64,000 nt of DNA from IMG/VR virus record IMGVR_UViG_3300033066_002315, positions 21-64,020 of that record, one strand, 5' to 3'. Positions 1-64,000 of the stretch are shown piece by piece. The position numbers and the translations under genes were made by a program. The DNA comes from a virus. Lineage: Duplodnaviria > Caudoviricetes. The notes under the pieces were generated by a model. The model saw nothing but the letters and a program-made list of their open reading frames with translations. It did not search any database and had not been told where the DNA came from. Numbering within the stretch: the first letter of the stretch is position 1; the number at the start of each line of letters is the position of its first letter.

Positions 1-15
1 GCACGCCGCGCGATG

Positions 16-528
16 TCACAGGTCCGCCAAGCTCGGGCAGCCGCACGGCCCGACGTGATCGCAGGGGCGCGGCGGACACGTCGCGTGCTCATGGCCGCCG
101 CTCTCGGCCTCGCGGCGGTGCTCGCCGGGCTTGAAGGCGAGGCTGCAGGTGACGCACGCGCTCGCCCGCACCATGGGCCACTTCGAGATCTCGATCTCGC
201 CCATCCTCCGGAAGTCACACGCCCCGTCGTGGCCCTCCCCCTCGATGCGCCGGCACGTGTAGCCGACGCGGTCGCGTGGAGGGTACGCCCTGCACCTCCC
301 GCGAGCGGGCGAGCACGCGCGCGCGGACAGCTTCAAGCAGAGCTCGTCGACACGGCCCGGGTGATAGTCGCGCGCGGCCGCGCAGAGCACCGCGACGAGC
401 GAGAGCGCTGCGCGCGGCTCGTGCTCGTCGAGCATCCGGATTACCTCATCGTGCTCGCCCGCGATGAGCTTCCCGAGCAGGTACCTCGACGCGATCTCGT
501 GCTCCCTGTAGTTCTCGATCCTCTTCAT
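16..528 (-). CDS. Hypothetical protein, Cys/His-rich C-terminus
   Basis: ORF in a coupled minus-strand cascade; start overlaps upstream stop. Confidence 0.55.
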   Translation of the reverse strand: MKRIENYREHEIASRYLLGKLIAGEHDEVIRMLDEHEPRAALSLVAVLCAAARDYHPGRVDELCLKLSARACSPARGRCRAYPPRDRVGYTCRRIEGEGHDGACDFRRMGEIEISKWPMVRASACVTCSLAFKPGEHRREAESGGHEHATCPPRPCDHVGPCGCPSLADL

Positions 529-722
529 CGTTGCTTGTCTTTCTGCCCGCGCAGAGCCAGCTCCGCGACGAGCACCTCGAAGGCCTCTCTCATTCGCGCC
601 GCGTCCGCCTCCGACAGCGGCGCGCCGTGCTCGTCCTTTTCGAGCCAGAGATTCGCGCCTCCGTTGTCGAGAATGACCGCCGCGCCGTGGCAGACACGCC
701 GCTTCGCTTCGCGCGCGTTCAC
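525..722 (-). CDS. Hypothetical protein (65 aa)
   Basis: GTG at 722 overlaps TGA of upstream gene (GTGA coupling). Confidence 0.55.
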   Translation of the reverse strand: MNAREAKRRVCHGAAVILDNGGANLWLEKDEHGAPLSEADAARMREAFEVLVAELALRGQKDKQR

Positions 723-1003
723 GGCTTGATCTTCGTCGTCAGAACCAAGCTCGCCGCCATCTCGGCGCGCGCGCCGGCGAGCAGCGGGCACCACGCCGGC
801 GTGTCCCAGGTGGTGTCGCCGATGAAGGTGCCAGCCGCGCCATCGCGCACCGCCGGCGATTCCGGGTGCAGACAGAACACGCGCGTGCCGCTGTCCACGT
901 CGTTGCCGTCCTCGATCGAGTAGTGCGTACCCTGCTCGTGCACGCAGCCGTTGCACGAGGCCTTGATCGTCAGCTTCGGTCCGTTCCTCTTCTCCACCGT
1001 CAT
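719..1003 (-). CDS. Hypothetical protein with CxxC..C..C
   Basis: ORF with coupled start/stop; SCNGC...FCLH...WCP. Confidence 0.65.
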   Translation of the reverse strand: MTVEKRNGPKLTIKASCNGCVHEQGTHYSIEDGNDVDSGTRVFCLHPESPAVRDGAAGTFIGDTTWDTPAWCPLLAGARAEMAASLVLTTKIKP

Positions 1004-1281
1004 CGTCTCCTCGCTCTCTCGCGCACGGCGAGGGTCGACCCCTCGAGCCCCGCCGCGCGCACGTCATCGGTCTCCATGCAGCTCGGGCACGTCACCAGGC
1101 GATCGCCCGGCGCCGGCTCGCTGTTCTCGTCGATGAGCACGTCGACCGTGCTCGGCACCAGGCGCACCGACACCACGAGCCGAGCCCCGCGCTCGGGGCG
1201 GCGCGCGCGCACGCGAGCCTTGCCCGTCGCGTCGCAGATTGCGCAGAGCGGATCGGGCGCGCCGTGCTCCCACGTGGTCAT
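1000..1281 (-). CDS. Hypothetical Zn-finger protein (CxxC..CxxC)
   Basis: CAICDATG and CPSC motifs; coupled start/stop. Confidence 0.65.
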   Translation of the reverse strand: MTTWEHGAPDPLCAICDATGKARVRARRPERGARLVVSVRLVPSTVDVLIDENSEPAPGDRLVTCPSCMETDDVRAAGLEGSTLAVRERARRR

Positions 1282-2171
1282 TGCCCGCGCGGCCTCACGA
1301 TCACGTAGTCCTTCGCCTGCCCGCTGAAGCCGTGCTCGGCGACCTTGGAGAGCAGCTCGCCGATCGCGCTGTCCACGGTCGCGCGCGAGGCGCGCGCGGT
1401 CTCAGGTGCCGCAGCTTGAAGCTCTGCCACCTCTCGCGCCGTGCGGAGCGCCCACACTGCGCCGGCGAGGCCGGCGATCTCGATGAACGCGCGCGCGGCC
1501 GCGAACGAACTCTCGTCGCGGGAGTAGTGCCCGACCGTCGACGTGTTGTGCATGCTGTTCACGAGCGCGCCGCCCGGATCGGTGATGCAGGAGAAGTGCT
1601 CACCTGGTCGAGCGCTGACAGAGCGGCCAGCGGTGACGTGCTGCACGGTCTTGCTCGCGTACGCCGCCGGCGCCGAGAGCACCGCGCCGTGCTCGAGCGC
1701 GAGCGCGACCAGCGCGATCAAGCGGAAGGGATCCGAGGCCTCCGCGCCGAGGCGCACCAGCGCGCCGACCGTCTCGACGCCCCCCGCGCGGACGGTTCGC
1801 ACGAGGTGCGCAGGGAGACTCGCGCCGCGGTGAGGCTCGCCATCGCGAGCCGGCGGCGCGGAGATGCCGGCGGCCCCGTCATCGTAGAGCGTGATCGTCC
1901 ACGTCGTGCCGTCGACCTTGCACCGATAGTCCCGATCGAGAACGAGCTCGTCGAGACCAGCGCCAGCGCGCACGGGCTCGCTCGCGGAGCACGTCACCTT
2001 CTGCACCACGCGGCCAGGCTCGAAGCGCCGCGCGGCGCGCGCGGCCTTGTCGGCGCTGCGTGCCATGACGCTCACCAGGAACGGCTCGCCGCCGTACTCG
2101 GCCGTGTTGGTGATCTCGACCGTCCAGGGGACGGCAGCGCCGAAGCGGCGCGCGGGTATCGCGGCGCTCAC
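1278..2171 (-). CDS. Hypothetical protein (297 aa)
   Basis: GTG at 2171 overlaps upstream TGA; protein-like composition. Confidence 0.6.
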   Translation of the reverse strand: MSAAIPARRFGAAVPWTVEITNTAEYGGEPFLVSVMARSADKAARAARRFEPGRVVQKVTCSASEPVRAGAGLDELVLDRDYRCKVDGTTWTITLYDDGAAGISAPPARDGEPHRGASLPAHLVRTVRAGGVETVGALVRLGAEASDPFRLIALVALALEHGAVLSAPAAYASKTVQHVTAGRSVSARPGEHFSCITDPGGALVNSMHNTSTVGHYSRDESSFAAARAFIEIAGLAGAVWALRTAREVAELQAAAPETARASRATVDSAIGELLSKVAEHGFSGQAKDYVIVRPRGQ

Positions 2172-2434
2172 CGTGCGCCTCTGGCTCTCTGAACGGCGCG
2201 CTGGATCGCGCCAGCGCTTCCTTTCGAGGAGACCACGTTGCTCAGCAGCTCGCCCGCGTCGTAGCCCGTTGCGATGTCGGTCCATGTCTTCGTGCGCGCC
2301 TGCACCACGAAGCCATCCCCCTGCGCAAGACAGCGCAGCGCGAGACCATCGTTGATCGTCAAGCACCACACCGTTCGAGCTTCGGTCGCCGCGCGTCCAG
2401 CGACGCGCGCGCGCATGGCGTCTTCCTGGCTCAT
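2168..2434 (-). CDS. Hypothetical protein, paralog of the adjacent gene
   Basis: ATG 2434 overlaps TGA; LRCLAQGDGFVVQ motif shared with neighbour. Confidence 0.6.
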   Translation of the reverse strand: MSQEDAMRARVAGRAATEARTVWCLTINDGLALRCLAQGDGFVVQARTKTWTDIATGYDAGELLSNVVSSKGSAGAIQRAVQRARGAR

Positions 2435-2916
2435 GTTGACCTCGCCATCGCCGCCGGTGCGCGGTAGCAGGAGACGCACCATCCTGGCGCCGGGACTCGG
2501 CTCATCATCGCTCGACCGGCGTCGGTGAGCTCCGCGGTCCATCGCTCGCCATCGCTGCGACCACCAGGCCCGGTGCGCATCTCGCCGTTGTCATCCAACT
2601 GCACGAGGCCTTTGAGCCGCTGCGCGATGCGCACCTCGGCGCCGCGGAGGTAGCGCCCGCGCGGCACGAGGCTCTCCATCAGCTCAAGTTGCTTCTTCGT
2701 GAGGCCGCGCCGCTTCGGCAGTCGCTCACCCACAACGCGCGCGAGGAGATCGAGCGGGTTGTTACCATCGGGCTCGCCGCTGTCCTTCCAGCCGAGCACG
2801 GTCTGCTCCTGCACCACGAAGCCCGAGCCCTGAGCAATGCACCGGAACGAGACTTCTTCGTCGTCGTGCCCAAAGACGATGAGCCAGATGACCTCGCCAT
2901 CGCGTCGCTTCTTCAC
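2431..2916 (-). CDS. Hypothetical protein, paralog of the adjacent gene
   Basis: GTG 2916 overlaps TGA; FRCIAQGSGFVVQ motif. Confidence 0.6.
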   Translation of the reverse strand: MKKRRDGEVIWLIVFGHDDEEVSFRCIAQGSGFVVQEQTVLGWKDSGEPDGNNPLDLLARVVGERLPKRRGLTKKQLELMESLVPRGRYLRGAEVRIAQRLKGLVQLDDNGEMRTGPGGRSDGERWTAELTDAGRAMMSRVPAPGWCVSCYRAPAAMARST

Positions 2917-3029
2917 GATGCACCTCCGCGCTCGCACGCTTCTTCGTGCTCGGCCTCGGCGCGCGCCCGCTCCAGATCCTCCAGCGCGGTCGCCGCCTCG
3001 TGCTCGTCGCTGCTTCGCTTCGTGTCCAT
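2913..3029 (-). CDS. Small hypothetical protein (38 aa)
   Basis: Fills the gap exactly with coupled start and stop. Confidence 0.45.
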   Translation of the reverse strand: MDTKRSSDEHEAATALEDLERARAEAEHEEACERGGAS

Positions 3030-3253
3030 CAGCCATACCTCCGCGCGCGAATCTGCTGCGCCACGGCCGCGCGGATCGGCGGCCTCTGCGAGATCGGGAT
3101 TTTCTTCGCCAAGCTCGCCGCGGTGCGCGTGAGCAAGCCGCCGCAGACGCCGCAGTAAGCCTCTCCCTTCGAGACCAGCGGAAGCCCGGCTCGGTGTTCC
3201 CAGCACCAGATCACGTTGCACGTCGTGCAGCGGCCATGTCTCGTGTCTGCCAT
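3029..3253 (-). CDS. Zn-ribbon protein
   Basis: CTTC...CGVC pairs. Confidence 0.6.
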   Translation of the reverse strand: MADTRHGRCTTCNVIWCWEHRAGLPLVSKGEAYCGVCGGLLTRTAASLAKKIPISQRPPIRAAVAQQIRARRYG

Positions 3254-3256
3254 GGC

Positions 3257-3940
3257 TCAGGCATCCTCGTGCGTGATGGTGAGCACGGCCTCGCCGTTGT
3301 CGCCGGACGTGACCTCGGCGAGCATCGAGACGTTCTCGAGCCCGGGTCTTCCGCGGAGCACGCGCACGCCGAAGCTCCTGGCGCCGCGGAAGTCCACCGC
3401 ATAGCCGTCCTCGCCGTCGTCGGCGAAGACCACGCGCTCGACCTCGCTGGGTACGCAGCGCTTCACGCGCACCGCGCGGATCAGCGAGCGCAGCAACACG
3501 CGCGCCCGCCGCCGCTCGCGGCCTGCGCGCAGCGCCTTGTCGGCGAGCATCAAACGATGCTGCCACGGAGCGAGAGCGCCGTGGTCGAGGTGCGGCTCGA
3601 ACGAGAAGAGCATCGCGTCGCCGCGCCGAGCGCGCACGCTCTCCTGATAGATCGAGCGCGCTCTCGCGCGGGAGATCCTGCTCGTGATCTCGCGCGCCGA
3701 GACGTGGCGCACGTGGTCGCGAGGGTCGCGCGTGATCGCGTTCCACGCGCCGCGGGAGATCGCCACCGGGATCGCCCAGCCGAGCGGCCGCGCGAGGTCC
3801 GTCACGTCCCGCAGCTCGCCGCTCTCGATCGCCCGCGCGCGCGGGTACAGCTCCACGATCTCGTCGACGTAGACGACGGGTCCCTGCGCATCCTCGCGCG
3901 CCTCGTCGATCGCGCGGTCCGCTTGCTCGCTCGCATCCAT
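3257..3940 (-). CDS. DUF6573-like protein
   Basis: YPRARAIESGELRDVT...PVAISRGAW and C-terminal SGDNGEAVLTI match the family pattern as recalled; SD GAGGAGG upstream. Confidence 0.65.
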   Translation of the reverse strand: MDASEQADRAIDEAREDAQGPVVYVDEIVELYPRARAIESGELRDVTDLARPLGWAIPVAISRGAWNAITRDPRDHVRHVSAREITSRISRARARSIYQESVRARRGDAMLFSFEPHLDHGALAPWQHRLMLADKALRAGRERRRARVLLRSLIRAVRVKRCVPSEVERVVFADDGEDGYAVDFRGARSFGVRVLRGRPGLENVSMLAEVTSGDNGEAVLTITHEDA

Positions 3941-4028
3941 GGCCTGGCTCCTCCTCGGGCGTGTTGGTGATCGGCGCCCGCCGGCGCGCCTCATGCGGTG
4001 AGCACAAGGCGCGCGAGCAGAACCGCGA

Positions 4029-4421
4029 TCACGCCGCCTTCGATGCGCGCTTCGCTCGCCGCGCGCAGAACCGGCAGCACGAGCCGATTAGCACCTCGAC
4101 GCCATCGATCACGTCCAGTACCTCGACGCGCTCAATCTCGTCGCGGTGATTGCAGGAGCGAACGACCGCGTTGTAAGCGATGCGCGAGCGGCTCTTCTTC
4201 TCGCGCCGCGCCGCGCGCGCCGCGATCTTGTGGCCCTGCAGCAGCTCCACGTCGAAGACGTCGGCCACGCGGCCGATCGTGTCCTGGTTCCAAGAGCTGT
4301 CGAGGTTCCCGCTCGGATAGAGGACGTCGAGCACGCCCTGCGCGATGGTCTCGAGCTCCGCGCGGCTCAAGTCGCTCACCGTCTTCGCCCGTCGCACCGT
4401 GGTCCACTTGATCGTTGTCAT
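4029..4421 (-). CDS. Hypothetical protein
   Basis: ORF with SD GGAG; coupled to upstream stop. Confidence 0.6.
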   Translation of the reverse strand: MTTIKWTTVRRAKTVSDLSRAELETIAQGVLDVLYPSGNLDSSWNQDTIGRVADVFDVELLQGHKIAARAARREKKSRSRIAYNAVVRSCNHRDEIERVEVLDVIDGVEVLIGSCCRFCARRAKRASKAA

Positions 4422-4693
4422 TCTCTCCTCCAGCGTGCGGCGAGGATCAGCGCCTGTCGGTGCGCGTCCTCGCTGGTCAACAGCGCCTCCAAGCGCCGAA
4501 CGTCGGCGCGGAGGAAACTCGCGTACTCGCGCGCGCGGCGTCCGAGCAGAAAGCTCGTCAGCGCGTCGAGGCCCAGGTCGCGCTTCCTCCGCGCGTCCTC
4601 CGTCCAGTGAATCGCCAGCCCGGCCTCACGCGCGAGCGCGCGCCGCGACTGCAGCAGGTGAGCGAGCAGCTTTCTCTCTTCGCCCGTGATCAT
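4418..4693 (-). CDS. Hypothetical helical protein
   Basis: ATG 4693 overlaps upstream TGA. Confidence 0.55.
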   Translation of the reverse strand: MITGEERKLLAHLLQSRRALAREAGLAIHWTEDARRKRDLGLDALTSFLLGRRAREYASFLRADVRRLEALLTSEDAHRQALILAARWRRE

Positions 4694-4926
4694 CGCAGGA
4701 TGTACCCGCCGTCGTCGTAGACCCAGCCGCGCTTGAAGCCGGCCACGTCGCGGAGCTCGGCGTTCGTGTCGACCGCAACGCACGTCTCGCGGATCTCGTC
4801 CAGCGTCACCGCGCCGCGCTCCTCGGCCGCTGCCATGGTCGCGCTCTCGGCCTCCGTCGTGCCGATCTGCCGCTGGTAGGTGGCGAAGAACTTGTCTTTG
4901 CAGGGGATGTGCGTTCGGTGCGTCAT
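4690..4926 (-). CDS. Hypothetical protein, first gene of an early operon
   Basis: ATG 9 nt after the -10 CATACT of early promoter copy 1. Confidence 0.6.
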   Translation of the reverse strand: MTHRTHIPCKDKFFATYQRQIGTTEAESATMAAAEERGAVTLDEIRETCVAVDTNAELRDVAGFKRGWVYDDGGYILR

Positions 4927-4935
4927 GGTGAGAAG

Positions 4936-4975
4936 AGTATGCGTCACGAATGATGTTAGCGCAACAGGAATCGAC
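4936..4975 (-). promoter_or_regulatory. Early promoter copy 1 (TTGCGC-N17-CATACT)
   Basis: Matches the six-copy consensus; 17-bp spacer. Confidence 0.75.
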
Positions 4976-5012
4976 AGGGACGAGAAAGGAATGAAGCCCG
5001 GAGCGTGCTGGA

Positions 5013-5945
5013 TTATGGCCGGTAGCAGCGCGCGCAGACGGGCGGCCCGCCGTACGGATCGAGCTTGACAGCGGGTTCGCCGCACGAGCACGTGCCGAGG
5101 CTTTCCGCGGGCTTCGTCAGGATGCACCTCGGCCGCGTGCCCGAGGTCGAGGTGCACGGCATCGAGATGAAGAGCGTGGCCTGTGCACGCTGCCACGCGC
5201 GCATCTCCTCCAATTCGGCATGGAGCGCGGCATACGCTTCCGGCAACGTCGGCGCGCTCTGCACGAACTGCAGCATCCCGTGCACGCGCACCGTCCACTC
5301 GCCACCGTCGCGCGTGATGTCGACGCCCCACGTTCCACCGTGCACCTCGCCGAACGCGGTCAGCAGCCGCTCGATCGGATCGCGCGTCGCTTTCTCGACG
5401 AGCGCCTGCAACTGCGGCTCAAGCGCCCCGCCGCCCGCGCGCACGTCCTGCTCGTCGAGCGCGATCGTCTTGCCGTCGCCGTCGATGGTGCAGAGCACCA
5501 GCGCGCTCGTCACGCGCACGCCGTGATCGGTGATCGCGTCCTGCAGCACGCCGTCATCCAGCGCGTCGTTGACCGCAGGCTCGCAATCGTCGGGCGAGCC
5601 GGCGATCGTGAGCTGCACGATCACGCGCGTGCGCCTCGGCTCGTCGAAGAGCTCCTCGGCCTGCGCGCTGGCGACGCGTCCATCGTGCTCGGAGATCGCG
5701 CTCGTGCTCTCGCAGAACTGGTTCCATCCTTCGACCGAGAGCCACTGACGGATCGCTTCGCGGTCCTCTTCGGTCCCGCCGGTGATCTCATCCTCGCCGG
5801 CTTCGCCGAAGCGGCGCTGCTCGACGGCGTGCACCTCGACGCCGACGCCGACGTGCTCGGTGACGAACGCGGCCCACGCGTCGAAGAGCTCCTCGTCGCC
5901 CTCACTGCCAAGGTTCGCGCTGCTCAGCCTGATCGTGATGCTCAT
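5013..5945 (-). CDS. Hypothetical acidic protein (310 aa)
   Basis: Long ORF, SD GAGG, acidic composition. Confidence 0.65.
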   Translation of the reverse strand: MSITIRLSSANLGSEGDEELFDAWAAFVTEHVGVGVEVHAVEQRRFGEAGEDEITGGTEEDREAIRQWLSVEGWNQFCESTSAISEHDGRVASAQAEELFDEPRRTRVIVQLTIAGSPDDCEPAVNDALDDGVLQDAITDHGVRVTSALVLCTIDGDGKTIALDEQDVRAGGGALEPQLQALVEKATRDPIERLLTAFGEVHGGTWGVDITRDGGEWTVRVHGMLQFVQSAPTLPEAYAALHAELEEMRAWQRAQATLFISMPCTSTSGTRPRCILTKPAESLGTCSCGEPAVKLDPYGGPPVCARCYRP

Positions 5946-6364
5946 GATGGTCTGGTCCTCTCTCTGTTCACGTGGGTCGGGTTCTTCAGCCAAGCGCCGT
6001 CTTCATCGAAGCGCACCAGCTCGGCGCCGAGCACGGGCGCGCCCGTCTCGGCGAGCACGAACGTCGGCGCGCCGTACGGATCGTAGGTGAAGCGCTGCCA
6101 CCCGCCGCCCGAGCGCGTCGCGGGCGCGCGCTCGCGGAGCTCGCCGGCGGCGTAGGCGTGCACGCTGCGCGATCGCGTGCGCTGCACGGTCGCGCGAGCG
6201 CCGAGCTGCACGCGGAACTTGACGTGCTCCAGCTCGACGCGCTGCTCGTGCGCGATCACCTTCTCGCGCCCGTCGACGCGCGCGCGGACGCTCCACACGC
6301 GCGCGCGGGGCTCGCCGCTTCGTCGGCCGCCTTCGTTCAGGTTTCGATACACGTGCGCGCGCAT
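5942..6364 (-). CDS. Conserved phage protein (VYxNL...WSV...SVHA...YDPY pattern)
   Basis: Motif string recalled from a widespread uncharacterised phage family. Confidence 0.65.
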   Translation of the reverse strand: MRAHVYRNLNEGGRRSGEPRARVWSVRARVDGREKVIAHEQRVELEHVKFRVQLGARATVQRTRSRSVHAYAAGELRERAPATRSGGGWQRFTYDPYGAPTFVLAETGAPVLGAELVRFDEDGAWLKNPTHVNRERTRPS

Positions 6365-6368
6365 GGGG

Positions 6369-6584
6369 TCACCAGCCGATGCAATGCGATCCGCGGCTCT
6401 CCGGGTTCGCGTGGTGGTCCTGCACGATCCGCGGTTGCGAGATCGTCAGCCTGGTCCGCACGCCGCACTTGCAGCGCAGCTCAAGAGCCGCGAACGCGTG
6501 ACGATCGGCGCTCGCCGCGCGCGCGGCGTACATCTTCAGCATCCCGCGGCCGCAGTTGCCGCACTTCATGCGTTCGAACTTCAT
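6369..6584 (-). CDS. Zn-ribbon protein
   Basis: CGNC...CKC. Confidence 0.55.
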   Translation of the reverse strand: MKFERMKCGNCGRGMLKMYAARAASADRHAFAALELRCKCGVRTRLTISQPRIVQDHHANPESRGSHCIGW

Positions 6585-6628
6585 CGCCTGCCCTCCAATG
6601 CGGCGAGCCCGGGACCGCCGCCCGACGG

Positions 6629-7789
6629 CTACCGCGTCGCGCCGGCGAGCATCTTCACGCTCTCGCCCTCGCCGAGCGCCTCGCGACCCAGCTCGGAGTA
6701 GCTCGTCGCTCCAGCGCGCAGCGGGGCGTCGGCCGCGATCACGCACTCGATCGCGACCGTCCAGAGGCGCACGCCCTGCGCGCGCATGGTCTCGACGGCT
6801 GCGCGCTGCACCTCGACGCTCGCGGGATCGATCCCGTCCGTCGCCGTGATCACGTCGGCGCCCTGGTCGCCGCGCGCGGCGAGCCGCTTCACCTCGGCGA
6901 TCGCGGAGGTCAGCGCGAGCCCCACATCCGTCCCGCCCGAGAGGAAGTGCCCGATCATTTCGAGCACGCTCGCGGGATCGGACGCGACCAGATCGCGAAC
7001 GACAACGCTGGTACCGAAGTGGACGATCGCCACGCGGCGCTTCTCCGCGGCTGCCACGCGCGCGACGGCGATCGCCGCGGCCTTGGCCCACTCGTTACGC
7101 GAGCCGTGCATGGATCCGCTCTCGTCGAGCATGAGAACGATCGGACCGCGCGCGCGCTTGTCGGTGCCGCGCACCGCGTACTGCGGCGCCCGCCTGCGCG
7201 AGACATCGTAGAGCGCGGGGATCTCGAGGTGCTCGTCCATGATCGCCGCGTACATCGACGGCAACAGCCGCTCGACAGCGCCGCCGAGCTCCACCGAGTG
7301 AACCTCGCCCGCCATGCCCGCGACGCGTTGCGCGCTCGCTCCGCGGAGCGTGGCGTACATGCGACCAGCGAGCCGCGCGACGCGCGCCACCATCTCGGGC
7401 GGCGCTTTCGCGTCCGTCGCGCGCGCGTGCTCCCAGCTCGTCGAGAGATCCCAGCCGAACCCTTCGATCATGTCCTCGGCGCGCTTCGCGACAGCGCCGA
7501 ACGCGTCCCAGCCCTCCCGCGCGTGCTCGCGACGCTCGAATGCCGAGCGACCATAGCGAGGCGCCTGCCACAAGGCGGCGAACGCGGAGGCGGCTGCCAC
7601 GGCCTGCGTCGAGAGGATCGCAGCGTGCTCGATCGGCAGGGTGTCGCGCACGGCCTCCGCGAACGAGCCGGGCATGGGATCGCCCTGCTCCGTGATCGCG
7701 CCCCAGATCTCCGCCGCCACCGCGGCATCCGTTGCCGCGGCCGCCTTGACCACCTGATGCCGCTCGCGAGCCTTGATAAACGTGTCCAT
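6629..7789 (-). CDS. vWA domain protein (ViaA/CoxE-like)
   Basis: MIDAS motif MLDESGS, SGGTD, ITATDG; lies near a MoxR ATPase. Confidence 0.85.
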   Translation of the reverse strand: MDTFIKARERHQVVKAAAATDAAVAAEIWGAITEQGDPMPGSFAEAVRDTLPIEHAAILSTQAVAAASAFAALWQAPRYGRSAFERREHAREGWDAFGAVAKRAEDMIEGFGWDLSTSWEHARATDAKAPPEMVARVARLAGRMYATLRGASAQRVAGMAGEVHSVELGGAVERLLPSMYAAIMDEHLEIPALYDVSRRRAPQYAVRGTDKRARGPIVLMLDESGSMHGSRNEWAKAAAIAVARVAAAEKRRVAIVHFGTSVVVRDLVASDPASVLEMIGHFLSGGTDVGLALTSAIAEVKRLAARGDQGADVITATDGIDPASVEVQRAAVETMRAQGVRLWTVAIECVIAADAPLRAGATSYSELGREALGEGESVKMLAGATR

Positions 7790-7802
7790 GTCCTGATCCC
7801 TT

Positions 7803-8054
7803 TCACGCCACGCGGCGAAGACCGGCGAGGAAACCGAAGCGCTCGCCACCGTCGATGACAGTCGACGCGACCGCGCCGAGGTCGAGCAGCTCTTCGATCG
7901 CCGCGTTGACGATCGCCGCCTCGGTGCGGTGGAGCGCCGCGAACACGTAGGCCTCGGTTTGCTCGCCGCAGGCGAGCAACGAGAGAACGGTGAACGCGGC
8001 CGCACGAACCGCAGAGGGGAGAGCGCGAATCGCAGTGATCGTCGTGTTCTTCAT
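7803..8054 (-). CDS. Small hypothetical protein (possible wHTH)
   Basis: ATG 9 nt after the -10 of early promoter copy 2. Confidence 0.55.
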   Translation of the reverse strand: MKNTTITAIRALPSAVRAAAFTVLSLLACGEQTEAYVFAALHRTEAAIVNAAIEELLDLGAVASTVIDGGERFGFLAGLRRVA

Positions 8055-8063
8055 CGTGAGAAG

Positions 8064-8103
8064 AGTATGCATCAGAAAAGATGTCGGCGCAACATGAATC
8101 GAC
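8064..8103 (-). promoter_or_regulatory. Early promoter copy 2 (TTGCGC-N17-CATACT)
   Basis: Near-identical to copy 1 including the CTTCTCAC leader. Confidence 0.75.
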
Positions 8104-8227
8104 ACGTACCGGAAAGGACTAGAAAAGAGGCGGAAGCCTGCGCGCCACAAGCCCGAAGGCGCCACCTTGGCGGCACCTGTCGGGCGCGTGGCGAGCCTTT
8201 CGGCCGCCGATGATGGGAAGGGAAGGA

Positions 8228-9385
8228 TCAGGAAGCGCCGGCCGTGGAACGGGCGCGGAGCGAGGAGAGACCACCGAACCCGGCGCGCGTCTCCTGAGTG
8301 ACGACCTGGAACGCGTCGACCAGCTCTTCGCGCCCGCGACCGATGCGCTGCAGCGCACTGCGCGAGATCCCCGCCGCGATGATGGCGTCAACCTGCACCG
8401 TCGCCGACTGCAGCGCGGTCGCGATGGCGCCCGCCGCCGCACGGCGCGCCGCGGGCTCGCTCGGCCGCGTGTTGAACTGCTTTAGCGCGACGTCGATGAT
8501 CGCGACCGCGCGCGCGGCCGGACCCTGGTCGACCTTCTTCAGGATCTCGATCACCTGGGCGCGCTCCTCCGGGCGATTCCACAGACCGAAGCGGAGCACG
8601 CGCAGATCATCGAGCTCCACCTCGTCGCGACCAGCGAGCCACGCCGCGGCGCGGAGGACGTTCGTCAGCGAGACCCACCGGCGATCGCTGGCGATGATGC
8701 CCGCGGCTGCGCACGCCTTTTTGACGGCCAGCATGCCGCGGATCACGCTCTGGGGAAGCGACACGGCGCGCACGGCGCGCACGGCCTCCGCGAGATCGGC
8801 CAGCGAGATCGTCTCCTCGGGAACGTACGCGGGCGTGCCTGCCATGAGGGACATCCACGCGTCTTCTCCTTCGATGTACGCCACCTCTTCGCGGAGCAGA
8901 AAGCGATCGTAGATCGCGGCGAGGGACTCGCCCTCGGGCAGCTCGTTGGACGCCGCGACCACGTAGCGGAGCGGGATCGGCGCGCCCTTGTAGAGCCGCT
9001 CGTTCATCGCCGAGAGGAGAGTGTTCAGAACGCTATCCGAGCCCTTGAAAACCTCGTCGAGGAAGGCGCACTCGACCGCGCCGAGGCGGCCTTCGAGAGC
9101 GCGCTCCCACCGATCCTCTTTGAGCGCGGAGAGCTTCACCGGGCCGAACATCTCGTCTTCGGTGGAGAACTTCGTGACCAGCGTCTGAAACTTCCGCGCA
9201 TCGGTCAGGTGAGAGAGCACCGCGAAGAAGAGCGCCGACTTCGCCGTTCCGGGCGGGCCAACCAGGAGCGCGTGCTGACCCGACAGGAGCGCGAGCAACA
9301 CGGCCTCGATCGCGCCTTCGCGCTCCGCGAAGCTGTCGGTGAGCTGGGAATAGATGCCGCGGAACTTGGCGCTGTCGATGGTCAT
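8228..9385 (-). CDS. MoxR/RavA-family AAA+ ATPase
   Basis: Walker A GPPGTAKS, Walker B FLDEVFK, AASNELP, DRFLLR. Confidence 0.9.
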   Translation of the reverse strand: MTIDSAKFRGIYSQLTDSFAEREGAIEAVLLALLSGQHALLVGPPGTAKSALFFAVLSHLTDARKFQTLVTKFSTEDEMFGPVKLSALKEDRWERALEGRLGAVECAFLDEVFKGSDSVLNTLLSAMNERLYKGAPIPLRYVVAASNELPEGESLAAIYDRFLLREEVAYIEGEDAWMSLMAGTPAYVPEETISLADLAEAVRAVRAVSLPQSVIRGMLAVKKACAAAGIIASDRRWVSLTNVLRAAAWLAGRDEVELDDLRVLRFGLWNRPEERAQVIEILKKVDQGPAARAVAIIDVALKQFNTRPSEPAARRAAAGAIATALQSATVQVDAIIAAGISRSALQRIGRGREELVDAFQVVTQETRAGFGGLSSLRARSTAGAS

Positions 9386-9429
9386 TGCGTGCTCCTCTGT
9401 TCGGCGCGTCGTGCGCCGTTGACTTGATG

Positions 9430-9469
9430 AATATGCAATAGAACGGATGGCGTCGCAACAAGAAACGAC
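9430..9469 (-). promoter_or_regulatory. Early promoter copy 3 (TTGCGA-N17-CATATT)
   Basis: Consensus match upstream of the MoxR gene. Confidence 0.7.
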
Positions 9470-9487
9470 ATCGAAGAGAAAGAAAGC

Positions 9488-9664
9488 TCAGGGGCGTTTC
9501 CAAACCGCGATGAGCAGAGCGAAAAGCACCGTCGAGAGAGCCCAGAAAAAGAGCGCGCGCCCGAGGGCCAGAGCGGCGCGGTGAGAGTGAACCGCGCCGA
9601 GGTACACCGCGACGGCGAGCAGAGTAGCGCTCGCCGTCGCCACAACCAGACGGGGCCGGCTCAC
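9488..9664 (-). CDS. Small two-TM membrane protein (58 aa)
   Basis: Two hydrophobic segments; GTG overlaps upstream TGA. Confidence 0.5.
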   Translation of the reverse strand: MSRPRLVVATASATLLAVAVYLGAVHSHRAALALGRALFFWALSTVLFALLIAVWKRP

Positions 9665-10848
9665 GCTGCCGCGACCTCGCCGCCCTGCTCCACATCCGTC
9701 GCGACCAGCGCTTCGCTCAGCGCGGGCGCGGCCTCGCGCGCCGCGGAGGCCTCCCGCGCGCGACGGGTCTCCCACGCCTTCGACGCGGCCGCCGCGCCCT
9801 TCGCGGCCGCCGTGCCCTGGGGCGGCGCGATGCCGAGATCCTTGTTCTTCAGCGCAGCGTTCTCGCGATCGAGCTGTGCTTCGAAGGCCACCTCGATCTC
9901 GCGCGCCTTCGCGGCGAGATCGTCGGCGAGGCCTTCCAGCACGTTGCGGTACAGCTCCGTGCGACCGCGCAGAGCGGCGAGCGTCTCGAGGCGTTTCTCG
10001 ATGGTGCCGCACCGCATGCCGTTCTGTTGCGCGTCGTCGAGATCCTTCGCGAGGTCACAGAGCTCCCCTTCGAGCGCGCCCTGTGCGGCGTCGCGCGCGG
10101 CCGCGATGTTCTCGGGCGCGTCGTGCATCTTGATCGTCGACGGGCGGAAGCCCATCTCGCGCAACCTCGTTTCGAGAGCGAGCCACCGCGACTCGCTCGC
10201 GGGCGGCAGGAGATACACGCCGCCCTGGTCGCGCAGCGGCAACGCGTTGAGCTCGCGCGCCGCGTCGCTGAGAGCGGCCGACACGTCCTTCGCGACGACG
10301 TGCGTCACCAAGCGATTCCCCTTCTCTGCGATCCCGTCGGCGATAGCCATGGCCTCCGGGATCGCCTCGCCACCTTCGGGCGGAAGCGCAACGAGAGCGC
10401 CAGCCACCGGATCCACGCGGATGCGAGCGCCGCACGTGTGACCGTCGCCGCCCTCGCCTTTGCGAGACTCGACGCGGTAGACACCGAAGGCGACGGGCGT
10501 GTCAGCGTTGGGCGCGGAGAAGGGACGGATCACGAAGCCCTTGGGTTTCCCGCCTTCGGTCGCCGCCCGAGTGAGCGCGGGTCCGTGCGCCAGCTCCGCG
10601 GGGATCAGGTGCTCGAATTGCGCCGCGCCGAAGAGAGCGCGGGCGCTGCTACGGGGCAGATCGATCGCGCCCGCGTTCCAGTAGATCAGCGAGCCGATGT
10701 ACCGACCGCCGGCCTGCGCGAGATTCTCGTGCACCGCTTGGATCTCCTGCTTCGCCGTCTCGCTCGCGCGCCGAGCCTTCGGGGCCTTCGGGGCCTTCGG
10801 GGCCTTGGTGGTGGTGGTGGTCGCCTTGCTGCCGGTCTTCTTAGCCAT
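9661..10848 (-). CDS. DUF6744/DUF3150-like coiled-coil protein with Lys/Ala/Pro-rich N-terminus
   Basis: GSLIYW...LIP...ALTRA N-terminal pattern, helical C-terminus, linkage to MoxR-vWA; SD AAGGAG. Confidence 0.6.
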   Translation of the reverse strand: MAKKTGSKATTTTTKAPKAPKAPKARRASETAKQEIQAVHENLAQAGGRYIGSLIYWNAGAIDLPRSSARALFGAAQFEHLIPAELAHGPALTRAATEGGKPKGFVIRPFSAPNADTPVAFGVYRVESRKGEGGDGHTCGARIRVDPVAGALVALPPEGGEAIPEAMAIADGIAEKGNRLVTHVVAKDVSAALSDAARELNALPLRDQGGVYLLPPASESRWLALETRLREMGFRPSTIKMHDAPENIAAARDAAQGALEGELCDLAKDLDDAQQNGMRCGTIEKRLETLAALRGRTELYRNVLEGLADDLAAKAREIEVAFEAQLDRENAALKNKDLGIAPPQGTAAAKGAAAASKAWETRRAREASAAREAAPALSEALVATDVEQGGEVAAA

Positions 10849-10893
10849 GGTGTTCGCTCCTTCGTTCCGTTGTTCCGCCCCGTTGACTTCATG

Positions 10894-10934
10894 AGTATGC
10901 ATTCTAACGCATGGCTTCGCAACACGAAAACGAC
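10894..10934 (-). promoter_or_regulatory. Early promoter copy 4 (TTGCGA-N17-CATACT)
   Basis: Consensus match; shares the AAGTCAACGG leader with copy 3. Confidence 0.75.
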
Positions 10935-10953
10935 GCGGATGAGAAAGAAAGTT

Positions 10954-10977
10954 TTTCGAGGCGTGTTTCGAGGCGTG
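10954..10977. repeat. Tandem 12-bp repeat TTTCGAGGCGTG x2
   Basis: Read directly in the divergent intergenic region upstream of terL. Confidence 0.8.
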
Positions 10978-11112
10978 GTCGGTGCGGAAACCCACCGGGG
11001 GCGGGCGAGAACGGCCCGAGGACGCGAGCGCGCCGCGCGGGCGATGTAGAAGGAGGCGCGCCGCGCGCGGGCGCGTGAGTGACCAGAGAGCGCCGAGGCG
11101 CGCGGCCGCTGG

Positions 11113-11127
11113 TACAGTCGCCGCATG
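11113..11127 (+). promoter_or_regulatory. TANNNT-N6-ATG element (TACAGT) before terL; first of 22 such elements listed in findings
   Basis: TACAGT cgccgc ATG. Confidence 0.65.
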
Positions 11128-12561
11128 GGTATGCCCGCCCAGAGCCAGACGCGCGCCGACATCGAGCGCGAGATCGCGAGGCGCCGAGAGCAGCTCGGCG
11201 CGGCCGCGAACGATTGGGTTCCGAATCCCGGACCACAGACGCGCTTCCTCCAATCGTCCGCCGACGAGGCGCTCTACGGTGGAGCCGCCGGCGGTTCGAA
11301 GACCGAGAGCCTGCTCGTCGCCGCGCTTCGCTACGTCCACGTACCAGGCTACCGCGCGATCCTCTTCCGCCGACAGGGGACGCAGCTCACCAAGCAGTTG
11401 ATCCCGCGCGCGCGCCTGCTCTATCGCCGGCTCTTCCCGCGCGGCCAGGTGCGGTGGCACGCGACGGATCGCCGCTTCACGTTCCCCAGCGGCGCGACAA
11501 TCGAGTTCGGCGCCGCCGACAAAGAGCAACACATCGAGCGCTGGCAGGGCTTCGAGTTCGCGTTCATCGCGTTCGATGAGCTCACCGCGTTCACCCGCTA
11601 CCAGTACACGTTCATGTTTTCGCGGCTCCGCTCGACGGTCGCGGGACTCCCGACGCGAATGCGCGCGGGCACGAACCCGGGCGGCCCTGGACATGAATGG
11701 GTCCTGCGGCGCTGGGCTCCATGGCTCTATCCGCTCGGCCACATCGAGTACAACGGCCAGCGCGCGCGCGATGGTGAGCCGCTCTGGATGGAGCCCATCG
11801 AGGACAGCGACGAGGAGCGCATCGCAGAGCCGGGCACGCCGACGGCGATCTCGCGCACGTTCTTCTCGTCGCGCGTGTCGGACACGCCGCAGCTCGGCGA
11901 GGAGTACGAACGCAAGAACCTGAGCGGCCTCGACCGGCTCACGCGCAAGCGCCTGAAAGACGGCGATTGGATGGCGCGCGCCGTCGCTGGCGAGTTCTTC
12001 GAGCGCGGCTGGTTCGAGATCGTCAACGCGGGGCCGCGCGATGTCCTGCTCCGCCTGCGATATTGGGATCTCGCCGGCACGAGCGAGAAACACGCGACGC
12101 CCTCGACGGCCTACACGGCGGGGCTGCTCATGAGCGTCTCGCACGATGGCGTGCTGTTCATCGAGCACGTGCTCCGCGCGCAGCTCTCGCCGGGTGAGGT
12201 CGAGCAGACGATCGAGCGCACGCTCGCCGCCGACCGCATCGAAGACGACGGGGTGATCACGATCATCGAGCGCGACCCCGCGCAGAGCGGGAAGTTTCAG
12301 GCCTGGTACTTCGGGCGCAAGCTCGGGATCAAGGCGATCCCACCGAACGGCAACAAGCTCTCTCGCGCGTTGATCGCGAGCGCCCAGGCCGAGGCGGGCA
12401 ACATCAAGATCGTGCGCGGCTTGGGATCGGTGAGATGGATCGAGCCCTTCCTTCGGGAGGCCGAGAGCTTCCCCGAGGACAAGAAAGACCAGATCGACGC
12501 GCTCTCTGGAGCCGTGCGCTTCGCGCTGCTCAAGATCGCGAAGATGCTTGGGCGCCGTTGA
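11125..12561 (+). CDS. terL: Terminase large subunit
   Basis: YGGAAGGSKT Walker A, AFIAFDELT Walker B, TNPGGPGHEWV, nuclease motifs YWDLA and KDQIDA. Confidence 0.95.
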   Translation: MGMPAQSQTRADIEREIARRREQLGAAANDWVPNPGPQTRFLQSSADEALYGGAAGGSKTESLLVAALRYVHVPGYRAILFRRQGTQLTKQLIPRARLLYRRLFPRGQVRWHATDRRFTFPSGATIEFGAADKEQHIERWQGFEFAFIAFDELTAFTRYQYTFMFSRLRSTVAGLPTRMRAGTNPGGPGHEWVLRRWAPWLYPLGHIEYNGQRARDGEPLWMEPIEDSDEERIAEPGTPTAISRTFFSSRVSDTPQLGEEYERKNLSGLDRLTRKRLKDGDWMARAVAGEFFERGWFEIVNAGPRDVLLRLRYWDLAGTSEKHATPSTAYTAGLLMSVSHDGVLFIEHVLRAQLSPGEVEQTIERTLAADRIEDDGVITIIERDPAQSGKFQAWYFGRKLGIKAIPPNGNKLSRALIASAQAEAGNIKIVRGLGSVRWIEPFLREAESFPEDKKDQIDALSGAVRFALLKIAKMLGRR

Positions 12562-12592
12562 CGGCGTGGGCGCGCCGCACGAACTTGCGTCG

Positions 12593-12865
12593 ATGATCGA
12601 CGTGCTCGCCGACGACGCGACCCGAGCGCTTGCTGCGGCCGGCTACGCGGAGACGCTCACCACCTCGACGCCGATCGGCGAGCTGGCCGCGCTCGTTGCA
12701 GTCGTAGCAGAGGGCGCCGCCGGCGACGCGACCGAGGAGGATCTGCGCGCGCTCGATGCGCTCGCGGTCCTCTGGCACGCGCGGCGCGGCGGCGCGGTGG
12801 CGCCGCGCGAGGCGGCGTTCCTGCTCGGCGTGTATGGCGCTGGAGCGGAGCGCGCCGAGGCGTAA
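12593..12865 (+). CDS. Hypothetical protein
   Basis: ORF between terL and portal; start uncertain. Confidence 0.5.
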   Translation: MIDVLADDATRALAAAGYAETLTTSTPIGELAALVAVVAEGAAGDATEEDLRALDALAVLWHARRGGAVAPREAAFLLGVYGAGAERAEA

Positions 12866-12906
12866 GCCGCATCGACGTCGGGCGGCGCTGATATACGCTG
12901 CCGACC

Positions 12907-15900
12907 ATGCGCCGCTTCGGTCCCCAGCCCGCCCTCTCCTCCGGTCCGATCTTCGCTGCGTCCTCGCGCGCGCCGTCGCCTTCGATCGCGCTGCACGAAC
13001 GATCCAGCCCGCGCAGCGCGCGGCGGCGTGCCTTCCTCGCTGCAGCTCGCACGGCCTCGACGCCGCGCGAGCTGCTCGACGTGAACGCCCTCACGCGCAA
13101 CCTCTTCACCGATCGACTGCCGTTCGCCGAGAAGTTCCGACCCTTCTACGGGCGGATCGACATGGCATTGATCGCCGAGGTGCTGCGCATGTCGGACGTC
13201 GGGATCATGACCCCGATCGCCGACCTCGAGCGGGAGACGCTCGCGCTCGATCCGCACGCGAGCATGCTCCCGCAAAAACGGTTCGGGGTGCTCTCCGCGC
13301 TCGAGCCCCAGGTCGACGCCGCGAAGGGCGACGGGCTCGACCCGAAGCTCGCCGAGGAGATCGCTGCCGACGTGCGAAGCATGATCTCCAAGATCCGCGG
13401 CCTGCGCGCCGCGATCTACGACATCGCGTGGTCGCTCTTCGATGGGCGCGGGGCGCTGGAGATCGATTGGGCGCACGTCGGGGGTAAGTACCCTTATCGT
13501 CCTGTCGCGCTCGACTGGATTCACCCGCGCCGGATCGCGTTCGGCCCCGATCGCGAGCTGCGGGTTATCGACACGTTCACGAACGGGCGCGGATGGTGGT
13601 CGCCGAACGGGATCGCGCTGCGCGACTATCCGGGGAAGTTCGTCACATGGATGCCGCGGTACTTCTGCGACTACCCGGAGCGAGAGGGCTTGGGCCGGCG
13701 CTCGCTGTACTGGTGTCTCTTCAAACGCTTCTCCAACCGAATGCGGATGGTGCTCACCGAGCTCTTCGCGATCCCGTGGCGCACGATCGAGTTCGATCAA
13801 GACACCGAGTTCAGCACCACCTCATGGGAGGACATGGAGGCAGCCGAGGACGCAGCCGAGGCGCTCGGCGGGGAGAACAGCGTCGCGATCCCACCGGGCG
13901 GGCGCCTCCGCGTGCAATGGCCGGGCGAGAACAGCGGGCAGCTCTTCGAGCTGACCCGCACCGGCGTCAACGACGAGCTGTCGAAGCTCTGGGTCCTCAA
14001 CACCGGGACGAGCGACATGAAGGCCGACGCGCTCGGCGGGGGCGCCACGGCGGTGCACAAGGGCGAGCAGAACATCGCGCAGGACCGCGACGCGTTCGGA
14101 ATCGCCGAGGTCTTCCAAGTCGATCTCGTCGACGTCTACGTGTTGCTCAATCGCGGTCCCGCGTTCCTCGACTACTCGCCCACGATCACGCTCGTCACGA
14201 AGGACGTCAAAGACCGGGCGAAGGCGCAAACCATCTTGGAGAACGCGATCAAGATGGGCGTGCCCGTTTCGCTCGGCGCCTACTACGAAGAGACCGGCGT
14301 CCCTCACCCCGACGAAGGCGAGCCCGTGATCGTCGCGAGCCCCGACGCCATGGGAAACATGATCGGTCACATCGTGTTCCCCGAGAGCTGGGACGGTCCG
14401 CGGATCGGCGAGCCGCCTGCATCGGATGAGGGCGAGGCCAAGTCCGAGGAGCCGATCTACGCCTACCACATCGAGCAAAACATCGTGGCTCGTGACGAGG
14501 CTCGCGCGAAGATGAACCTGCCACCGCTGCCCGGCGGCGCCGGCTCGGTCGAGACGCTGGCGGCCAACCTCCAAGCCGCGGCCGAAGCCGCGAAGCAGGG
14601 CGGCGCACCGCCCGGCGCGCCCGGCGCGCCAGGCGCGCCGCATCGTTCGTTTCCACCACGCGCCGCACCCGCTGCGGACAAGCCGAAGGCGCCGCAGGAT
14701 TCACCGGCAACGAGCGACGAAGAAGCGACGCGCCGTCTCGCGGAGCGCGCGCGCGTCCTCGCCGCGGCGCACCACGCGCCGACGGTCAACGGCACCGAGG
14801 CCGAGCTGGTCTCGCGCGGCGTGCGCGAGGGCGTCCGGCACACCGCGGTCTGGGCGCAGTCCCTCGTCGACGCGATCGATGATGAAGGACACGATCATCT
14901 CGCCGCGCACCGCGCGCTCACCAAAGCCGCCGACGCGTTCAACCTCGAAGGCTTCGCGCGCGCGATCGAGCGCACCACGATCCTCTCTCTCGCGCTCGGC
15001 GCGCTCGACAGCGCCTGGGAGAGCGCGGCCGACGCTACGCCGCAGCAGGCGAGCTTCCGCGAGGCGCGCGGCGACGTGCTCATCCTCGCGAGCCCCCTCG
15101 GTGCGCTCGAGATCCCGCAGTTCACCACCAAGCCGTTCGCGGAGGCGATCTCAAGCTTCCTCGGGAAGAACATCGTCTCGCGCCGCTTCTTCGATCGCCT
15201 CACTGCCGAGGCGAAGCGCCGATCGTTCACCGTCGCTGGGCTCGCCCAAAAGCGCATGCTCGTGGTCGCGCACGAGGAGCTGACGAAGGCCATCACCGAG
15301 GGGATCGATCTGCGCGAGTTCCGCGCGCGGCTCGCGCAGCGCTTCGAGTCGAACGGCTGGACGCCGCTCAACAAGTCGCACGTCGAGACCGTCTTCCGGA
15401 CCCAGGTGCAAGGCGCGTATGCGAGCGGGCGCGACGTCCAACAACGGCAGCCCGAGGTGCTCGAGGCCCGACCGTACTGGCAGATCCAAGGCGTGAAGGA
15501 CGATCGCACGCGCGACGCGCACGCGGCCGCGCACGGCAAGGTGCTTCACTACTCCGATCCCTTCTGGACGCGCGCGCCGCTCCCCTGGGGTTTCAACGAG
15601 CGTTGTCGCCGCGTGACGCGCTCGGAGGCGGACCTCGCGCGCCTCGGCCTCCAGGTCACGAACGGCGCGATGCTCAGCGGCCTCCCCGACGAGGGCTTCG
15701 ACGCGGGCGCCGGCGGCCTCTTCGAGCGCGGGCGCGCGAGCTTCGTCGAGCTCTGCGTCTATCTCCCCGCGATCTGGCTCGACGCGGCCAGCGATGGGGC
15801 CGCGCGCGGCCCCAAACCGGAACCCGCGGCGGCGCCGGCCGCGCACGATGGGGCCGCGCGCGGCCCCATCGTGCGGATCTACGCGGACTCGCTGGTTGTC

Positions 15901-16629
15901 CTGATCGACCGGCCCGAAGGCACCGTCGAGACGGGCACCAGCGCGGACGGCACCGAGTGGTCGCGCACGTGGCCCTTCGACGGCGGCGAGCTCCCCGGCA
16001 CGCAGGCGGGCGACGGCGAGCCGATCGACGTCTTCTGCGGCCCCAAGGCCGACGCGCCGATCGCCTTCTGGCTCGTGCAGAAGGGCGACGATCCGGAGCT
16101 GCGGCTCGCGCTCGGCTGGGAGAACGAGGCGGCCGCGCGCGAGGCTTACGGATCGGTCGTGCCGATCGAGATGCTCGACCGCGTGATCGCGCAACCCGTC
16201 GAGCACGTGAAAGCGATCCTCGGCCTCGCGCCCGACGCGAGGCATCTCGAGGTGCGCAGGCTCGCGGATCCGACGCTGCTCGTTGCAGGCTGGGAGCGCG
16301 AGCTGCTCGACGACGGTCCGCTGGAGTTCGGCCACGAAGAGCAACTGCGGAGCGAGGTCGGGAAGTTCACGCCCAACGGCGAGGGCCACATCTCGGCCGC
16401 GGCCCACGTCACGGAGGTCTCCGCGCCGTTCGCCACGCACGGCAACACGCACCACCAAGATCGCGTGCAGTGGGCGGGCGTGAAAGCGAAGGCGCTCGGC
16501 AAGCCGGTCTACGTGATCCCCAACGCGAAGGCCGGGCATCTCGACGGCGGAGTCTCTCTCAAGACGAGCCCGCCGAAGAAGGGGCCGTACCACGCGGTCC
16601 ATCCGGACGGCTCGATCACGCACCACTGA
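12907..16629 (+). CDS. Portal protein (DUF935/Mu gp29-like) fused to Mu gpF-like head morphogenesis domain and an InPase-like domain
   Basis: Portal-like N-half after terL; VFRTQVQGAY..GR, RPYWQ, DDRTRDAH, WGFNERCR (gpF); IDRPEG...W...GELPGT..GDGEPIDVFCGP (InPase-like). Confidence 0.85.
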   Translation: MRRFGPQPALSSGPIFAASSRAPSPSIALHERSSPRSARRRAFLAAARTASTPRELLDVNALTRNLFTDRLPFAEKFRPFYGRIDMALIAEVLRMSDVGIMTPIADLERETLALDPHASMLPQKRFGVLSALEPQVDAAKGDGLDPKLAEEIAADVRSMISKIRGLRAAIYDIAWSLFDGRGALEIDWAHVGGKYPYRPVALDWIHPRRIAFGPDRELRVIDTFTNGRGWWSPNGIALRDYPGKFVTWMPRYFCDYPEREGLGRRSLYWCLFKRFSNRMRMVLTELFAIPWRTIEFDQDTEFSTTSWEDMEAAEDAAEALGGENSVAIPPGGRLRVQWPGENSGQLFELTRTGVNDELSKLWVLNTGTSDMKADALGGGATAVHKGEQNIAQDRDAFGIAEVFQVDLVDVYVLLNRGPAFLDYSPTITLVTKDVKDRAKAQTILENAIKMGVPVSLGAYYEETGVPHPDEGEPVIVASPDAMGNMIGHIVFPESWDGPRIGEPPASDEGEAKSEEPIYAYHIEQNIVARDEARAKMNLPPLPGGAGSVETLAANLQAAAEAAKQGGAPPGAPGAPGAPHRSFPPRAAPAADKPKAPQDSPATSDEEATRRLAERARVLAAAHHAPTVNGTEAELVSRGVREGVRHTAVWAQSLVDAIDDEGHDHLAAHRALTKAADAFNLEGFARAIERTTILSLALGALDSAWESAADATPQQASFREARGDVLILASPLGALEIPQFTTKPFAEAISSFLGKNIVSRRFFDRLTAEAKRRSFTVAGLAQKRMLVVAHEELTKAITEGIDLREFRARLAQRFESNGWTPLNKSHVETVFRTQVQGAYASGRDVQQRQPEVLEARPYWQIQGVKDDRTRDAHAAAHGKVLHYSDPFWTRAPLPWGFNERCRRVTRSEADLARLGLQVTNGAMLSGLPDEGFDAGAGGLFERGRASFVELCVYLPAIWLDAASDGAARGPKPEPAAAPAAHDGAARGPIVRIYADSLVVLIDRPEGTVETGTSADGTEWSRTWPFDGGELPGTQAGDGEPIDVFCGPKADAPIAFWLVQKGDDPELRLALGWENEAAAREAYGSVVPIEMLDRVIAQPVEHVKAILGLAPDARHLEVRRLADPTLLVAGWERELLDDGPLEFGHEEQLRSEVGKFTPNGEGHISAAAHVTEVSAPFATHGNTHHQDRVQWAGVKAKALGKPVYVIPNAKAGHLDGGVSLKTSPPKKGPYHAVHPDGSITHH

Positions 16630-16743
16630 TCTCGACGCGCGACGCGCGGGCGGGTAGCTTCCGATCTCGCCCCTCGGGGCGGCTCCCTTTCTGGCTCCCG
16701 GGGGCGCGCGCGGAGGAGCCCACCAACAACAGCGACGCGGAAT

Positions 16744-16782
16744 GACGCCCCGGCTTGTCCCCCCGAGCCGGGGCGTCGCTTT
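16744..16782 (+). terminator. Rho-independent terminator
   Basis: 12-bp stem GACGCCCCGGCT/AGCCGGGGCGTC followed by GCTTTT. Confidence 0.75.
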
Positions 16783-16871
16783 TGGCCGGCGGCCATCGCG
16801 TTCGGATCGCGCCATGCCCCTCTTGACTTCCGTCGATTCCCGGAAGCCCGGCGATCGGCTACGTTCTGCCC

Positions 16872-17405
16872 ATGGCTCTCTCCACCATCCCCGTTCGCGC
16901 CGCCAACTTTCTCACCTCCGCGCTGTATCGGGCGCTCGTCGTTCTCCGCGGCGAGGTCGAGACTCGCCTCGCTGCCGCGGAGGCCTCGATCGCCGCGAGC
17001 CTCCCGGTCTCGAAAAAGACGGTCACCATCGGCCACGCCGATCTCACCGATGCAGTGGCCGGCGAGGCGCAGGCGATCAACCTCTCCACCGCGCTGCCTT
17101 CCAACGCGCGGATCGTCGGCACCGACATGCGCTCGTACACCCCGTTCACCGGCGGCTCGGTGTCCGCGGTCACGTGCGACATCGGCACGAGCGGAGACGT
17201 CGACGCGCTGATCGACGGCGCCGATCTCCAGACGGCGGCGGTCGACGGCGGCCCGGCGACGATGCCCAAGGGCGTCCGGCCCAACAAGACGTTCGCCTCC
17301 GGCGGGCAGCTCCTCGCGACCTTCTACCCGGACGGGGGCCACGCGCTCGACGCGCTCACCGCGGGCAGCATCGTGATCGACGTGCTCTACGTCGTGCTCG
17401 CGTAA
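16872..17405 (+). CDS. Putative head decoration or structural protein
   Basis: Head-module position; beta-rich; TACGTT-N6-ATG. Confidence 0.6.
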   Translation: MALSTIPVRAANFLTSALYRALVVLRGEVETRLAAAEASIAASLPVSKKTVTIGHADLTDAVAGEAQAINLSTALPSNARIVGTDMRSYTPFTGGSVSAVTCDIGTSGDVDALIDGADLQTAAVDGGPATMPKGVRPNKTFASGGQLLATFYPDGGHALDALTAGSIVIDVLYVVLA

Positions 17406-17427
17406 TCGAGGGAGGCTCGACCGCACC

Positions 17428-19482
17428 ATGCCCCTCGCCCTATCCGTCCTCGCCCGTCGCGCCATCTGGGCCGCGCGCGTGCCCAAGCTCTTCTCCGACT
17501 GGATCGAGATCGCCAACGACACGGCGGACCCGATCCAGGTCGAACTCGGCGACGCGCGATGGATCCAGATCGCCACCGCGGGCAGCTACAAGGGCCACCA
17601 TTCCGGCCCGTTCGAGATGACCTCGGCGGTCTTCGAAGAGATCTCGCGCAACTTCCATCGGCACCCCTCCTTCAAGCAAGGGCCGGGCGGCTACGGCGTC
17701 GCCGACGTGATCCCATTCGACTGGCGGCACGCGAGCGAGAAGAGCCCGGCCGAAGGCGGCGCGCTCGCGATCGTCACGCAGGCGGCGCAAGGATGGGCGA
17801 CCGATCTCCAGGTGCGCACGATCCCCGTCGCCGCGAAGGACGGCACCGGACGCCCCACGATCGACACGCGCCCGACTCTCTGGGCGCTCGGGCGCATGCT
17901 GGAGCCGGCGAAGACCATGATCAAAGAGGGCCGGATCAAGTGGACCTCGGTCGCGATCTGGCCCGACACGCCCGACCCCGTGACGGGCGAGAACATGGGG
18001 ACATATCTCAGTTCGATCGCGCTGACGAACGACCCGTTTATTCAAGGCATGTACGCCATCGCGGCCGATCGCTCTGCGGCTCCTGTGCTCGCGTCCTCGC
18101 GCTGGATCGACCCTTACGACATGCCCACGACCGCGAGCGGTGTGCTCGAGCGCCTTCGTCGCATCTTCGGCCTCGCGGAGATGGCCGATCTCGGTGAGGT
18201 GCTCCGGCAGATCGCGACGCTGCGCGCCGCGGCGCTCGGCACGATGGCGGCGCCGCCGGGCGTCGACATCCCCGAGCTGGTCGGCGCGTTGCGCTGTCTC
18301 TTCAACCTGCCCACGCTCGAGACCGTCGAGCGCGTCTTCGAAGAGGCGGATAAGCTCGTCGCGGCCATCGCTTCCGAGCAGGCCGCCAAGAACGCGCCGG
18401 CGCGTCAGCCGGCGTCGCCGGCGCCGGCGACGAACACGATCCCACCGCCCATCGCTGCCGCGAGGGCGCCGAACACGAACCAAGATCCGAAGGAGACGAT
18501 CATCATGAAGGAGCTCATTGCTCTACTCGCGGCGGCGTTCCGCTGCTCCCCGACCGAAGAGGCCGTCTTCGCCGAAGCGAAGCAGATGCTGACGCTCGAT
18601 CGCAACGTCGACCTCAAGATGCTCTTCGGCATGGCCGGCGGCGACGGCGGCGACGCCGCGAAGGCCTACGAGAAGATCAAGTCCCTCATCGCGGCCGCCG
18701 CGCCCTACATGACGCCCGGCGCGCCGTCCAACGTCGAGGAGGCGACGCGCGCGCTCGTCAAGCAGTGCTCGGAGATCTCGACGCTGATGAAGGTCGTCCC
18801 CGAGCTGGCCTCCGTGCTGGAGATGTCCGCGGATGACGAGGACGAGGACGCGATGGGCGACGTCATGGGGGTCATGGCGAGCCGCGGCTACACGGCCGGC
18901 GCCGATGGCCGGCTCGCGCTCGATCGCGATGGCGCCGATCACGCGAACATCCTCCTGCACCGGCGCACCGGCGGCCTCGCGCAGTTCGCGAAGAAGCCCG
19001 CGGCGACCGCGAGCGCGACCGAGCTCCTCGCGTGGGTCACCGACGTCAAGACGCTGCTCGAGCAGCGCAAGCGCGCGCGCGCGGAGTTCCACGCCGAGTA
19101 TTTCACGGAGCCCGAGCAGCCCGCCAACCACGGGCACTACCTCCTCGGCCGCCTCGCGGTCGGGCAGCGGGACAACTCCGCGACCGCGCTCGCGCGCGGG
19201 CCGCAGGCGCGCGTCGGCCAGAGCTTCGCCTTCGGCGGGCAGCGCCCGGGACCGGCGATGCCCGACCAACTCCCCGGCGGCCCGAACGCGCCGCAGCTCC
19301 CGGACCTCGCCGCGTTCTCCGGCAACCGCACGCAGCGCTTGCTCGCGGCGGCCGCGGAGCGCGCTGGCGCGCAGTGGCCGAAGCTCAACGACGACGAGCG
19401 CTTCGCGAAAAAGCGTGAGCTGGAGGCTCTGTACGTGAGCGCCGGGCACGACCTCACGAAGTTCGACGTCGTGAGCGCGTAG
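17428..19482 (+). CDS. Mu-like prohead protease with scaffold region
   Basis: WIQIATAG, IPFDWRH, AQGW, IALTNDPFI motifs; long helical C-terminus; SD GGAGG. Confidence 0.85.
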   Translation: MPLALSVLARRAIWAARVPKLFSDWIEIANDTADPIQVELGDARWIQIATAGSYKGHHSGPFEMTSAVFEEISRNFHRHPSFKQGPGGYGVADVIPFDWRHASEKSPAEGGALAIVTQAAQGWATDLQVRTIPVAAKDGTGRPTIDTRPTLWALGRMLEPAKTMIKEGRIKWTSVAIWPDTPDPVTGENMGTYLSSIALTNDPFIQGMYAIAADRSAAPVLASSRWIDPYDMPTTASGVLERLRRIFGLAEMADLGEVLRQIATLRAAALGTMAAPPGVDIPELVGALRCLFNLPTLETVERVFEEADKLVAAIASEQAAKNAPARQPASPAPATNTIPPPIAAARAPNTNQDPKETIIMKELIALLAAAFRCSPTEEAVFAEAKQMLTLDRNVDLKMLFGMAGGDGGDAAKAYEKIKSLIAAAAPYMTPGAPSNVEEATRALVKQCSEISTLMKVVPELASVLEMSADDEDEDAMGDVMGVMASRGYTAGADGRLALDRDGADHANILLHRRTGGLAQFAKKPAATASATELLAWVTDVKTLLEQRKRARAEFHAEYFTEPEQPANHGHYLLGRLAVGQRDNSATALARGPQARVGQSFAFGGQRPGPAMPDQLPGGPNAPQLPDLAAFSGNRTQRLLAAAAERAGAQWPKLNDDERFAKKRELEALYVSAGHDLTKFDVVSA

Positions 19483-19505
19483 AGCCTCCCCTCGGAGGCA
19501 TGAGC

Positions 19506-19537
19506 GGGGCGCTCGCGAAAAATCGCGGCGCCCCTTT
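19506..19537 (+). terminator. Hairpin or terminator-like element between protease and capsid cement genes
   Basis: GGGGCGC.CGCGA-loop-TCGCG.GCGCCCC followed by TTT. Confidence 0.5.
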
Positions 19538-19578
19538 CCGCTAGAGACCTTCTTCGATCATCATCAAGGACAACAGCC

Positions 19579-19992
19579 ATGGCCTACACCCCCGAGTTTA
19601 CCGAAGTCATCGACCCCGCCGCGCTGCGGACCATCGTGAACAGCTCCGTCGCCGACATCGGCCCGAACCTCTTGCTCACCGGCGACTACGCCACCGGCGC
19701 GCTCCCCGCTGCGATCTCCGATCCGATCATCGGCGTCACGCGCGCGACGATCTACGCCGGCAAGGGCGGCCGCACCGCGGTGCGCGGGTTCATGGCTATC
19801 TACGCCGGATCCGGCGGCGTCACGAAGGGTCAGCGCGTCATGCCCGAGGCTGCGACTGGCAAGGTGATCCCCTGGAGCGCGAGCGCGGGCGCGAACGCCA
19901 CCGTCGTCGGCATCGCGCACACCACCGCTTCGGCGAACGGCCTGTGCATGGTCGAGTTCAACTGCACCGGGCAGCTCAGCCAGGGCGCCTGA
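19579..19992 (+). CDS. Capsid cement or decoration protein (DUF2190-like)
   Basis: Size, position before capsid, IIGV...G..V...G/VVGIA pattern. Confidence 0.7.
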   Translation: MAYTPEFTEVIDPAALRTIVNSSVADIGPNLLLTGDYATGALPAAISDPIIGVTRATIYAGKGGRTAVRGFMAIYAGSGGVTKGQRVMPEAATGKVIPWSASAGANATVVGIAHTTASANGLCMVEFNCTGQLSQGA

Positions 19993-20033
19993 TCCTCAAC
20001 CTCTGACCCGCTCCCGGAGAAGGACTCGAATCA

Positions 20034-21386
20034 ATGCTCACGATCTTCACCTCGAACAAGAGCGCTCCCAGCGCTCCGCAGCGTCGCTTCGGCCTCGGCC
20101 TCTCTCGCGGCCCCGGCCTCACGCAGCAGCTCGACGCCAGCCGCAGCGGTCGCGCCGACACGCGCGCGCCCGAGCGGTCGAACTGGACTCCGCCGACCGC
20201 GCGCGAGTTCTCGCGCGTCAACAACCCCAACACGATCCCGATCCAGCTCGTCGGCGACACGGAGGGCACGCAGCGGATCGGCGATCGCGTGCTCAAGCCC
20301 GGCGAGCGCATCACGCTGGAGTACGATCAGGCCGAGGGCGTGCTGCTCGACCGCAGCGGCCACGCCGTGATGTTCGGTTTGACGCCGAGCGACGTGCACG
20401 ATCCCACCGAGTTGGGAACGTACTTGGCCGGTTACAACAACGAGAATTTCCGGCACGAAGAAGCCGCGCAGGTGATCCCCGTCACGATGGACGAGGACAA
20501 GTACCGTACGTTCAACTCCTCGGCCGCGTTCAAGCCCGTCACCGTCAAGACGGATGACGACGCCACGCCGGCGGAGGTGAAGGTGACGAGCAGCCTCACC
20601 AACTACAAGGTCGTGGTGCGGCGAATCGCGGCCTTCATCCCCGATCCCACCGCGAAGCAGGTTTCGAACAGCGGCTATGACTTGCGCTTCGTGCACATGA
20701 AGCGCTGCAAGCGGGCGATCAACATGGACCTCGAGCTCGACGTGCTCGGCTCCAGCGGGCTGCTCACCACGAGCGGCAACTGGAACTCGAACAACGCGGT
20801 CGCACTCGCGGCGAACTACGCCTGGGGCGACACCACGGGCAACTCTGCCAACGCGGGTGCGCTCTCCGATCCGATCGCCGATCTCAACGCGCGCATCGTC
20901 GCCAGCGCCGCGCTCATCAGCGGATGGATGATGAACCACCGCGTCGCGCTCTGCTTCCTCTCCCACGAGAAGGTTCGGAGCTACATGCGGCAGTGGCTCG
21001 GCGACGCCAACGCGACCTCGATCGCGCGCCAGGTCGCGCAGGCGCGTGGCGCGGGCGTCTTCGACTTCGAGCTCCCGATGATCGGCGCCGTGAAGGTGAA
21101 CACCGCGCGCGTCGAGAGCAACACCGCCGGCACCACCACCGACTACATCATGCCGAACGTCGTGCTCGGCCTCACGCAGCCGCCGGGCGTCCCGACGAAC
21201 GGCGAAGAGATCGCCACCGCCTACAACTTCCGGCGCAAGGGGCCGGCGGGCGTCGGCTTCTTCACGCGCGAGGTGCGGTTCGACGCGCGCGGTGCGGGCG
21301 GCACGATGATCATCGTCGAGGAAGCCTCGATCCCGACCATGACCAGCACGATCGCCGGTGGCTTCATCGGCGACATCCTGCAGTAG
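20034..21386 (+). CDS. Major capsid protein (cap E/Mu T-like)
   Basis: LGTYLAGYNN..F...AQVIPV...KY..F pattern; position; SD GAAGGA. Confidence 0.8.
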   Translation: MLTIFTSNKSAPSAPQRRFGLGLSRGPGLTQQLDASRSGRADTRAPERSNWTPPTAREFSRVNNPNTIPIQLVGDTEGTQRIGDRVLKPGERITLEYDQAEGVLLDRSGHAVMFGLTPSDVHDPTELGTYLAGYNNENFRHEEAAQVIPVTMDEDKYRTFNSSAAFKPVTVKTDDDATPAEVKVTSSLTNYKVVVRRIAAFIPDPTAKQVSNSGYDLRFVHMKRCKRAINMDLELDVLGSSGLLTTSGNWNSNNAVALAANYAWGDTTGNSANAGALSDPIADLNARIVASAALISGWMMNHRVALCFLSHEKVRSYMRQWLGDANATSIARQVAQARGAGVFDFELPMIGAVKVNTARVESNTAGTTTDYIMPNVVLGLTQPPGVPTNGEEIATAYNFRRKGPAGVGFFTREVRFDARGAGGTMIIVEEASIPTMTSTIAGGFIGDILQ

Positions 21387-21445
21387 TCTCGCAGGTGGGA
21401 GCGGCCAGCGCGGCGCTCCCTCACCACCATCACCAGGAGATGCCC

Positions 21446-22054
21446 ATGCCCCCCCCGAAGCCGGTTCCCGAGCCCGTCACCGCGGCCGTCACCGCGGCCG
21501 TCGCCGCGGAGGCCACCAAAGAGAAGCCCACCACCGAGCCCGTCGCCGCGACAGCGATCCCCGTCGAGCAGATCGTCGCGCTCGCGGCCGATTCGGTCAT
21601 GACGAAGCTCACGCCCGTTCTTCAAGAGCTCACCTTCGGTCTCACCAATCGGATTCACCAGCTCGTCGAGGAGAAGATGAAGCCGCTCGCGATCGACGAG
21701 CGCGACCAGCTTGTGCACGAGATCGAGCGCGACGAGCGCGGCGGCGAGCGCGTGCACGACGCGGACATCCCCTTCCTCGCGCAGGCCCTCACCGATCCGC
21801 AGCTCGATCGGCTCCTCGCGATGCGCCGTGGCAGTTCGAACGCTGCGCGCTGGGCAGCGCTCGGTGCGGTCCCGGGAAAGCACCTGGTCGCGACCGGCGG
21901 CGTCAAGCTCACGTATGACGGCAAGGCGCACCTCGCGCAGAAAGACGAGGTGCTCGAAATCGCCAAGCTCGATCCGGAAGAGATCGAGGGGCCCAAAGGC
22001 TTGCGCAAGCGCGGCCATCTGGTCGGCCCCGCCGACGCGATCGCGCCGCACTGA
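21446..22054 (+). CDS. Hypothetical protein
   Basis: SD AGGAG; lies between capsid and adaptor. Confidence 0.65.
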   Translation: MPPPKPVPEPVTAAVTAAVAAEATKEKPTTEPVAATAIPVEQIVALAADSVMTKLTPVLQELTFGLTNRIHQLVEEKMKPLAIDERDQLVHEIERDERGGERVHDADIPFLAQALTDPQLDRLLAMRRGSSNAARWAALGAVPGKHLVATGGVKLTYDGKAHLAQKDEVLEIAKLDPEEIEGPKGLRKRGHLVGPADAIAPH

Positions 22055-22097
22055 CCTCCTCCTCGCTCGCGCGCCTTGATCGGCTTACGATCGGCGC

Positions 22098-22586
22098 ATG
22101 AGCATCCCCCTCCTCATCGAAGACGCAGATCTCGAGCTGGCGATCGGCGCGGAGACCTTCGCGCAGCTCTGCGACCACGCGGGGCGCGGCGAAGCGCAGC
22201 CGCGGATCGTGCAGCACATCCTTCGCGTGGGCAGCGACGAGGCCGCCAACCTCCTCGCGCCAGGCTTCTCCACCGACGAGATCATCGCGCTCGTGCGTCG
22301 GGACGCGGCCTTGCGCCACAAGATCGCGCTCATCGGGATCGGCGTGGCCGGCGTCGCGCGACGCGAGTTCGCCGACGCGCAGGGGAAGTTCTTGTATGCC
22401 GACGCCGCGCAGAAGGCGCGGGCCGAGATCTCGGCCGTCGGCACGAAGAAGGAGCGCTCGGCCGCAGAGCAGCAGAACGGCTCGATCAACCGGCGCGTCG
22501 GGCCGCGCGTCGGGCAGCGCGTGAATCGCCCGCGCTACTTCGTCTTCGCCGACGCGCGCGGCACGCGTGGGAGCGGGGGCTACTGA
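22098..22586 (+). CDS. Head-tail adaptor (Mu gp36/DUF1320-like)
   Basis: DLELAIGAETFAQLCD pattern, size and synteny. Confidence 0.7.
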   Translation: MSIPLLIEDADLELAIGAETFAQLCDHAGRGEAQPRIVQHILRVGSDEAANLLAPGFSTDEIIALVRRDAALRHKIALIGIGVAGVARREFADAQGKFLYADAAQKARAEISAVGTKKERSAAEQQNGSINRRVGPRVGQRVNRPRYFVFADARGTRGSGGY

Positions 22587-23035
22587 TGCCCGGCGCGGGC
22601 GACATGATCGATCTCGACGTCGAGCGCTTCGCGAAGGTGGTGGCTGAGCTCGGCACGACCTCGGACCGGCTGGAGCCGACCATGACCGTCGCCGCGGAGA
22701 TGCTCGTCAGCGAGGTCCACGATTTCTGGATGAGCGCCGGCGGGGGCACGTGGCCCGCGCTCGCGCCCGCCACGCTGGAGAAGCGGCGAGGCTCGATCGC
22801 GCAGATCCTGATCGACACCGGCCGCGGCATCGGCAGCTTGCAGGCCTCGAGCGGGCCAGACTTCGCCGAGGCGGCCACCGACGTCGACTACATGCGGTAC
22901 CACTGCGGCGACGGTGCGCGCACCGTGATCCCGAAGCGCGATCCGTTCGACCTCCCCGAGGTCGCAACCGCCCGCGTCGTCGAGTACGTGCTCGCCGATT
23001 ACGTGTTGAAGTGGGCGGCCGGAGGTTCGAAATGA
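22586..23035 (+). CDS. Virion morphogenesis protein (Mu gpG/tail S-like)
   Basis: WPALAPATLEKR...ILIDTG..GSL motif. Confidence 0.8.
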   Translation: MPGAGDMIDLDVERFAKVVAELGTTSDRLEPTMTVAAEMLVSEVHDFWMSAGGGTWPALAPATLEKRRGSIAQILIDTGRGIGSLQASSGPDFAEAATDVDYMRYHCGDGARTVIPKRDPFDLPEVATARVVEYVLADYVLKWAAGGSK

Positions 23036-23970
23036 CCGCGTTCCAGCCCGACGCCTTTCCCCACTGGCACTCCATCTTCAGAATCAAATACGCCGCGATG
23101 TCCGCGCTCGCGCCCCTCACCGGCACACGCGCGACCGGATCGGTGACCGCGCGCGCATCGAGCGCGACACCGGCCACGATCCCGGTGAACACCTACGGCG
23201 TCCCCGTGGTGATCACCGCGTCGTCTTCGCGCCTCGACTTCCGCCGCATGATCAAGACCACCGCGGAGGTCACCGTGCGCCAAGCGGGCACCGAGGTGCC
23301 GATCATGAGCATGCTCGGCGGCGACTACCAAGGCCTCCCCGAAGGGACGGAGATCCATTGGTACCCCGAAGCGTTGCCGGGCATCCATCCTCACGCCGTG
23401 GTGACCACTGGAGGCACGACGGGCGGCGTGAGCAGCGAAGGCCTCGTCGCGGTCAAGCAGGTGCTCAGTTTCGAGAGCCTCGGAGCACAGAAGGTCGCGG
23501 AAGCGATCTGGAAGGCGGGCACCAACGACTTCCCCGCGGTGATCGTCGCGTGGGAGGGCGCTTCGGATGGACGCGTCGTCGGCGTCGGGCAGACGCTCAA
23601 GCAGCACTCGCTCACCGCGTTCGTGGTGGTCACGCGCTTCGACGGGCACAACGCGCGGCGCGAGCAGGGCGAGGCCGTGCTGTCCGCTGTCGAGCACGAG
23701 CTCTCGTATCGCGCGCAGGTCGACGACGAGATCTTCAGCTCGCCGCCCACGGTCCCCGGGCCGATCAACCGCTACGCCATGGACCCAGGGAGCTACGTCT
23801 ACGCGTTCAAGTTCTCGGCCAACCACGCGACGAAGCGGCAGGATCATCGCGACGGGACTTACACGCGGTGGCTCAGGTCGAGACAGAAGATCCAGACGCC
23901 CGACGACGGCACGATCCAGCCCCCGGCCGATCCGCTCGTGGTCGTGGATCAAACCGAAGACATGCCCTGA
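23032..23970 (+). CDS. Tail terminator-like protein (Mu gp37-like) with baseplate-J-like N-terminal domain
   Basis: FPAVIVAWEG...LTAFVVV terminator-like C-half; N-half resembles the J barrel domain. Confidence 0.55.
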   Translation: MTAFQPDAFPHWHSIFRIKYAAMSALAPLTGTRATGSVTARASSATPATIPVNTYGVPVVITASSSRLDFRRMIKTTAEVTVRQAGTEVPIMSMLGGDYQGLPEGTEIHWYPEALPGIHPHAVVTTGGTTGGVSSEGLVAVKQVLSFESLGAQKVAEAIWKAGTNDFPAVIVAWEGASDGRVVGVGQTLKQHSLTAFVVVTRFDGHNARREQGEAVLSAVEHELSYRAQVDDEIFSSPPTVPGPINRYAMDPGSYVYAFKFSANHATKRQDHRDGTYTRWLRSRQKIQTPDDGTIQPPADPLVVVDQTEDMP

Positions 23971-23989
23971 GCGCGGGTATGCTCTGGCG

Positions 23990-24349
23990 ATGCCCAACCT
24001 CTACGTCACTCCCGTGCCTGGCAAGGTCGTCTCTCGCTTTGGGTCAGCCACGCGAACCTCGAACAACGAGCCGATCGGCTACCAGCGCAACCGGGAAACC
24101 GGCGCCTTCGACCTCATCGATCCGGAGATCGTCGTGATGATCCCGGAAGCCGAGGCGACGCGCTTCGCCGCTCAGTACAACACCGCGATCCGCGTCGAGG
24201 GCGCGCTCATCGTGCGCAAGGAAGAAGACTTCAAAGCGTGGCGCGCGAAGGTCGTGGCGCGCCAAGAGCCGGCGCGCGCTGCGGCTCCGCCGGCTCCGCC
24301 TCCGGTGGAGGTCGCGGAGCTGGCGACCGCGGAGCTGGCGCCCGCGTAG
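23990..24349 (+). CDS. Small pre-sheath protein (Mu gp38/DUF2635-like)
   Basis: LYVTPVPGKVV start; position immediately before sheath. Confidence 0.55.
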   Translation: MPNLYVTPVPGKVVSRFGSATRTSNNEPIGYQRNRETGAFDLIDPEIVVMIPEAEATRFAAQYNTAIRVEGALIVRKEEDFKAWRAKVVARQEPARAAAPPAPPPVEVAELATAELAPA

Positions 24350-24403
24350 CGCCGCTCCGGCGGCTCGATGCGCTCGCAGGGGGATCGTGTACGATCCTCG
24401 CCC

Positions 24404-25957
24404 ATGACCACGCTCCCCCTGGCTATGAGCCCCACGCAGCGCACGCCCGGCGTTGCGGTCCTCATCGACTTTCTCGCCGAGGCCACCTCGGCGGGATCCG
24501 CCTCGCTCCGAGGCCTCATCATCGCGCCCAAGGCGTCCACCGGATCGATCACCAGCGACACGGAGATCGTGCAAGGGCTCGCCGGCGCGGCCGGTGCGTC
24601 GACGTACCTCGGCGCCGGCTCTCCTGGGCACCTCGCCGCGAAAGCGCTCTTCCGCGAGCTGCCCCTCGCGAACATCGATCTGATCTCGCCGACGCCGAGC
24701 ACGGGTGCTTTCGCCACCGGCACCTTCACCTTCGACGATTCGCAGGGGTCGAGCACCGACATCACAGCAGCGCGGACCGTCACCGCGACGATCGCGGGCC
24801 GCGAGATCTCGATCCAGTGGCTCGTCGGCGAGACGCGCGAGCAAGCCGCGACGAAGCTGGTGACCGCCATCAGCGCGGCCTCGGATGATCTCCCCGTGTC
24901 AGCCGCGAACGCCGGCGGGACGAGCGCCGTCTGCACGATCACGAGCAAGGTCAAGGGCACGTGGGGCAACGACATCCTGACTTACGTCGATGTCTCCGGC
25001 GGCACGGGCGGGAGCGTGGTCGCGGGCGCCGCGGCGATGGCGAGCGGCGCGGGCGAGATGGACATCACCACCGCGCTCACGAAGATCATCAACACCGAGT
25101 ACGACTTCATCCTGCTCGTCACCTCGAACGCTGACGCGGTGAGCGCGAGCACGAGCAACCCCTCGCGTCTCAAGAGCTATCTCGACACGTACGGCGAAGG
25201 GCAACCCGCGCTCCTCCAGCAAGGGATCTACGCCTGCACCTCGACGCTCTCCGGGCTGAAGGCGGCGACGGCGGTGATCAACTACGGCCGGACCCAGGTG
25301 CTCCTCGCGCGCACGTGCCAGTCGCTCCCGTGCGAGTGGGCCGCGGCCGAGATGGGCGCGCGCATGCGCGAGCGCGCGAAGTACGCGGTCAAGAACAGGA
25401 TCCACATGGTGTACCGCGCGACCCTCTACGGTCCGCGCGATCACGTCACCAGCGACCTCTCCGCCGTCGAGATCGAGGACGCTTTGCAGCACGGCATCAC
25501 CCCCATCACGTTCAATTCGACGTTCGTCCCGTGGCCCGAGCGCCCGATCACCACCTACTGGAAGGACACGAGCGCGGCCCCCGACGATCGGATCCTCGAC
25601 GTCACGCGCGTCGACGGCATGTTCACCGTCGCGAAGGATCTCCGCAGCACGATCCCCGCGCAGTTCCAAGGCAAGAGCCTCTCGCCCGATCTCCCCACCG
25701 GCGACGATCAGCTCCCGCCCGATGTCGTCGAGATCGGCACCGTGCGCGCCTTCGTGGTCGCGCGCTGCCGTCTCTGGCAGGGCCGCGGCGTCCTCCGCAA
25801 AGACAAGCTCGACGAGGCGATCGGCACCCGCGACGAGCCTGGCGAGCTCCAGGTCGTGATCAACGAGACCGACGCAACCCAGGTCGACATGCTGATCCCG
25901 CTGGCGACGATCCCCCCGCTCGCGAAGTTCAGCATGTACTTCACGCAGGCCGCGTAG
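24404..25957 (+). CDS. Tail sheath protein (Mu gpL-like)
   Basis: PGVAVLIDF, YLGAGSPGHL, KVKGTWGNDI, GITPI, ITTY motifs; 517 aa. Confidence 0.9.
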   Translation: MTTLPLAMSPTQRTPGVAVLIDFLAEATSAGSASLRGLIIAPKASTGSITSDTEIVQGLAGAAGASTYLGAGSPGHLAAKALFRELPLANIDLISPTPSTGAFATGTFTFDDSQGSSTDITAARTVTATIAGREISIQWLVGETREQAATKLVTAISAASDDLPVSAANAGGTSAVCTITSKVKGTWGNDILTYVDVSGGTGGSVVAGAAAMASGAGEMDITTALTKIINTEYDFILLVTSNADAVSASTSNPSRLKSYLDTYGEGQPALLQQGIYACTSTLSGLKAATAVINYGRTQVLLARTCQSLPCEWAAAEMGARMRERAKYAVKNRIHMVYRATLYGPRDHVTSDLSAVEIEDALQHGITPITFNSTFVPWPERPITTYWKDTSAAPDDRILDVTRVDGMFTVAKDLRSTIPAQFQGKSLSPDLPTGDDQLPPDVVEIGTVRAFVVARCRLWQGRGVLRKDKLDEAIGTRDEPGELQVVINETDATQVDMLIPLATIPPLAKFSMYFTQAA

Positions 25958-25993
25958 CCGGCTCGCTCACCACACCAACGCAGGAGATCAACC

Positions 25994-26377
25994 ATGGCCG
26001 GCGAAGACCTTGGACAGTACCCGAGAGGGCAAGCGAACCTCAACGGAACCTCGTCATACCAGATGACGGACCTCACCTACACTCATACCAACGGCGCGAA
26101 GCTCAAGAGCACGTTGCGCAAAGACCCCGGCGGCTTCGTGCGCGGCGCGCGCGCGGTGTCGGGCTCGATGAATTTCATCATCGACGAGAACGGCGAAGAG
26201 CTCGACTTCACCACCGCCGTCGAGGAGATGATCCCTCAACAGATCACGCTCAAGCTGCCCGGAGGAGACATCAAGTACCTCAACTGCGTCTTCACCGAGG
26301 AGGGCGCCGACATCACCTTGGAGGATGGTGTGAAAAAGCCGGTGAAGTTCGTCGGCTACTTCGTCACGATCTTCTGA
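25994..26377 (+). CDS. Tail tube protein
   Basis: 127 aa, beta-rich, directly after sheath; SD AGGAG. Confidence 0.8.
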   Translation: MAGEDLGQYPRGQANLNGTSSYQMTDLTYTHTNGAKLKSTLRKDPGGFVRGARAVSGSMNFIIDENGEELDFTTAVEEMIPQQITLKLPGGDIKYLNCVFTEEGADITLEDGVKKPVKFVGYFVTIF

Positions 26378-26416
26378 GCCTCGCTCGACTTCGGCGCGCC
26401 GCGTATGCTCGGCGCC

Positions 26417-27082
26417 ATGCCCGAACCCACCCGCACCAAACGCTTCAGCACCAACATCCTCGCGTGGCTCGCCGGCAAAGGCCCGGACGACTTCAAGGCG
26501 ATCCGCGCCGGGAAGCACCTGCTCTTCCCCGACGCGATCACCTACTACGACGGCGAGCCGCGCGAGGATCCGGTGATGATCCGCGAGCCCAAGCTCGTCG
26601 ACCGCACCGCTGCACGAATCGACGCGATCACCTACGTCGCGAAGCGGGTTCCGAAGTCCTCGACGTTCAAGGTCGAGACGTTCGAAGACGCGTGCAAGTT
26701 CATGGGAGGCGACGAGTTCGACGCGATCGAGCGCGCGGCCGTCGTCGCGCGCTGCACCCATGACCCGAATCAGCCCAGCGTCACGCTGGAGCCGGGCAAG
26801 ATCCCGCCCCCCTGGCGCGACCTCACGCTGCTCATCGCCGACTACAGCGAGCGCGCGATCTATGACCTCTACGAGCGCATGGCCCTCCTCGGGAGGATGT
26901 TCTCGCCGCGTCTCGAAGAGCTGACCGAAGAAGAGATGTGGGCCGCGGCGAACTTCATCGCCACGAAGGAGAACGCCAGCCCTTTAGGCGCTATGGGCGC
27001 CGCCACGCAGCTCGTCTTTCTCATCTGGGCGTGCAAGCAGGCGTCTCGGGCGCGAGCGATGTCGAGCTCCTCGTCCACCTGA
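26417..27082 (+). CDS. Tail assembly chaperone (G-like)
   Basis: Between tube and tape measure; TATGCT-N7-ATG. Confidence 0.7.
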   Translation: MPEPTRTKRFSTNILAWLAGKGPDDFKAIRAGKHLLFPDAITYYDGEPREDPVMIREPKLVDRTAARIDAITYVAKRVPKSSTFKVETFEDACKFMGGDEFDAIERAAVVARCTHDPNQPSVTLEPGKIPPPWRDLTLLIADYSERAIYDLYERMALLGRMFSPRLEELTEEEMWAAANFIATKENASPLGAMGAATQLVFLIWACKQASRARAMSSSSST

Positions 27083-27321
27083 TCGACGATCTCGAGTGCG
27101 GCGCCGTGCCGCTCGAAGAGCTCAAGACGATCTTCCACGGCGACGAGCGCTACTGGAACGTCATCCGCACGATCCAGAAGCTCGAGCGCGAGGCGGCCGC
27201 GCCGCCGCGCCCACCGAGGAAGAAAGTGGTCCCGGCCGCGCCCGGCGCGCGCGCGCGGATCGACTCCCAGAAGCAGCGCACGGATCTCCTCCGGCGCGCG
27301 CGTGAGAAGGGCTCGCGGTAG
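26980..27321 (+). CDS. -1 frameshift extension of the tail chaperone (T-like), slippery site C CCT TTA at 26980-26986
   Basis: X XXY YYZ heptamer in frame with ORF1; -1 frame stays open to 27321. Confidence 0.65.
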   Translation, partial: PFRRYGRRHAARLSHLGVQAGVSGASDVELLVHLIDDLECGAVPLEELKTIFHGDERYWNVIRTIQKLEREAAAPPRPPRKKVVPAAPGARARIDSQKQRTDLLRRAREKGSR

Positions 27322-27330
27322 GATCTCGGC

Positions 27331-29427
27331 GTGTCCGAGAAATCCGCGTCCATCAAGCTCACGCTCAATAAGTCCAGCTTCAAAGACGGCGTGAAGGACG
27401 CCGAAAAAGACGTCAAGTCGTTCGGCGAGCAGGCGCGCGGCGCGCTCAACCGCGCTTTCAAAGACGGGATCAAGGGCAGCGACGAGGCGATCAAGGGCAT
27501 GTTCAACACGATCAAGAGCGGGCTCGTCGCCTTCTCGGGGATCGGGGGCATGCTCGGCACGACGGAGCTGATCCGTGCGGGCATGACCACGCAGGGCGTC
27601 TTCAAGGGGATCGCCGTCGGCATGCGCGCCGGCACCGGCGAGGCCCAGAACTTCCGCGACCTCATGGAGGACGGCACCAACGCAGCTACGAAGTGGGGGA
27701 AGGACGTCGACGAGCTCGGCCACGCGATGAAGCGCGTCTGGGAGGAGACCGGCGACAAGGACTTCACGAAGGACTCGATCAACACGATCGCGATGGTCTC
27801 GCGCGCGAGCCGCGAGAGCGTCGGCATGATCGGCGAGCTCTCCGGCTCGCTTCACGAGAAGTTCGGGATCACCAATGGCGAGCTGGAAGGGACGCTCGCG
27901 GCGGTGCTCTCGCTCGGCAACAAGGGCGGCGTGACCGTCGAGGAGCTGTCGCAGCGGATCGGCTTCATCGGCTCCGTCGCGCGCGAGGCCGGCTTCAACG
28001 GGCAGGCTGGCTTCCAGAAGATGCTCGGCCTCCTCAACATGGCCGACGACGGCGGCAAGAATTTGCGCAAGAACCTCGGCGCGGTGAGCCAGGTGCTCCT
28101 CGAGCTCGGCAACAAGACCGAGCGCGCCAAGCTCGCGATGAAGCTCGGCATGGACCCGAGCGCGATGAAGGGCGACGCGACCGAGATGATCGGCCAGATC
28201 ATGAAGGCCACCGGCGGCAAGCGCGAGAAGCTCGAGACCGCGTTCACCGGCGAGGCGCTCGCCTTCATGCTCGACTTGGGCAAGCAGTACAGCAAGGCCT
28301 TCGACGACGCGAAGGGCGACACCAAGACGAAGACGAAGGCGGCCGTCGACGCGTACACCGAGTCGCTCAACAAGGCCTCGCAGAGCCAACTCTCCGCGAC
28401 GGACCTCAACGAGATGGCCGCCGACTCGATGAAGGACGGCCCCGCGAAGATGGAGGCCGCGATGCAGAAGATGCGCGCGGCCTTCCTGCGGCCCGAGATC
28501 AGCGACGCGATCGGAAAGCTCGCGGACGTGCTGCCCAAGCTCGTCGAGATGCTCGGGTCAGTCGTCGGCTTCGCGGCGGAGCACCCGATCGCCGCGGGCG
28601 CGATGGCCGTTGGCGGCATGGGCGCGAAGGGCATGATCGGCGGGATGGGCTCCTCGCTCCTGTCCGCGGGCATGGGCGGGCTCACGCAGAGCATCGCCAG
28701 CGCGCTCGGCGCGGGCGGCGCGGTGGCAGGGCAGACCGCCGGCGCGGGCGTCGCCGCGGGCCTCGCGGGCGCGGCGCCGGGGGCGGGGAGCGCGCTTGGC
28801 GGGAGCCTCGCCGCGGTCGCGTCGCCCCTCATGGCGAACGCGCTGGCGATCGCCTTCGCAGCCGCGGCGATTGCGGCGCTCGACACGTATCAGGAGAACG
28901 ACAAGAAATCGAAGGGGCACGGCGGGGAATACTCGATGCTCAACGTCCGCCGAAATCTCGGTAAGGCCAACGAATGGCTGGGGATGGATGCTGACTCGTG
29001 GATGGGGCTTCCGGGCGGCATCGGCGAAGAGGACTACTGGAAGCAGCGCGCGAAGCTCACCGGCGAGAGCAACCGCTACTCGACAGCCGACGACGCCGAG
29101 GCCGCGATGAAGCGCAAAGAGGCGCGGCAGGTCGGGCACGAAGGCGACGAGCAGGCGATGGGCGCGAGCTTCAGCGAGGAAGCCCTCTTCTCCGACGGCG
29201 GTGCGAGCGAGAGCCCGTACGTGCTCGGCCCGCTCGCCGCGCTCGCGAAGCCCACCCCGAAAGCAGCGACGACGCACGCGCAGCCGAAGAGCGCGGAGGA
29301 CATGCGCCTTCTCGCGCAGATGCTCGGCGGCGAGCTGAAAGTGCGCGTGATGAACCCCGAGCAGCTCCGCGAGGGCAGCGCCGGAGGCGGCAGCCCGCGC
29401 CCCGGGTACGTGCCCAAAGAGCAATGA
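27331..29427 (+). CDS. Tape measure protein
   Basis: Ala/Gly/Met-rich helical 698 aa after the chaperone. Confidence 0.9.
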   Translation: MSEKSASIKLTLNKSSFKDGVKDAEKDVKSFGEQARGALNRAFKDGIKGSDEAIKGMFNTIKSGLVAFSGIGGMLGTTELIRAGMTTQGVFKGIAVGMRAGTGEAQNFRDLMEDGTNAATKWGKDVDELGHAMKRVWEETGDKDFTKDSINTIAMVSRASRESVGMIGELSGSLHEKFGITNGELEGTLAAVLSLGNKGGVTVEELSQRIGFIGSVAREAGFNGQAGFQKMLGLLNMADDGGKNLRKNLGAVSQVLLELGNKTERAKLAMKLGMDPSAMKGDATEMIGQIMKATGGKREKLETAFTGEALAFMLDLGKQYSKAFDDAKGDTKTKTKAAVDAYTESLNKASQSQLSATDLNEMAADSMKDGPAKMEAAMQKMRAAFLRPEISDAIGKLADVLPKLVEMLGSVVGFAAEHPIAAGAMAVGGMGAKGMIGGMGSSLLSAGMGGLTQSIASALGAGGAVAGQTAGAGVAAGLAGAAPGAGSALGGSLAAVASPLMANALAIAFAAAAIAALDTYQENDKKSKGHGGEYSMLNVRRNLGKANEWLGMDADSWMGLPGGIGEEDYWKQRAKLTGESNRYSTADDAEAAMKRKEARQVGHEGDEQAMGASFSEEALFSDGGASESPYVLGPLAALAKPTPKAATTHAQPKSAEDMRLLAQMLGGELKVRVMNPEQLREGSAGGGSPRPGYVPKEQ

Positions 29428-29454
29428 CCGGCGCACCGCGGTAGGATCGCCGGC

Positions 29455-30435
29455 ATGGCTGCAGACACCGAGGTGATGCCCAAGTTTGCCGTCGCGACGT
29501 GGACGTGCGCCGGCGCGCTCCCGATCCCGATCGCCGTGGTGAGCGTGACGAAGGAGATCGAGAACGGGCTCGTGAAGCAGCGCCGCCCGTACCGCAAGGG
29601 CGCGAAGCTCGACAACATGTCGCGCGAGACGATCGTATGGACGATCGAAGCGTGGTTCTTCAACGGCTGCGAAGAGGAGGGGATCCCGTACACGGGCTAC
29701 TACCCCGCGTACCTCAACGCGCTCGAGGCGAGCATCGAGGTCGAGCAAACCGGCACGCTCACCATCGGGCGCGACGGGCCGAAGCGCGGGCAGCTCAAGC
29801 ACCTTCGCACCGCGGAGACCGCCGACCAACGCGATTGCGCCGTCGTGCAGATCACGTTCTGGGAGGACACCGAGGACACCACCACGAGCGCGACCTTCGC
29901 GCCGACCGCGACGAGCGAGGTCCCCGTGCTCGCGGATGTCGTCGGCGAGCTCTCGCTCGACACCGGCGTCTGGAGCGACGACGTGATCGCGTTCGGCGAA
30001 GCGATGGGTTCGCTTGCGACGGTGATCTCGACGCCGGATGATCTGCTCGCCGATGCGCTCGCCACCGCGGGCCGCGTGATCCAGCTCGCGCAGCTCATCG
30101 AGGATGAGTTCTCGATCTTCTACGATCAGAGCGTGCCCGACGGAGCGCGCCTCGCGCTCGACCCCGATGCGGCCCCGCTGGTGATGGCGCTGCGCCGCTC
30201 GCAGGACCGTGCCGCGCGCGCGCGCGCCACCCTTCTCGAACGTGTACCCACGCGGGCGCCGGTCACCTTCGGGACCGTCGTCTCGATCTTCCAGGTCGCC
30301 GCGCAGTACAACCAGGACATCGAGGATCTGATCTCGATGAACACCGGCAACCTCGACCCGGGCACCTTCTACGCGATCCCGATCGGTCACCCCGTGACGA
30401 TCGATCCCTCGCGTACCTCTGCGAGCACCACGTGA
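29455..30435 (+). CDS. Mu gpN-like (DNA circularisation N-terminal domain) tail protein with LysM-like C-terminus
   Basis: LVKQRRPYRKGAKLDNMSRE..W pattern; C-terminal SIFQVAAQY...LISMN...IPIG. Confidence 0.7.
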   Translation: MAADTEVMPKFAVATWTCAGALPIPIAVVSVTKEIENGLVKQRRPYRKGAKLDNMSRETIVWTIEAWFFNGCEEEGIPYTGYYPAYLNALEASIEVEQTGTLTIGRDGPKRGQLKHLRTAETADQRDCAVVQITFWEDTEDTTTSATFAPTATSEVPVLADVVGELSLDTGVWSDDVIAFGEAMGSLATVISTPDDLLADALATAGRVIQLAQLIEDEFSIFYDQSVPDGARLALDPDAAPLVMALRRSQDRAARARATLLERVPTRAPVTFGTVVSIFQVAAQYNQDIEDLISMNTGNLDPGTFYAIPIGHPVTIDPSRTSASTT

Positions 30436-31568
30436 GCACGCGCGCGCGCGATCAGGTCCGCGTGATCACCGACGAGGGCGAGTTCACGGCGTTCAAGTCG
30501 ATCGAGCTGGCGCACGACTTCGCCGAGGTGGCGAGTTGCACATTCGCCTTCGGCGACGATGGGAGCTGGCGCACCGTCGCGCGCATCGTGCAGCCGGGCC
30601 GCGCCGTGCGCGTCTCGCTCAACGGCTACCGCATCTTCACCGGGCGCTTCGAGGCGCACAGCGAGCCGACCTCCTCCGCGCAGGGGATGCAGATCCACGT
30701 GACCGCGCGCACGAAACTCTCTGACGCGCGCGTGGGATCCGCAGATCCTGGGCTCACCTTCAAGAACACGACGCTCAAGGCCTTCCTCCTCAAGCTGTTC
30801 GCGCCGCTCGGGTACGGGCCCAACGACTTCCAATTCGCGGCCGCTGCCGATCGCAACCTGCAGACCGGCAAGCGCCCCGGCTACGCCAAGCCCGTGGACC
30901 TCGAACCGATCAAGTTCGACCAGCTCAAGGTGAACCCCCCCGAGACGATCTGGGAGTGCGGCTCGCGCGTGCTGAAGTGGCATCACCTGATGATGTGGGA
31001 CGGGGCCGATGGGCGGATCATCGTCGGCCGGCCCGACGACACGCAGTCGCCGCTCTACGAGTTCCGCTGCTACCGAGGCGCCGGGAGCGAAGGGAACAAC
31101 ATCCTTTCGATCCGCCCGAGCGTCGATTGGAGCGAGCAGCCCGGCGAGATCTGGGTCTACGGGCACACGCCCGGATCCGACGTGCGCAAGAGCCGCAACC
31201 GCGGCGTCGCCGTGGATCTCGACGTCGCAGCGGAGTTCGCGCGCAGCGGCAACTTCAACCGTCGCGTGATCATCCCTTCCGACGGCGCGAAGAGCTCGGG
31301 CTACGCGCAGGCGCAGGCGCGTCGCGAGATGGCTGCGCGCTCGAAGGCCAAGCTCGCATGGGAGGTCGAGGCCGACGGCTGGAGCCAGTGGCAGGGCACG
31401 AGGGGCTCGATCACCTTCGCGATCAACACCGTCGCGAACGTCGACTCGAACGTGCATCCGGGCCTCGGCGGGCCGTTCATGATCCACAACGTGCAGCGGT
31501 CTCTCTCCGCCGAGGATGGCCCGAAGACGAAGCTCCAGCTCGTCGCGCGCGGCGTCTACGACATCTGA
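30432..31568 (+). CDS. Baseplate hub protein (Mu gp44/P-like)
   Basis: Size, synteny, PPETIWE...MMWDGADG motif. Confidence 0.8.
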   Translation: MSTRARDQVRVITDEGEFTAFKSIELAHDFAEVASCTFAFGDDGSWRTVARIVQPGRAVRVSLNGYRIFTGRFEAHSEPTSSAQGMQIHVTARTKLSDARVGSADPGLTFKNTTLKAFLLKLFAPLGYGPNDFQFAAAADRNLQTGKRPGYAKPVDLEPIKFDQLKVNPPETIWECGSRVLKWHHLMMWDGADGRIIVGRPDDTQSPLYEFRCYRGAGSEGNNILSIRPSVDWSEQPGEIWVYGHTPGSDVRKSRNRGVAVDLDVAAEFARSGNFNRRVIIPSDGAKSSGYAQAQARREMAARSKAKLAWEVEADGWSQWQGTRGSITFAINTVANVDSNVHPGLGGPFMIHNVQRSLSAEDGPKTKLQLVARGVYDI

Positions 31569-31586
31569 TCGCGCTACCCTCGCCGC

Positions 31587-32366
31587 ATGGCGATCTCGCT
31601 CTTCGATCGGATCTTCGCCTTCGTCGACATCGCGGCCTCGTCGCTCGGTGCAGGAGGCTCGGGCTCGGTGCTCGTGAACCTCCGCGCGCTCAACGCCAGC
31701 GACACAGACGTGGACGCCGAGCAGGTGACCGGCGCCGAGCTCTACGGCGTGACCGGCTTCCTCTTCCGCCCGCGGGATCAGGACGTCGACGGCGCGGCCG
31801 AGGGCATCGCCGCTCGCCTCGACGCTGGGATGATCGGCGTGGCCTCCCGCGATCTCCGGGTCTGGAAGGCGCGCGGCGCGCTCGACAAGGGATCGATCTC
31901 GATGGCCGGCTACTCCGGCGCGCACATCACGATCCTCGACGCGCGCGCGGGCACCACCAAGGGGCGAACCGAGACGCGGCAGCCGACGCAATTGAACAGC
32001 ACCGCGCCGCACGTGCTCGCCCTCGACGGTGCGATCGGCGCCGAGGTGATCACCGTGCATCACGCGCTCGGGCACGAGATCACCATGGACCAGACCGGCA
32101 AGGTCACGATCTCCGGGCAGGCCGGCGTGACCACGCTCCAGCTCACCGACGCGGGCGGCGTGGTGATCACGAAGGGCGGCGGCGCGCAGCCCGTCGTGCT
32201 CGAGACGCTCCTCGTCTCCCTCCTCAACCAGATCACGGCCGCGCTCGCGCAGGCGAAAGCCGCAGGCGCGACACCATCGGCAGCAGCGATCGCCGCCGGC
32301 CTCTCCGCGATCAACGTGCCCACCGTGGGCACCGTGGGCAGCTCGGCCCTCTCGGCGAGCCCGTAG
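31587..32366 (+). CDS. Baseplate spike protein (Mu gp45/gpV-like)
   Basis: OB-fold-like N-half, beta-helix-like C-half; synteny. Confidence 0.7.
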   Translation: MAISLFDRIFAFVDIAASSLGAGGSGSVLVNLRALNASDTDVDAEQVTGAELYGVTGFLFRPRDQDVDGAAEGIAARLDAGMIGVASRDLRVWKARGALDKGSISMAGYSGAHITILDARAGTTKGRTETRQPTQLNSTAPHVLALDGAIGAEVITVHHALGHEITMDQTGKVTISGQAGVTTLQLTDAGGVVITKGGGAQPVVLETLLVSLLNQITAALAQAKAAGATPSAAAIAAGLSAINVPTVGTVGSSALSASP

Positions 32367-32464
32367 AGGAAAGCCCCGGAGCGCATCACGTGCCCGTACG
32401 CGATGCGCCCCAGGGCCGAGGACGAACGTAGCCGCGATCGCAGCGTGCGCGCTACCCTCCTCGG

Positions 32465-32917
32465 GTGACCCTCGGCATCCTGAGCAAACCGGCCGTCGGC
32501 TCCCCGCTCTCGTTGTGGGAGCCTCCGGATCCGACGGTGGTCCTCTCCGCGAGCTACCTCGTCGACGCGATCGATCCTCTGACCGGCGAGGTACAGAGCC
32601 TCACAACCGGGATGGACCCCACCGACGCGGCTCTGCTCACGCAGCTCCGCACCGTGCGCGGCAGCGGCGCGTCGGTGCTCGAAGATGGGCACAACCTCGA
32701 CAGGATCGAGAACAACAACGGCGACGCGAAGGCCCGGATCGTCTTCGAACTGCAGCGGTTGGTGCAGCCCTTCCTCGACCGACGCGAGATCCAGCTTGAG
32801 CGCCCGATCGCAGATAGCGTCGACGCGGGCGAGGCCGAGGGCGACACCGCAGCGGCCGAGATCCTGTACGTGAATCTGAGAACCCGGGAGAAGCGCTCGA
32901 TCCCGGTCACGAGGTAG
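32465..32917 (+). CDS. Baseplate wedge protein (Mu gp46/gp25-like)
   Basis: Size and synteny; LQRLVQPFLD pattern. Confidence 0.6.
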   Translation: MTLGILSKPAVGSPLSLWEPPDPTVVLSASYLVDAIDPLTGEVQSLTTGMDPTDAALLTQLRTVRGSGASVLEDGHNLDRIENNNGDAKARIVFELQRLVQPFLDRREIQLERPIADSVDAGEAEGDTAAAEILYVNLRTREKRSIPVTR

Positions 32918-32922
32918 AGCCC

Positions 32923-34506
32923 ATGGCGACGGTGGCGACGAACGATCGGATCTTCCCCACGAGACTACGCGGCGAGCTCCGCGAGGACATGCTCACGAGC
33001 TTCCGCGTCGGCGCGCGCAAGCTCGTCGACCCGCGCACGGGCCAGCCCTTCACCGACGCGGAGATCGCCGCGGCGACCGCGAAGCAGTCGCCGAAATACA
33101 TCGAGGCCGACGGGCTCGATCTCGTGCTCCAGCTCGAGCAAGCTCGCGCCCTCTGGCTTGCAGATCAGGTGCAGCAGAATCGCGCGTCGACGAAATTCCT
33201 CACCGACTTCCACGGACCGACTTGGGGGCTCTCGTATCTGCCCGCGTCGGGCGGCAGCGGAGACGTCACCGCGCCCTGCGCGCCGGGCAGCACCTTCCTC
33301 GGATCTACGACGCTCGGATCGGCAACGGCAGCCGTCGCGCGCGACCAGGCCGGGAAGAGCTATCAAGTCCTCTACACCGCGACGAGCGCTCTCGACGGAA
33401 GCCCGGCGACGCTCACCCTTGCCGCGCTCGATGGTGGTGAGGACACCAACCTCGCGGTCAACGCCGAGCTGCAATGGAGTCTCAACGCACCGATTGGGGT
33501 GCAGGGCCCGGCCAAGGTCGCGACGCAGTTCCTCGGCGGCACGAGCAAGGAGACCGACGCGCAGTTCGTGCGGCGGCTGCAGCGCCGCATCCGGCACAAG
33601 GGCGGCTCCGGCAACCGCGGCGAGCTCTGCGCGTGGGCCGAGGCGTACTCGAACGCGCTCGACGTGGCCTTCGCCTACAGCTCGATCCTCTATGCGGGCA
33701 CCGGGCTGATCGTGCCGCTCCTGAAGCGCGCGTCGAACGTGCGCGGCCCGAACGGGCGCATCCCTGGGCTCGCGCTCCTCGCGCAGCTCACCGCGTACCT
33801 CGTGCCCCCCGCGTCGCCCGTCGTGCCCGATCTCGGCCTGCTATGGGTCGCACCGCCCGTCGCCACGTCGACCGACTTCGTGATCTCGCTCGCGATGCCC
33901 ACCGGCACCGACGCGGGCTATGCCGACCCGAACCCGTGGCCGGTGCAGGCTGGCGGCATCGCGGTCTCGATCACCGCGCTCACCAACCAGACGCACTTTC
34001 AGATCCAGTGCAACACGGGGCTCCCGCTCGGCGTGACCGCGCCGAAGATGATGGTGTGGAACATCGACGACTCGAGCTTCGAGCAGCTCAACGTCACCAG
34101 CGTCACGCTCAGCGGCGGCATCACCTACGACGTCGTGCTCGGCTCGGCGCCGTCGGCGACGCTCTCGGTCGGCGCGTTCCTCTCGCCTTACAGCGCGCTC
34201 GCCGACACCACCGCCGACACCGTGCAGACCTACTTCGACGATCTCGGCCCTGGCGAGGTCGTGGACGTGAGCGGGACGAGCATCGATCCTCGCCGCGCGC
34301 GCGGGTACCGCTTCATCGTGCCGAACGAGGCGTACCCATCGCGCGCGGGCGCGAAGGTGATCTCGTATCTGGAAGAGGCGCTCGTCGGCAGCTTCGTCGA
34401 CGGCAAGCTCGAGAGCGCGAGCATGGAGACCCCGACCGTGCCGACCGATCCTCTCGACGGTCCGGGCCTGCTCGTCGCTGGCAAGGTGATGCTCTCGCCG
34501 CTCTGA
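32923..34506 (+). CDS. Baseplate J-like protein (Mu gp47)
   Basis: GG...ETDAQFVRRL...GGSGN motif. Confidence 0.85.
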   Translation: MATVATNDRIFPTRLRGELREDMLTSFRVGARKLVDPRTGQPFTDAEIAAATAKQSPKYIEADGLDLVLQLEQARALWLADQVQQNRASTKFLTDFHGPTWGLSYLPASGGSGDVTAPCAPGSTFLGSTTLGSATAAVARDQAGKSYQVLYTATSALDGSPATLTLAALDGGEDTNLAVNAELQWSLNAPIGVQGPAKVATQFLGGTSKETDAQFVRRLQRRIRHKGGSGNRGELCAWAEAYSNALDVAFAYSSILYAGTGLIVPLLKRASNVRGPNGRIPGLALLAQLTAYLVPPASPVVPDLGLLWVAPPVATSTDFVISLAMPTGTDAGYADPNPWPVQAGGIAVSITALTNQTHFQIQCNTGLPLGVTAPKMMVWNIDDSSFEQLNVTSVTLSGGITYDVVLGSAPSATLSVGAFLSPYSALADTTADTVQTYFDDLGPGEVVDVSGTSIDPRRARGYRFIVPNEAYPSRAGAKVISYLEEALVGSFVDGKLESASMETPTVPTDPLDGPGLLVAGKVMLSPL

Positions 34507-34537
34507 CCGCTCGCCGCGATCGCGGTATGCTCCGCGC

Positions 34538-35002
34538 ATGTCCGGCTTCCCCAACTACCCCTCCCGCGATGCGTTCGGCCCGACGATGGACCTGACGCGA
34601 GAGATCAACCCGCGGAGGGACATCGGGGGCCAGCGCTTCAACCTCACATGGTGGCAGCTCGCGGGGTGCGGTCTCATGGTCCCGCGCGCGTGGGTACTCG
34701 TCGCAGCGAACGGCACGCGCATCGCGTCGGCAGAGAGCTGGAATCCAAACCAGGAGAGCTCGCTCCATCCGACGACGGCGAAGATCGGGACCGGCGCATA
34801 CACGATCACCTTCGCGGCGTCGGCGCCGGACGAAGAGGGCGTGACGCGCCTGCTCGGCCTGCGCGCCGTCGGCGTCTTCGTGCAGTCGACCACGCTGGGC
34901 GATCACGGCGTCGGCTCGGTCTCGGGCGGCAACGTCGCCACCATCGCGACCGGATCCGGCACGACCGCCGGCGATCAGTCGTTCCTCGCCGTGCTCTGGT
35001 GA
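34538..35002 (+). CDS. Hypothetical baseplate-region protein
   Basis: ORF with TATGCT-N6-ATG. Confidence 0.65.
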   Translation: MSGFPNYPSRDAFGPTMDLTREINPRRDIGGQRFNLTWWQLAGCGLMVPRAWVLVAANGTRIASAESWNPNQESSLHPTTAKIGTGAYTITFAASAPDEEGVTRLLGLRAVGVFVQSTTLGDHGVGSVSGGNVATIATGSGTTAGDQSFLAVLW

Positions 35003-35005
35003 TGC

Positions 35006-35737
35006 ATGGCAACCGGCGATCTCAACCCGCTTCCGTTCCGCACCGGCGGCGAGGACACGCCGACCATGCGCGTCTACAAGGCGCTGGTGAGCGCCGCAGG
35101 CAAGGGCGGCAGCGGCCCCGCGGACGGCCTGCGCGAGCTTTGGCGCCTCTGCATCGCGCGCGCGATCGCGGATGCTGGGGACGCGAAGGATCTCGCCGCG
35201 CTCCAGGCGTGGCCGAGCACCATGACCGTCGTGCTCCCCGAGCAAGAGCGTTTCCTGCATCTCCCTGTCGGCCCCAATGACGTAGCGCGCCGCGCGGCGG
35301 TCGGCGGCGCGCTCACGTACCAGGCGTCGGCCACGGGCCCGAACCTCGGCGCCGAACTGCGCGAGATCGATCCCGCGTTCACGATCGAAAAGGTCCCGTG
35401 GGAGTCGATTTCCGTGGTGATGCCTGGTCGCGTCTTCGCACCGCTGCCGGGCGCGAGCGGGCCAGCCTTCGGCGTGGGCCAAGCCGCAGACGTCAAGAGC
35501 GCTGCGTGGGCCAACTACTCGGACGCCTTCGTGCTCCGCGTGCGGTACTCCCTCACCGAAGGCGTGATCGAGATCCCAGCTCTCGCCGAGGTGCAGGCGA
35601 GCGCCATCCTGAACGAGCTGCTCCCGTGGCACATGGGCTTCGAGCTCTACGTCTGCACGTCCGGCGCCGAGGGCGATGGCTTCTACCTCGATGGAGGCGA
35701 CGACGGCTCCTCGCTCCTCGGAGCGACCGCCCTGTGA
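35006..35737 (+). CDS. Baseplate wedge protein (Mu gp48/YmfQ-like)
   Basis: LPEQERFL.L.....D..RR and LNELLPWH motifs. Confidence 0.7.
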   Translation: MATGDLNPLPFRTGGEDTPTMRVYKALVSAAGKGGSGPADGLRELWRLCIARAIADAGDAKDLAALQAWPSTMTVVLPEQERFLHLPVGPNDVARRAAVGGALTYQASATGPNLGAELREIDPAFTIEKVPWESISVVMPGRVFAPLPGASGPAFGVGQAADVKSAAWANYSDAFVLRVRYSLTEGVIEIPALAEVQASAILNELLPWHMGFELYVCTSGAEGDGFYLDGGDDGSSLLGATAL

Positions 35738-35775
35738 TGTAGCGCCCTCGCGCGCGCTCGGCCTATGCTTCCCCC

Positions 35776-37059
35776 GTGGCGAACTTCACGCTGATTCGGG
35801 CGCTGGGCTGGGCACTCAAGAGCCGTCTCTGGAATTACGAGATCCAAGAGATCGACACCCGCATCACCAAGACCATCAACGCAGCCGACGGGAGCTCGCA
35901 CGCGCCATCGAGCCAGATCGTCGTCCATGGCAGCGGCATGGAGATCACACCGCTCGAGAGCACCGATGCGGATCTCGACATCGGCAGCGGGCACGCCGTG
36001 GATTTCCTCTCCGGCTCGGAGCTGATCCTTCGCAGCGGCGCGGCCCTCTCGGCGAGGACTGGATCTACCGTCGGCCTCTACGGCGCCACCGCCGTCGCAG
36101 ATGGCGGGGCGGGCGGCACGAACGGGACGTTGTATATCGGCTTCGCCGTCCTCGGTGATGGGCATCTGATCGTCACGCAGTACGGCGACCTCACCGTGCA
36201 GAGCGGGGCCGCGGTCGCCTTCGACGCTGGCTCAGCGGTGAGCGATCGCGGCACGTGGACGATCGGGCAGGACTCCGCATGGTCGCGCAGCGGCGCGAGC
36301 GGGCACCTCGCGACCGAGACCTTCGGCGACTACTCGACGCTCACGTTCTCTGGCTCTGGCGCGAACGGCGGGCAGCTCATCATCGCGGCGAACGGCAAGC
36401 TCAACCTGAACCTCGGCGCGACGAGCACGTGGGCGAACGGATCGACCATCACCGACAACGGGGCGGCGCTCACGAAGACCGCGGGCACGTGGGCCTTCAA
36501 CGGCAGCTCGATCATTTCGCTGGCGGGCACGAGCAAGATCGCCGTCGGGAGCACCGCGACGATCGACTTCACCAGCGGGGCCGAGCTGACCGGCACGATG
36601 CTGATCCCGTCGTCGGCGACGTTCAACCTGCACGCAGATCTGAACCGCCAGGGCGCCGACATCCCCTTCGGCTCCACCGCGTATCGCGCGCATCGTGTAG
36701 AGCTGACGCTGCCGGCCGGTGGGGGATCGTTCACTCCGACGACTTCGGAGACGTACTACCTTCCGACGATCCCCTCCGGCGGAAGCGACATCGTGTTGAC
36801 GCTCGGAACGCCGAGCAAGCCGATCGACGTCTACTTCTATTCGCGAAACGTCGGCGACGCGCTCGCCCTCGGGCACGACTACATCATCAAGGCGAACAGC
36901 GGCCCCACCGAGCTCGCCAGGTTCAGGAACTTCTACTACTCCCCTGGCGTGCTCGGCTTCCGCTACACCGGCTCGACGTGGATCGTGATCTGCGCGATGG
37001 CAGACGGCGCGGAATACAACAACTCCACGGGCGGCACGGGAACGTTTGTGTGGGGCTAG
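35776..37059 (+). CDS. Tail fibre or spike protein
   Basis: Follows baseplate; Gly/Thr-rich beta-solenoid-like repeats. Confidence 0.65.
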   Translation: MANFTLIRALGWALKSRLWNYEIQEIDTRITKTINAADGSSHAPSSQIVVHGSGMEITPLESTDADLDIGSGHAVDFLSGSELILRSGAALSARTGSTVGLYGATAVADGGAGGTNGTLYIGFAVLGDGHLIVTQYGDLTVQSGAAVAFDAGSAVSDRGTWTIGQDSAWSRSGASGHLATETFGDYSTLTFSGSGANGGQLIIAANGKLNLNLGATSTWANGSTITDNGAALTKTAGTWAFNGSSIISLAGTSKIAVGSTATIDFTSGAELTGTMLIPSSATFNLHADLNRQGADIPFGSTAYRAHRVELTLPAGGGSFTPTTSETYYLPTIPSGGSDIVLTLGTPSKPIDVYFYSRNVGDALALGHDYIIKANSGPTELARFRNFYYSPGVLGFRYTGSTWIVICAMADGAEYNNSTGGTGTFVWG

Positions 37060-37310
37060 TGCCCACCGTCCGCGCACGAGCAGACCAGCGACGAAGTTCC
37101 GGACGAGCGGCACGTGCCGATGCACGAGCCGTCGTCGCTCATGCACTCGCTGCCCTCTGCTGCATTGCTGTCCGAGCAGAAGATCGGCGCGTCGCAGGCT
37201 GCTCCGCCGGGGTCGGAAAGACTGCACTCGTACGCGTCGCAGCCCACGAGCCCACCCACAGCCGACGACGCTAGTAGAACGAAAACGCCAACGATTCTAT
37301 ACGCATGCAT
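37056..37310 (-). CDS. Cys-rich lipoprotein (moron)
   Basis: Hydrophobic signal with LVG-C lipobox; 7 further Cys; SD GGAGG; antisense to tail genes. Confidence 0.6.
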   Translation of the reverse strand: MHAYRIVGVFVLLASSAVGGLVGCDAYECSLSDPGGAACDAPIFCSDSNAAEGSECMSDDGSCIGTCRSSGTSSLVCSCADGGH

Positions 37311-37431
37311 GATGATGCCCTCCGCGGTGCAACATGGCGTTCTTTGCGTCGCGTGTCGAGAGTGAACGTGCGTTGCCCTCACCCGCGAAGCGATCTGGTC
37401 GATCCGCCGATACACGCGTAGGGTTCGATCC

Positions 37432-37827
37432 ATGCCGGCGTTCATGATCGAAGCGGCGAACATCTCCGGAGGGCAAGAGATCGCGTGGACCGATCCGCCT
37501 GGCTCGTCGCTCCCGTCGCGGCTCAATCCGAACCCCCAGCATCCGCACAGCTACCGCCTCGTCACCGTGCCCGGAACGCTGGTGATCCAGGCGCGCGTTG
37601 ACGGCGTACTCGCCCCGCTCGATGCGAATCCCGTGATGGCCGGGCGCACCTTCAGCGCGACGATCGCGCGTTGGAGCGGGACCTTCCCGCCCGTCGTGAC
37701 GCAGACCGCAGGGCAGTCGAGCGAGATCACCGTGCAGCTCGGCGCCGACAACCTCGGTCATCACCTGCTCCTGGTGACGCTCTCCGACAACGGCGGCTCG
37801 ATCGGCGTGCCCTTCGACGGCACGTGA
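37432..37827 (+). CDS. Hypothetical beta-rich (Ig-like?) protein
   Basis: TAGGGT-N7-ATG; beta-strand pattern. Confidence 0.6.
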   Translation: MPAFMIEAANISGGQEIAWTDPPGSSLPSRLNPNPQHPHSYRLVTVPGTLVIQARVDGVLAPLDANPVMAGRTFSATIARWSGTFPPVVTQTAGQSSEITVQLGADNLGHHLLLVTLSDNGGSIGVPFDGT

Positions 37828-37853
37828 TCGCCCGCGCGATGTAGACTCAGCGC

Positions 37854-38210
37854 GTGGCGAAGCTCGAAGACGTCTGCCCCTCCTACGTCGGCGCGAGGCT
37901 CATCGACTTGCAGCTCGTGAAGGCGCTCGAGACGCCGCTCGCCCGTCTCCCCGTGCTCATCAGGATCGCCACGCTGGAGGAAGCGAGCACCATCGGGCTC
38001 ATGCTCCCGCTCGAGCTGCGGGTCACCGCGCCGAGTCCATCAGGCTTCATCCGCCACGTCTTCACGCGGATCGTGCCCACGCAGTTCGCCATCACCCCGC
38101 GCGAGGGAGGCAATCACCTCGTGTCGCTGCGCGAACTCGCTCATAACAGGTGGTGCGGGTCGCTCGTGATTGCCGTGCGCGGTGACGCACTCACGCTCGC
38201 CGACGCCTGA
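37854..38210 (+). CDS. Hypothetical beta-rich (Ig-like?) protein
   Basis: TAGACT-N6-GTG. Confidence 0.6.
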   Translation: MAKLEDVCPSYVGARLIDLQLVKALETPLARLPVLIRIATLEEASTIGLMLPLELRVTAPSPSGFIRHVFTRIVPTQFAITPREGGNHLVSLRELAHNRWCGSLVIAVRGDALTLADA

Positions 38211-38223
38211 TAGACTCGCGCCC

Positions 38224-39792
38224 ATGGCATCGAGCGGGGCGAAATTCACGGTAGAGGCGACGGCATCTTCCCCGCGCGGGTACGACGCGACCGCGGGGCA
38301 AGTGCTCGACCTTACGCTCGAGACCAACCCCGCGGTGGATGTGTGGAGCTGCGTCTACTCGGTCGCACGCGCGAACCCTGGCGCTACGGCTCCGACCTTC
38401 TCGAACGTGGGCGTCGCCGAGCCGGTGAACGCGACCGTGACGTGCACGATCCCCGCCGAGGTCGGCGCGTGGATCATCCGCTGCATGACGAACGGCGGCG
38501 AGGTTGTGGTGCGCGCGGACGGCACCAAAGACTACTCGGTCAACGTGTACGATCGCGCCGTGGTCGTCCGCACGACGGGCGGCAATCTGCGGTACTTCGT
38601 ACTCGGCGAGACGGTCGAATACAGCGAAGAGGGTTGGGTCGAAGACCTGAACGCGCTCGTCGACGCGATCGCTGGCGGCGCGGTGATCGCGCTCTCGAAC
38701 GCCACGCCGCAGGCCGCGAGCGCTGCCGCCGGGTCCGCGGGGGCCTCGACCAGCGCGAGCCGCGCCGATCACGTGCACCAGGTCTCGACCGGCACGCCCA
38801 CCGACGTAGGCACCGCGAACGCTGCGGGCGCGGCAACATCGCTCGCGCGCAGCGACCACGTGCATGCCCTCCACTTCGCGCCGGTGCAGGCGGCGCTCGC
38901 CGCGGCCTCCGGAGCGATCGCGGTGAACGGTCAGAAGATCAGCGGGCTCGCCTCGCCGACGGCCGGCACGAGCGAAGCGGCGACGGCGACCTACGCCGAG
39001 GGGGTCGTCACCTTCGCGCGGGTCAACGCCGCGCTGCTCACCGCGAACGCGTCGATCGACATCAACGCGCAGGGCTTCGTCGGCGTGGCCTTCGTGTCCT
39101 TCGGCGCGGCCGTCAACGTCGCGAGCGCGGGGCTGCTTCGGTCGAGTGGAGCCGCGCAAACGCTCCTCGCGGCGACGAGCATCGCCTCGCCGTCCAACGA
39201 TCTCGAGGTGCTCCGCGTCGATGGGGCCGACAACGTGCTGATGGGCGGCAGCTACGCGCTCGCGCTCAAGTTCGTCTCGCAGACGAGCTTCAACGTGAAG
39301 AGCAACGACCTCGCCGATCAGCTCGTCGTCGACCACGGCAACGAGCTGGTGAGTGTCACGAACTACACCGTCCAGATCCCGGCGCTCGTCATCAGCCAGC
39401 CCACGGCTCCCACGATCGTTATCGAGACGAGCGGCGGTGGAGCGGCGGTCAGCACGCACGTCGCTTACACGTGGGGCTACCAGACGCCGAACACGAGTAG
39501 CTTCGAGCTGGTGGCGATCCCGTTGCCCGGCGCGAGCCGTTGCTATGCGACGCTCACGATCACCGCGACGAACGGCAGCGTGACCACGAGCATCAAGAGG
39601 TCTTTCGTCCTGACGATCGGTCCCGGCGCGGCGGTCGCGGTCGCGGAGGACGTGGCGATCAACGCCGACATCCCCCAGGCGACCTTCAACTACAACGGCT
39701 GGTTCGTCACCGGCTCGCCGTCGAACCTCGTCTATGCCGTCGACGGCCCCACCAACTCGCGGTGGAAGGCGCACTGCGAGTTCTTCTACTGA
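38224..39792 (+). CDS. Tail fibre-like protein
   Basis: ASRADHVH/ARSDHVH repeats typical of fibres; Ala/Thr-rich. Confidence 0.7.
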   Translation: MASSGAKFTVEATASSPRGYDATAGQVLDLTLETNPAVDVWSCVYSVARANPGATAPTFSNVGVAEPVNATVTCTIPAEVGAWIIRCMTNGGEVVVRADGTKDYSVNVYDRAVVVRTTGGNLRYFVLGETVEYSEEGWVEDLNALVDAIAGGAVIALSNATPQAASAAAGSAGASTSASRADHVHQVSTGTPTDVGTANAAGAATSLARSDHVHALHFAPVQAALAAASGAIAVNGQKISGLASPTAGTSEAATATYAEGVVTFARVNAALLTANASIDINAQGFVGVAFVSFGAAVNVASAGLLRSSGAAQTLLAATSIASPSNDLEVLRVDGADNVLMGGSYALALKFVSQTSFNVKSNDLADQLVVDHGNELVSVTNYTVQIPALVISQPTAPTIVIETSGGGAAVSTHVAYTWGYQTPNTSSFELVAIPLPGASRCYATLTITATNGSVTTSIKRSFVLTIGPGAAVAVAEDVAINADIPQATFNYNGWFVTGSPSNLVYAVDGPTNSRWKAHCEFFY

Positions 39793-39856
39793 CCTCGTGC
39801 GCGCCCCGACTGGCGGGCGTACGGCAGATCCCGTATCTGTGATGCAGAGGTGCAGC

Positions 39857-40192
39857 ATGCTGAAACGCGTCCTAGTTCTCGCTTTTTCTCTCGGTCTGCT
39901 CCCGCTCTTCGCCGCGTGCGGGGATCACAACAGCTCTGGCGCCGGCGGCGCCGACCCCAACGCCTGCGCGAGCGGCGTCGCGGAATGCCCGGCCGGCTCA
40001 TTCATCATGTGCGGCGGCATGGAGTCGCTGGTCCCGTGCTGCGTCGGCGGCGAGAAGGGCCAGGCCTGCGCGACTGATGCAGGCGTGAGCACGCACGCGT
40101 GCCCGGCCACGTGCGCGACGTGCGGAGACGGACTACCGCTCTGCGCGGTCGACCTCGCGACACGCGCCGTGACGTGTCTCTGCAACCCCTGA
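39857..40192 (+). CDS. Cys-rich lipoprotein
   Basis: MLKR + hydrophobic + FAA-C lipobox; 12 further Cys. Confidence 0.7.
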   Translation: MLKRVLVLAFSLGLLPLFAACGDHNSSGAGGADPNACASGVAECPAGSFIMCGGMESLVPCCVGGEKGQACATDAGVSTHACPATCATCGDGLPLCAVDLATRAVTCLCNP

Positions 40193-40230
40193 ACGACATC
40201 CGCGCGCCGCGCGCGTGGTAGCCTTCCTCC

Positions 40231-40389
40231 ATGACCATCCTCGGCGTGCTCGTCGAGATCGCGCTCGCGCAAGACCCGCCCGAGGAGCTCGCGCTCGCAC
40301 GCGCTCCACGTACGGCTATCGGCTTCGCGCCAGATGCCGAGGCCGCGCTCGACGTCACCGACGCCTACGAGGAGCTCGCGCTCGCATGA
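40231..40389 (+). CDS. Small protein (52 aa) with duplicated EELALA
   Basis: Not in the ORF track; TAGCCT-N6-ATG; stop overlaps next start (ATGA). Confidence 0.55.
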   Translation: MTILGVLVEIALAQDPPEELALARAPRTAIGFAPDAEAALDVTDAYEELALA

Positions 40390-40712
40390 TCTCCGTCCCC
40401 CTGTTCTGGTGCGGCCTCGGCGGAACGATGGGCGTCACCTTGCGGCTCTCGCGGCTGCGAGGCCTCCCAGACTTCGACATGACCACGATCGACACCGCGC
40501 GGCTCCGGCTCGAGACATCCGCGGGTGACGTCTCGTACCTCTCCGCCTCCGTGCTCGCCGGCGCGACGGCGACGAGCGCCGAGATTCGGCATGCTCTCGG
40601 CGTCGGGTCGTTCACCGCCGCGGGCACGTGGCGACTCTGGGGCGAGGTATCAACCGACGGCGGCGACACGTGGTATCCGACGCTGGAGACTTCGCTCGAG
40701 GTCACGATCTGA
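40386..40712 (+). CDS. BppU/Ig-like domain protein
   Basis: AGTWRLWGEV strand motif; coupled start. Confidence 0.55.
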   Translation: MISVPLFWCGLGGTMGVTLRLSRLRGLPDFDMTTIDTARLRLETSAGDVSYLSASVLAGATATSAEIRHALGVGSFTAAGTWRLWGEVSTDGGDTWYPTLETSLEVTI

Positions 40713-40744
40713 TCGCAGCGGCGCGCGCGTGGTAGCCTCGCGGC

Positions 40745-41125
40745 ATGCGCTCTGCCCGACGTCTCCTCTCGCTTCTGATCCTCGTCGTCGGCTTCGTCCT
40801 CGGCCGCGTGCTCGCCGCGGCCGCTCTCGGCGTGACCGTCACCGGGTGCGGCATCCCGCCGTCGCAGATCGCCGGCGCCGTCGCCGGCCCGGCGTGCTCG
40901 CTCGTCACCGTGCTCTCGGGCGAACAGATCGCAGGCGTCGTGTGCAACGGCTTCGCCGAGGCCCTCCGCGCCGTGCTCGCGCGCACCGCGGGCGCGGCCG
41001 GTCCCGCGTCCTGCAGGCTCGTGCCGCTCTATGACGGCGACACGCAGAACTTCATCTGCGAAGGCCTCCGCGAGGAGCTCCGCCAGGAGATCGCGCGCCG
41101 GAGCGTGAAGGGCTCCGCGAAGTGA
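40745..41125 (+). CDS. Membrane protein or lipoprotein
   Basis: Long hydrophobic N-terminus with VTG-C. Confidence 0.6.
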   Translation: MRSARRLLSLLILVVGFVLGRVLAAAALGVTVTGCGIPPSQIAGAVAGPACSLVTVLSGEQIAGVVCNGFAEALRAVLARTAGAAGPASCRLVPLYDGDTQNFICEGLREELRQEIARRSVKGSAK

Positions 41126-41799
41126 TCGCGCAGCACGTCGCGATCGTCGGCCTCTCGCCCGACGCGATTCGTCTCGTCGACCTCCAGCTCGCCGCGGCCG
41201 CCGTGCTCGTCCAGCTCACGCGTGACGTCGCGCGCGTGTGGCCGATCGCGCCAAGCACGATCGCCGTCGTCGCGTCGCTCGACGAGGTGCCGGAGGGGGC
41301 GCTCGCGGTTGCCGTGCTCCCCGATCCAGACCTCGCGGGGAAGCTCGGGTATCACCGCGTCGGGCCGGATGGTCGGGCGTACGCGCGCGTGTTCACGCGC
41401 GATCGCACCCGCGACGAGATCACCGTGCTCCTATCGCACGAGATCATCGAGGCGACGATCGATCCGCTGGTCAACCTCTGGGCGGGCGACCTCGACGACA
41501 CGCTCTTCGCCGTCGAGGTCTGCGATCCCGTGCAACGGGACTCCTACGATCTGGAGCTGGGGGAACGCGCGGTGCGCGTCTCGAATTTCGTCACGCCGGC
41601 CTGGTTCAATCCGCATCGAGCCGCCTTCGATGGGCTCGATCACCTCAACCTCTGCGCCGCGCCCTTCGAGGTGCGAGAGGGCGGCTACGTGGTGAAGCGA
41701 TCGCTCATCGCGCCGGCGCCGTTCCTCTCGGTCGCGGGGCTCGACGCCGACGAGCTGCACCCCGCGTCACGCACGGCGCGCCGTCTGCGGATCGCCTAG
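41122..41799 (+). CDS. Zincin-like metallopeptidase-family protein
   Basis: SHEIIE..DP..N...EVCDPV...VSNFVTPAWF. Confidence 0.6.
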   Translation: MIAQHVAIVGLSPDAIRLVDLQLAAAAVLVQLTRDVARVWPIAPSTIAVVASLDEVPEGALAVAVLPDPDLAGKLGYHRVGPDGRAYARVFTRDRTRDEITVLLSHEIIEATIDPLVNLWAGDLDDTLFAVEVCDPVQRDSYDLELGERAVRVSNFVTPAWFNPHRAAFDGLDHLNLCAAPFEVREGGYVVKRSLIAPAPFLSVAGLDADELHPASRTARRLRIA

Positions 41800-41805
41800 A
41801 ACTCC

Positions 41806-42045
41806 CTAGAACTCTCGCCGCGCGGCCTTCTCCTCGACGACTTCGGCGCCGAGCTTCTTCGCGAGATCGTGAACCAGCGGGACGATCCACGAGTAGCTCC
41901 GGACGATATTGTTGTCTTCTGGCTCGCCGCCGATGCTCCCGTCGCCGATCGGCTTGCCATCGACAAGCACCTCGATCGAGGTCGGCTCATATCCGTCCGT
42001 GTCCTCGACCCGGATCGTGACCTTCTTTGCCTTCTTCGCAGCCAT
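41806..42045 (-). CDS. Small hypothetical protein (79 aa, antisense)
   Basis: SD GAGGGG; MAAKKAKK start. Confidence 0.6.
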   Translation of the reverse strand: MAAKKAKKVTIRVEDTDGYEPTSIEVLVDGKPIGDGSIGGEPEDNNIVRSYSWIVPLVHDLAKKLGAEVVEEKAARREF

Positions 42046-42079
42046 CAGGGCGCCCCTCTCTTTCTTCACCGCTGGTGAT

Positions 42080-42106
42080 AAACGCAAGCGTTGTAAAACG
42101 CAAGCG
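42080..42106. repeat. Direct repeat AAACGCAAGCG x2 (16-bp period) in an AT-rich divergent intergenic region
   Basis: Read directly at 42080-42090 and 42096-42106. Confidence 0.75.
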
Positions 42107-42126
42107 CGAGGCGTACGTATGCATTC

Positions 42127-42678
42127 GTGACGCTCAAGGTCTTCACCGCACGCCTCTCGCGCTCGCTGCGCGATCCAGACCTGCTCGACGTGACGCGCTC
42201 GACGGCCGATCGCGCGCGCCGCGCCAGCAGGCGCTCTCTCGGCGAGCCCTTCGCGCCGAGCTGGAAGATCCTCGGGCCGGCGCTGCAAGGGCGTGAACGC
42301 GCGACGGCGCTGTTGCGCCGGGCGCGCGAGATCGATCAGGCGCACCTCGGCGCCGCGCGGCAGCCGTCGCTCTTCGCCGGCGAGATGAACGAGGCCGCGC
42401 TCGAGGTGGCGACGCGGCTCACCGTCGAAGCCGAGGACATCGAGGCGACGCTCTGGGCATGGTACGCGCCGCGCTTCGTCGACGAGATGCGCAAGAGCTA
42501 CCGCGCGCACCGAGCCGCGTGGGATGCCCTGCTCGCGCGTCCGCGCGTGGTCTTGGCCTGCACGTGCACCGATCCTGCCCATTGCCACCGCGCCTTGCTC
42601 GCCGGGATCCTCGGCCAGCTCGGCGCCGAGATCTGCGGCGAACTCGCCGCTCCGCCGACGATGGCGCACGCCTCGTGA
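42127..42678 (+). CDS. DUF488-family protein
   Basis: LDVTRS...FAPSW...F..EMR...VVLAC.C....CHR.LLA. Confidence 0.7.
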   Translation: MTLKVFTARLSRSLRDPDLLDVTRSTADRARRASRRSLGEPFAPSWKILGPALQGRERATALLRRAREIDQAHLGAARQPSLFAGEMNEAALEVATRLTVEAEDIEATLWAWYAPRFVDEMRKSYRAHRAAWDALLARPRVVLACTCTDPAHCHRALLAGILGQLGAEICGELAAPPTMAHAS

Positions 42679-43238
42679 CCGCGCCGTCGCTCTCCAGCCT
42701 CGACAGCACCGTCGCCGCCTCGGCGATGCAGTGCGAGACCTGCGATCGCGCGGCCCCATGGCGCGGCTTCGCTGCGGCGTACGAAGCAGCCTGGGGCTCG
42801 GCGGTGCGCGAGATGCGCGAGGGGGAGATCGCGGGCGCGTGGGCGGTGAAGGGCACCACCATGCGGCGGGTCTGGACGTGCCCGGAGTGCCGCGCCCCCG
42901 AGGCGACCGCGCCAGCTCCCGAGCGCGCGCCGCTCGCGGTCCCGCTCGCCGTCCCGCTCGCCTTCGTCGACCGCGTGCGCCGCGGGGTCCGCGAGGGCAT
43001 CACGAAAGCCGACACGCACGGCGGCGGGATCGATCCCGATCTCGGGCGGACGATCGGCGCGTTGCTCGTGACCGATGCCGAGCTTTTCGACGCGTATGTG
43101 CGCGCGGCCGCGCTCGTCGCCGCGGACGAGCTGGTGAGGATGGGCGGGTTCGCACGCGGGCCGCAGAGACGCGCGGCGCTCGCGTGGTGGTCGTACGCGC
43201 GCCGCGCTCGGATCCACCTGCCCAAGCCGGTGCGGTGA
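42675..43238 (+). CDS. Hypothetical Zn-ribbon protein
   Basis: CETC...CPEC; GTG overlaps upstream TGA. Confidence 0.5.
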   Translation: MTAPSLSSLDSTVAASAMQCETCDRAAPWRGFAAAYEAAWGSAVREMREGEIAGAWAVKGTTMRRVWTCPECRAPEATAPAPERAPLAVPLAVPLAFVDRVRRGVREGITKADTHGGGIDPDLGRTIGALLVTDAELFDAYVRAAALVAADELVRMGGFARGPQRRAALAWWSYARRARIHLPKPVR

Positions 43239-43272
43239 GCAGCCCTCGCGCGCCCGCGGTATCCTCCTCCGC

Positions 43273-43770
43273 GTGATCGTCACCCTCACCACGCTCCCCT
43301 CGCGCGTCGTCTACCCCGGCACCACGCTCCGCGCGCGCGTGCGCTTCAGCGACGAGATCACCGACGCGGACCAGACGCCGGCCGCCGTGGTGTTCCTGCT
43401 TCGCCCCGCCTCCTCGGCCTCCTCCTCGCCGGCCGAGTACACATGGACCAACGACGATCCGGCCCCGGTCGTCTCGGGGCTCGACGCCACCGTGACGGCG
43501 ATCACGCGGACGGTGAGCGGCGGCGCGCTGGTCTTCTTCGAGGCGACGGTCGCGATCCCGAGCGACGCGACGCCGGGCACATGGACCTTCGCCTGGCGCG
43601 CGCTCGACGACGACAGCAACCAGCTCGCCACGCAGTGGGGCGCGGTCGACGTCGAGCCAGAGGCCTCGGGCCCGCTCCAACCCTCGCCCGTCGCGCCTCC
43701 GCCGAACCCCGACGTGATCGGCGCCGACGTCTATGCGTACGGCTACCCGCCCGGCTACTGGTACCGATAG
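43273..43770 (+). CDS. BppU/Ig-like domain protein
   Basis: PGTWTFAWRA strand motif; TATCCT-N7-GTG. Confidence 0.55.
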   Translation: MIVTLTTLPSRVVYPGTTLRARVRFSDEITDADQTPAAVVFLLRPASSASSSPAEYTWTNDDPAPVVSGLDATVTAITRTVSGGALVFFEATVAIPSDATPGTWTFAWRALDDDSNQLATQWGAVDVEPEASGPLQPSPVAPPPNPDVIGADVYAYGYPPGYWYR

Positions 43771-43803
43771 ACCGGCACGCTCTGCGGCGGCTACGCTCCG
43801 CGC

Positions 43804-44391
43804 ATGAGTTTCTGGACGTTCGTCCGCAACCTCGCCGCGACCCCCACCCCACCGCTCTCCAGGAACGGCGGGCCGGTCGCTGTCGATCAATACGGCTCGC
43901 AGGTGGTGATCTACTCGCCCGAGGCGCTCACCGCGCTCAGCGCCGCGGGCGGGCTCCCATCGCGCAGCACGCTCTCGGCGGTGCTCTGCACGTGGCAGAT
44001 CTCCGTCACCACCGGCGCGGCGGCGCTGGTGCCCGCGTGGGCGAGCGCCACCGCCTACAAGATCGGTCAGGTGGTCACCAACGACACGCTGAAGATGTAT
44101 CGGTGCATCACCGCCGGCACGAGCGCGGGGAGCGGCGGGCCGACGGGCACGAACAGCAACATCACCGACAACACCGCGCATTGGGCCTACGTGAGCAGCT
44201 TCGGCAACGGCGTGCGCGTGACCAACACGCACGCGAGCGAGAGCCTCTACGTCGGCTCTTCGGGCCTCACGACGAGCGTGGGATCGCTCATCCCCTCGGG
44301 GCTCTGGAAGGACTACCCGATCGGCGACCTGACGCAGCTCTACGTCATCGGATCTGGCTCGCTCACCGCGACCGTCGAGGCCTGTCCGTGA
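43804..44391 (+). CDS. Structural protein with CBM5/12-like module
   Basis: WASATAYKIGQVV...YRC...HWAY. Confidence 0.6.
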   Translation: MSFWTFVRNLAATPTPPLSRNGGPVAVDQYGSQVVIYSPEALTALSAAGGLPSRSTLSAVLCTWQISVTTGAAALVPAWASATAYKIGQVVTNDTLKMYRCITAGTSAGSGGPTGTNSNITDNTAHWAYVSSFGNGVRVTNTHASESLYVGSSGLTTSVGSLIPSGLWKDYPIGDLTQLYVIGSGSLTATVEACP

Positions 44392-45554
44392 GATCGCCGG
44401 CGCAGAACTTCGGGCGGATGGGCGGCCAACCTCCCAAGCGACCGGCCCCGCTCTATCTCGACTTCTCCTCCGCGAGCCCTGGGCCCGCGACCGGGCTCCT
44501 CGGGCCGCTCTCCTTCGCGCGCGCGAGCGCCGCCAACGCGCAGAGCGGCGCGGCGGTGATGCTCGTCGACGGCGTGAGCGGCACGAGCATCGGAACCAAC
44601 GTCCCGCGGATCGTGAACTTCGGCACCGGCGCCGGGCTGATCGTCGAGAAGCCCGCCGCAAACCTCGTCGCCCTCCCGCGCGCGTTCGGGTCGTGGCCGA
44701 GCGCTGGCGCTGGGGTGACGACCTATACGAACAACGCGGTCGCGGGCCCGGACGGCCAGAGCTTCGCGGACCGGCTACAGGTCGCAAGCAACGCCTACGC
44801 GCGGTACCAGACGATCGCCGTCGGCGCGCCGCCGCAGTGGACCACCGGATCGCTCTGGATGCGGGGCGCGGCCGGCGGCGAGCCGTACCAAATGGACATC
44901 TTCCATGGGGTCGGCAACTTCGACGTTGCCGGCACGCTCCTCGCCACGTGGGCGCGCTACGCGTGGACCCAAAACATGGCGGGGACCGGCGGATTCGTCC
45001 CCGGCGACGGCCGCTTCGAGGGCAACGCGGGCTTCCCGCAAGCACTCGATTTCTACGCCGACATGGGGCAGGCCGAGGCGAGCCCGTACGCGACCACCTG
45101 GGCAGCCTCGACGCGCGCGGGAGAGCGCCTCTATCACCCGACCGGATCGGCGCTGGTGCGCGGCGGGAAGCTCACGATCGACATCACCTTCATCCCCGAA
45201 TACGCCTCCTCGGTCATCACCGCGGCCAAGAGGCTTTGGACCGACGCGGCCGACGCGACCACCTACCTCGAGATCGACCCGGCGAGCTTGAAGCTCAAGG
45301 CCTCCGTGGTGGGGAGCGCCGTGCTGCTCGGCACCGCGATCCCGGCGTGGAGCGCGTTCGACACGCTGCGGATCCAGGCGGTTGTCGGCAACGGCGCGCC
45401 CTCGGGCTTCGCGGTGCTCAACGGCGGCGCGCAACAGAGCCTCGGCACCGGCTCGGCGCACGCGGCGATCGCGCTCGCGGGCGCGCTGGACATCGCGTGC
45501 AGCGGCACCTCGTCGCAGCTCGACGCGGCGATCAAGCGGCTGCGATTCCTGTAG
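44388..45554 (+). CDS. Head-spike or lectin (LamG-like) fibre protein
   Basis: SFARAS...VPRI...GLIVEK..ANL pattern; aromatic-rich beta-sandwich. Confidence 0.55.
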   Translation: MRSPAQNFGRMGGQPPKRPAPLYLDFSSASPGPATGLLGPLSFARASAANAQSGAAVMLVDGVSGTSIGTNVPRIVNFGTGAGLIVEKPAANLVALPRAFGSWPSAGAGVTTYTNNAVAGPDGQSFADRLQVASNAYARYQTIAVGAPPQWTTGSLWMRGAAGGEPYQMDIFHGVGNFDVAGTLLATWARYAWTQNMAGTGGFVPGDGRFEGNAGFPQALDFYADMGQAEASPYATTWAASTRAGERLYHPTGSALVRGGKLTIDITFIPEYASSVITAAKRLWTDAADATTYLEIDPASLKLKASVVGSAVLLGTAIPAWSAFDTLRIQAVVGNGAPSGFAVLNGGAQQSLGTGSAHAAIALAGALDIACSGTSSQLDAAIKRLRFL

Positions 45555-45563
45555 ACTGGCCGC

Positions 45564-45959
45564 ATGCCCAACATCAATTTGACCGTGAAGAGCATCCAGG
45601 ATGTCTACGCCGCCGCCAACGACGAGGGGATCCCCGTCGGCTGGGTGTGGCAGGACCCCGAGGCCTCGTACAACTACGAGCTCTCGCCCGTGTACCTGGC
45701 GAAGCCCATGCCGCGGAGAGACCCCATTTTGATCCAGATGGGCGACGGGAACGTCTGGTGCCCGGATGCCTACCCGGCGGCCAACGTCCCCGGCTCGCCG
45801 CCGACGGGGCCGCAGCTCGACGGACAGCAGACCGCGTGGACCGTCACCAACGACGACATCACGCCCAACCAGTCGACGACGCTCTCGGTCTCGCCGGGCG
45901 TCTACCTCCCGAACCCGGACGCGCACGTGACCGTGAGCAACGGGGTGATGAGCTGGTGA
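45564..45959 (+). CDS. Hypothetical protein
   Basis: TAGACT-N6-ATG; last late gene. Confidence 0.6.
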   Translation: MPNINLTVKSIQDVYAAANDEGIPVGWVWQDPEASYNYELSPVYLAKPMPRRDPILIQMGDGNVWCPDAYPAANVPGSPPTGPQLDGQQTAWTVTNDDITPNQSTTLSVSPGVYLPNPDAHVTVSNGVMSW

Positions 45960-45997
45960 GGGAAGCGAGCTCGCGCGGAACGCTGCGAGCCTGAACG

Positions 45998-46032
45998 GAG
46001 AGCCCGGCGGAGACGTCGGGCTCTCGTCTTTT
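45998..46032 (+). terminator. Terminator between convergent blocks
   Basis: GAGAGCCCG/CGGGCTCTC stem followed by GTCTTTT. Confidence 0.75.
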
Positions 46033-46033
46033 G

Positions 46034-47584
46034 TCAGGTGGCGCGGCGAAGGATCTCGGCGACCTGCACGCCGGTGAGATCGTGCCCGCCATCCACCATC
46101 GCCGCCGCGATGTCGTCGTCGCTCGCGGTGTCGTTCGCCCCCGCGAACTTGAGCACCGCCTGCACCGCGGCGAGAGGCAGGCCCAGCGCGGACGAGACCC
46201 CCTCGGCGCTCTTCGGATCAAGCGCGCTCTTGCCCTGCGCCGGCTTCGTCGCGGCGGTGAACGCCTCGGCGATCGCGCGACACGCGGCCTCGTCGATCCC
46301 GATCGACTTCGACTTGTAGCGGAGCACGTAGGCGAGATCTTTGCCGTTGCGGAGCAGCGCGAGCACCGCGCTGATCTGGCTCTCTTCAGCGCCCGTGACG
46401 ACGCGCGCCACGCTGGCGAGCAGCGGATCGGGCGCCGCGTTTGCCGCGCCGGGGGCGGCCGGTGGAGGCGCCGGAGCCGGAGGGGCGGGGGGCGGGGGGG
46501 GCGGCGCCGGCGAGCCCGGTGGAGCACCCGAGGAAGCGCCAGGAGACGCGCCCTCGCGGGCGCCGGTGTGTCGCTGTTCGAGCTTAGCTTTGACCCGATC
46601 CCGCACCTTCGCGGCGGTCTCGTTCTGCTTCTTCTCCTCGCCGGTCTCATCAGCATCGTCGCGCCAAGGCGAACCGGCGATCGCGTCGCGCCACGTGCCC
46701 TCGCCGCTCCGAACGGTCGCGCCCACGATCCGCAACTCGAGGAGCTGATCATTGTTGATCTGCTCGATGGAGACGCCGCCGAAGTAGTCCGCGATCTGCG
46801 CGGCGCTGATCCCCAGCTCGGCGAACTTGTCGGCGACCTCGCGCCGCACGGTCAGCGGATCCTTGCCCTTGTCCTGGTTCTTCAGGGTCTCGTAGACCCT
46901 CCGCTTCGCCTCGGCGACGAGCCCACCGGGGAGCATGCGAAGCCCGTTCTGCCGGATCGTCATCGACGTCGCGCGCGCGACCTTCATCCGAAGATCGTCG
47001 TCGCTCGCGGGAAGGATGTAGACCGGCTCGCCGTAGCTGTTTGCTCGCACCGAGAGCGGTCGCTGGTTCTTCTTCAGCTCGCGCCGCTCGATGGTCTTGT
47101 AGACCGTGATCTCGCTGCTCGATTCCGTGACGTCCTCGTAGTCGACGACAGCGATGCGCAGCACCTGCTTCTCGTCGTCGTCGTAGAGCACCGCGGTCTC
47201 GATCGCCATGTTGCGATTGACCCGGATCGCCTCCTCGACGAACCGGATCGAGAGGCCCTCGATGATGTTTTCCTCCCACCGCCCGGTCTCTTCGTTCTTC
47301 TTCTTCCCCTGCGGCCGGCGATAGATCGCGACGTCGGCGAAGTCGAGCTGTGCGCAGCGCCCGAGCAGCTTCTCGCGCACCACCGCCGGATCGCGCGGGT
47401 TCTTGAGCGCCATCACGAACTTCGCTTGCACCATCGCGGTCACGCGCGCCTGCGTGGCGCTCGCGGCAAGCTCGTTGCGCTTCGCGACCTCGAGGCCGTC
47501 GAAGCTCTGCCGGGTAACCATCGCGCTCGACCCGGGGGGCTTGCCATTCTGCGGTGTCCCATCGAACTCTTCTTGATCGTTCAT
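46034..47584 (-). CDS. Putative single-strand annealing recombinase (YqaJ-linked, IEGLSIRFVEE family)
   Basis: AIYRRP..G...IEGLSIRF.EE motif; coupled to YqaJ; Pro-rich linker. Confidence 0.55.
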   Translation of the reverse strand: MNDQEEFDGTPQNGKPPGSSAMVTRQSFDGLEVAKRNELAASATQARVTAMVQAKFVMALKNPRDPAVVREKLLGRCAQLDFADVAIYRRPQGKKKNEETGRWEENIIEGLSIRFVEEAIRVNRNMAIETAVLYDDDEKQVLRIAVVDYEDVTESSSEITVYKTIERRELKKNQRPLSVRANSYGEPVYILPASDDDLRMKVARATSMTIRQNGLRMLPGGLVAEAKRRVYETLKNQDKGKDPLTVRREVADKFAELGISAAQIADYFGGVSIEQINNDQLLELRIVGATVRSGEGTWRDAIAGSPWRDDADETGEEKKQNETAAKVRDRVKAKLEQRHTGAREGASPGASSGAPPGSPAPPPPPPAPPAPAPPPAAPGAANAAPDPLLASVARVVTGAEESQISAVLALLRNGKDLAYVLRYKSKSIGIDEAACRAIAEAFTAATKPAQGKSALDPKSAEGVSSALGLPLAAVQAVLKFAGANDTASDDDIAAAMVDGGHDLTGVQVAEILRRAT

Positions 47585-48555
47585 CGCCTCGTTGCTCCGT
47601 TCTTCGGAGGGTAGAAGCGGACCTGCCGCGACCCCTCTCCGCGATGCTTCTCCATCAGCAGCGTGGGCACCTTGCCCTCGCCGCCTGCCAGATCTTCCGC
47701 GACCGCCTTCCAGTCGACGCGGCCGCGCATCGGGATCCACAGGAACTTTCCGAAGCTCCCCTCGATCCCGTAGTCGGCGCCGACCACGCCGCAGAGCTGC
47801 GCCTCCAGCGCGTCGATGCGCTCGGCGATCGTCAACACATCGCCCTTCGCCGCGACGAGCTGCTCCACCAGCACGGCGATCTCTAGCTCCTCCTCGGCGC
47901 CGAGCTGGCGCGCGCGCGTCTTCGTCGAGCCGGGGTAGCGCTTGCGCATGTACTCGCGCCGCGAGCCCACGTCGGGCATGGGCGGCGCCTCGTCGCCGAG
48001 CACGTAGCGCTCCCAGAAGTCCGCCTGCGCTTCGATGAGCGAGGCCTCGAGGTCCGCGTCTCGCTCGATCGTCCAGAGGCGGAGATCGGTCCCCCCGACG
48101 AGCGCGCACACGTCCCAGCGATCGCGGTCGAAGACCGCCATGTTCTGTGCGGTCTGCGTGATCACGTAGTCGGGCACACCCGCGGGATCGCCCGCGTCTC
48201 CCCAATGGTGCGCCATGTTCGCGCCGACCAGCTTGATCTCGAGACCCGATTGCTCGCCCAGGCCGTCGGCGGTGGCGAGCACGAAAGCGAAGTCGGGGTG
48301 CACCGTCGTCGCCGTCGGCTTCACCTCGATCCCGGTGCGCTCCATGTAGAGCTGGCGGATCACGGGCTCGATCGCGTGGCCCATCTCCGCCGCCGGAGAG
48401 GGCGGCGAGGGCGGGAGCAGCGGGCCGCGCGTCGGCGTGGCCTTGCGGAGCCAGACGTCGATCGGCCCCTTGTACGGGTCGAGCTCCAGGATCGCCGCCA
48501 CCTCCGAGGCGCCGATCCCGCGCGTGCGCAGCGCGAGGTCTTGAGGCGTCAGCAC
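47581..48555 (-). CDS. yqaJ: YqaJ-like viral recombinase exonuclease
   Basis: IGASEVAAIL...Y, G..IEP, ATADG...LEIK, PDY..Q. Confidence 0.9.
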   Translation of the reverse strand: MLTPQDLALRTRGIGASEVAAILELDPYKGPIDVWLRKATPTRGPLLPPSPPSPAAEMGHAIEPVIRQLYMERTGIEVKPTATTVHPDFAFVLATADGLGEQSGLEIKLVGANMAHHWGDAGDPAGVPDYVITQTAQNMAVFDRDRWDVCALVGGTDLRLWTIERDADLEASLIEAQADFWERYVLGDEAPPMPDVGSRREYMRKRYPGSTKTRARQLGAEEELEIAVLVEQLVAAKGDVLTIAERIDALEAQLCGVVGADYGIEGSFGKFLWIPMRGRVDWKAVAEDLAGGEGKVPTLLMEKHRGEGSRQVRFYPPKNGATRR

Positions 48556-49232
48556 GGCTCGCCTCCGGTGTAGTCGAGGAACTCTCGCTCCAGCGTCTCG
48601 GTTTCGCGCGCGTCTTGGGCCGCGTCTTCACCATGCGCATCGACGGTGAACGGCAGCGCCGCCAGCGCCTGGATCCGCCGCTGGATCAGGCCATCGCGCA
48701 TCGTGATCTCGCGCATCTGGCCTCTGCACGGCGCGCAGCGGTGGAGGCCCGCGAAGATCTTGCGATCGCCGTGGCAATCGCGACCGCACGCCTCGCACGC
48801 GTCCTCCGCCGTCATCATCTCGCCGATCGCGCGCCGCTGCTCGTCGGTGATCTCGGCGCCGAGATCGAAGGAGATCTCGCCCTTGATCTCGCCGCGCGTA
48901 GACCACCGCTGCGCTCCCAGCTCGACGCTGGCGATCGGGATCGGGACGCCGCCGAACGACACCGCCGGCAACCCCAGCTCCGCGCGCACCTCGTCGACGG
49001 TCCTCACCCCGCGCAGCGCACCGCGCGTCTCGCTCTCTTGGATCGCCTTGGTGACCCAGGGCGCCAGCTCGTCGAAGTAGACCCGCCCTCGCGGCCCGGC
49101 GCCGCGGATCTCCATGCTGGCGATTCCGACGTCGCGCATCTCGCGGTGGGCCTTCCGGATGGCGCTCCGCAGTCGACCGCGGAAGCGCTCGCGGTGATCT
49201 CCCGCGTCGCTCCTGTACGTGATGATCAGCAC
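48549..49232 (-). CDS. Hypothetical protein with C-terminal CxxC pairs
   Basis: Coupled ORF; CEAC...CAPC. Confidence 0.55.
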   Translation of the reverse strand: MLIITYRSDAGDHRERFRGRLRSAIRKAHREMRDVGIASMEIRGAGPRGRVYFDELAPWVTKAIQESETRGALRGVRTVDEVRAELGLPAVSFGGVPIPIASVELGAQRWSTRGEIKGEISFDLGAEITDEQRRAIGEMMTAEDACEACGRDCHGDRKIFAGLHRCAPCRGQMREITMRDGLIQRRIQALAALPFTVDAHGEDAAQDARETETLEREFLDYTGGEPC

Positions 49233-49693
49233 GTTGCTCCATCCTCTCCGGCGTGAGTATGCGTCTCCGCGGATACCTCGCGCACCTCTTTTGCGGCTTC
49301 TCCCTCGGACGCGGATTGTCCGAGGCCGATCGCTTTCTGGATTGCCGAGAGCACATCGGCGTGCGTGCGCTCCGGAGCGTCGTGCCAGATGGAGATCGCG
49401 AGGTAACGATAGAGGTCGTCGCTCGCCGGCGCGCCGTCGATGCGCACGTCGAGGTCGACCTCGGGCAGCACCTCGGCGAGCAGTCGCAGCGCCTCGCGCA
49501 ATGCCACGTCGGAGCCGCGCGCGTGCAGCAGCGCGCCGTAGAAGTCCCAGCACACAGCGCCAGGAAGCCACGGCGCGATCTCGCGGCCCCTGGCGTCGCG
49601 CGCTTCGATGCCGACGATCCAGCGCTTCGGATCTTCGAGCAGCTCGGCGGCATGCTGCAGCAGCTCGCTGGGAGCGGCAGGCGGATGGATCAT
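49226..49693 (-). CDS. DUF6197-like protein
   Basis: RWIVG..ARDA.G...AVCW...GAL...WHD..ERTHADV. Confidence 0.6.
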   Translation of the reverse strand: MIHPPAAPSELLQHAAELLEDPKRWIVGIEARDARGREIAPWLPGAVCWDFYGALLHARGSDVALREALRLLAEVLPEVDLDVRIDGAPASDDLYRYLAISIWHDAPERTHADVLSAIQKAIGLGQSASEGEAAKEVREVSAETHTHAGEDGATC

Positions 49694-50460
49694 CGCTCGC
49701 GCTCCTCGCCCTGCGGCGGCATGCGGAAGTCATCGCCGAAGAACGCCTCGGCCGCGACGCGCAGCGCCTTCGTGTCCGCCGCGCTGGCCTCGCACATGAA
49801 GCCGTACGCCTTCCGCGCCACGCGCAGATCGCCACGCTTCAGCGCCTGCCCGAGCACCTCGAGCTGCCGCTCGGCCTCGCCGTTCGGGGTGCCTCCACCG
49901 TCGACGTCGACGGTGAAGGCGCGGATCGCGCGGGTGAGCGCGGCGTGCGCCCCCTTCTCGCCTGGCGCAGGGTACACGTCGCGCGCGACGCAGCCCTTGA
50001 AATGCCGCGTCGGATCCTCGCGCATGATCGCGGCGCAGCGGCAGCGGATCGAGGCCTCGACGGCGACGATGAGCGGAGCCGTCCAGTGACCCGCACGCTC
50101 GCGCTCGATCTTCTTCGCCTCGGCCCAGAGGCGCTCGAGCTCGTCGAGGCCGAGCGGGCCGTCCTTGCTCGCGTGGCCCTCGATGTACGTGAGCCGCTTC
50201 GAGACCTTGGTCACGGCCGCGGCGAGCGCGACGTCGAGGTCGATCCCGCGCACGAGGGACATGCTCACGAGGACGATCATCACGTCGCCGAGCTCGTCCG
50301 CGATGGCCGCTCTGTCGCCGCTCTCGACGGCCGCCTGAAGCTCCTCCACCTCAGCGCGGAGCCGACGCATCCGCTTGTCGATCGCGCTCTTGTCGAGCCA
50401 GTCCCAGCCGAGCGAGGCGCCAAAGCGCAGCGCGTTGCGCACGTAAAAGAAGGCGCTCAT
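49690..50460 (-). CDS. mazG: MazG-like nucleotide pyrophosphohydrolase with C-terminal extension
   Basis: EVEEL...IADELGDV motif. Confidence 0.8.
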   Translation of the reverse strand: MSAFFYVRNALRFGASLGWDWLDKSAIDKRMRRLRAEVEELQAAVESGDRAAIADELGDVMIVLVSMSLVRGIDLDVALAAAVTKVSKRLTYIEGHASKDGPLGLDELERLWAEAKKIERERAGHWTAPLIVAVEASIRCRCAAIMREDPTRHFKGCVARDVYPAPGEKGAHAALTRAIRAFTVDVDGGGTPNGEAERQLEVLGQALKRGDLRVARKAYGFMCEASAADTKALRVAAEAFFGDDFRMPPQGEERER

Positions 50461-51047
50461 GACGAGGCCCCCTCGGGCTTCTGCACCCGCTCGACGCCTG
50501 CGCTGTTCTTCTGCTCCATCCACGCGCTGTATTTGAGCGTCGTCACGCCCTCGGGGATCTGGCCCGGCAGCTTCGGCGGGTCGTTCCACCAAGACCGGCC
50601 GCACTGCAGGCACCCTTCGGCCTCCCACGCGCTCCCGTCGTTCGACACGACCGCGACGAGGCGCACGGAGTCGACCGCGCAGCACGGGCAGCGTCCGAGG
50701 CCTTGCACCGGCACGCCCGCGATCGCCGCGAGTTGTGGCTCCAGCGCCAGCGCGACCGCGCGCGCGAGTTGCTCCGTCGATCGGGTCGCTACCACGCTCT
50801 TCTTCACCCTCACCGCGAGCGCGATCTCGTCCTCCTTCGGCATCGTGCCCAGCACCACCGGCGCGAGCACGCGCACGTAGCGCGCGAGGGCCGCAGCGGC
50901 GCCGGCCGTGTCGATGGTGAGCCCGTGCGCGTCGTTCGCGATGTCGAGCATCGACTGCACATCGTCCGCGCCCATGACGCCGCAGTTCTCCCGAGCCGGG
51001 AAGGCCGCGTGCACCGCGCAGGGCTTCTCATCGTTGCAGGTCCTCAC
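50457..51047 (-). CDS. Hypothetical Zn-binding protein
   Basis: CPCC...CLQC. Confidence 0.55.
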   Translation of the reverse strand: MRTCNDEKPCAVHAAFPARENCGVMGADDVQSMLDIANDAHGLTIDTAGAAAALARYVRVLAPVVLGTMPKEDEIALAVRVKKSVVATRSTEQLARAVALALEPQLAAIAGVPVQGLGRCPCCAVDSVRLVAVVSNDGSAWEAEGCLQCGRSWWNDPPKLPGQIPEGVTTLKYSAWMEQKNSAGVERVQKPEGASS

Positions 51048-51364
51048 GAGCGGCCTCCCCTCACGAACTCCACCCCGATCGCCTTGTTGTCGAGCAGCGC
51101 CCGCGCCGCCTTGGCCCTCTCGTCGGTGCGGTCCGGCTTGCCCTTCAGCTTCCAGGTTGGGACGTCGATCGGGTCGGCGAAGCTCTCGCTCGCCGGGATG
51201 TACTTGCGCACCCCGACGAGACCATCGCGCACCGCCACGATGACGGCCACCTGACCGCGCGCGCTCGACCCGTGCTCGACGAGCACGAGATCCCCGACCT
51301 TCACGCGCGCCGGCTTGTTCGACGGCGCGACCTGCTTCCCCTGCTTCTTCTTCTCGCTCTTCAT
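51044..51364 (-). CDS. Small basic protein (SH3/KOW-like)
   Basis: VKVGDLVLV..G...GQVAVIV. Confidence 0.55.
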   Translation of the reverse strand: MKSEKKKQGKQVAPSNKPARVKVGDLVLVEHGSSARGQVAVIVAVRDGLVGVRKYIPASESFADPIDVPTWKLKGKPDRTDERAKAARALLDNKAIGVEFVRGGRS

Positions 51365-51404
51365 GGTCCTCCAGCGCCGCGCAGCGTGCGCGGCAACGTC
51401 TTCT

Positions 51405-53351
51405 TCAGTGAACCTGCGCGCCTTCGAGCTGGGGCGTCACCCAGACCGATCCGCCGACGGGGAGCAGCCCGGCGCCGACGTCGCTCGACAGGAGCGTGAT
51501 CAGCATCTGCTCCGCGATGGCGCGCGCCGCGCCGACGGGCACCGCGTTGCCGATGCGCTCGACCCATGCTCCCACGTTGTTGCCCGACAGCTTGAGCGGC
51601 GCGCCGTCGACCTCCGCGGGCAGATCCATCAGCCGCGCCAGCTCGAGCGGCGTCATCGGGCGATGCCAGGTCCCATCCTCCGCGAGGATCACCACGGGCA
51701 CGTCGATGCGGCGGAGCTTGGGCTTGCCGCGCGCGCTCTTCGCTGGCTCCTCGACGAGGATGAACGGCGACCGCTTCGGGTTCGAGATGAACGCGAGCGG
51801 CTGCACCTCGGGCGCTCGCGGGTCCGCGATCGCGAACGGGCCGTTGTCGATCGAGCCGCTCGCCGAGATCGTCTTTGCCGCTTCGGTCCACGGGATAACT
51901 CCGTACGCGCCGGCGTATTGCTCGCAGTCGAGCGGCGCTCCGGCCTCGTGCACGCGCGGGTCCGCGACCGTGTAGGCGCCCGTGCCCGGGTGCGCCTTGC
52001 CGTGAACCGTGAAGCTCGGCTGCGTCCAGGGGAGCACGTAGTAGTGATGGTCCGGGTTCTTACGACTCTCGGAGTGACCCGGCACGACGCGCGGATCGGC
52101 GACAGCGAAGCGGCCCTTGCTCGGCCGTCCACCGCCGGTGATCACGCCCGTCGGATCGTCCCAACGCACTACGCCGAGCGCGCCGCGGTACCAGGGCGCG
52201 ACGCGCGGATCAGCCACGCTCGCGCCGCCCGATCCAGGGCGCGTGTCGCCGATGACGGTGTGTGCCGCCGACTCCCAGCCCGTCACGCGGTACTTGTTCT
52301 CGTGCGCGGCAGGGTTGTCGGCCTGGGGGATGATGCGCGGATCGGCCACGCTCGGGGCGCCGCCGGCGGGACGCGTGCCCGTCGCGACGCAGGGCGCGAC
52401 GTCCTCCCAGCCCGTCACCGCACAGATGTTCGTGAAGCCTCTGGCGTCCTCGCCGCGCTTCAGCACCACACGCGGATCGGCGACGCCATACGCGCCGTTC
52501 GATCCGTCGCCCGCGACCGTGATCGCCGGGTCGTTCCACCCGTCGACATGATGCCGGCCCCAGAACTCACGCCGCTTCTGGAGCTTGTCGAGCGCGCCGG
52601 CGATGTCGCGGTGATCGCCGCCGGCGGGGATGAGCGCAAGACGGACCCACGTGAGCCAGCCGACCCGCGGCATCCGGTGCATCGGCCCGGCGCTCGGCGT
52701 CTCGGGCAGCGGCAGTTCGCCGAGCACCTCGCCGCACGCGCGCACGCGCCGCTTTGTGGGCTGGTAGAGCAGGCTCGTGACCTTGCTCTTCAAGCGCGCG
52801 ACGAGCAGCGCGCGACGCCTGTGCTGCGCGAGGCCGCCAAGCTCTCCGCAGTCGTGCGTCGAGATGGTGACCGCGTACCCCGCAGCCTCGAAGAGCTCGA
52901 TCACCTTGTCGACGAGGTGCGCGCCCTTGCTCATGATCCGCGGCACGTTCTCTTTGATGACCAGCTGCGGGGGGACATCCCACGTCGACAGCAACAGCTC
53001 GACGCTGGTGACGTAGAGCTCGGCCATCGCGACGTACTCCGGCGACGCGGCCAGCTCCGGATCGGTGAGCCCGGAGAAGCTCTTGCACGGTGACGAGTCG
53101 AAGGCCGCGTCGGGCGCGGTGTCGCCGGCGAACTCGCGCAGCCGGCCCGGCGTCATCGTCGCGAGATCCGCGCAGAGAGCGGGGGCCTTCGTGAGGTACT
53201 CGAAGTCAGCGCAGGCGCCGGGATCGTTGTCGATCCCACCGACGCAGCGGAAGCGAGCATCGCGGCCGAAGAGGCGCGCGTTAGCCTTCAGGAAGCCGAG
53301 CGCACCACCGCCGAGGCCGCAGAACAGGGAAAGAAACGTGTACTGCTTCAC
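51405..53351 (-). CDS. dcm: C5 DNA cytosine methyltransferase with six ADPR repeats
   Basis: LSLFCGLGG (I), SSPCKSFS (IV), KENV (VI), QHRRR (VIII), R.MTP.E.ARL (IX), IGNAVP (X). Confidence 0.9.
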   Translation of the reverse strand: MKQYTFLSLFCGLGGGALGFLKANARLFGRDARFRCVGGIDNDPGACADFEYLTKAPALCADLATMTPGRLREFAGDTAPDAAFDSSPCKSFSGLTDPELAASPEYVAMAELYVTSVELLLSTWDVPPQLVIKENVPRIMSKGAHLVDKVIELFEAAGYAVTISTHDCGELGGLAQHRRRALLVARLKSKVTSLLYQPTKRRVRACGEVLGELPLPETPSAGPMHRMPRVGWLTWVRLALIPAGGDHRDIAGALDKLQKRREFWGRHHVDGWNDPAITVAGDGSNGAYGVADPRVVLKRGEDARGFTNICAVTGWEDVAPCVATGTRPAGGAPSVADPRIIPQADNPAAHENKYRVTGWESAAHTVIGDTRPGSGGASVADPRVAPWYRGALGVVRWDDPTGVITGGGRPSKGRFAVADPRVVPGHSESRKNPDHHYYVLPWTQPSFTVHGKAHPGTGAYTVADPRVHEAGAPLDCEQYAGAYGVIPWTEAAKTISASGSIDNGPFAIADPRAPEVQPLAFISNPKRSPFILVEEPAKSARGKPKLRRIDVPVVILAEDGTWHRPMTPLELARLMDLPAEVDGAPLKLSGNNVGAWVERIGNAVPVGAARAIAEQMLITLLSSDVGAGLLPVGGSVWVTPQLEGAQVH

Positions 53352-55051
53352 GACGGATCCGCCATGGCCGGGGGCACGGGCGCGATCGGCACCGTGCGCG
53401 GGTCGCCCGCCGCCACGCGCGCCGCGAGGAGCTGATAACCGTCCCGCGTCGCCTCCTCGATGAAGGAGGGGAGCTGGTCGGGATCGACCGTCTCCAGCCC
53501 GTCGACGAGCAGGATCTTGCCGCGGCTGTTGAGCGCCTTCGCGAGCTTCACGGCGAAGCGCATCTGCTCGGCGCCGCACAGATCGTCGAGCGCCACCCCG
53601 CCGAGCTTGATCACGTCGCCCTCGATCTCGATACCCTCGAGCCCCGGCGTGCTCGCGAGCAGCTCGCGCGTCGCATCGTGCGTGAGAGCATCGACGGCCT
53701 TGGTAAGCCTGTCGGCATCGAGCTTCGCGCGCCCATGTGCGTGCTTGGCTTCACTCACGCGCTTGTCTTGGCGCACGAGATCCTCGCCCCGGCGCGCGCG
53801 CGCAAGGGCGTGCTCCGCGTCGGTCTTTCGCGTGGCGAGCGCCGCGGCCTCCTCATCGGTCGGGAGCGCGGGGAGATCGCCGACCATGCCTTCGATGTCG
53901 ACCGCCTGCGCGTCGAGAGCCTCGGCCTCGCGCTTCGCTGCGCAGTACCCGTGCTCGCGCTTCTCCAGCGCCTCGACGAAGGCTTCGGCTTCTGTCCGCA
54001 CGCGCCGCGCCTCATCCTCCGCGCTGCGCGCCGCGGCGAGACGTTCGGTCAAGTCCCGCACGAGAGCAGCCGCGGAGTCCTCGGCCGCCTCGGCAGTGGC
54101 GAGCGCGGCGTCGGCGTTCGCGATCTCCTCTTTGCTCGGCAGCGCGGGCGACTCGGCGCGCTTCGTGAGGGCCTGCGCGCGGAGCCGCGTCGCCTGCTCC
54201 TTCATCCGGTCGCGCCCCTTGGTCGCTTCGACCGCGGCTCGGCGCCGGCCCTCGATCGCGGCCTCGTCGGCGCGGATGGAGTCGAGCGCGGCCTGCGCCT
54301 CGCTGGTGGTGAGCAGCGGCGCGCCACCAGCCAGCTCGGCGACGATGGCGCCCGAGGCGAGCTCCTCGCGGCGAAGCTCCTCCGCGGCGCTCTTCACGCG
54401 CCGGTTCTGCTCCGTGCGCCGGTTGTAGATCTCGGTACGCACGCGGGCGACGAGATCGAGCCCGTGACCTGGGAGTGACTGATCCTCGTTCGTTCCGGTG
54501 AACCACCCCGCATCGACGGCGAGCACCTCGGCGATCTCGGCGTCGGCGATCGCGCCGTCGACCCACGCGCGGAGCATGGTCGGCGTCACGGAGACGGGCA
54601 GCGCGTCGAGCAGCGCGGCGCGCCGGAGCTTCGGATCGGTCTCGCGCCAGAACGCTAGCGGATCGAGCGTCGAGACGCCGAGCAGATCGCGGAGATAGGT
54701 CTGCGGCGCGGGCAGGATCGCGCCGTCGTCGGTGCGTACGATCTTGAGCTGCGTCCCCTTCTCGGTGATCACGCGTCTCACCGACACGTGCCCGAGGTCG
54801 ACCCTGATCTCGCCCTTCTGCGCGCCGACGTGGATCGCGGTCGGGTCGATTCCCTGCCCCTCCAGCGCCGCCTTGATCGCCTTCAGGATGCTGCTCTTGC
54901 CCGACCCGTTCCGCCCCTCGATCACCGCGCCCGTGGGCGGGAACTCCGCATCGAAGGCGACGATGCCGAGGAAGTTCGTGATGCTGATCCCGCGAACGAC
55001 GATGCCTTCACCCGCGGCGGACGTCGCCGCCTTCTTCGTAGTGCGTGCCAT
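53348..55051 (-). CDS. SMC/SbcC-like ABC-type ATPase
   Basis: ITNFLG, GRNGSGKS, long coiled coil, LCGAE signature, LLVDG Walker B. Confidence 0.8.
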   Translation of the reverse strand: MARTTKKAATSAAGEGIVVRGISITNFLGIVAFDAEFPPTGAVIEGRNGSGKSSILKAIKAALEGQGIDPTAIHVGAQKGEIRVDLGHVSVRRVITEKGTQLKIVRTDDGAILPAPQTYLRDLLGVSTLDPLAFWRETDPKLRRAALLDALPVSVTPTMLRAWVDGAIADAEIAEVLAVDAGWFTGTNEDQSLPGHGLDLVARVRTEIYNRRTEQNRRVKSAAEELRREELASGAIVAELAGGAPLLTTSEAQAALDSIRADEAAIEGRRRAAVEATKGRDRMKEQATRLRAQALTKRAESPALPSKEEIANADAALATAEAAEDSAAALVRDLTERLAAARSAEDEARRVRTEAEAFVEALEKREHGYCAAKREAEALDAQAVDIEGMVGDLPALPTDEEAAALATRKTDAEHALARARRGEDLVRQDKRVSEAKHAHGRAKLDADRLTKAVDALTHDATRELLASTPGLEGIEIEGDVIKLGGVALDDLCGAEQMRFAVKLAKALNSRGKILLVDGLETVDPDQLPSFIEEATRDGYQLLAARVAAGDPRTVPIAPVPPAMADPS

Positions 55052-55107
55052 TGCTCAAGCCCTCCAGCTAGTGCGCGCGGCGGTCTGCCGTGCGCGAGCG
55101 TGGCAGC

Positions 55108-55138
55108 AGTATGCACACGCCCGGATATGTTAGCAACA
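55108..55138 (-). promoter_or_regulatory. Early promoter copy 5 (TTGCTA-N17-CATACT)
   Basis: Consensus match upstream of the SbcC-like gene. Confidence 0.7.
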
Positions 55139-55173
55139 AAGAGATCGCGCTGTGCGTGGTGTACGCTCACGCC

Positions 55174-55716
55174 ATGCTGATCCAGCCGTCGATCGTTCTG
55201 CTCCCTGACGCGAAACGCGCATCGCTCGTCGCTGCCATGGTCCGACCTCTCGCCGATGCGATCGTCCTCGGCGACGCCGCGAAGCAAGCTCACTGGATGA
55301 TCAACGGGCAGAACTTCGGCGAGGTGCACGAGCTGTTCGATTCGATCGCGACCTTCCTGCGCTCGGCGGCCGACACGCTCGCGGAGCGCGCGCGCATCCT
55401 CGGCGCGACGGTGCAGGGCACGGCGGAGAGCTCGGCGAAGCTCTCCGCGCTTCCCGTGTGGCCCGAGGCCGCGATCGATTCGGGCGAGCTGCTCTTCGCG
55501 ATGGCGGTGCGCCTCGCAGTCTTCCGGTCGAGCGTCAACGTCGCGCGGCGCGCCGTCGAGAGCGTCGGCGAGCAGGACACCTTCGACGATCTGGTGCAGA
55601 TCTCGAAGGGCGCGAGCAAGCTGGGATGGTTCGTGCTCGCGCACCTCCCCGACGAGGCCAAGGCGCGCGCGATGAACGAGGCCGAGGCCGTCGTGAAAGT
55701 GATTACGAGCGCGTGA
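55174..55716 (+). CDS. dps: Dps family ferritin-like DNA protection protein
   Basis: KQAHWMINGQNFGEVHELFD...DTLAER, matching the Dps signature; TACGCT-N6-ATG. Confidence 0.9.
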   Translation: MLIQPSIVLLPDAKRASLVAAMVRPLADAIVLGDAAKQAHWMINGQNFGEVHELFDSIATFLRSAADTLAERARILGATVQGTAESSAKLSALPVWPEAAIDSGELLFAMAVRLAVFRSSVNVARRAVESVGEQDTFDDLVQISKGASKLGWFVLAHLPDEAKARAMNEAEAVVKVITSA

Positions 55717-55719
55717 GGC

Positions 55720-56400
55720 TCACGCGCTCGCGCTCTTCGACTCGCGCTCGATCTTGTCGAGCGCGCGCTGAAGGGCGGCGGCGGTGTCCTCGGCGATCGA
55801 TGCGCCGTCGAGGAAACGCGTGAGGCGACTTCGATCGCGGTGGATCATGCCAGCGATCCGGATGAGGCTCACCCCTGACGCCTGCACCGTGACGAGGCGA
55901 GCGCGGAGCGCGGTCTGATCGGTCAGCACCGGCTCCTTCGGCTTGAAGGTCAGACCGAGCACGAGAAACTTGCTCGTGCTCCAACCGAGCCGAGTTGCCA
56001 TCTCGTCGATCACGTCTTCGGTGAGCGGAGCTCCACCGCTCTCGCGTCGACTCACCTGGTGCTGCGTGACACCCACGTGGAGGCCGAACTCGGCCTGCGT
56101 GAGGCCGAGCGAGAGCCGGACGTTCTTCACCACCCTGCCGAGCACGTTGCGCTCGGTGCGATCGAACTCGCGCCCCCTCACGGCCGAAGGTTCGAGCACC
56201 TCCAGCAACATCTCGCTCACCGACAGCTTGAGCGCGTCGGCGGTGCTCTCCAAGCTCGTCTCGCGCACCGGGTGCTGTCCGCTCTCGCGGCGGACGATCG
56301 TCGACTGATCGACGCCGCAGAGCTTGCCAAGCTCCGCTTGCGTGTACCCGCGCGTGCGCCGCGCGGCCTCCATGACCCTCGAAAAAACTCTCTCATTCAT
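55720..56400 (-). CDS. XRE-family regulator with three HTH-like domains
   Basis: RGYTQAELGK..GV.QSTI.RRESG; LGLTQAEF...GV.QHQVSRRESG; third HTH-like segment. Confidence 0.85.
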   Translation of the reverse strand: MNERVFSRVMEAARRTRGYTQAELGKLCGVDQSTIVRRESGQHPVRETSLESTADALKLSVSEMLLEVLEPSAVRGREFDRTERNVLGRVVKNVRLSLGLTQAEFGLHVGVTQHQVSRRESGGAPLTEDVIDEMATRLGWSTSKFLVLGLTFKPKEPVLTDQTALRARLVTVQASGVSLIRIAGMIHRDRSRLTRFLDGASIAEDTAAALQRALDKIERESKSASA

Positions 56401-56849
56401 GCTCGATCTCTATGCGCGGCGTCGGCGCGCTCCAGTTCTTCCAGCGATCGCGCCCAGGTTCCGAGCGCGTGAGACCACGATCGATCGTGCGCGTGCGTCT
56501 CTGCGCTGGCGCGAACGCAGAGCGCCACGCGCGCGATGTCGTTCACCGGCTGCGCGAGCACCGGCAGCTCGCGCGGCGGTGAGATCGCGACGGACACTTC
56601 CAACTCGAGCAGCGCGCCGACGGCCCGCGACCGCGCGGCGGCGACGTCGCGCTCTCGCTCGCGCATGTCGCTGCGGAGAGCGAACGCGGCAACGGTTTCG
56701 ACGACCATGGCCTCGCGCGCCTCGGCCAGCGTCAGCAACGCGTCCGAGGCCTCGCGCGCCGTGCTCGCCAGCGCGCAGAGGCGCGCGCGCCGCGCCGCGG
56801 TGAACGTGAGCAGCGGATCGCTCTCGGCCGCGAGCGCGAGCGCGCTCAA
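56397..56849 (-). CDS. Hypothetical helical protein
   Basis: TTG overlaps upstream TGA. Confidence 0.45.
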   Translation of the reverse strand: MSALALAAESDPLLTFTAARRARLCALASTAREASDALLTLAEAREAMVVETVAAFALRSDMRERERDVAAARSRAVGALLELEVSVAISPPRELPVLAQPVNDIARVALCVRASAETHAHDRSWSHALGTWARSLEELERADAAHRDRA

Positions 56850-57250
56850 TTCTGCTCTCCCTGCTCGCGCGCCGCGCTCACCAGCTCGTCCCAGCGCGCG
56901 CGCGCCGCGGCATTGCACTCGGTCGCGAGCCGCGCCTCTTCCTCTTCGCCGATGTGCTCGTCCGCGACGAACGGGATCGCTTCGGCGTCGAGACCGAGCC
57001 AGGGGCCGGCGGGCAGCTCGCCCTCGGGCAACGAGTCGACCAGGCGATCGGCCCAGGCCTCGCCAGCGAGGCGCGCGAACGGCTGATGCGGCACGGCGTG
57101 CCCTTGCATGAGGTGCACGCACAGGTGCAGGTACATCTCTTCGGCCGTCTCCGCGAACGTGTCCGGCGGAGTCTTCGCGATGGGACAGCCGCGGCACGCG
57201 TAGCCGTGCTCGGTGTGAGCGATGGTGACGGGAAACTTCTTCTGGCTCAT
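56846..57250 (-). CDS. Hypothetical protein
   Basis: SD AGGAG; CRGC...HLCVH. Confidence 0.6.
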   Translation of the reverse strand: MSQKKFPVTIAHTEHGYACRGCPIAKTPPDTFAETAEEMYLHLCVHLMQGHAVPHQPFARLAGEAWADRLVDSLPEGELPAGPWLGLDAEAIPFVADEHIGEEEEARLATECNAAARARWDELVSAAREQGEQN

Positions 57251-57259
57251 GACGTGCTC

Positions 57260-57526
57260 CTAGATGGGAAGGGACTGCAGGATCGCGAGCACGTCGCGCA
57301 GCTTCGCGGTCTCGCGCGCAAGCGCGCCGTGCTCCTTCTCGTCTTCGGTCGCGGGATCTTCGTACCGCACGCGCCACGCGCCGCCCTCGACGAGCTGGCG
57401 CTGCCGCGTCTCGGCGTAGCGGAGGCGCGCCTCGACCAGCACGGTGATATCGGGCAGGCCAGCGATCCCCGCGGTGATCTCGTCGCTGAGCGCGGTCGTG
57501 GCGTCGTTGTGGATGAAGTCGGGCAT
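57260..57526 (-). CDS. Hypothetical protein
   Basis: SD GGAG. Confidence 0.6.
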   Translation of the reverse strand: MPDFIHNDATTALSDEITAGIAGLPDITVLVEARLRYAETRQRQLVEGGAWRVRYEDPATEDEKEHGALARETAKLRDVLAILQSLPI

Positions 57527-57541
57527 GGTCGTCTCCGTTTT

Positions 57542-57880
57542 TCACACCGCCGGGAGCGCGCGGCGCGCCTGGGCGCGGATGGCGCGCGCGTCCGCTTTGA
57601 TCTCGCGGCACCAGACCGGGAGCGCCTTGTCCTGGCGCTTCGAATTGCACGAGGTGCAGGCGAGCACGAGGTTCGTCGCCACGTCCGCGCCGCCGGCCGC
57701 CTTCGGCGTCAGGTGGTCGAGGTGCATGTGACGGCCGCGGCGAAGCTCCACCTTGGAAGAAACGCTGCAGTAGATGCAGCGCTCGCCGTCGCGAGCCCGG
57801 ATCTGGCGAGCGACCTTGCCGAGGCGCTTGCTGAGGGATTCACGGTTCGGGCGGCTGTTGTGGGCGGCGGAGTTGCACAT
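57542..57880 (-). CDS. HNH endonuclease
   Basis: RDGERCIYC...LDHLTP..GG...NLVLACTSCNSKR. Confidence 0.9.
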   Translation of the reverse strand: MCNSAAHNSRPNRESLSKRLGKVARQIRARDGERCIYCSVSSKVELRRGRHMHLDHLTPKAAGGADVATNLVLACTSCNSKRQDKALPVWCREIKADARAIRAQARRALPAV

Positions 57881-57896
57881 CGCGTTTGTGAGAATG

Positions 57897-57937
57897 ATTA
57901 TGCATCTAGACGGATGCTTGCGCAACAGCAAAACGAC
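57897..57937 (-). promoter_or_regulatory. Early promoter copy 6 (TTGCGC-N17-CATAAT)
   Basis: Consensus match at the edge of the AT-rich divergent control region. Confidence 0.75.
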
Positions 57938-58161
57938 ACAAGGCTAAAAGAAAGACGGCCTGGGCCGTAAAAACGCCGTGGAATGGCGTTAAACGAGGCC
58001 TGGTAGAGCGGACGATGAATAGAGGGTCGGGCGCCTGCGGACATGTAGAAGGGCGCACGGAGCGCGCTGGATGGGTAAAAAGCGTCCAGAGACGCGCACT
58101 TGCGCACCGGGCGTTTTTTTTGTCTGGCGAACCGGACGGACGTGACTGTAAAACGCCTGAC

Positions 58162-58452
58162 ATGCCCGACCGCCCGACCGCTGCACGGACCCGCCGACGG
58201 AAGAAGAAGAGCACGCCGCGTCCCTTCGCGTTCTTCCGGCCGCGCGCGCCCGACGTGGACGCCGGGATGCGCGTGAAGGATCTCCTCTCGTTGCCGAGCG
58301 AGGCCGCGGTGATCCGGCTCGGCATCCACGTGGTGCACGCTCTCGTCGAGAGTTGCGAGAGCGTCGAGCTGGCACGTGAGAAGCTCGGGCCCGCGCTCGA
58401 CATGGTGCTCGCGGTGAGGCGTGGGCGCGGGCCCAAGCGCGACGCGGCGTAG
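58162..58452 (+). CDS. Hypothetical protein with basic N-terminus
   Basis: First plus-strand ORF after the control region; start uncertain. Confidence 0.5.
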   Translation: MPDRPTAARTRRRKKKSTPRPFAFFRPRAPDVDAGMRVKDLLSLPSEAAVIRLGIHVVHALVESCESVELAREKLGPALDMVLAVRRGRGPKRDAA

Positions 58453-58523
58453 CAGACGCGGAGCGCAACCTCGGATCTTGCGCGGGGCTCGCGTTCGCGG
58501 GCTCCGATGGCGTGGTGTTGCCG

Positions 58524-59927
58524 ATGGCTCGAGACCTCGTATCCGATCTGCTGATCGCCTTCGATGCGGTGCCGGCCGACGTGCTGCCCTCGCCGCACCG
58601 GATCGTGCTCGTGATCCTCGCCGACGCGACAGCGCGTGACGGTGATGCGTGGCCGAGCGCGGCGACCGTTGCACGGCGCGCGGGCCTCGGCCTGCGCACC
58701 GTCGAAGAGGTGCTCGTGGAGCTCCGCGACGCCGAATGGATCACGCTCGTCGGGCGCACCGCGTACCGCACCAAGCGCTACGTCGTGCAGCTCGATGGGA
58801 AGCCCGTGCTGCGTCGCCGCGCCGGGCGACACGAGAGCGCACCGCCAAGCTCGCAGGACGGCGAACCCGCACGGGGCGCGGGTTCAACCCGCACGGGGCG
58901 CGGGTTCAACCCGCACGGGGCGCGGGTTCAACCCGCACGGGGCGCGGGTTTGGTTGCCGCGCCGGAGCCTGATTTCGAGGCCGCGCTCGCTGCTGACCCG
59001 CACGGGGCGCGGGTTCAACCCGCACGGGGCGCGGGTTTGACGCTTCATACCCGCACGGGGCGCGGACAAACGGATCAGATCTCTAGTACAGAGACGGAGG
59101 ATCCGGATCCTGCTGATCTCAAACTGGATCGTGATCTCCAGGCTGGGGGGGTGCAGGGGGGGGACGTTCGCACGCTGCTCGACCTCGGGCAGCCGGTCGA
59201 TCCGCCAGCACCACCACGCAAGCGACCGTCGACGCGGATGCCCGAGCTTTGGGGCCCAGAGCCTGCGGCGTATCGCTTCGGTGCCGATCGCGGCCTCGCG
59301 CGCGAAGACGTGAACACCGAGGCCGACCTCTTTCGCGAGCACGCGCGTGCTCACGACCGCCGCGCCGTGGACTGGCATGCGTGTTTCCGCACCTGGCTCG
59401 GCAAGGAAGCGAAGATCCGCAGCGAGCGCCGCGCAAAGGCGCCGCCGCAGAGCGCGCCGAGCACCAGCGTTGCCCTCGAGCTGGTGCGCTTCTGGGCTGG
59501 GCAGAGCTACCACGCCGGCACGACGCCGCTGGTGACCAGCGACCGCGCGGCGATCGTGCAGCGTGTTCTCGACCAGGGCGTGCCCGAGCCGATGGTGCGC
59601 GCCGCGATCGCCGGCGTGCTGCGCGACCCGTGGATGCTGGGCAAGGCGCCGAACGCGCCCGCTGGCGGCCGCATGAGCATCGAGTTCATCCTGCGCAGCG
59701 TCGCCGAGATCGAGCGGCTCGCGGCGCTTGCTGGAGCAGCGGGCGCGCCGCGCGGCGACGCCGCGATCATTCCCGCACCGCCGGGCGTGGACCCGAGCGA
59801 TCCTCGTCAGCTCGCGCCCAAGCGCTGGAAGGTTCCAGAGGCAACAACACCAATGCCGGAAACGATCGACGCCTTGCGAGAGGGTTGGAGCCTGCTCGAC
59901 GCACCGGAAGATGGAGGCCGCGCGTGA
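58524..59927 (+). CDS. Replication initiator (N-terminal HTH_36-like, lambda O-like layout)
   Basis: AWPSAATVARRAGLGLRTV...L..L HTH; internal iterons; coupled to DnaB. Confidence 0.8.
   Translation: MARDLVSDLLIAFDAVPADVLPSPHRIVLVILADATARDGDAWPSAATVARRAGLGLRTVEEVLVELRDAEWITLVGRTAYRTKRYVVQLDGKPVLRRRAGRHESAPPSSQDGEPARGAGSTRTGRGFNPHGARVQPARGAGLVAAPEPDFEAALAADPHGARVQPARGAGLTLHTRTGRGQTDQISSTETEDPDPADLKLDRDLQAGGVQGGDVRTLLDLGQPVDPPAPPRKRPSTRMPELWGPEPAAYRFGADRGLAREDVNTEADLFREHARAHDRRAVDWHACFRTWLGKEAKIRSERRAKAPPQSAPSTSVALELVRFWAGQSYHAGTTPLVTSDRAAIVQRVLDQGVPEPMVRAAIAGVLRDPWMLGKAPNAPAGGRMSIEFILRSVAEIERLAALAGAAGAPRGDAAIIPAPPGVDPSDPRQLAPKRWKVPEATTPMPETIDALREGWSLLDAPEDGGRA
58864..59066 (+). repeat. Seven 22-bp iterons AACCCGCACGGGGCGCGGGTTC (4 + 2 + 1 partial); probable replication origin
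   Basis: Read directly; each unit carries the inverted repeat AACCCGC/GCGGGTT. Confidence 0.9.
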
Positions 59928-61366
59928 GCGAGGCGCGCAAGGGCCGAGGCCAGCGAGGCGACCGCGAAGATCGCGATCACCTCCGCCTCGTCAACGCACC
60001 GAAGCAGATCGACGGCGTGCCGACGCCGACGAACCTCGACGCCGAGGCCGCGGTGCTGTCGACGATCTTGATCGGGGCCGCGCCTCTTGCGGACGTGCTC
60101 GATCTCCTCCTCCCCGAGCACTTCTTCAGCGAGGCGAACGGGAGGATCTACGAAGCGATGGTCGCGCTGCACGCGGCTGGCTCGCCGATCGACATCGTGT
60201 TCGTGAAGTCGTGGCTGAGCGATCGCGACCGACTGCAGCAGGCCGGCGGTGCGGCGTACATCGGGCAGCTCGTCGACGCGACGCCGGCACCTGCGCACGT
60301 CCGCGAGCACGCCCAGCTCGTCTTCGAGAAGTGGCGCCTTCGGGCTGGCATCGCGACGCAGCAGCGAGGGGCCGCGCTCGGCTACGGCGACGTCGGCACC
60401 ACGCAGGAGTACCTCGACGAGACCGTAGCCGCCCTCACCGCGCTCCGGGACATGCAGCCCGCGAAGGCCGAGGGCACCACCATCGACACGGCCGTGCAGG
60501 AGGCCGCCGATCAGGTCACCGCGATCGAGCGCGGCGTGTCGTTCGGCCTGCTCACCGGGTTCACGGAACACGACAGGCTCACCGGCGGGTTCAAGGCGCC
60601 CGACGTCACGCTGCTCGGCGCGCCGCCGAAGACTGGCAAGACGACGCTCGCGCGCGCGATGACGACCAACATCGCGAGCGTCGCCGACCAGGATGGGGGG
60701 CGCGGCGTGATCTGGATCTCCCTGGAGATGACGCCCAAGGAACAGGCGCTGTGCTGGGCGTGCACGATCGCGCGCGTGGATATCAACCGCGTGTTCAACA
60801 AGACCGCCGAGCCGGACGAACTGCGCGAGTTGTGGAACGCGATGGCCTGGCTGAAGACCCTCCCCATCCACATCTTCGGCCGGCGCACGATCCGCGTGCA
60901 CGAGATCCGGCGCTTGATGCGCGAGGCGAAGGCGGCGCTGGCGAAGAAGCGCGCCACGCCGCGGCTTCTGGTGATCGATCACCTGCAGTTGCTCTTCAAG
61001 AATGAACCGCCGAACGAGCGGCGGAACGACGCCGCGATCATCGGCGACATCACGCGGCAGATCGGCGATATCGCCGACTGGAGCAAGCTGCCGGTGCTGC
61101 TCATCACGCAGCTCACCGAGGACGATAAGGGCCGTTTCAAGGCGCGCGGCTCGCGCGACATCGAAGCAGACTGCCAAAACTTTTGGATGCTCGAAGTCTT
61201 CGACGACAAGCCGGCTCCCACGCATCCGGCGGGGCGACCGACGACACCGCTCGAAGCGAAGCTCTCGGTGAAGTTCCAGCGCAAGGGCGGCAAGGGCGAG
61301 AGCACGCTCTGGTTCACGCCCGCGTACACCGACTTCGCCGAGAGCATCTATGGGGGCGGGCCGTGA
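59924..61366 (+). CDS. dnaB: DnaB-like replicative helicase
   Basis: PTNLDAEAAVL N-domain, GAPPKTGKTT, LVIDHLQL, LITQL, GSRDIEAD. Confidence 0.9.
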   Translation: MSEARKGRGQRGDREDRDHLRLVNAPKQIDGVPTPTNLDAEAAVLSTILIGAAPLADVLDLLLPEHFFSEANGRIYEAMVALHAAGSPIDIVFVKSWLSDRDRLQQAGGAAYIGQLVDATPAPAHVREHAQLVFEKWRLRAGIATQQRGAALGYGDVGTTQEYLDETVAALTALRDMQPAKAEGTTIDTAVQEAADQVTAIERGVSFGLLTGFTEHDRLTGGFKAPDVTLLGAPPKTGKTTLARAMTTNIASVADQDGGRGVIWISLEMTPKEQALCWACTIARVDINRVFNKTAEPDELRELWNAMAWLKTLPIHIFGRRTIRVHEIRRLMREAKAALAKKRATPRLLVIDHLQLLFKNEPPNERRNDAAIIGDITRQIGDIADWSKLPVLLITQLTEDDKGRFKARGSRDIEADCQNFWMLEVFDDKPAPTHPAGRPTTPLEAKLSVKFQRKGGKGESTLWFTPAYTDFAESIYGGGP

Positions 61367-62205
61367 TTCGAGAGGTGACCTTCGCGACCCCGAAGGGCAC
61401 CGAGGTGCTCTCCGGCAACCAGATGCGCCGCATGCACCACTTCGCCGAGGGCTCGCTCGCGAAGCGACAACGGAAGCTCGTGGTGGTCGCTCTGCTCGAC
61501 GCCTTCGCTCGCCACATGCCGCGCCGGCTGCTCGATGACGGGAGGCGCAACGTCTTTCGCGTGACGCTCACCAGGATCACGAAGAGCGGGACCGGCTTCG
61601 AGGAGCACGACAACCTGCGCACCGGCTGCAAGTATTACGTCGACGCGATCGCGGCCGTGATCTTCCGCGGTGCGGCCGCCGTGCTCTCTGCGCTCAACGA
61701 TGCGAGCGGCAAGGAATGGAAGGCGATGGCCGGTCGCGACGACGGCCACCGCGAGATCTCGTGGGGCTATGAGCAGCAGCGCGCGACGGACCTGACCGGC
61801 CTCCGCGTTCACATCGAAGACCTCGAGCCCGGCGAGCCGATGATCGTCCTGAGCGCGACAGCCACGCTCGCCGGCGCCCCGACGTCGAAAGGCAGACCGG
61901 AGAAGCCGCGCCCGCTGGCGAGCTCTCAACAGCAGCAGCTCCTCTTCAGGCCCGCATGGATCGCGCTCCCGTGGCTGCAGACGGATCCGAACGCGGACTG
62001 CTTCGAGAATCTCGTTGAGGGCGATCGACTCGCGCGCATGCTCGACGCGCCGATCTACATCGAGCCGATCGACCCAGGCACCCAGCGTCCCGTGCGACTC
62101 TGGCGCCACGACCACTTTGACGCGGACCTCGGAGGCCGCGTCTGGCTGTACTGCACAATCAAGCCCGCGGGCGTGTCCGCGGAACAACACCGGAGAACGA
62201 AGTGA
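61363..62205 (+). CDS. RusA-like Holliday junction resolvase with C-terminal extension
   Basis: EHDNLRTGCKYYVDA...RDDG motif. Confidence 0.65.
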   Translation: MIREVTFATPKGTEVLSGNQMRRMHHFAEGSLAKRQRKLVVVALLDAFARHMPRRLLDDGRRNVFRVTLTRITKSGTGFEEHDNLRTGCKYYVDAIAAVIFRGAAAVLSALNDASGKEWKAMAGRDDGHREISWGYEQQRATDLTGLRVHIEDLEPGEPMIVLSATATLAGAPTSKGRPEKPRPLASSQQQQLLFRPAWIALPWLQTDPNADCFENLVEGDRLARMLDAPIYIEPIDPGTQRPVRLWRHDHFDADLGGRVWLYCTIKPAGVSAEQHRRTK

Positions 62206-62705
62206 TGACCAACGAAGTCCAAGCTCTCCCCGCGGAGGGCCGCTACCAGCTCGGACCCAACGAGCGTTTCGTCGAGGCCGAGGTGCCGCAGAACCTCGCG
62301 CCTGAGCAGCTCGAAAAGGGCGCGGATCGCATGGCCGAGATCCGCGGCTTGATCAAGACGGCGAAGCAGGAGGCGAAGGATGCTGCCGCCACGTTCAGAC
62401 AGTCGATCAAGACGCTCGAGGCCGAGATGGACGAGCTGGTCGAGCAGCGGAGGACGAAGAAGCGCAAGATCAAAGCTCAGTGCGTCGAGCTCACCAACTT
62501 CCCGAACGGGAAAGAGATCTGGTTCCCGCACCCCGGTCACCCGCGCGCGATCAAGATCGCCGAGATGGCGCTCTCGGCCGAGGAGCTCTCGAAGCCGCCG
62601 CTCTTCGGCGACGGCGGCAAGGCGGGCAACGACACCAGCGGCAAGGTCAAGGGCGGCAAGGTCGGCAAGCGCACCAAGAAGCCCGGCGGTGCGGAGGCGC
62701 ACTGA
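62202..62705 (+). CDS. Hypothetical coiled-coil protein
   Basis: SD GGAG; helical core. Confidence 0.65.
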   Translation: MMTNEVQALPAEGRYQLGPNERFVEAEVPQNLAPEQLEKGADRMAEIRGLIKTAKQEAKDAAATFRQSIKTLEAEMDELVEQRRTKKRKIKAQCVELTNFPNGKEIWFPHPGHPRAIKIAEMALSAEELSKPPLFGDGGKAGNDTSGKVKGGKVGKRTKKPGGAEAH

Positions 62706-62805
62706 AAGAAGACGAGGGGGCGGCGCCCTGTGTGTGGGCGCCGCCCCCTCTTCTGCGCGCGCTGGAGGGCACCGCGTCGCAGATCGTACCCCGACCGAGG
62801 ACAAC

Positions 62806-63453
62806 ATGCACAACAGCTCTTCTTCACCCGACCCGATCCCTGGCCTTGGGCGCGAGGGCGATGCGGCCGCGATCTTCGTCGCGCTCGCAAAGCTCCGCGG
62901 CTGGCAGGGAAACCCGCGCCGCTTCTCTGCCGAGCACGTGCAAGAGATCGCGGCCTCCATGCGCCGCTTCGGATGGGGCGCCCCCGTGCTCGCGCGCTCG
63001 CCCGAGGATCCGGAGATCATCGCGGGGCACGTGCGGCTCCTCGCTGGCGAACTGCTGCGCGTGCCCGTCGCGCCGGTCCGCTGGATGTCGCATCTCAGCG
63101 AGGCCGAGGCGCGCGCGCTCAACATCGCTGACAACCAGCTCGCCTCGCGGTCGCGCTGGGATGATGCGCTGCTCGAAAATGCGCTGCGCGAGTTGCAGGC
63201 GTTCAGTGCAGAGCCCGGCGCCCAGCCGATCGATCTCCGCGTGCTGGGCTTCGGAGAGAAGCGCCTCGATGCGCTGCTCGCCGAGTCGCCTCCCGTCACC
63301 GTGTTGGAGCTCGAGCTCGGCAAGCTTCAGGATCGCTTCTTCCTGAGCGTGCGCGGCCCGGTCCCCACGCAGCCAGATGTACTCGACACGATTCGGCGAC
63401 ACCTCGAAGGCGTCGAAGGCCTCGAAGTCGAGATCGGGATCCTCGCGCGATGA
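62806..63453 (+). CDS. ParB/Srx N-terminal domain protein
   Basis: GNPRR...IAASMRRFGW..PVL...IIAGHVRL...ALNIADN. Confidence 0.85.
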   Translation: MHNSSSSPDPIPGLGREGDAAAIFVALAKLRGWQGNPRRFSAEHVQEIAASMRRFGWGAPVLARSPEDPEIIAGHVRLLAGELLRVPVAPVRWMSHLSEAEARALNIADNQLASRSRWDDALLENALRELQAFSAEPGAQPIDLRVLGFGEKRLDALLAESPPVTVLELELGKLQDRFFLSVRGPVPTQPDVLDTIRRHLEGVEGLEVEIGILAR

Positions 63454-64000
63454 GCACCAAAACGCACAACTCGCCCGGGGCGCTCAACGCGAAGGTGGAG
63501 CTGCGACGGAACGTGATCCGCGAACTGCGCGAGGCCGGGCAGCGCGTCGACGTGCTCGATGCGTTCTGCGGTCCGGTCGGCGAGATGTACCGGCACGCGT
63601 GGCACGACGCGGACAGCTACGTCGGGATCGACGAGGCCTACGTGTTCCCGGACCCGCGCCGGCGCTTCGTCGGCAACAACCTGCGCATCATGCGGAACAT
63701 CGATCTCTCGGGGTTCAACGTCTTCGACTTCGACGCGTTCGGCAGCCCGTGGGATCAGATGGTGCTCCTCGCGCACCTCCGTGCGTGGAAGCCCGGCGAG
63801 CTGGGAGCCGTGATCTTCACTGACGGCTCCGACAACAAGATGCGATTCGGCGATCTGCCGCATTCGATCTCGTGGTTGCTCAACATGCCGCACGACGCGA
63901 AGTTCCCGCCGAAGGCCTCGACGGGTCCCGTGATCCGCGAGCACGCGCAAGCGGCTTGGTTGCGCGTCGCGAAGGTGCGCGTGCGTCGAGCGTGGTCTGC
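63450..64000 (+). CDS. SAM-dependent methyltransferase-like protein (runs off window)
   Basis: VLDAFCG motif I, FDFDAFGSPW; ATG overlaps ParB stop; not in the ORF track because it has no stop. Confidence 0.65.
   Translation, partial: MSTKTHNSPGALNAKVELRRNVIRELREAGQRVDVLDAFCGPVGEMYRHAWHDADSYVGIDEAYVFPDPRRRFVGNNLRIMRNIDLSGFNVFDFDAFGSPWDQMVLLAHLRAWKPGELGAVIFTDGSDNKMRFGDLPHSISWLLNMPHDAKFPPKASTGPVIREHAQAAWLRVAKVRVRRAWS

Follow-up and report, generated by a model that had tools for sequence, protein, structure and literature searches.

TANNNT boxes 6 to 8 nt before virion genes of an uncultured high-GC phage: probable bare −10 promoters for leaderless mRNAs

In the 64-kb window, by which we mean the whole stretch of DNA that was analyzed, 21 of the 37 genes of the late block (57%, curated starts) carry the hexamer TANNNT 6 to 8 nt 5' of the start codon. 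These boxes are probably bare −10 promoters, each of which would start transcription at the start codon itself and yield a leaderless mRNA, so that the block would be expressed as some 21 short units. We favor this reading because of the −10 geometry of the boxes, the exclusion of Shine-Dalgarno (SD) sequences, the C at −1 with a purine at +1, the depletion of TANNNT, and the conservation of T, A, and T.

The late block is a tightly packed, co-directional module, with the 21 boxes lying in 34 kb, most gaps measuring 9 to 54 nt, and virion genes that resemble those of Mu (portal_Mu and Mu F domains). Gene starts in the phage sort into three types: TANNNT-led, SD-led, and overlapping the previous stop. 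When the coupled genes are set aside, 28 late genes are left, of which 21 have a box, 6 have an SD, and 1 shows neither feature; an earlier note had placed the hexamer before nearly every such gene, a pattern that holds with a true share of three quarters. All 22 of the hexamers that it gave, with their spacers and start codons, were exactly as listed, but two minus-strand early cases (starts 4926 and 8054) had been missed. The sites are given below as hexamer, spacer, and start codon, with orthologues from a comparison set of three related phage contigs (G001, G002, and G003) and a partial locus (L003), all of 64 to 71% GC.

11113 to 11127, plus strand: TACAGT-6-ATG, terminase large subunit (PHROG); M1 invariant in 11 homologues; L003 orthologue TATGGT-7-ATG
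12894 to 12909, plus strand: TACGCT-7-ATG, portal/Mu-F fusion protein; orthologues TACCGT-6-GTG in G001, TACCCT-7-ATG in L003
16860 to 16874, plus strand: TACGTT-6-ATG, head unit gene 1, followed by SD-led protease, decoration gene, major capsid, and gene 21446
22086 to 22100, plus strand: TACGAT-6-ATG, head-tail unit, ahead of two coupled SD-led genes; G001 orthologue TACGCT-7-GTG, aligned from residue 1
23978 to 23992, plus strand: TATGCT-6-ATG, 119-aa protein; G002 orthologue TAGGCT-7-ATG; G001 orthologue with SD instead
24390 to 24406, plus strand: TACGAT-8-ATG, tail sheath; G001 TAGCCT-7-ATG, aligned from residue 1; SD in G002 and G003
26404 to 26419, plus strand: TATGCT-7-ATG, tail assembly chaperone; G002 TAGGCT-6-ATG
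27319 to 27333, plus strand: TAGGAT-6-GTG, tape measure protein; the TAG also ends the upstream −1 frame; G001 TAACCT-6-GTG, aligned from residue 1
29442 to 29457, plus strand: TAGGAT-7-ATG, baseplate hub-like protein, followed by overlapping gene 30432
31575 to 31589, plus strand: TACCCT-6-ATG, baseplate-region protein; G002 TAGAAT-7-ATG
32453 to 32467, plus strand: TACCCT-6-GTG, followed by SD-led baseplate wedge gene 32923; box in all three full relatives (TAGCCT-6, TAGGCT-7, TAGAAT-6)
34526 to 34540, plus strand: TATGCT-6-ATG, followed by gene 35006 after a 3-nt gap
35764 to 35778, plus strand: TATGCT-6-GTG, 427-aa tail protein; G001 TAGCAT-6-GTG, aligned from residue 1
37419 to 37434, plus strand: TAGGGT-7-ATG; orthologues TAACCT-7-GTG in G001, TAGGCT-5-ATG in G003
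37842 to 37856, plus strand: TAGACT-6-GTG; G003 TACTCT-6-GTG
38211 to 38226, plus strand: TAGACT-7-ATG, 522-aa fibre-like protein; hexamer directly preceded by the upstream TGA stop
40219 to 40233, plus strand: TAGCCT-6-ATG, two-gene unit 40231 and 40386 with a 4-nt overlap
40733 to 40747, plus strand: TAGCCT-6-ATG, lipoprotein-like 126-aa protein, followed by overlapping gene 41122
43260 to 43275, plus strand: TATCCT-7-GTG
43792 to 43806, plus strand: TACGCT-6-ATG, followed by overlapping gene 44388
45552 to 45566, plus strand: TAGACT-6-ATG, last late gene; gene 44388-45554 stops at this TAG
55162 to 55176, plus strand: TACGCT-6-ATG, Dps (ferritin-like), outside the late block
4924 to 4939, minus strand: TACTCT-7-ATG, inside an early promoter copy (TGTTGCG-N17-CATACT), early gene start 4926; candidate leaderless or near-leaderless
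8052 to 8067, minus strand: TACTCT-7-ATG, inside an early promoter copy, early gene start 8054

The spacer is 6 nt at 15 of the 22 plus-strand sites, 7 nt at 6, and 8 nt at 1. A by-product reading, in which the pattern arises from start-codon choice, stop-codon context, or chance in AT-poor DNA, would fit with the starts having first been chosen by eye and with two hexamers, at 27319 and 45552, sharing the upstream TAG stop, as had been pointed out. Against it stands a motif-blind scan in which all ATG, GTG, and TTG codons near the onset of coding potential were scored for each late gene at spacers of 0 to 25 (some starts, such as 38224, 43273, and 43804, have only the onset of coding potential to support them). 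Spacers of 6, 7, and 8 gave 13, 5, and 1 matches, with no more than 2 at any other spacer and the peak at 6 to 7; the 19 matches compare with about 0.26 per other spacer (Poisson test, P value of about 4 × 10−20), and the excess at fixed spacing is, as had been claimed, far beyond chance. In the comparison with related phages that the earlier note had suggested, the 6- to 7-nt peak recurred under automatic gene calls in all four other contigs (G001, G002, G003, and L003), at a lower density than in the phage here. Orthologues aligned from residue 1 either kept the T, A, and T with changed middle bases or had an SD in place of the box, and the N termini of the genes here aligned from residue 1 with box-bearing orthologues. 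Together with the strong SD exclusion, these results effectively refute the by-product reading, to which we give next to no credence.

The exclusion of SD sequences from box genes was pronounced. An SD core was found in 2 of 24 box genes and in 38 of 49 others (78%; Mann-Whitney test, P value = 2 × 10−8), and both of the cores in box genes were the TAGGAT hexamer itself, which bears out the claim that these genes have no SD. The mean anti-SD duplex energy was −1.9 kcal/mol for box genes versus −6.8 kcal/mol for the others, the second gene class of the phage being GGAG-led. Furthermore, box genes were less strongly folded over their first 45 nt than SD-led genes (P value = 0.007).

TANNNT is much rarer in the window than its base composition predicts. 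With A at 15.8% and T at 15.1% (the earlier figure of about 14% each was slightly low), about 231 to 242 copies would be expected from independent bases, versus 50 on the plus strand and 41 on the minus strand, and 22 of the 50 plus-strand copies sit 6 to 8 nt 5' of a gene start. Within genes, the motif stood at 0.39 times the codon-shuffle expectation in the sense direction and 0.27 times in the antisense direction; the controls TANNNC and TANNNG stood at about 0.8 times and the TA dinucleotide at 0.71 times. Avoidance on both strands points to a signal that acts at the level of DNA. It also speaks against a box that acts in RNA, as a U-A...U patch aiding ribosomes on SD-less internal cistrons or as a processing site trimming transcripts to leaderless pieces, since an mRNA signal would be irrelevant on the antisense strand. 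Such an RNA-level role would suit the weakly structured 5' regions of the genes and a late block without excess internal terminators, where long read-through RNAs are likely. Nevertheless, the conserved bases are the three recognized by sigma region 2, the middle is GC-rich and hence no AU-rich enhancer, the spacing is that from a −10 element to a transcription start, and TANNNT works as a promoter −10 in Deinococcus (PMC12340547). We consider a role in RNA very improbable.

With the first base of the start codon as +1, the box occupies −12 to −7. T-12, A-11, and T-7 are invariant by construction, and between them lie variable, GC-rich bases; C stands at −1 in 18 of the 22 sites, +1 is a purine, and G is favored at −13 (14/22) and −14 (13/22). 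Many hexamers had been described as preceded by CGCGG or CGTGG, which is exact in only 6 of 22, the more general feature being the G at −13/−14. A TG extension at −15/−14 was not present: 4/22 sites had T at −15, and 13/22 had G at −14. A position matrix showed no consistent −35 element upstream of the box genes, as had been noted, and the matrix and k-mer enrichment together showed no conserved upstream box or position, nor any activator site conserved between −35 and −50; apart from the upstream stop codons, no word was enriched in this region. Nor did the late sites have a consensus beyond TANNNT, with TAGGGT in only 1 of 22 and no conserved C at −25.

Boxes were strongly biased toward the late block (21 of 37 late genes versus 3 of 36 others; Fisher test, P value = 1.2 × 10−5), with 24 of 73 genes, about one third, having one overall. 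The early genes have a different promoter with a −35 element, TGTTGCG-N17-CATAMT, in six copies, and an SD-containing leader follows four of them. In addition, box density was higher than in the relatives and in a control, the Deinococcus phage-plasmid CP058539.1, where the signal is confined to operon heads (6 of 57 genes), so that host habit alone does not explain the density in the phage. All of this would accord with a dedicated class of phage late promoters, used only after a phage factor (a gp39-like protein displacing sigma region 4, an activator, or a phage sigma) has altered the polymerase in an early-to-late switch, for which P23-45 gp39 (PMC3950348) and the special late consensus of Lalka27a (bioRxiv 10.64898/2026.04.20.719267) are precedents. 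The earlier note had likewise suggested a late activator replacing −35 recognition. Against both ideas, there is no conserved upstream box, the identical box type stands before dps and two early genes, and no sigma, Mor/C, MotA/AsiA, or gp39-like match came from Pfam and PHROGs scans of about 50 proteins or from PDB sequence searches, most early proteins being without any match; the dedicated class further lacks a consensus of its own beyond TANNNT. The evidence does not support the activator, and we regard a dedicated class as unlikely. The other part of that proposal, some 20 leaderless −10-only promoters, is the best fit to the sequence evidence.

Two strong terminator-like sites were found in and around the late block, inside which such sites showed no excess over the shuffle level:

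16756 to 16775, plus strand: GC hairpin and T tail resembling a terminator, downstream of the portal fusion gene
45998 to 46025, plus strand: strong terminator-like hairpin of 12 pairs with a T run, closing the late block

Under the bare −10 reading, we infer that each TANNNT would be a −10 element without a −35, read by the host RNA polymerase with its primary (sigma-A-type) sigma, and that the first transcribed base would be the A or G of the ATG or GTG, 6 to 7 nt 3' of the box. The virion module would then be a chain of about 21 short, functionally separate transcription units lying between two strong terminators, and each unit would consist of one leaderless head gene followed by 0 to 4 genes that have an SD or overlap the stop before them. 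Against this reading, an unmodified host polymerase would offer no obvious route to late timing.

The architecture is already known and adds no new principle: it is how leaderless genes generically start in several high-GC phyla, and it has also been mapped in phages of Thermus. In Deinococcus radiodurans, TANNNT lies 6 to 7 bp before about one third of open reading frames (ORFs), where it was shown to serve as a −10 that suffices for transcription with no −35 (PMC12340547); in D. deserti, the transcription start of 60% of mRNAs falls at or very near the start codon (PMC4007540). The "−10 region adjacent to ORF" type of Deinococcus-Thermus and Actinobacteria shares with the phage the TANNNT, the 6- to 7-bp spacing, the missing SD, and usually the missing −35 (PMC12340547, PMC4007540, PMC3160421), as well as a GGAG-led second class and a box on about one third of genes. 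It marks operon heads in cellular genomes, whereas the phage concentrates its boxes in one module. This density is unusually high, well above that of the relatives and of the one Deinococcus mobile element examined.

Among phages, 16 late promoters are predicted in Thermus phage Lalka27a, with a start 6 bp 3' of the −10 seen for half of them, and the transcripts of this phage are mostly leaderless, as is also reported for phiYS40 (bioRxiv 10.64898/2026.04.20.719267). Both resemble the phage here, as judged from its sequence, in having many late promoters, an expected start 6 nt downstream, and no obvious terminators between collinear late genes, although we found no sequence relationship to either. 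Lalka27a differs in its special TAGGGT box and conserved C at −25, which point to a phage factor, whereas the hexamers here are diverse (TAC, TAG, or TAT plus variable bases) with nothing conserved upstream. In P23-45, gp39 blocks −10/−35 promoters and spares −35-less phage promoters (PMC3950348). Early promoters with a −35 and late ones without are common to both phages, and a simple switch would result if sigma region 4 were blocked (PMC3950348); however, the middle and late promoters of P23-45 are of the extended −10 type and switched by gp39, and the phage here has no TG extension and no detected gp39-like protein. The late promoters that depend on Mu C/Mor and T4 MotA likewise place a −10 without a usable −35 before virion genes, but the phage here showed no conserved activator site, and the scans of about 50 proteins turned up no member of the Mor/C family.

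A temporal program written in the grammar of start sites is a tentative and rather doubtful extension of these results. In it, early −35/−10 promoters, mostly with leader and SD, would be followed by the roughly 21 bare virion boxes and their leaderless mRNAs; an orphan early protein would flip the cell to the second class, either by putting sigma region 4 out of action, in the manner of gp39, or by favoring leaderless translation, and box strengths would set the ratios of virion proteins. It is likewise speculation that the separate promoters set stoichiometry or bypass a shutdown of SD-dependent translation, as had been suggested.

The pattern points to a host from a lineage in which leaderless genes abound, and the 69% GC content together with the motif fits Deinococcota, Actinomycetota, or Myxococcota as the host phylum (table in PMC3160421). 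For this phage lineage, the start grammar is a clean annotation aid, by which several start codons were corrected; Dps, for example, is 201 aa long from the ATG at 55111 in the source annotation versus 180 aa as implied by its box. Moreover, the free swaps between SD-led and leaderless starts among orthologues make the lineage a natural data set on the interconversion of initiation modes, one that bears on whether leaderless expression aids phage timing or the balance of virion synthesis.

The IMG/VR virus record is 64,020 bp long with a G+C content of 69%, and a self-trained codon-usage gene caller placed about 77 genes in the window. A myovirus-type virion module (terminase, portal/Mu-F fusion, protease, major capsid, sheath, tape measure, and baseplate hub and wedge) occupies the + strand from 11.1 to 46 kb; we refer to its 37 genes as the late block and to unnamed genes by their start coordinates. 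The remaining genes are mostly on the - strand and early-looking, including MoxR/vWA, a YqaJ-type exonuclease, MazG, a C5 methyltransferase, an Xre-type regulator, and an HNH endonuclease. A DnaB helicase block lies on the + strand, and a search of the window found no tRNA genes. GATC was in strong excess in coding sequence (769 copies versus 427 ± 16 in codon-order shuffles) and across the window (845 versus about 182 under independent bases), and related phages showed a 2- to 3-fold excess over the independent-base expectation.

All 22 TANNNT hexamers (boxes) listed in the earlier note had the coordinates, spacers, and start codons it gave when checked against the sequence. TANNNT is rare in the window: the + strand has 50 copies and the - strand 41, against about 231 to 242 expected from independent bases, and 22 of the 50 + strand copies sit 6 to 8 nt before a gene start. 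To avoid circular choice of starts, we scored, for each late gene, all ATG, GTG, and TTG codons close to where coding potential begins and tabulated TANNNT at spacers 0 to 25. Spacers 6, 7, and 8 received 13, 5, and 1 hits, and no other spacer had more than 2 (Poisson, P value ~ 4 × 10−20). This motif-blind test bore out the positional enrichment, which is genuine and lies very far outside chance expectation; the readings as chance or as an artifact of start picking were rejected. With curated starts, 24 of 73 genes were box-led, and these were concentrated in the late block (21/37 late genes versus 3/36 others; Fisher test, P value = 1.2 × 10−5). The claim that nearly every noncoupled late gene has a box was too strong: among the 28 late genes that do not overlap the previous stop, 21 were box-led, six were led by a Shine-Dalgarno (SD) sequence (protease, decoration gene, major capsid, 21446, tube, and wedge), and one had neither. 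For Dps, the source annotation gives 201 aa from the ATG at 55111 (55111-55716), and the TACGCT-6-ATG box implies 180 aa from 55174. Three TANNNT-N6/7-GTG sites with the GTG in frame also lay within the hub-like gene 29455 and the fibre-like gene 38224:

30121-30135, + strand, internal site inside the hub-like gene 29455
38548-38562, + strand, internal site inside the fibre-like gene 38224
39498-39513, + strand, internal site within this same set of late genes

These may be leaderless starts that yield isoforms with a shortened N terminus, or they may arise by chance (1 in 27).

Box and SD largely excluded each other, in agreement with the proposal that box genes show no obvious SD. An SD core was present in 38 of 49 other genes but in only 2 of 24 motif genes, where in both cases it was the TAGGAT hexamer itself, and the mean anti-SD duplex energy was −1.9 kcal/mol for motif genes and −6.8 kcal/mol for the others (Mann-Whitney test, P value = 2 × 10−8). 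When sequences were aligned on the hexamer, T-12, A-11, and T-7 alone were invariant; G was favored at -13 and -14 and C at -6 and -1 (18/22), and +1 was A or G. The sequence upstream of the aligned boxes contained no -35-like element, as had been proposed, and k-mer enrichment over the 40 nt upstream yielded no words other than those that include the upstream stop codon. GATCG, recurrent by eye, was rejected as an upstream box because GATC is overrepresented genome-wide. Readings of the motif as an extended -10 class or as an AU-rich translation enhancer were also rejected. Over their first 45 nt, motif genes had weaker folding than SD-led genes (P value = 0.007) and far weaker folding than internal windows.

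Within coding regions, TANNNT occurred at 0.39 times (sense) and 0.27 times (antisense) the codon-order-shuffle expectation, compared with about 0.8 times for TANNNC and TANNNG and 0.71 times for the TA dinucleotide. That TANNNT is avoided on both strands agrees with selection against spurious -10-only promoters and not with an mRNA-level signal, and points to a signal at the DNA level.

Terminator-like sites within the late block were not above shuffle level. On either side of its head-to-tail part stands a strong GC hairpin with a T tail:

16740-16775, + strand, region of the hairpin (16756-16775) after the portal fusion gene
45998-46025, + strand, hairpin after the last late gene

Between them, no comparable terminator separated the approximately 19 box-led units. 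Given the two hairpins and no internal excess of terminators, the late block reads as about 21 units, each of which would consist of a box-led head gene followed by zero to four SD-led or overlapping genes. The early promoters contrast clearly with these -35-less boxes: six - strand copies share a classical -35/-10 pattern, TGTTGCG-N17-CATAMT (more fully, GTCG(A/T)TT..TGTTGCG-N17-(TG)CATAMT).

4966, 8094, 9460, 10924, 55139, and 57927, - strand, -35 words of the six early promoter copies

Four copies give leaders with an SD (genes 9385, 10848, and 55051 and others), and one gives a short SD-less leader (gene 57880). Two copies put TACTCT 7 nt before the ATG of genes 4926 and 8054, which are predicted from this arrangement to be leaderless or near-leaderless.

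Two small predicted lipoprotein genes, with lipoboxes LFAAC and LVGC, are absent from the gene-caller output and lie in the late block's two large gaps:

39857-40192, + strand, small Cys-rich predicted lipoprotein with a lipobox, SD-led, atypical codon usage
37056-37310, - strand, small Cys-rich predicted lipoprotein with a lipobox, SD-led, atypical codon usage, antisense to late genes

Both look like morons, perhaps serving superinfection exclusion.

Relatives were reached via the terminase and sheath: three IMG/VR contigs, G001 (58.6 kb), G002 (53.7 kb), and G003 (84.2 kb), and a partial Logan locus, L003, all with 64 to 71% G+C. Using the same caller and histogram, we found that the peak at spacers 6 to 7 recurred at lower density (12/69, 10/62, and 10/106 genes in G001, G002, and G003, respectively), so that the comparison with related phages supported the pattern; the window had the highest box-led share in the clade (24/73 versus 32/237; P value = 4 × 10−4). 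Many orthologues aligned from residue 1 retained the box with changed middle bases, including portal, sheath, tape measure, and genes 22098, 32465, 35776, and 37432, and the box of gene 32465 was present in all three full relatives. For the sheath gene, the window and G001 have a box where G002 and G003 have an SD; genes 23990, 29455, and 34538 likewise switch between start types among the contigs and L003. These differences indicate that in the course of evolution either start type can take the place of the other, as has been reported for orthologues in bacteria (PMC3160421).

The possibility that the boxes are just the host's generic gene-start signature holds in part. About one-third of Deinococcus radiodurans ORFs have TANNNT 6 to 7 bp upstream, alongside a GGAG class, and the motif is bound by RpoD and needs no -35 to act as a promoter (PMC12340547); in D. 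deserti, the 5' end of 60% of mRNAs lies at the start codon or in its immediate vicinity (PMC4007540). The leaderless fraction is predicted to be 39% for Deinococcus-Thermus, 19% for Actinobacteria, 16% for delta-proteobacteria, and 13% for Acidobacteria (PMC3160421). The window's overall box-led share (33%) matches hosts rich in leaderless genes, but the density in its late block exceeds that of the Deinococcus phage-plasmid CP058539.1 (PGAP starts), where the box is on 6/57 genes (P value = 3.6 × 10−6), all six at unit heads, and virion genes are overlapping or SD-led. Density is therefore a property of the phage and not only of the host. Two scans of genome contigs gave nothing useful for naming a host; tblastn against phage isolates gave distant matches only, plasmid matches were only about 37% identical and of mixed phyla, and Dps homologues and two protein-atlas searches pointed to no consistent taxon. 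The protein at 5942-6298 (- strand) matches the mycobacteriophage L5 gp82 family (Pfam PF25735, E = 7 × 10−20) and gives a weak hint of an actinobacterial link; its tblastn matches were mostly to mycobacteriophages, with more than 300 such matches at 42% identity or less, in a database biased towards these phages.

The boxes are probably host sigma-A-type, -10-only promoters that start transcription at the initiation codon. The main rival, which we consider unlikely, is that a phage-modified polymerase reads the late boxes, and it has precedents. Gp39 of P23-45 exemplifies a phage switching polymerase from -10/-35 to -35-less promoters (PMC3950348). Thermus phage Lalka27a has 16 predicted late promoters, with transcription observed to start 6 bp past the -10 for half of them, collinear late genes without terminators between, and mostly leaderless transcripts, in the preprint's words "as previously observed for YS40"; the late boxes of Lalka27a have TAGGGT and a C at -25 in common, suggesting a phage factor (bioRxiv 10.64898/2026.04.20.719267). 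The window's boxes, in contrast, lack such a class consensus, and Pfam, PHROGs, and PDB sequence searches detected no sigma, Mor/C, or gp39-like protein, most early proteins being orphans. With neither an upstream box nor a regulator found, the sequence-specific late activator that the earlier note had suggested in place of a -35 is not supported. The late module is a dense, well-defined case of a known, leaderless-type start pattern.

Follow-up and report, generated by a model that had tools for sequence, protein, structure and literature searches.

A Mu gp29-type portal protein is joined to a gp30/SPP1 gp7-type MuF head protein in a single gene of an uncultivated Mu-like phage, and the fused chain ends in a cassette comprised of an InPase-family domain and an orphan module. 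The gene lies in the window, the 64,000-nucleotide stretch analyzed here, which is nearly the whole of a 64,020-bp contig. The fusion is genuine and recurs in related uncultivated phages. The proposed mechanism, in which twelve cassettes carried into the head by the portal would be freed by proteolysis and exit with the DNA, is considered probable as a whole, with the InPase domain less likely to be a canonical inorganic pyrophosphatase than a hydrolase of altered specificity or a metal/phosphate-binding module that lacks catalysis.

Organization of the fused gene

The protein, designated P0001, carries three Pfam matches, each above its gathering score: Portal_Mu (PF06074; residues 107-465, 138.9 bits versus a cut-off of 23.9, covering profile positions 3-336 of 336), Phage_Mu_F (PF04233; residues 789-901, 55.2 bits versus 29.6) and InPase (PF18823; residues 991-1086, 47.5 bits versus 26.8). 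The portal, MuF and InPase parts that an earlier note on this DNA had placed in one 1240-residue chain are thus all present, and the Pro/Ala linker and the InPase motifs it quoted are found in the ORF translation. The portal and MuF parts also match PHROG families, the MuF part to phrog_220 (E 6.5e-43). A crown-like segment, I-V-A-R-D-E-A-R...L-P-P-L-P-G-G, closes the portal region. At the end of the MuF core, P0001 reads W-G-F-N-E-R-C (residues 894-900) where more distant relatives have W-G-H-N-C-R-C, so that the NERC for NCRC remarked on previously is correct. Among the homologous protein clusters GF[NS]ERC is found in P0001-P0005 and P0023 and GHNCRC-like sequences in P0006-P0012 and P0024, the exact G-H-N-C-R-C being present in P0007-P0010 and P0012 and lacking in P0001; the motif is typical of the family and is no formal criterion of membership.

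The first ~70 residues of the orphan C-terminal module are predicted to be disordered and include H-E-E-Q-L-R-S-E-V-G-K-F (E-N-Q-P-R-D-K-D-G-R-W at the equivalent place in P0023), and the final ~55 give a weak model of a helix and four strands, the chain ending A-V-H-P-D-G-S-I-T-H-H. Its one known homologue lies at the C-terminal end of P0023 (35% identity, E 6e-12), and the module matched no toxin family. The "short basic/His-rich tail" of the earlier description holds for the histidines, of which there are 12, but the module is 128 residues long and not notably basic.

GC3 runs at 0.78-0.98 along the entire frame, tail included, and the pattern is lost past the stop. The ATG at 12907 is the likely true start, since an alignment of relatives' N-termini shows that M-R-R-F-G-P is kept. 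The upstream TACGCT hexamer (Table 1) is similar to a TANNNT-N6/7-ATG pattern ahead of other late genes (TACGTT-N6 before 16872, TACGAT-N6 before 22098, and TAGGAT-N6/7 before 27331 and 29455), a pattern that is possibly a candidate promoter of the leaderless type. Gene order in the region is TerL, the fusion, a small ORF, a gpI-like protease, a cement protein and the major head protein, and TerL followed by the fusion is also the order in relatives L002, L006 and L007. The small ORF (177 amino acids) gave no match in family searches and occupies the position of Mu gene G.

Table 1. Features of the fused gene and its surroundings (window positions).
Feature	Position	Strand	Basis
Large terminase, upstream neighbour	11125..12561	+	Order also seen in L002, L006 and L007
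TACGCT hexamer, 7 nt 5' of ATG	12894..12899	+	Upstream sequences of late genes compared
Fused ORF P0001	12907..16629	+	Uninterrupted 1240-codon frame, stop included
N-terminal extension, aa 1-59, low complexity, M-R-R-F-G-P start	12907..13083	+	Alignment of relatives' N-termini
Mu-type portal region, aa 60-563	13084..14595	+	Portal_Mu match, PHROG, Mu gp29 alignment
Pro/Ala/Gly-rich linker, aa 564-604	14596..14718	+	Length and sequence variable among relatives
MuF/SPP1 gp7-type head protein region, aa 605-945	14719..15741	+	Phage_Mu_F match, PHROG, Mu gp30 alignment
G-F-N-E-R-C, aa 895-900	15589..15606	+	More distant fused relatives have G-H-N-C-R-C here
Second linker, aa 946-985, Ala/Pro-rich	15742..15861	+	4.75-kb insertion at the equivalent site in L001
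InPase-family domain, aa 986-1112, predicted pyrophosphatase-like beta-barrel	15862..16242	+	Pfam, alignment, model
Orphan C-terminal module, aa 1113-1240	16243..16626	+	Single homologue known (P0023)
Terminator-like hairpin, 15-bp GC-rich stem then T-run, 115 nt past ORF stop	16744..16783	+	MFE -37.9 kcal/mol, z -2.9
Mu gpI-like head protease/scaffold, 684 aa	17428..19482	+	phrog_328 and PF10123 matches

The InPase domain

InPase relatives are numerous, with 1614 representatives at E<=1e-3 in the library searched. The domain model has a pLDDT of 91, its top Foldseek matches are all family I pyrophosphatases (PPases), and VIA-align superimposes it on PPases with Z 6.0-6.6 over 100-116 residues (rmsd 3.2-4.6 A). 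A Z of about 6 is a middling match, convincing mainly because every match is a PPase and the sequence profile agrees. A family I pyrophosphatase-like fold is predicted with confidence, and the PPase fold assigned earlier to the C-terminal segment is borne out by model, Foldseek and structural alignment alike. The profile of the family I enzymes themselves (PF00719) is absent among the Pfam matches of P0001 up to E=1.

Family I PPases (EC 3.6.1.1) have a D-x-D-x-x-D active-site motif and substrate contacts by Tyr55, Lys104, Lys29, Arg43 and Tyr141/Lys142 (E. coli numbering). Alignment of the family profile to E. coli PPase residues 51-73 sets the equivalents of Tyr51, Tyr55, Asp65, Asp67 and Asp70; P1063, E1064 and R1066 we take to be Glu101, Asp102 and Lys104, from an ungapped sequence comparison rather than a structural superposition. 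Six carboxylates (D1001, D1025, D1036, E1038, D1041 and E1064) are kept, in columns that are 90-100% conserved, and D1001, D1036, D1041 and E1064 supply the four conserved acidic residues of the criterion of Iyer et al. (2017). G1026, P1063, R1066 and V1084 replace the near-invariant Y/D/K/H of the family, at positions 92-97% conserved across it. The combination Y-D-K-H occurs in 139 of 155 family domain rows, and P0001 and its four nearest relatives have G-P/R-R-V/I, replacements that are themselves conserved within the P0001 clade. Further changes are Y1022W, G1034A and, throughout the clade, the loss of three residues from the D-G-x-F-D-E-Y-K loop. Compared with E. coli PPase, Tyr51 has become Trp, Tyr55 Gly, Asp67 Glu and Lys104 Arg, and the signature reads D-G-E-P-I-D instead of D-G-D-P-V-D. 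The whole InPase family is without the beta-hairpin that bears Lys29/Glu31 (PMC5512222).

Because four near-invariant residues are replaced, the Tyr55 and Lys104 equivalents among them, and the loop is shortened, canonical pyrophosphatase activity appears doubtful, and the proposal in the earlier note of an enzyme tethered to the portal is weakened. It is the apparent loss of these two equivalents, of the adjacent Asp and of the conserved His, with the metal-binding carboxylates kept, that makes the altered-specificity hydrolase or non-catalytic binder the more likely identity. Some real catalysis, on some substrate, may be possible, since the carboxylate cluster is intact and the clade conserves its replacements.

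Among 92 other InPase proteins, 50 have an XkdF-type prohead protease domain, 8 have Portal_Mu and 3 have Mu-like_Pro, so prohead proteases are the partner of over half of this sample. InPase habitually rides on proteins that enter the procapsid. Partners in other phages also include NUDIX, GNAT and LigD phosphoesterase domains and, in 3 of the 92, a domain like that of Tad3, a Thoeris inhibitor (PMC13728456). PMC5512222 describes InPase among the domains of phage polyvalent proteins, in agreement with the earlier note.

Proposed mechanism and possible roles

Since portal C-termini face inward, a dodecameric portal would hold twelve copies of the MuF-InPase-tail segment inside the head, and the fusion would render covalent the portal-MuF contact of SPP1 gp6-gp7. 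The gpI-like protease, encoded two genes downstream, is the candidate processing enzyme, and its cuts probably fall within the flexible linkers or close to them, by analogy with Mu gp29, whose C-terminal 124 residues are missing from the virion structure, protease I having been proposed to trim them off (PMC11915804). After cleavage, MuF-InPase would be present as free internal proteins of the head and could exit with the DNA. A conserved cleavage motif was looked for at the domain borders of the fused chains, and none was found.

What the InPase domain does within this scheme may be read in several ways. It could be an active enzyme, a PPase or an immune-signal hydrolase, that is borne by the portal, released by the protease and injected, and that aids early transcription/replication or disarms defence. 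Exactly such roles were proposed by Iyer et al. in 2017 (PMC5512222), and the Pfam InPase match, the PPase fold, the six retained carboxylates and the NUDIX, GNAT, LigD phosphoesterase and Tad3-like (3/92) partners elsewhere are consistent with them; however, the changes to the Tyr55 equivalent, the Asp, the Lys104 equivalent and the His, all in highly conserved columns, together with Y1022W and the shortened loop, make this an unlikely account of P0001.

It is tentatively suggested, again as an improbable reading when taken singly, that the clade's InPase, with the orphan module, has been repurposed for a role other than PPi hydrolysis. It might, for example, be a metal-dependent binder or "sponge" for a ligand rich in phosphate (polyphosphate, a nucleotide immune signal or the end of the DNA), with twelve copies per virion delivered or held at the portal; more generally, InPase would be a capsid cargo that gets into heads fused to any available assembly protein, in over half of cases the prohead protease and otherwise the portal or portal-MuF.

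A purely structural role is rather improbable. Here the MuF-InPase-tail body would stay on the portal under the crown, never released or injected, and would organize or retain the DNA end or help assembly. According to work cited within PMC5576092, SPP1 gp7, a MuF protein, binds both portal and DNA; a fused chain fixes the stoichiometry at 12:12, long flexible linkers would be suitable as a tether, and degenerate catalytic residues with a MuF motif lacking its His and first Cys fit a loss of chemistry. Against this stand the C-terminal processing precedent of the Mu portal (PMC11915804) and two features of the relatives. In L001 the 4.75-kb insertion splits the InPase part from portal-MuF and leaves the InPase frame open, which suggests that it can work untethered. 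The region past InPase varies from 35 to about 950 residues between relatives, which is typical of conflict-type cassettes and not of structural parts.

Recurrence of the fusion

Other assemblies contain at least 16 homologues, at 34-64% identity, in which Portal_Mu and Phage_Mu_F share one chain, and the full portal-MuF-InPase order is found in six protein clusters (P0001, P0002, P0003, P0005, P0023 and P0024/P0170), which come from separate assemblies and share neighbour genes. The contig is metagenome-derived (JGI/IMG), and a missed stop, a frameshift or a chimeric assembly might have fused separate portal, MuF and InPase genes, but such an artefact is very unlikely and close to refuted, because the same fused order recurs in independent assemblies (ENA/JGI/NCBI, NCBI GCA and Logan) at 45-67% identity, while single-frame GC3 stays at coding level throughout the ORF and P0023 carries the orphan tail fused too. 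The assembly error against which the earlier note had cautioned is thus very unlikely.

Comparison with known systems

P0001 can be regarded as a natural "Rosetta stone", with portal and MuF in one chain where the two interact in SPP1 and are encoded by adjacent genes in Mu, and it supports the view that MuF proteins act at the portal's inner face. Its fixed 12-copy stoichiometry would provide a system for asking if MuF-borne cargo is cleaved and ejected, and the clade's coordinated loss of four invariant residues offers a natural control for InPase assays. Current concepts are unchanged. This type of architecture was predicted and catalogued in 2017 (Iyer et al.). That paper (PMC5512222) already lists portals fused to InPase, as well as MuF and portal domains that carry effector domains, and the novelty seen earlier in the fusion was overestimated.

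Portal and MuF are encoded by two genes lying side by side in Mu and other cultured phages, as the earlier note had held to be usual. The order after TerL is alike in Mu (gp28-gp29-gp30-G-I/Z-T), but gp29 and gp30, from two genes overlapping by 20 nt, are joined in one ORF in P0001. Residues 90-479 align to gp29 residues 46-416 (25% identity) and residues 743-946 to residues 15-234 of gp30, the "minor head protein and DNA pilot" (34% identity), and the G-H-N-C-R-C type motif reads G-F-N-E-R-C. The C-terminus of Mu gp30 is an inactive PBECR-type domain (PMC5512222), a slot that InPase and the orphan module take in P0001. Jamet et al. (2017; PMC5576092) found the MuF gene immediately 3' of the portal gene; in P0001 MuF is in frame with the portal.

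Pbunavirus-type portals (Pa193/E217 gp19, PDB 9b41; BcepF1.124) likewise carry InPase on the interior-facing C-terminus, but lack the MuF domain that lies between portal and InPase in P0001. In the PDB, the InPase domain has its best sequence match in Pa193 gp19 (profile E 2e-23), and this domain is the sole match, the gp19 portal being no close sequence relative of P0001. Residues 529-765 of the Pa193 portal, InPase included, are without cryo-EM density (PMC11042391). Pa193 gp19 keeps the family Tyr, Asp-Glu and Lys (H-H-Y-G, F-D-E-H-K) where P0001 has G, P and R. With E. coli Ppa the domain shares the beta-barrel and a family-level segment, Y-x-x-x-Y-G-x-I-P-x-T-x-x-x-D-G-D-x-x-D-V, but it is about 120 residues long as against about 175 for a family I PPase.

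T4 internal proteins and Alt are targeted inside the prohead, trimmed by protease and ejected with the DNA. They resemble the scheme proposed for P0001 in their working only, since they use a short capsid-targeting peptide, are not fused to the portal and have no sequence relationship to P0001. Polyvalent proteins, MuF-fused effectors and MuF toxins (PMC5512222; Zhang 2012, PMC3482391; PMC5576092) share with P0001 an N-terminus for incorporation into the head, a variable C-terminal cassette and a location in the packaging module, and among the close relatives of P0001 the post-MuF region is highly variable. Like polyvalent proteins, P0001 strings together unrelated domains in a single polypeptide and is encoded amid the virion and packaging genes of a phage with a portal-terminase system; packaging into the virion and delivery to the host with the DNA, also expected of such proteins, would apply to it if the proposed scheme holds. 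MuF polymorphic toxins have a toxin domain and an immunity gene, whereas P0001 has no recognized toxin domain or identifiable immunity gene and its cassette is a degenerate InPase. For portal, MuF and cassette in one chain, the three papers (Iyer 2017, Zhang 2012 and Jamet 2017) mention PBECR and 2H rather than InPase, the cassette that P0001 carries.

A single coding frame

The fusion discussed here is a 1240-residue product that is read in one uninterrupted frame of 1240 codons and carries a Mu-type portal, a MuF domain, an InPase domain (PF18823, the pyrophosphatase-like domain of phage polyvalent proteins) and a C-terminal tail module. All three Pfam matches lie above the curated cut-offs (see table). 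Among PHROGs the chain is matched by phrog_113 (portal) and phrog_220 ("minor head protein and DNA pilot"), and the InPase part alone by several families. GC3 holds at 0.78-0.98 over the whole frame, up to the last complete counting interval, in a sequence that is 69% GC overall, and the pattern is lost past the stop codon; the entire length, including the tail, thus looks coding and in one frame. Since the N-terminal M-R-R-F-G-P is kept among relatives, the ATG at 12907 is the probable start. The Pro/Ala linker, InPase motifs and N-E-R-C reported in the earlier note are all found in the sequence; the tail that it called "short" has in fact 128 residues.

Features of the fusion gene and its late-gene neighbors
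Feature	Position (nt)	Residues of product	Remarks
Large terminase	11125-12561		directly before the fusion in late-gene order
Fusion	12907-16629 (+)	1-1240	one frame
R-R-F-G, fusion	12910-12921		extreme N-terminus
Portal_Mu		107-465	Pfam, E 3e-40
Phage_Mu_F		789-901	Pfam, E 1e-14
Linker repeat	15802-15876		D-G-A-A-R-G-P twice, 18 codons apart
InPase		991-1086	Pfam, E 2e-12
Tail module		1113-1240	last 128 residues
177-aa ORF			next after the fusion; no family match
Mu gpI-like protease/scaffold	17428-19482		after the 177-aa ORF
Cement protein			between protease/scaffold and major head protein
Major head protein	20034-21386	1-450	after the cement protein
R-R-F-G, major head protein	20082-20093		in P-Q-R-R-F-G-L-G-L, near N-terminus

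Recurrence of the fusion

Comparative evidence argues strongly that the fusion is real. Portal_Mu and Phage_Mu_F share one chain in 16 homologues of 34-64% identity, and the full portal-MuF-InPase arrangement recurs in six protein clusters (P0001, which is the fusion itself, P0002, P0003, P0005, P0023 and P0024/P0170). These come from separate assemblies (ENA/JGI/NCBI, one NCBI GCA assembly and several Logan runs), and their loci have neighbors in common, including a MoxR-type ATPase upstream and a gpI-like protease downstream. The fused form is absent from the cultured phages of the searched collection: megablast of the head module gave no match to a cultured phage, and tblastn of the whole fusion returned only split portal/MuF genes of at most 37% identity, none covering 80% or more of the query. 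A single-protein scan of isolate or MAG genomes found no relative, and an alignment scan of them gave two distant loci (L003 and L004), both in MAGs.

A natural split is found in the related locus L001 (clusters P0004 and P0021), in which a portal-MuF gene of 954 aa lies 4.75 kb away from the InPase part. The gene is broken precisely within the MuF-InPase linker, with the InPase frame remaining open. Genes of the intervening block (L001:8865-13655) are mostly on the opposite strand and include one for a 387-aa protein with a weak match, below cut-off, to IS1-type DDE transposases (E 1e-4). The block looks like a mobile-element insertion.

The InPase domain

A pyrophosphatase-like fold in the C-terminal segment, which the earlier note had proposed, is borne out by structural and profile comparisons. 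The domain was modeled at pLDDT 91 from an alignment of solo InPase proteins, and the leading Foldseek hits of the model are all family I pyrophosphatases; VIA-align gave Z of 6.0-6.6 across 100-116 residues, and 118 chains reached a Z of at least 5. A Z near 6 is middling by itself, and is persuasive because all the hits listed are pyrophosphatases and because the InPase family profile aligns with residues 51-73 of E. coli PPase.

The family comprises 1614 representative clusters (E <= 1e-3), and column statistics were drawn from 155 domain rows. The fusion keeps D1001, D1025, D1036, E1038, D1041 and E1064, and departs from columns that are 92-97% conserved elsewhere at six positions: Y1022W and Y1026G (the equivalents of E. 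coli Tyr51 and Tyr55), G1034A, D1063P, K1066R and H1084V. K1066R lies at the probable Lys104 equivalent, from an ungapped comparison with the E. coli sequence. At the Asp67 position the fusion has Glu, as does most of the family (65%). The D-G-x-F-D-E-Y-K loop is three residues shorter in the fusion by deletion. A four-position pattern, Y-D-K-H, is present in 139 of the 155 rows; G-P/R-R-V/I is restricted to the fusion and the four relatives closest to it; P0024 is intermediate at the same positions, with C-P-K-H. As the derived residues are conserved within the clade, the domain is under selection, though probably not for canonical pyrophosphate hydrolysis. Because catalytic-site residues are degenerate, an altered or non-catalytic module is ranked above an active pyrophosphatase effector.

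Linkers, MuF motif and tail module

Following the portal core is a crown-like segment (I-V-A-R-D-E-A-R...L-P-P-L-P-G-G), to which V-N-E-x-R-x-x-x-x-L-x-P-L of clusters P0009-P0011 and P0023 is related, and then a Pro/Ala/Gly-rich linker whose length varies freely among relatives. The MuF core motif reads G-F-N-E-R-C in the fusion, P0002-P0005 and P0023; most of the other fused relatives have G-H-N-C-R-C. The His and first Cys are lost together, and the change tracks phylogeny. In the linker between MuF and InPase, where the DNA is GC-rich and of low complexity, there is a short direct repeat. Its D-G-A-A-R-G-P was considered as a protease cleavage motif and rejected, as relatives do not keep it and A-R-G-P turns up often in every frame of this GC-rich sequence.

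The region beyond InPase varies greatly in length: about 35 residues in P0002 and P0003, 128 in the fusion, about 245 in P0023 and about 950 (948) in P0005. The last of these, a close relative of 1962 aa (L006:7001-12889), carries a large C-terminal cargo on its portal-MuF-InPase chain. None of these regions matches a known family; for P0005 and P0023 both Pfam and PHROG searches were negative, as was a PHROG search with the 177-aa downstream ORF. The only homologue of the tail module of the fusion is the C-terminus of P0023 (35% identity, E 6e-12); the two have in common a Q-x-R-x-x-x-G-[KR]-[FW] motif and the ending A-V-H-P-D-G-x-I-x-H-H. The module was unmatched in Pfam (E <= 10), the ESM Atlas, tblastn against phages and a word-index search of shorter proteins; its AF2 model has a mean pLDDT of 47.6, and the best structural match of that model (Z 4.6, to minor pilins and a rudivirus protein) is at noise level. 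A guessed likeness of the module to DUF2188 found no confirmation, and neither did one of the shared Q-x-R-x-x-x-G-[KR]-[FW] motif to "PRDxxGRF"-type motifs of other phage head proteins.

Genome context and transcription signals

The source of the window is a single 64,020-bp contig of JGI/IMG origin from an uncultivated phage; terminal repeats were looked for in this contig and none were found. Sheath, tape measure and baseplate genes lie farther along the late-gene cluster. A TACGCT hexamer is found 7 nt upstream of the fusion ATG (TACGCT-N7-ATG) and resembles the TANNNT-N6/7-ATG of other late genes. Such hexamers stand 6-7 nt before the starts at 16872, 22098, 27331 and 29455, in genes without a Shine-Dalgarno sequence, and their placement suggests leaderless late transcripts. 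A strong hairpin and T-run lie downstream of the fusion stop; together with the upstream hexamer, these sequence patterns suggest that the fusion gene may be its own transcription unit.

The major head protein matches its PHROG from residue 124 onward only, so that about 120 residues form an N-terminal extension; this may be a delta/scaffold-like domain that the gpI-like protease removes. R-R-F-G is common to the fusion and the major head protein; it may be a signal for assembly or processing that both use, or else chance.

InPase partners and a possible mechanism

In a census of 92 other representative InPase proteins (the family alignment, A5), the domain is almost always carried by a protein that goes into the procapsid. 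The XkdF-type prohead protease domain (PF14550) is present in 50 of the 92, a Mu-type portal in 8, a Mu-type protease in 3 and an S78 protease in 1. Three carry a Tad3-like domain (Thoeris ThsB inhibitor), and other partners are D12 methyltransferase, DUF6582, LigD phosphoesterase, NUDIX and GNAT domains. Among these sampled proteins, protease fusion is far commoner than the portal fusion cited in the literature.

MuF genes come after those for portals, and in SPP1 the portal is bound by gp7 (PMC5576092). The virion structure of Mu lacks the last 124 residues of gp29, a loss put down to protease I cleavage (PMC11915804), and in Pa193 the C-terminal third of the portal, which bears InPase, is not visible by cryo-EM (PMC11042391). 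Packaging and injection of InPase domains have been proposed by Iyer et al. (PMC5512222). Everything beyond one ORF with named domains is what we infer for the fusion: twelve MuF-InPase-tail units would be loaded inside the head, then probably released by the gpI-like protease, and would either accompany the DNA out of the head or have their function at the portal.

Comparison with known systems

An InPase-portal fusion was already described by Iyer et al. 2017 (BcepF1.124), as were the effector domains PBECR and 2H joined to MuF and portal domains (PMC5512222). Particular to the present fusion are the joining of a Mu-type portal, MuF and InPase on one chain, which is rare (six clusters were found), an InPase site that has degenerated specifically in this clade, and the orphan C-terminal module. 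Its main use would be as a natural control in biochemical work on the InPase family, and it would also serve as a fixed-stoichiometry model of MuF cargo delivery. The gene order around it is the same as the late order of Mu, gp28-gp29-gp30-G-I/Z-T, and its residues 90-479 align with Mu gp29 (25% identity) and 743-946 with gp30 (34% identity); in Mu, however, gp29 and gp30 are encoded by two genes that overlap by 20 nt, whereas in the window there is one.
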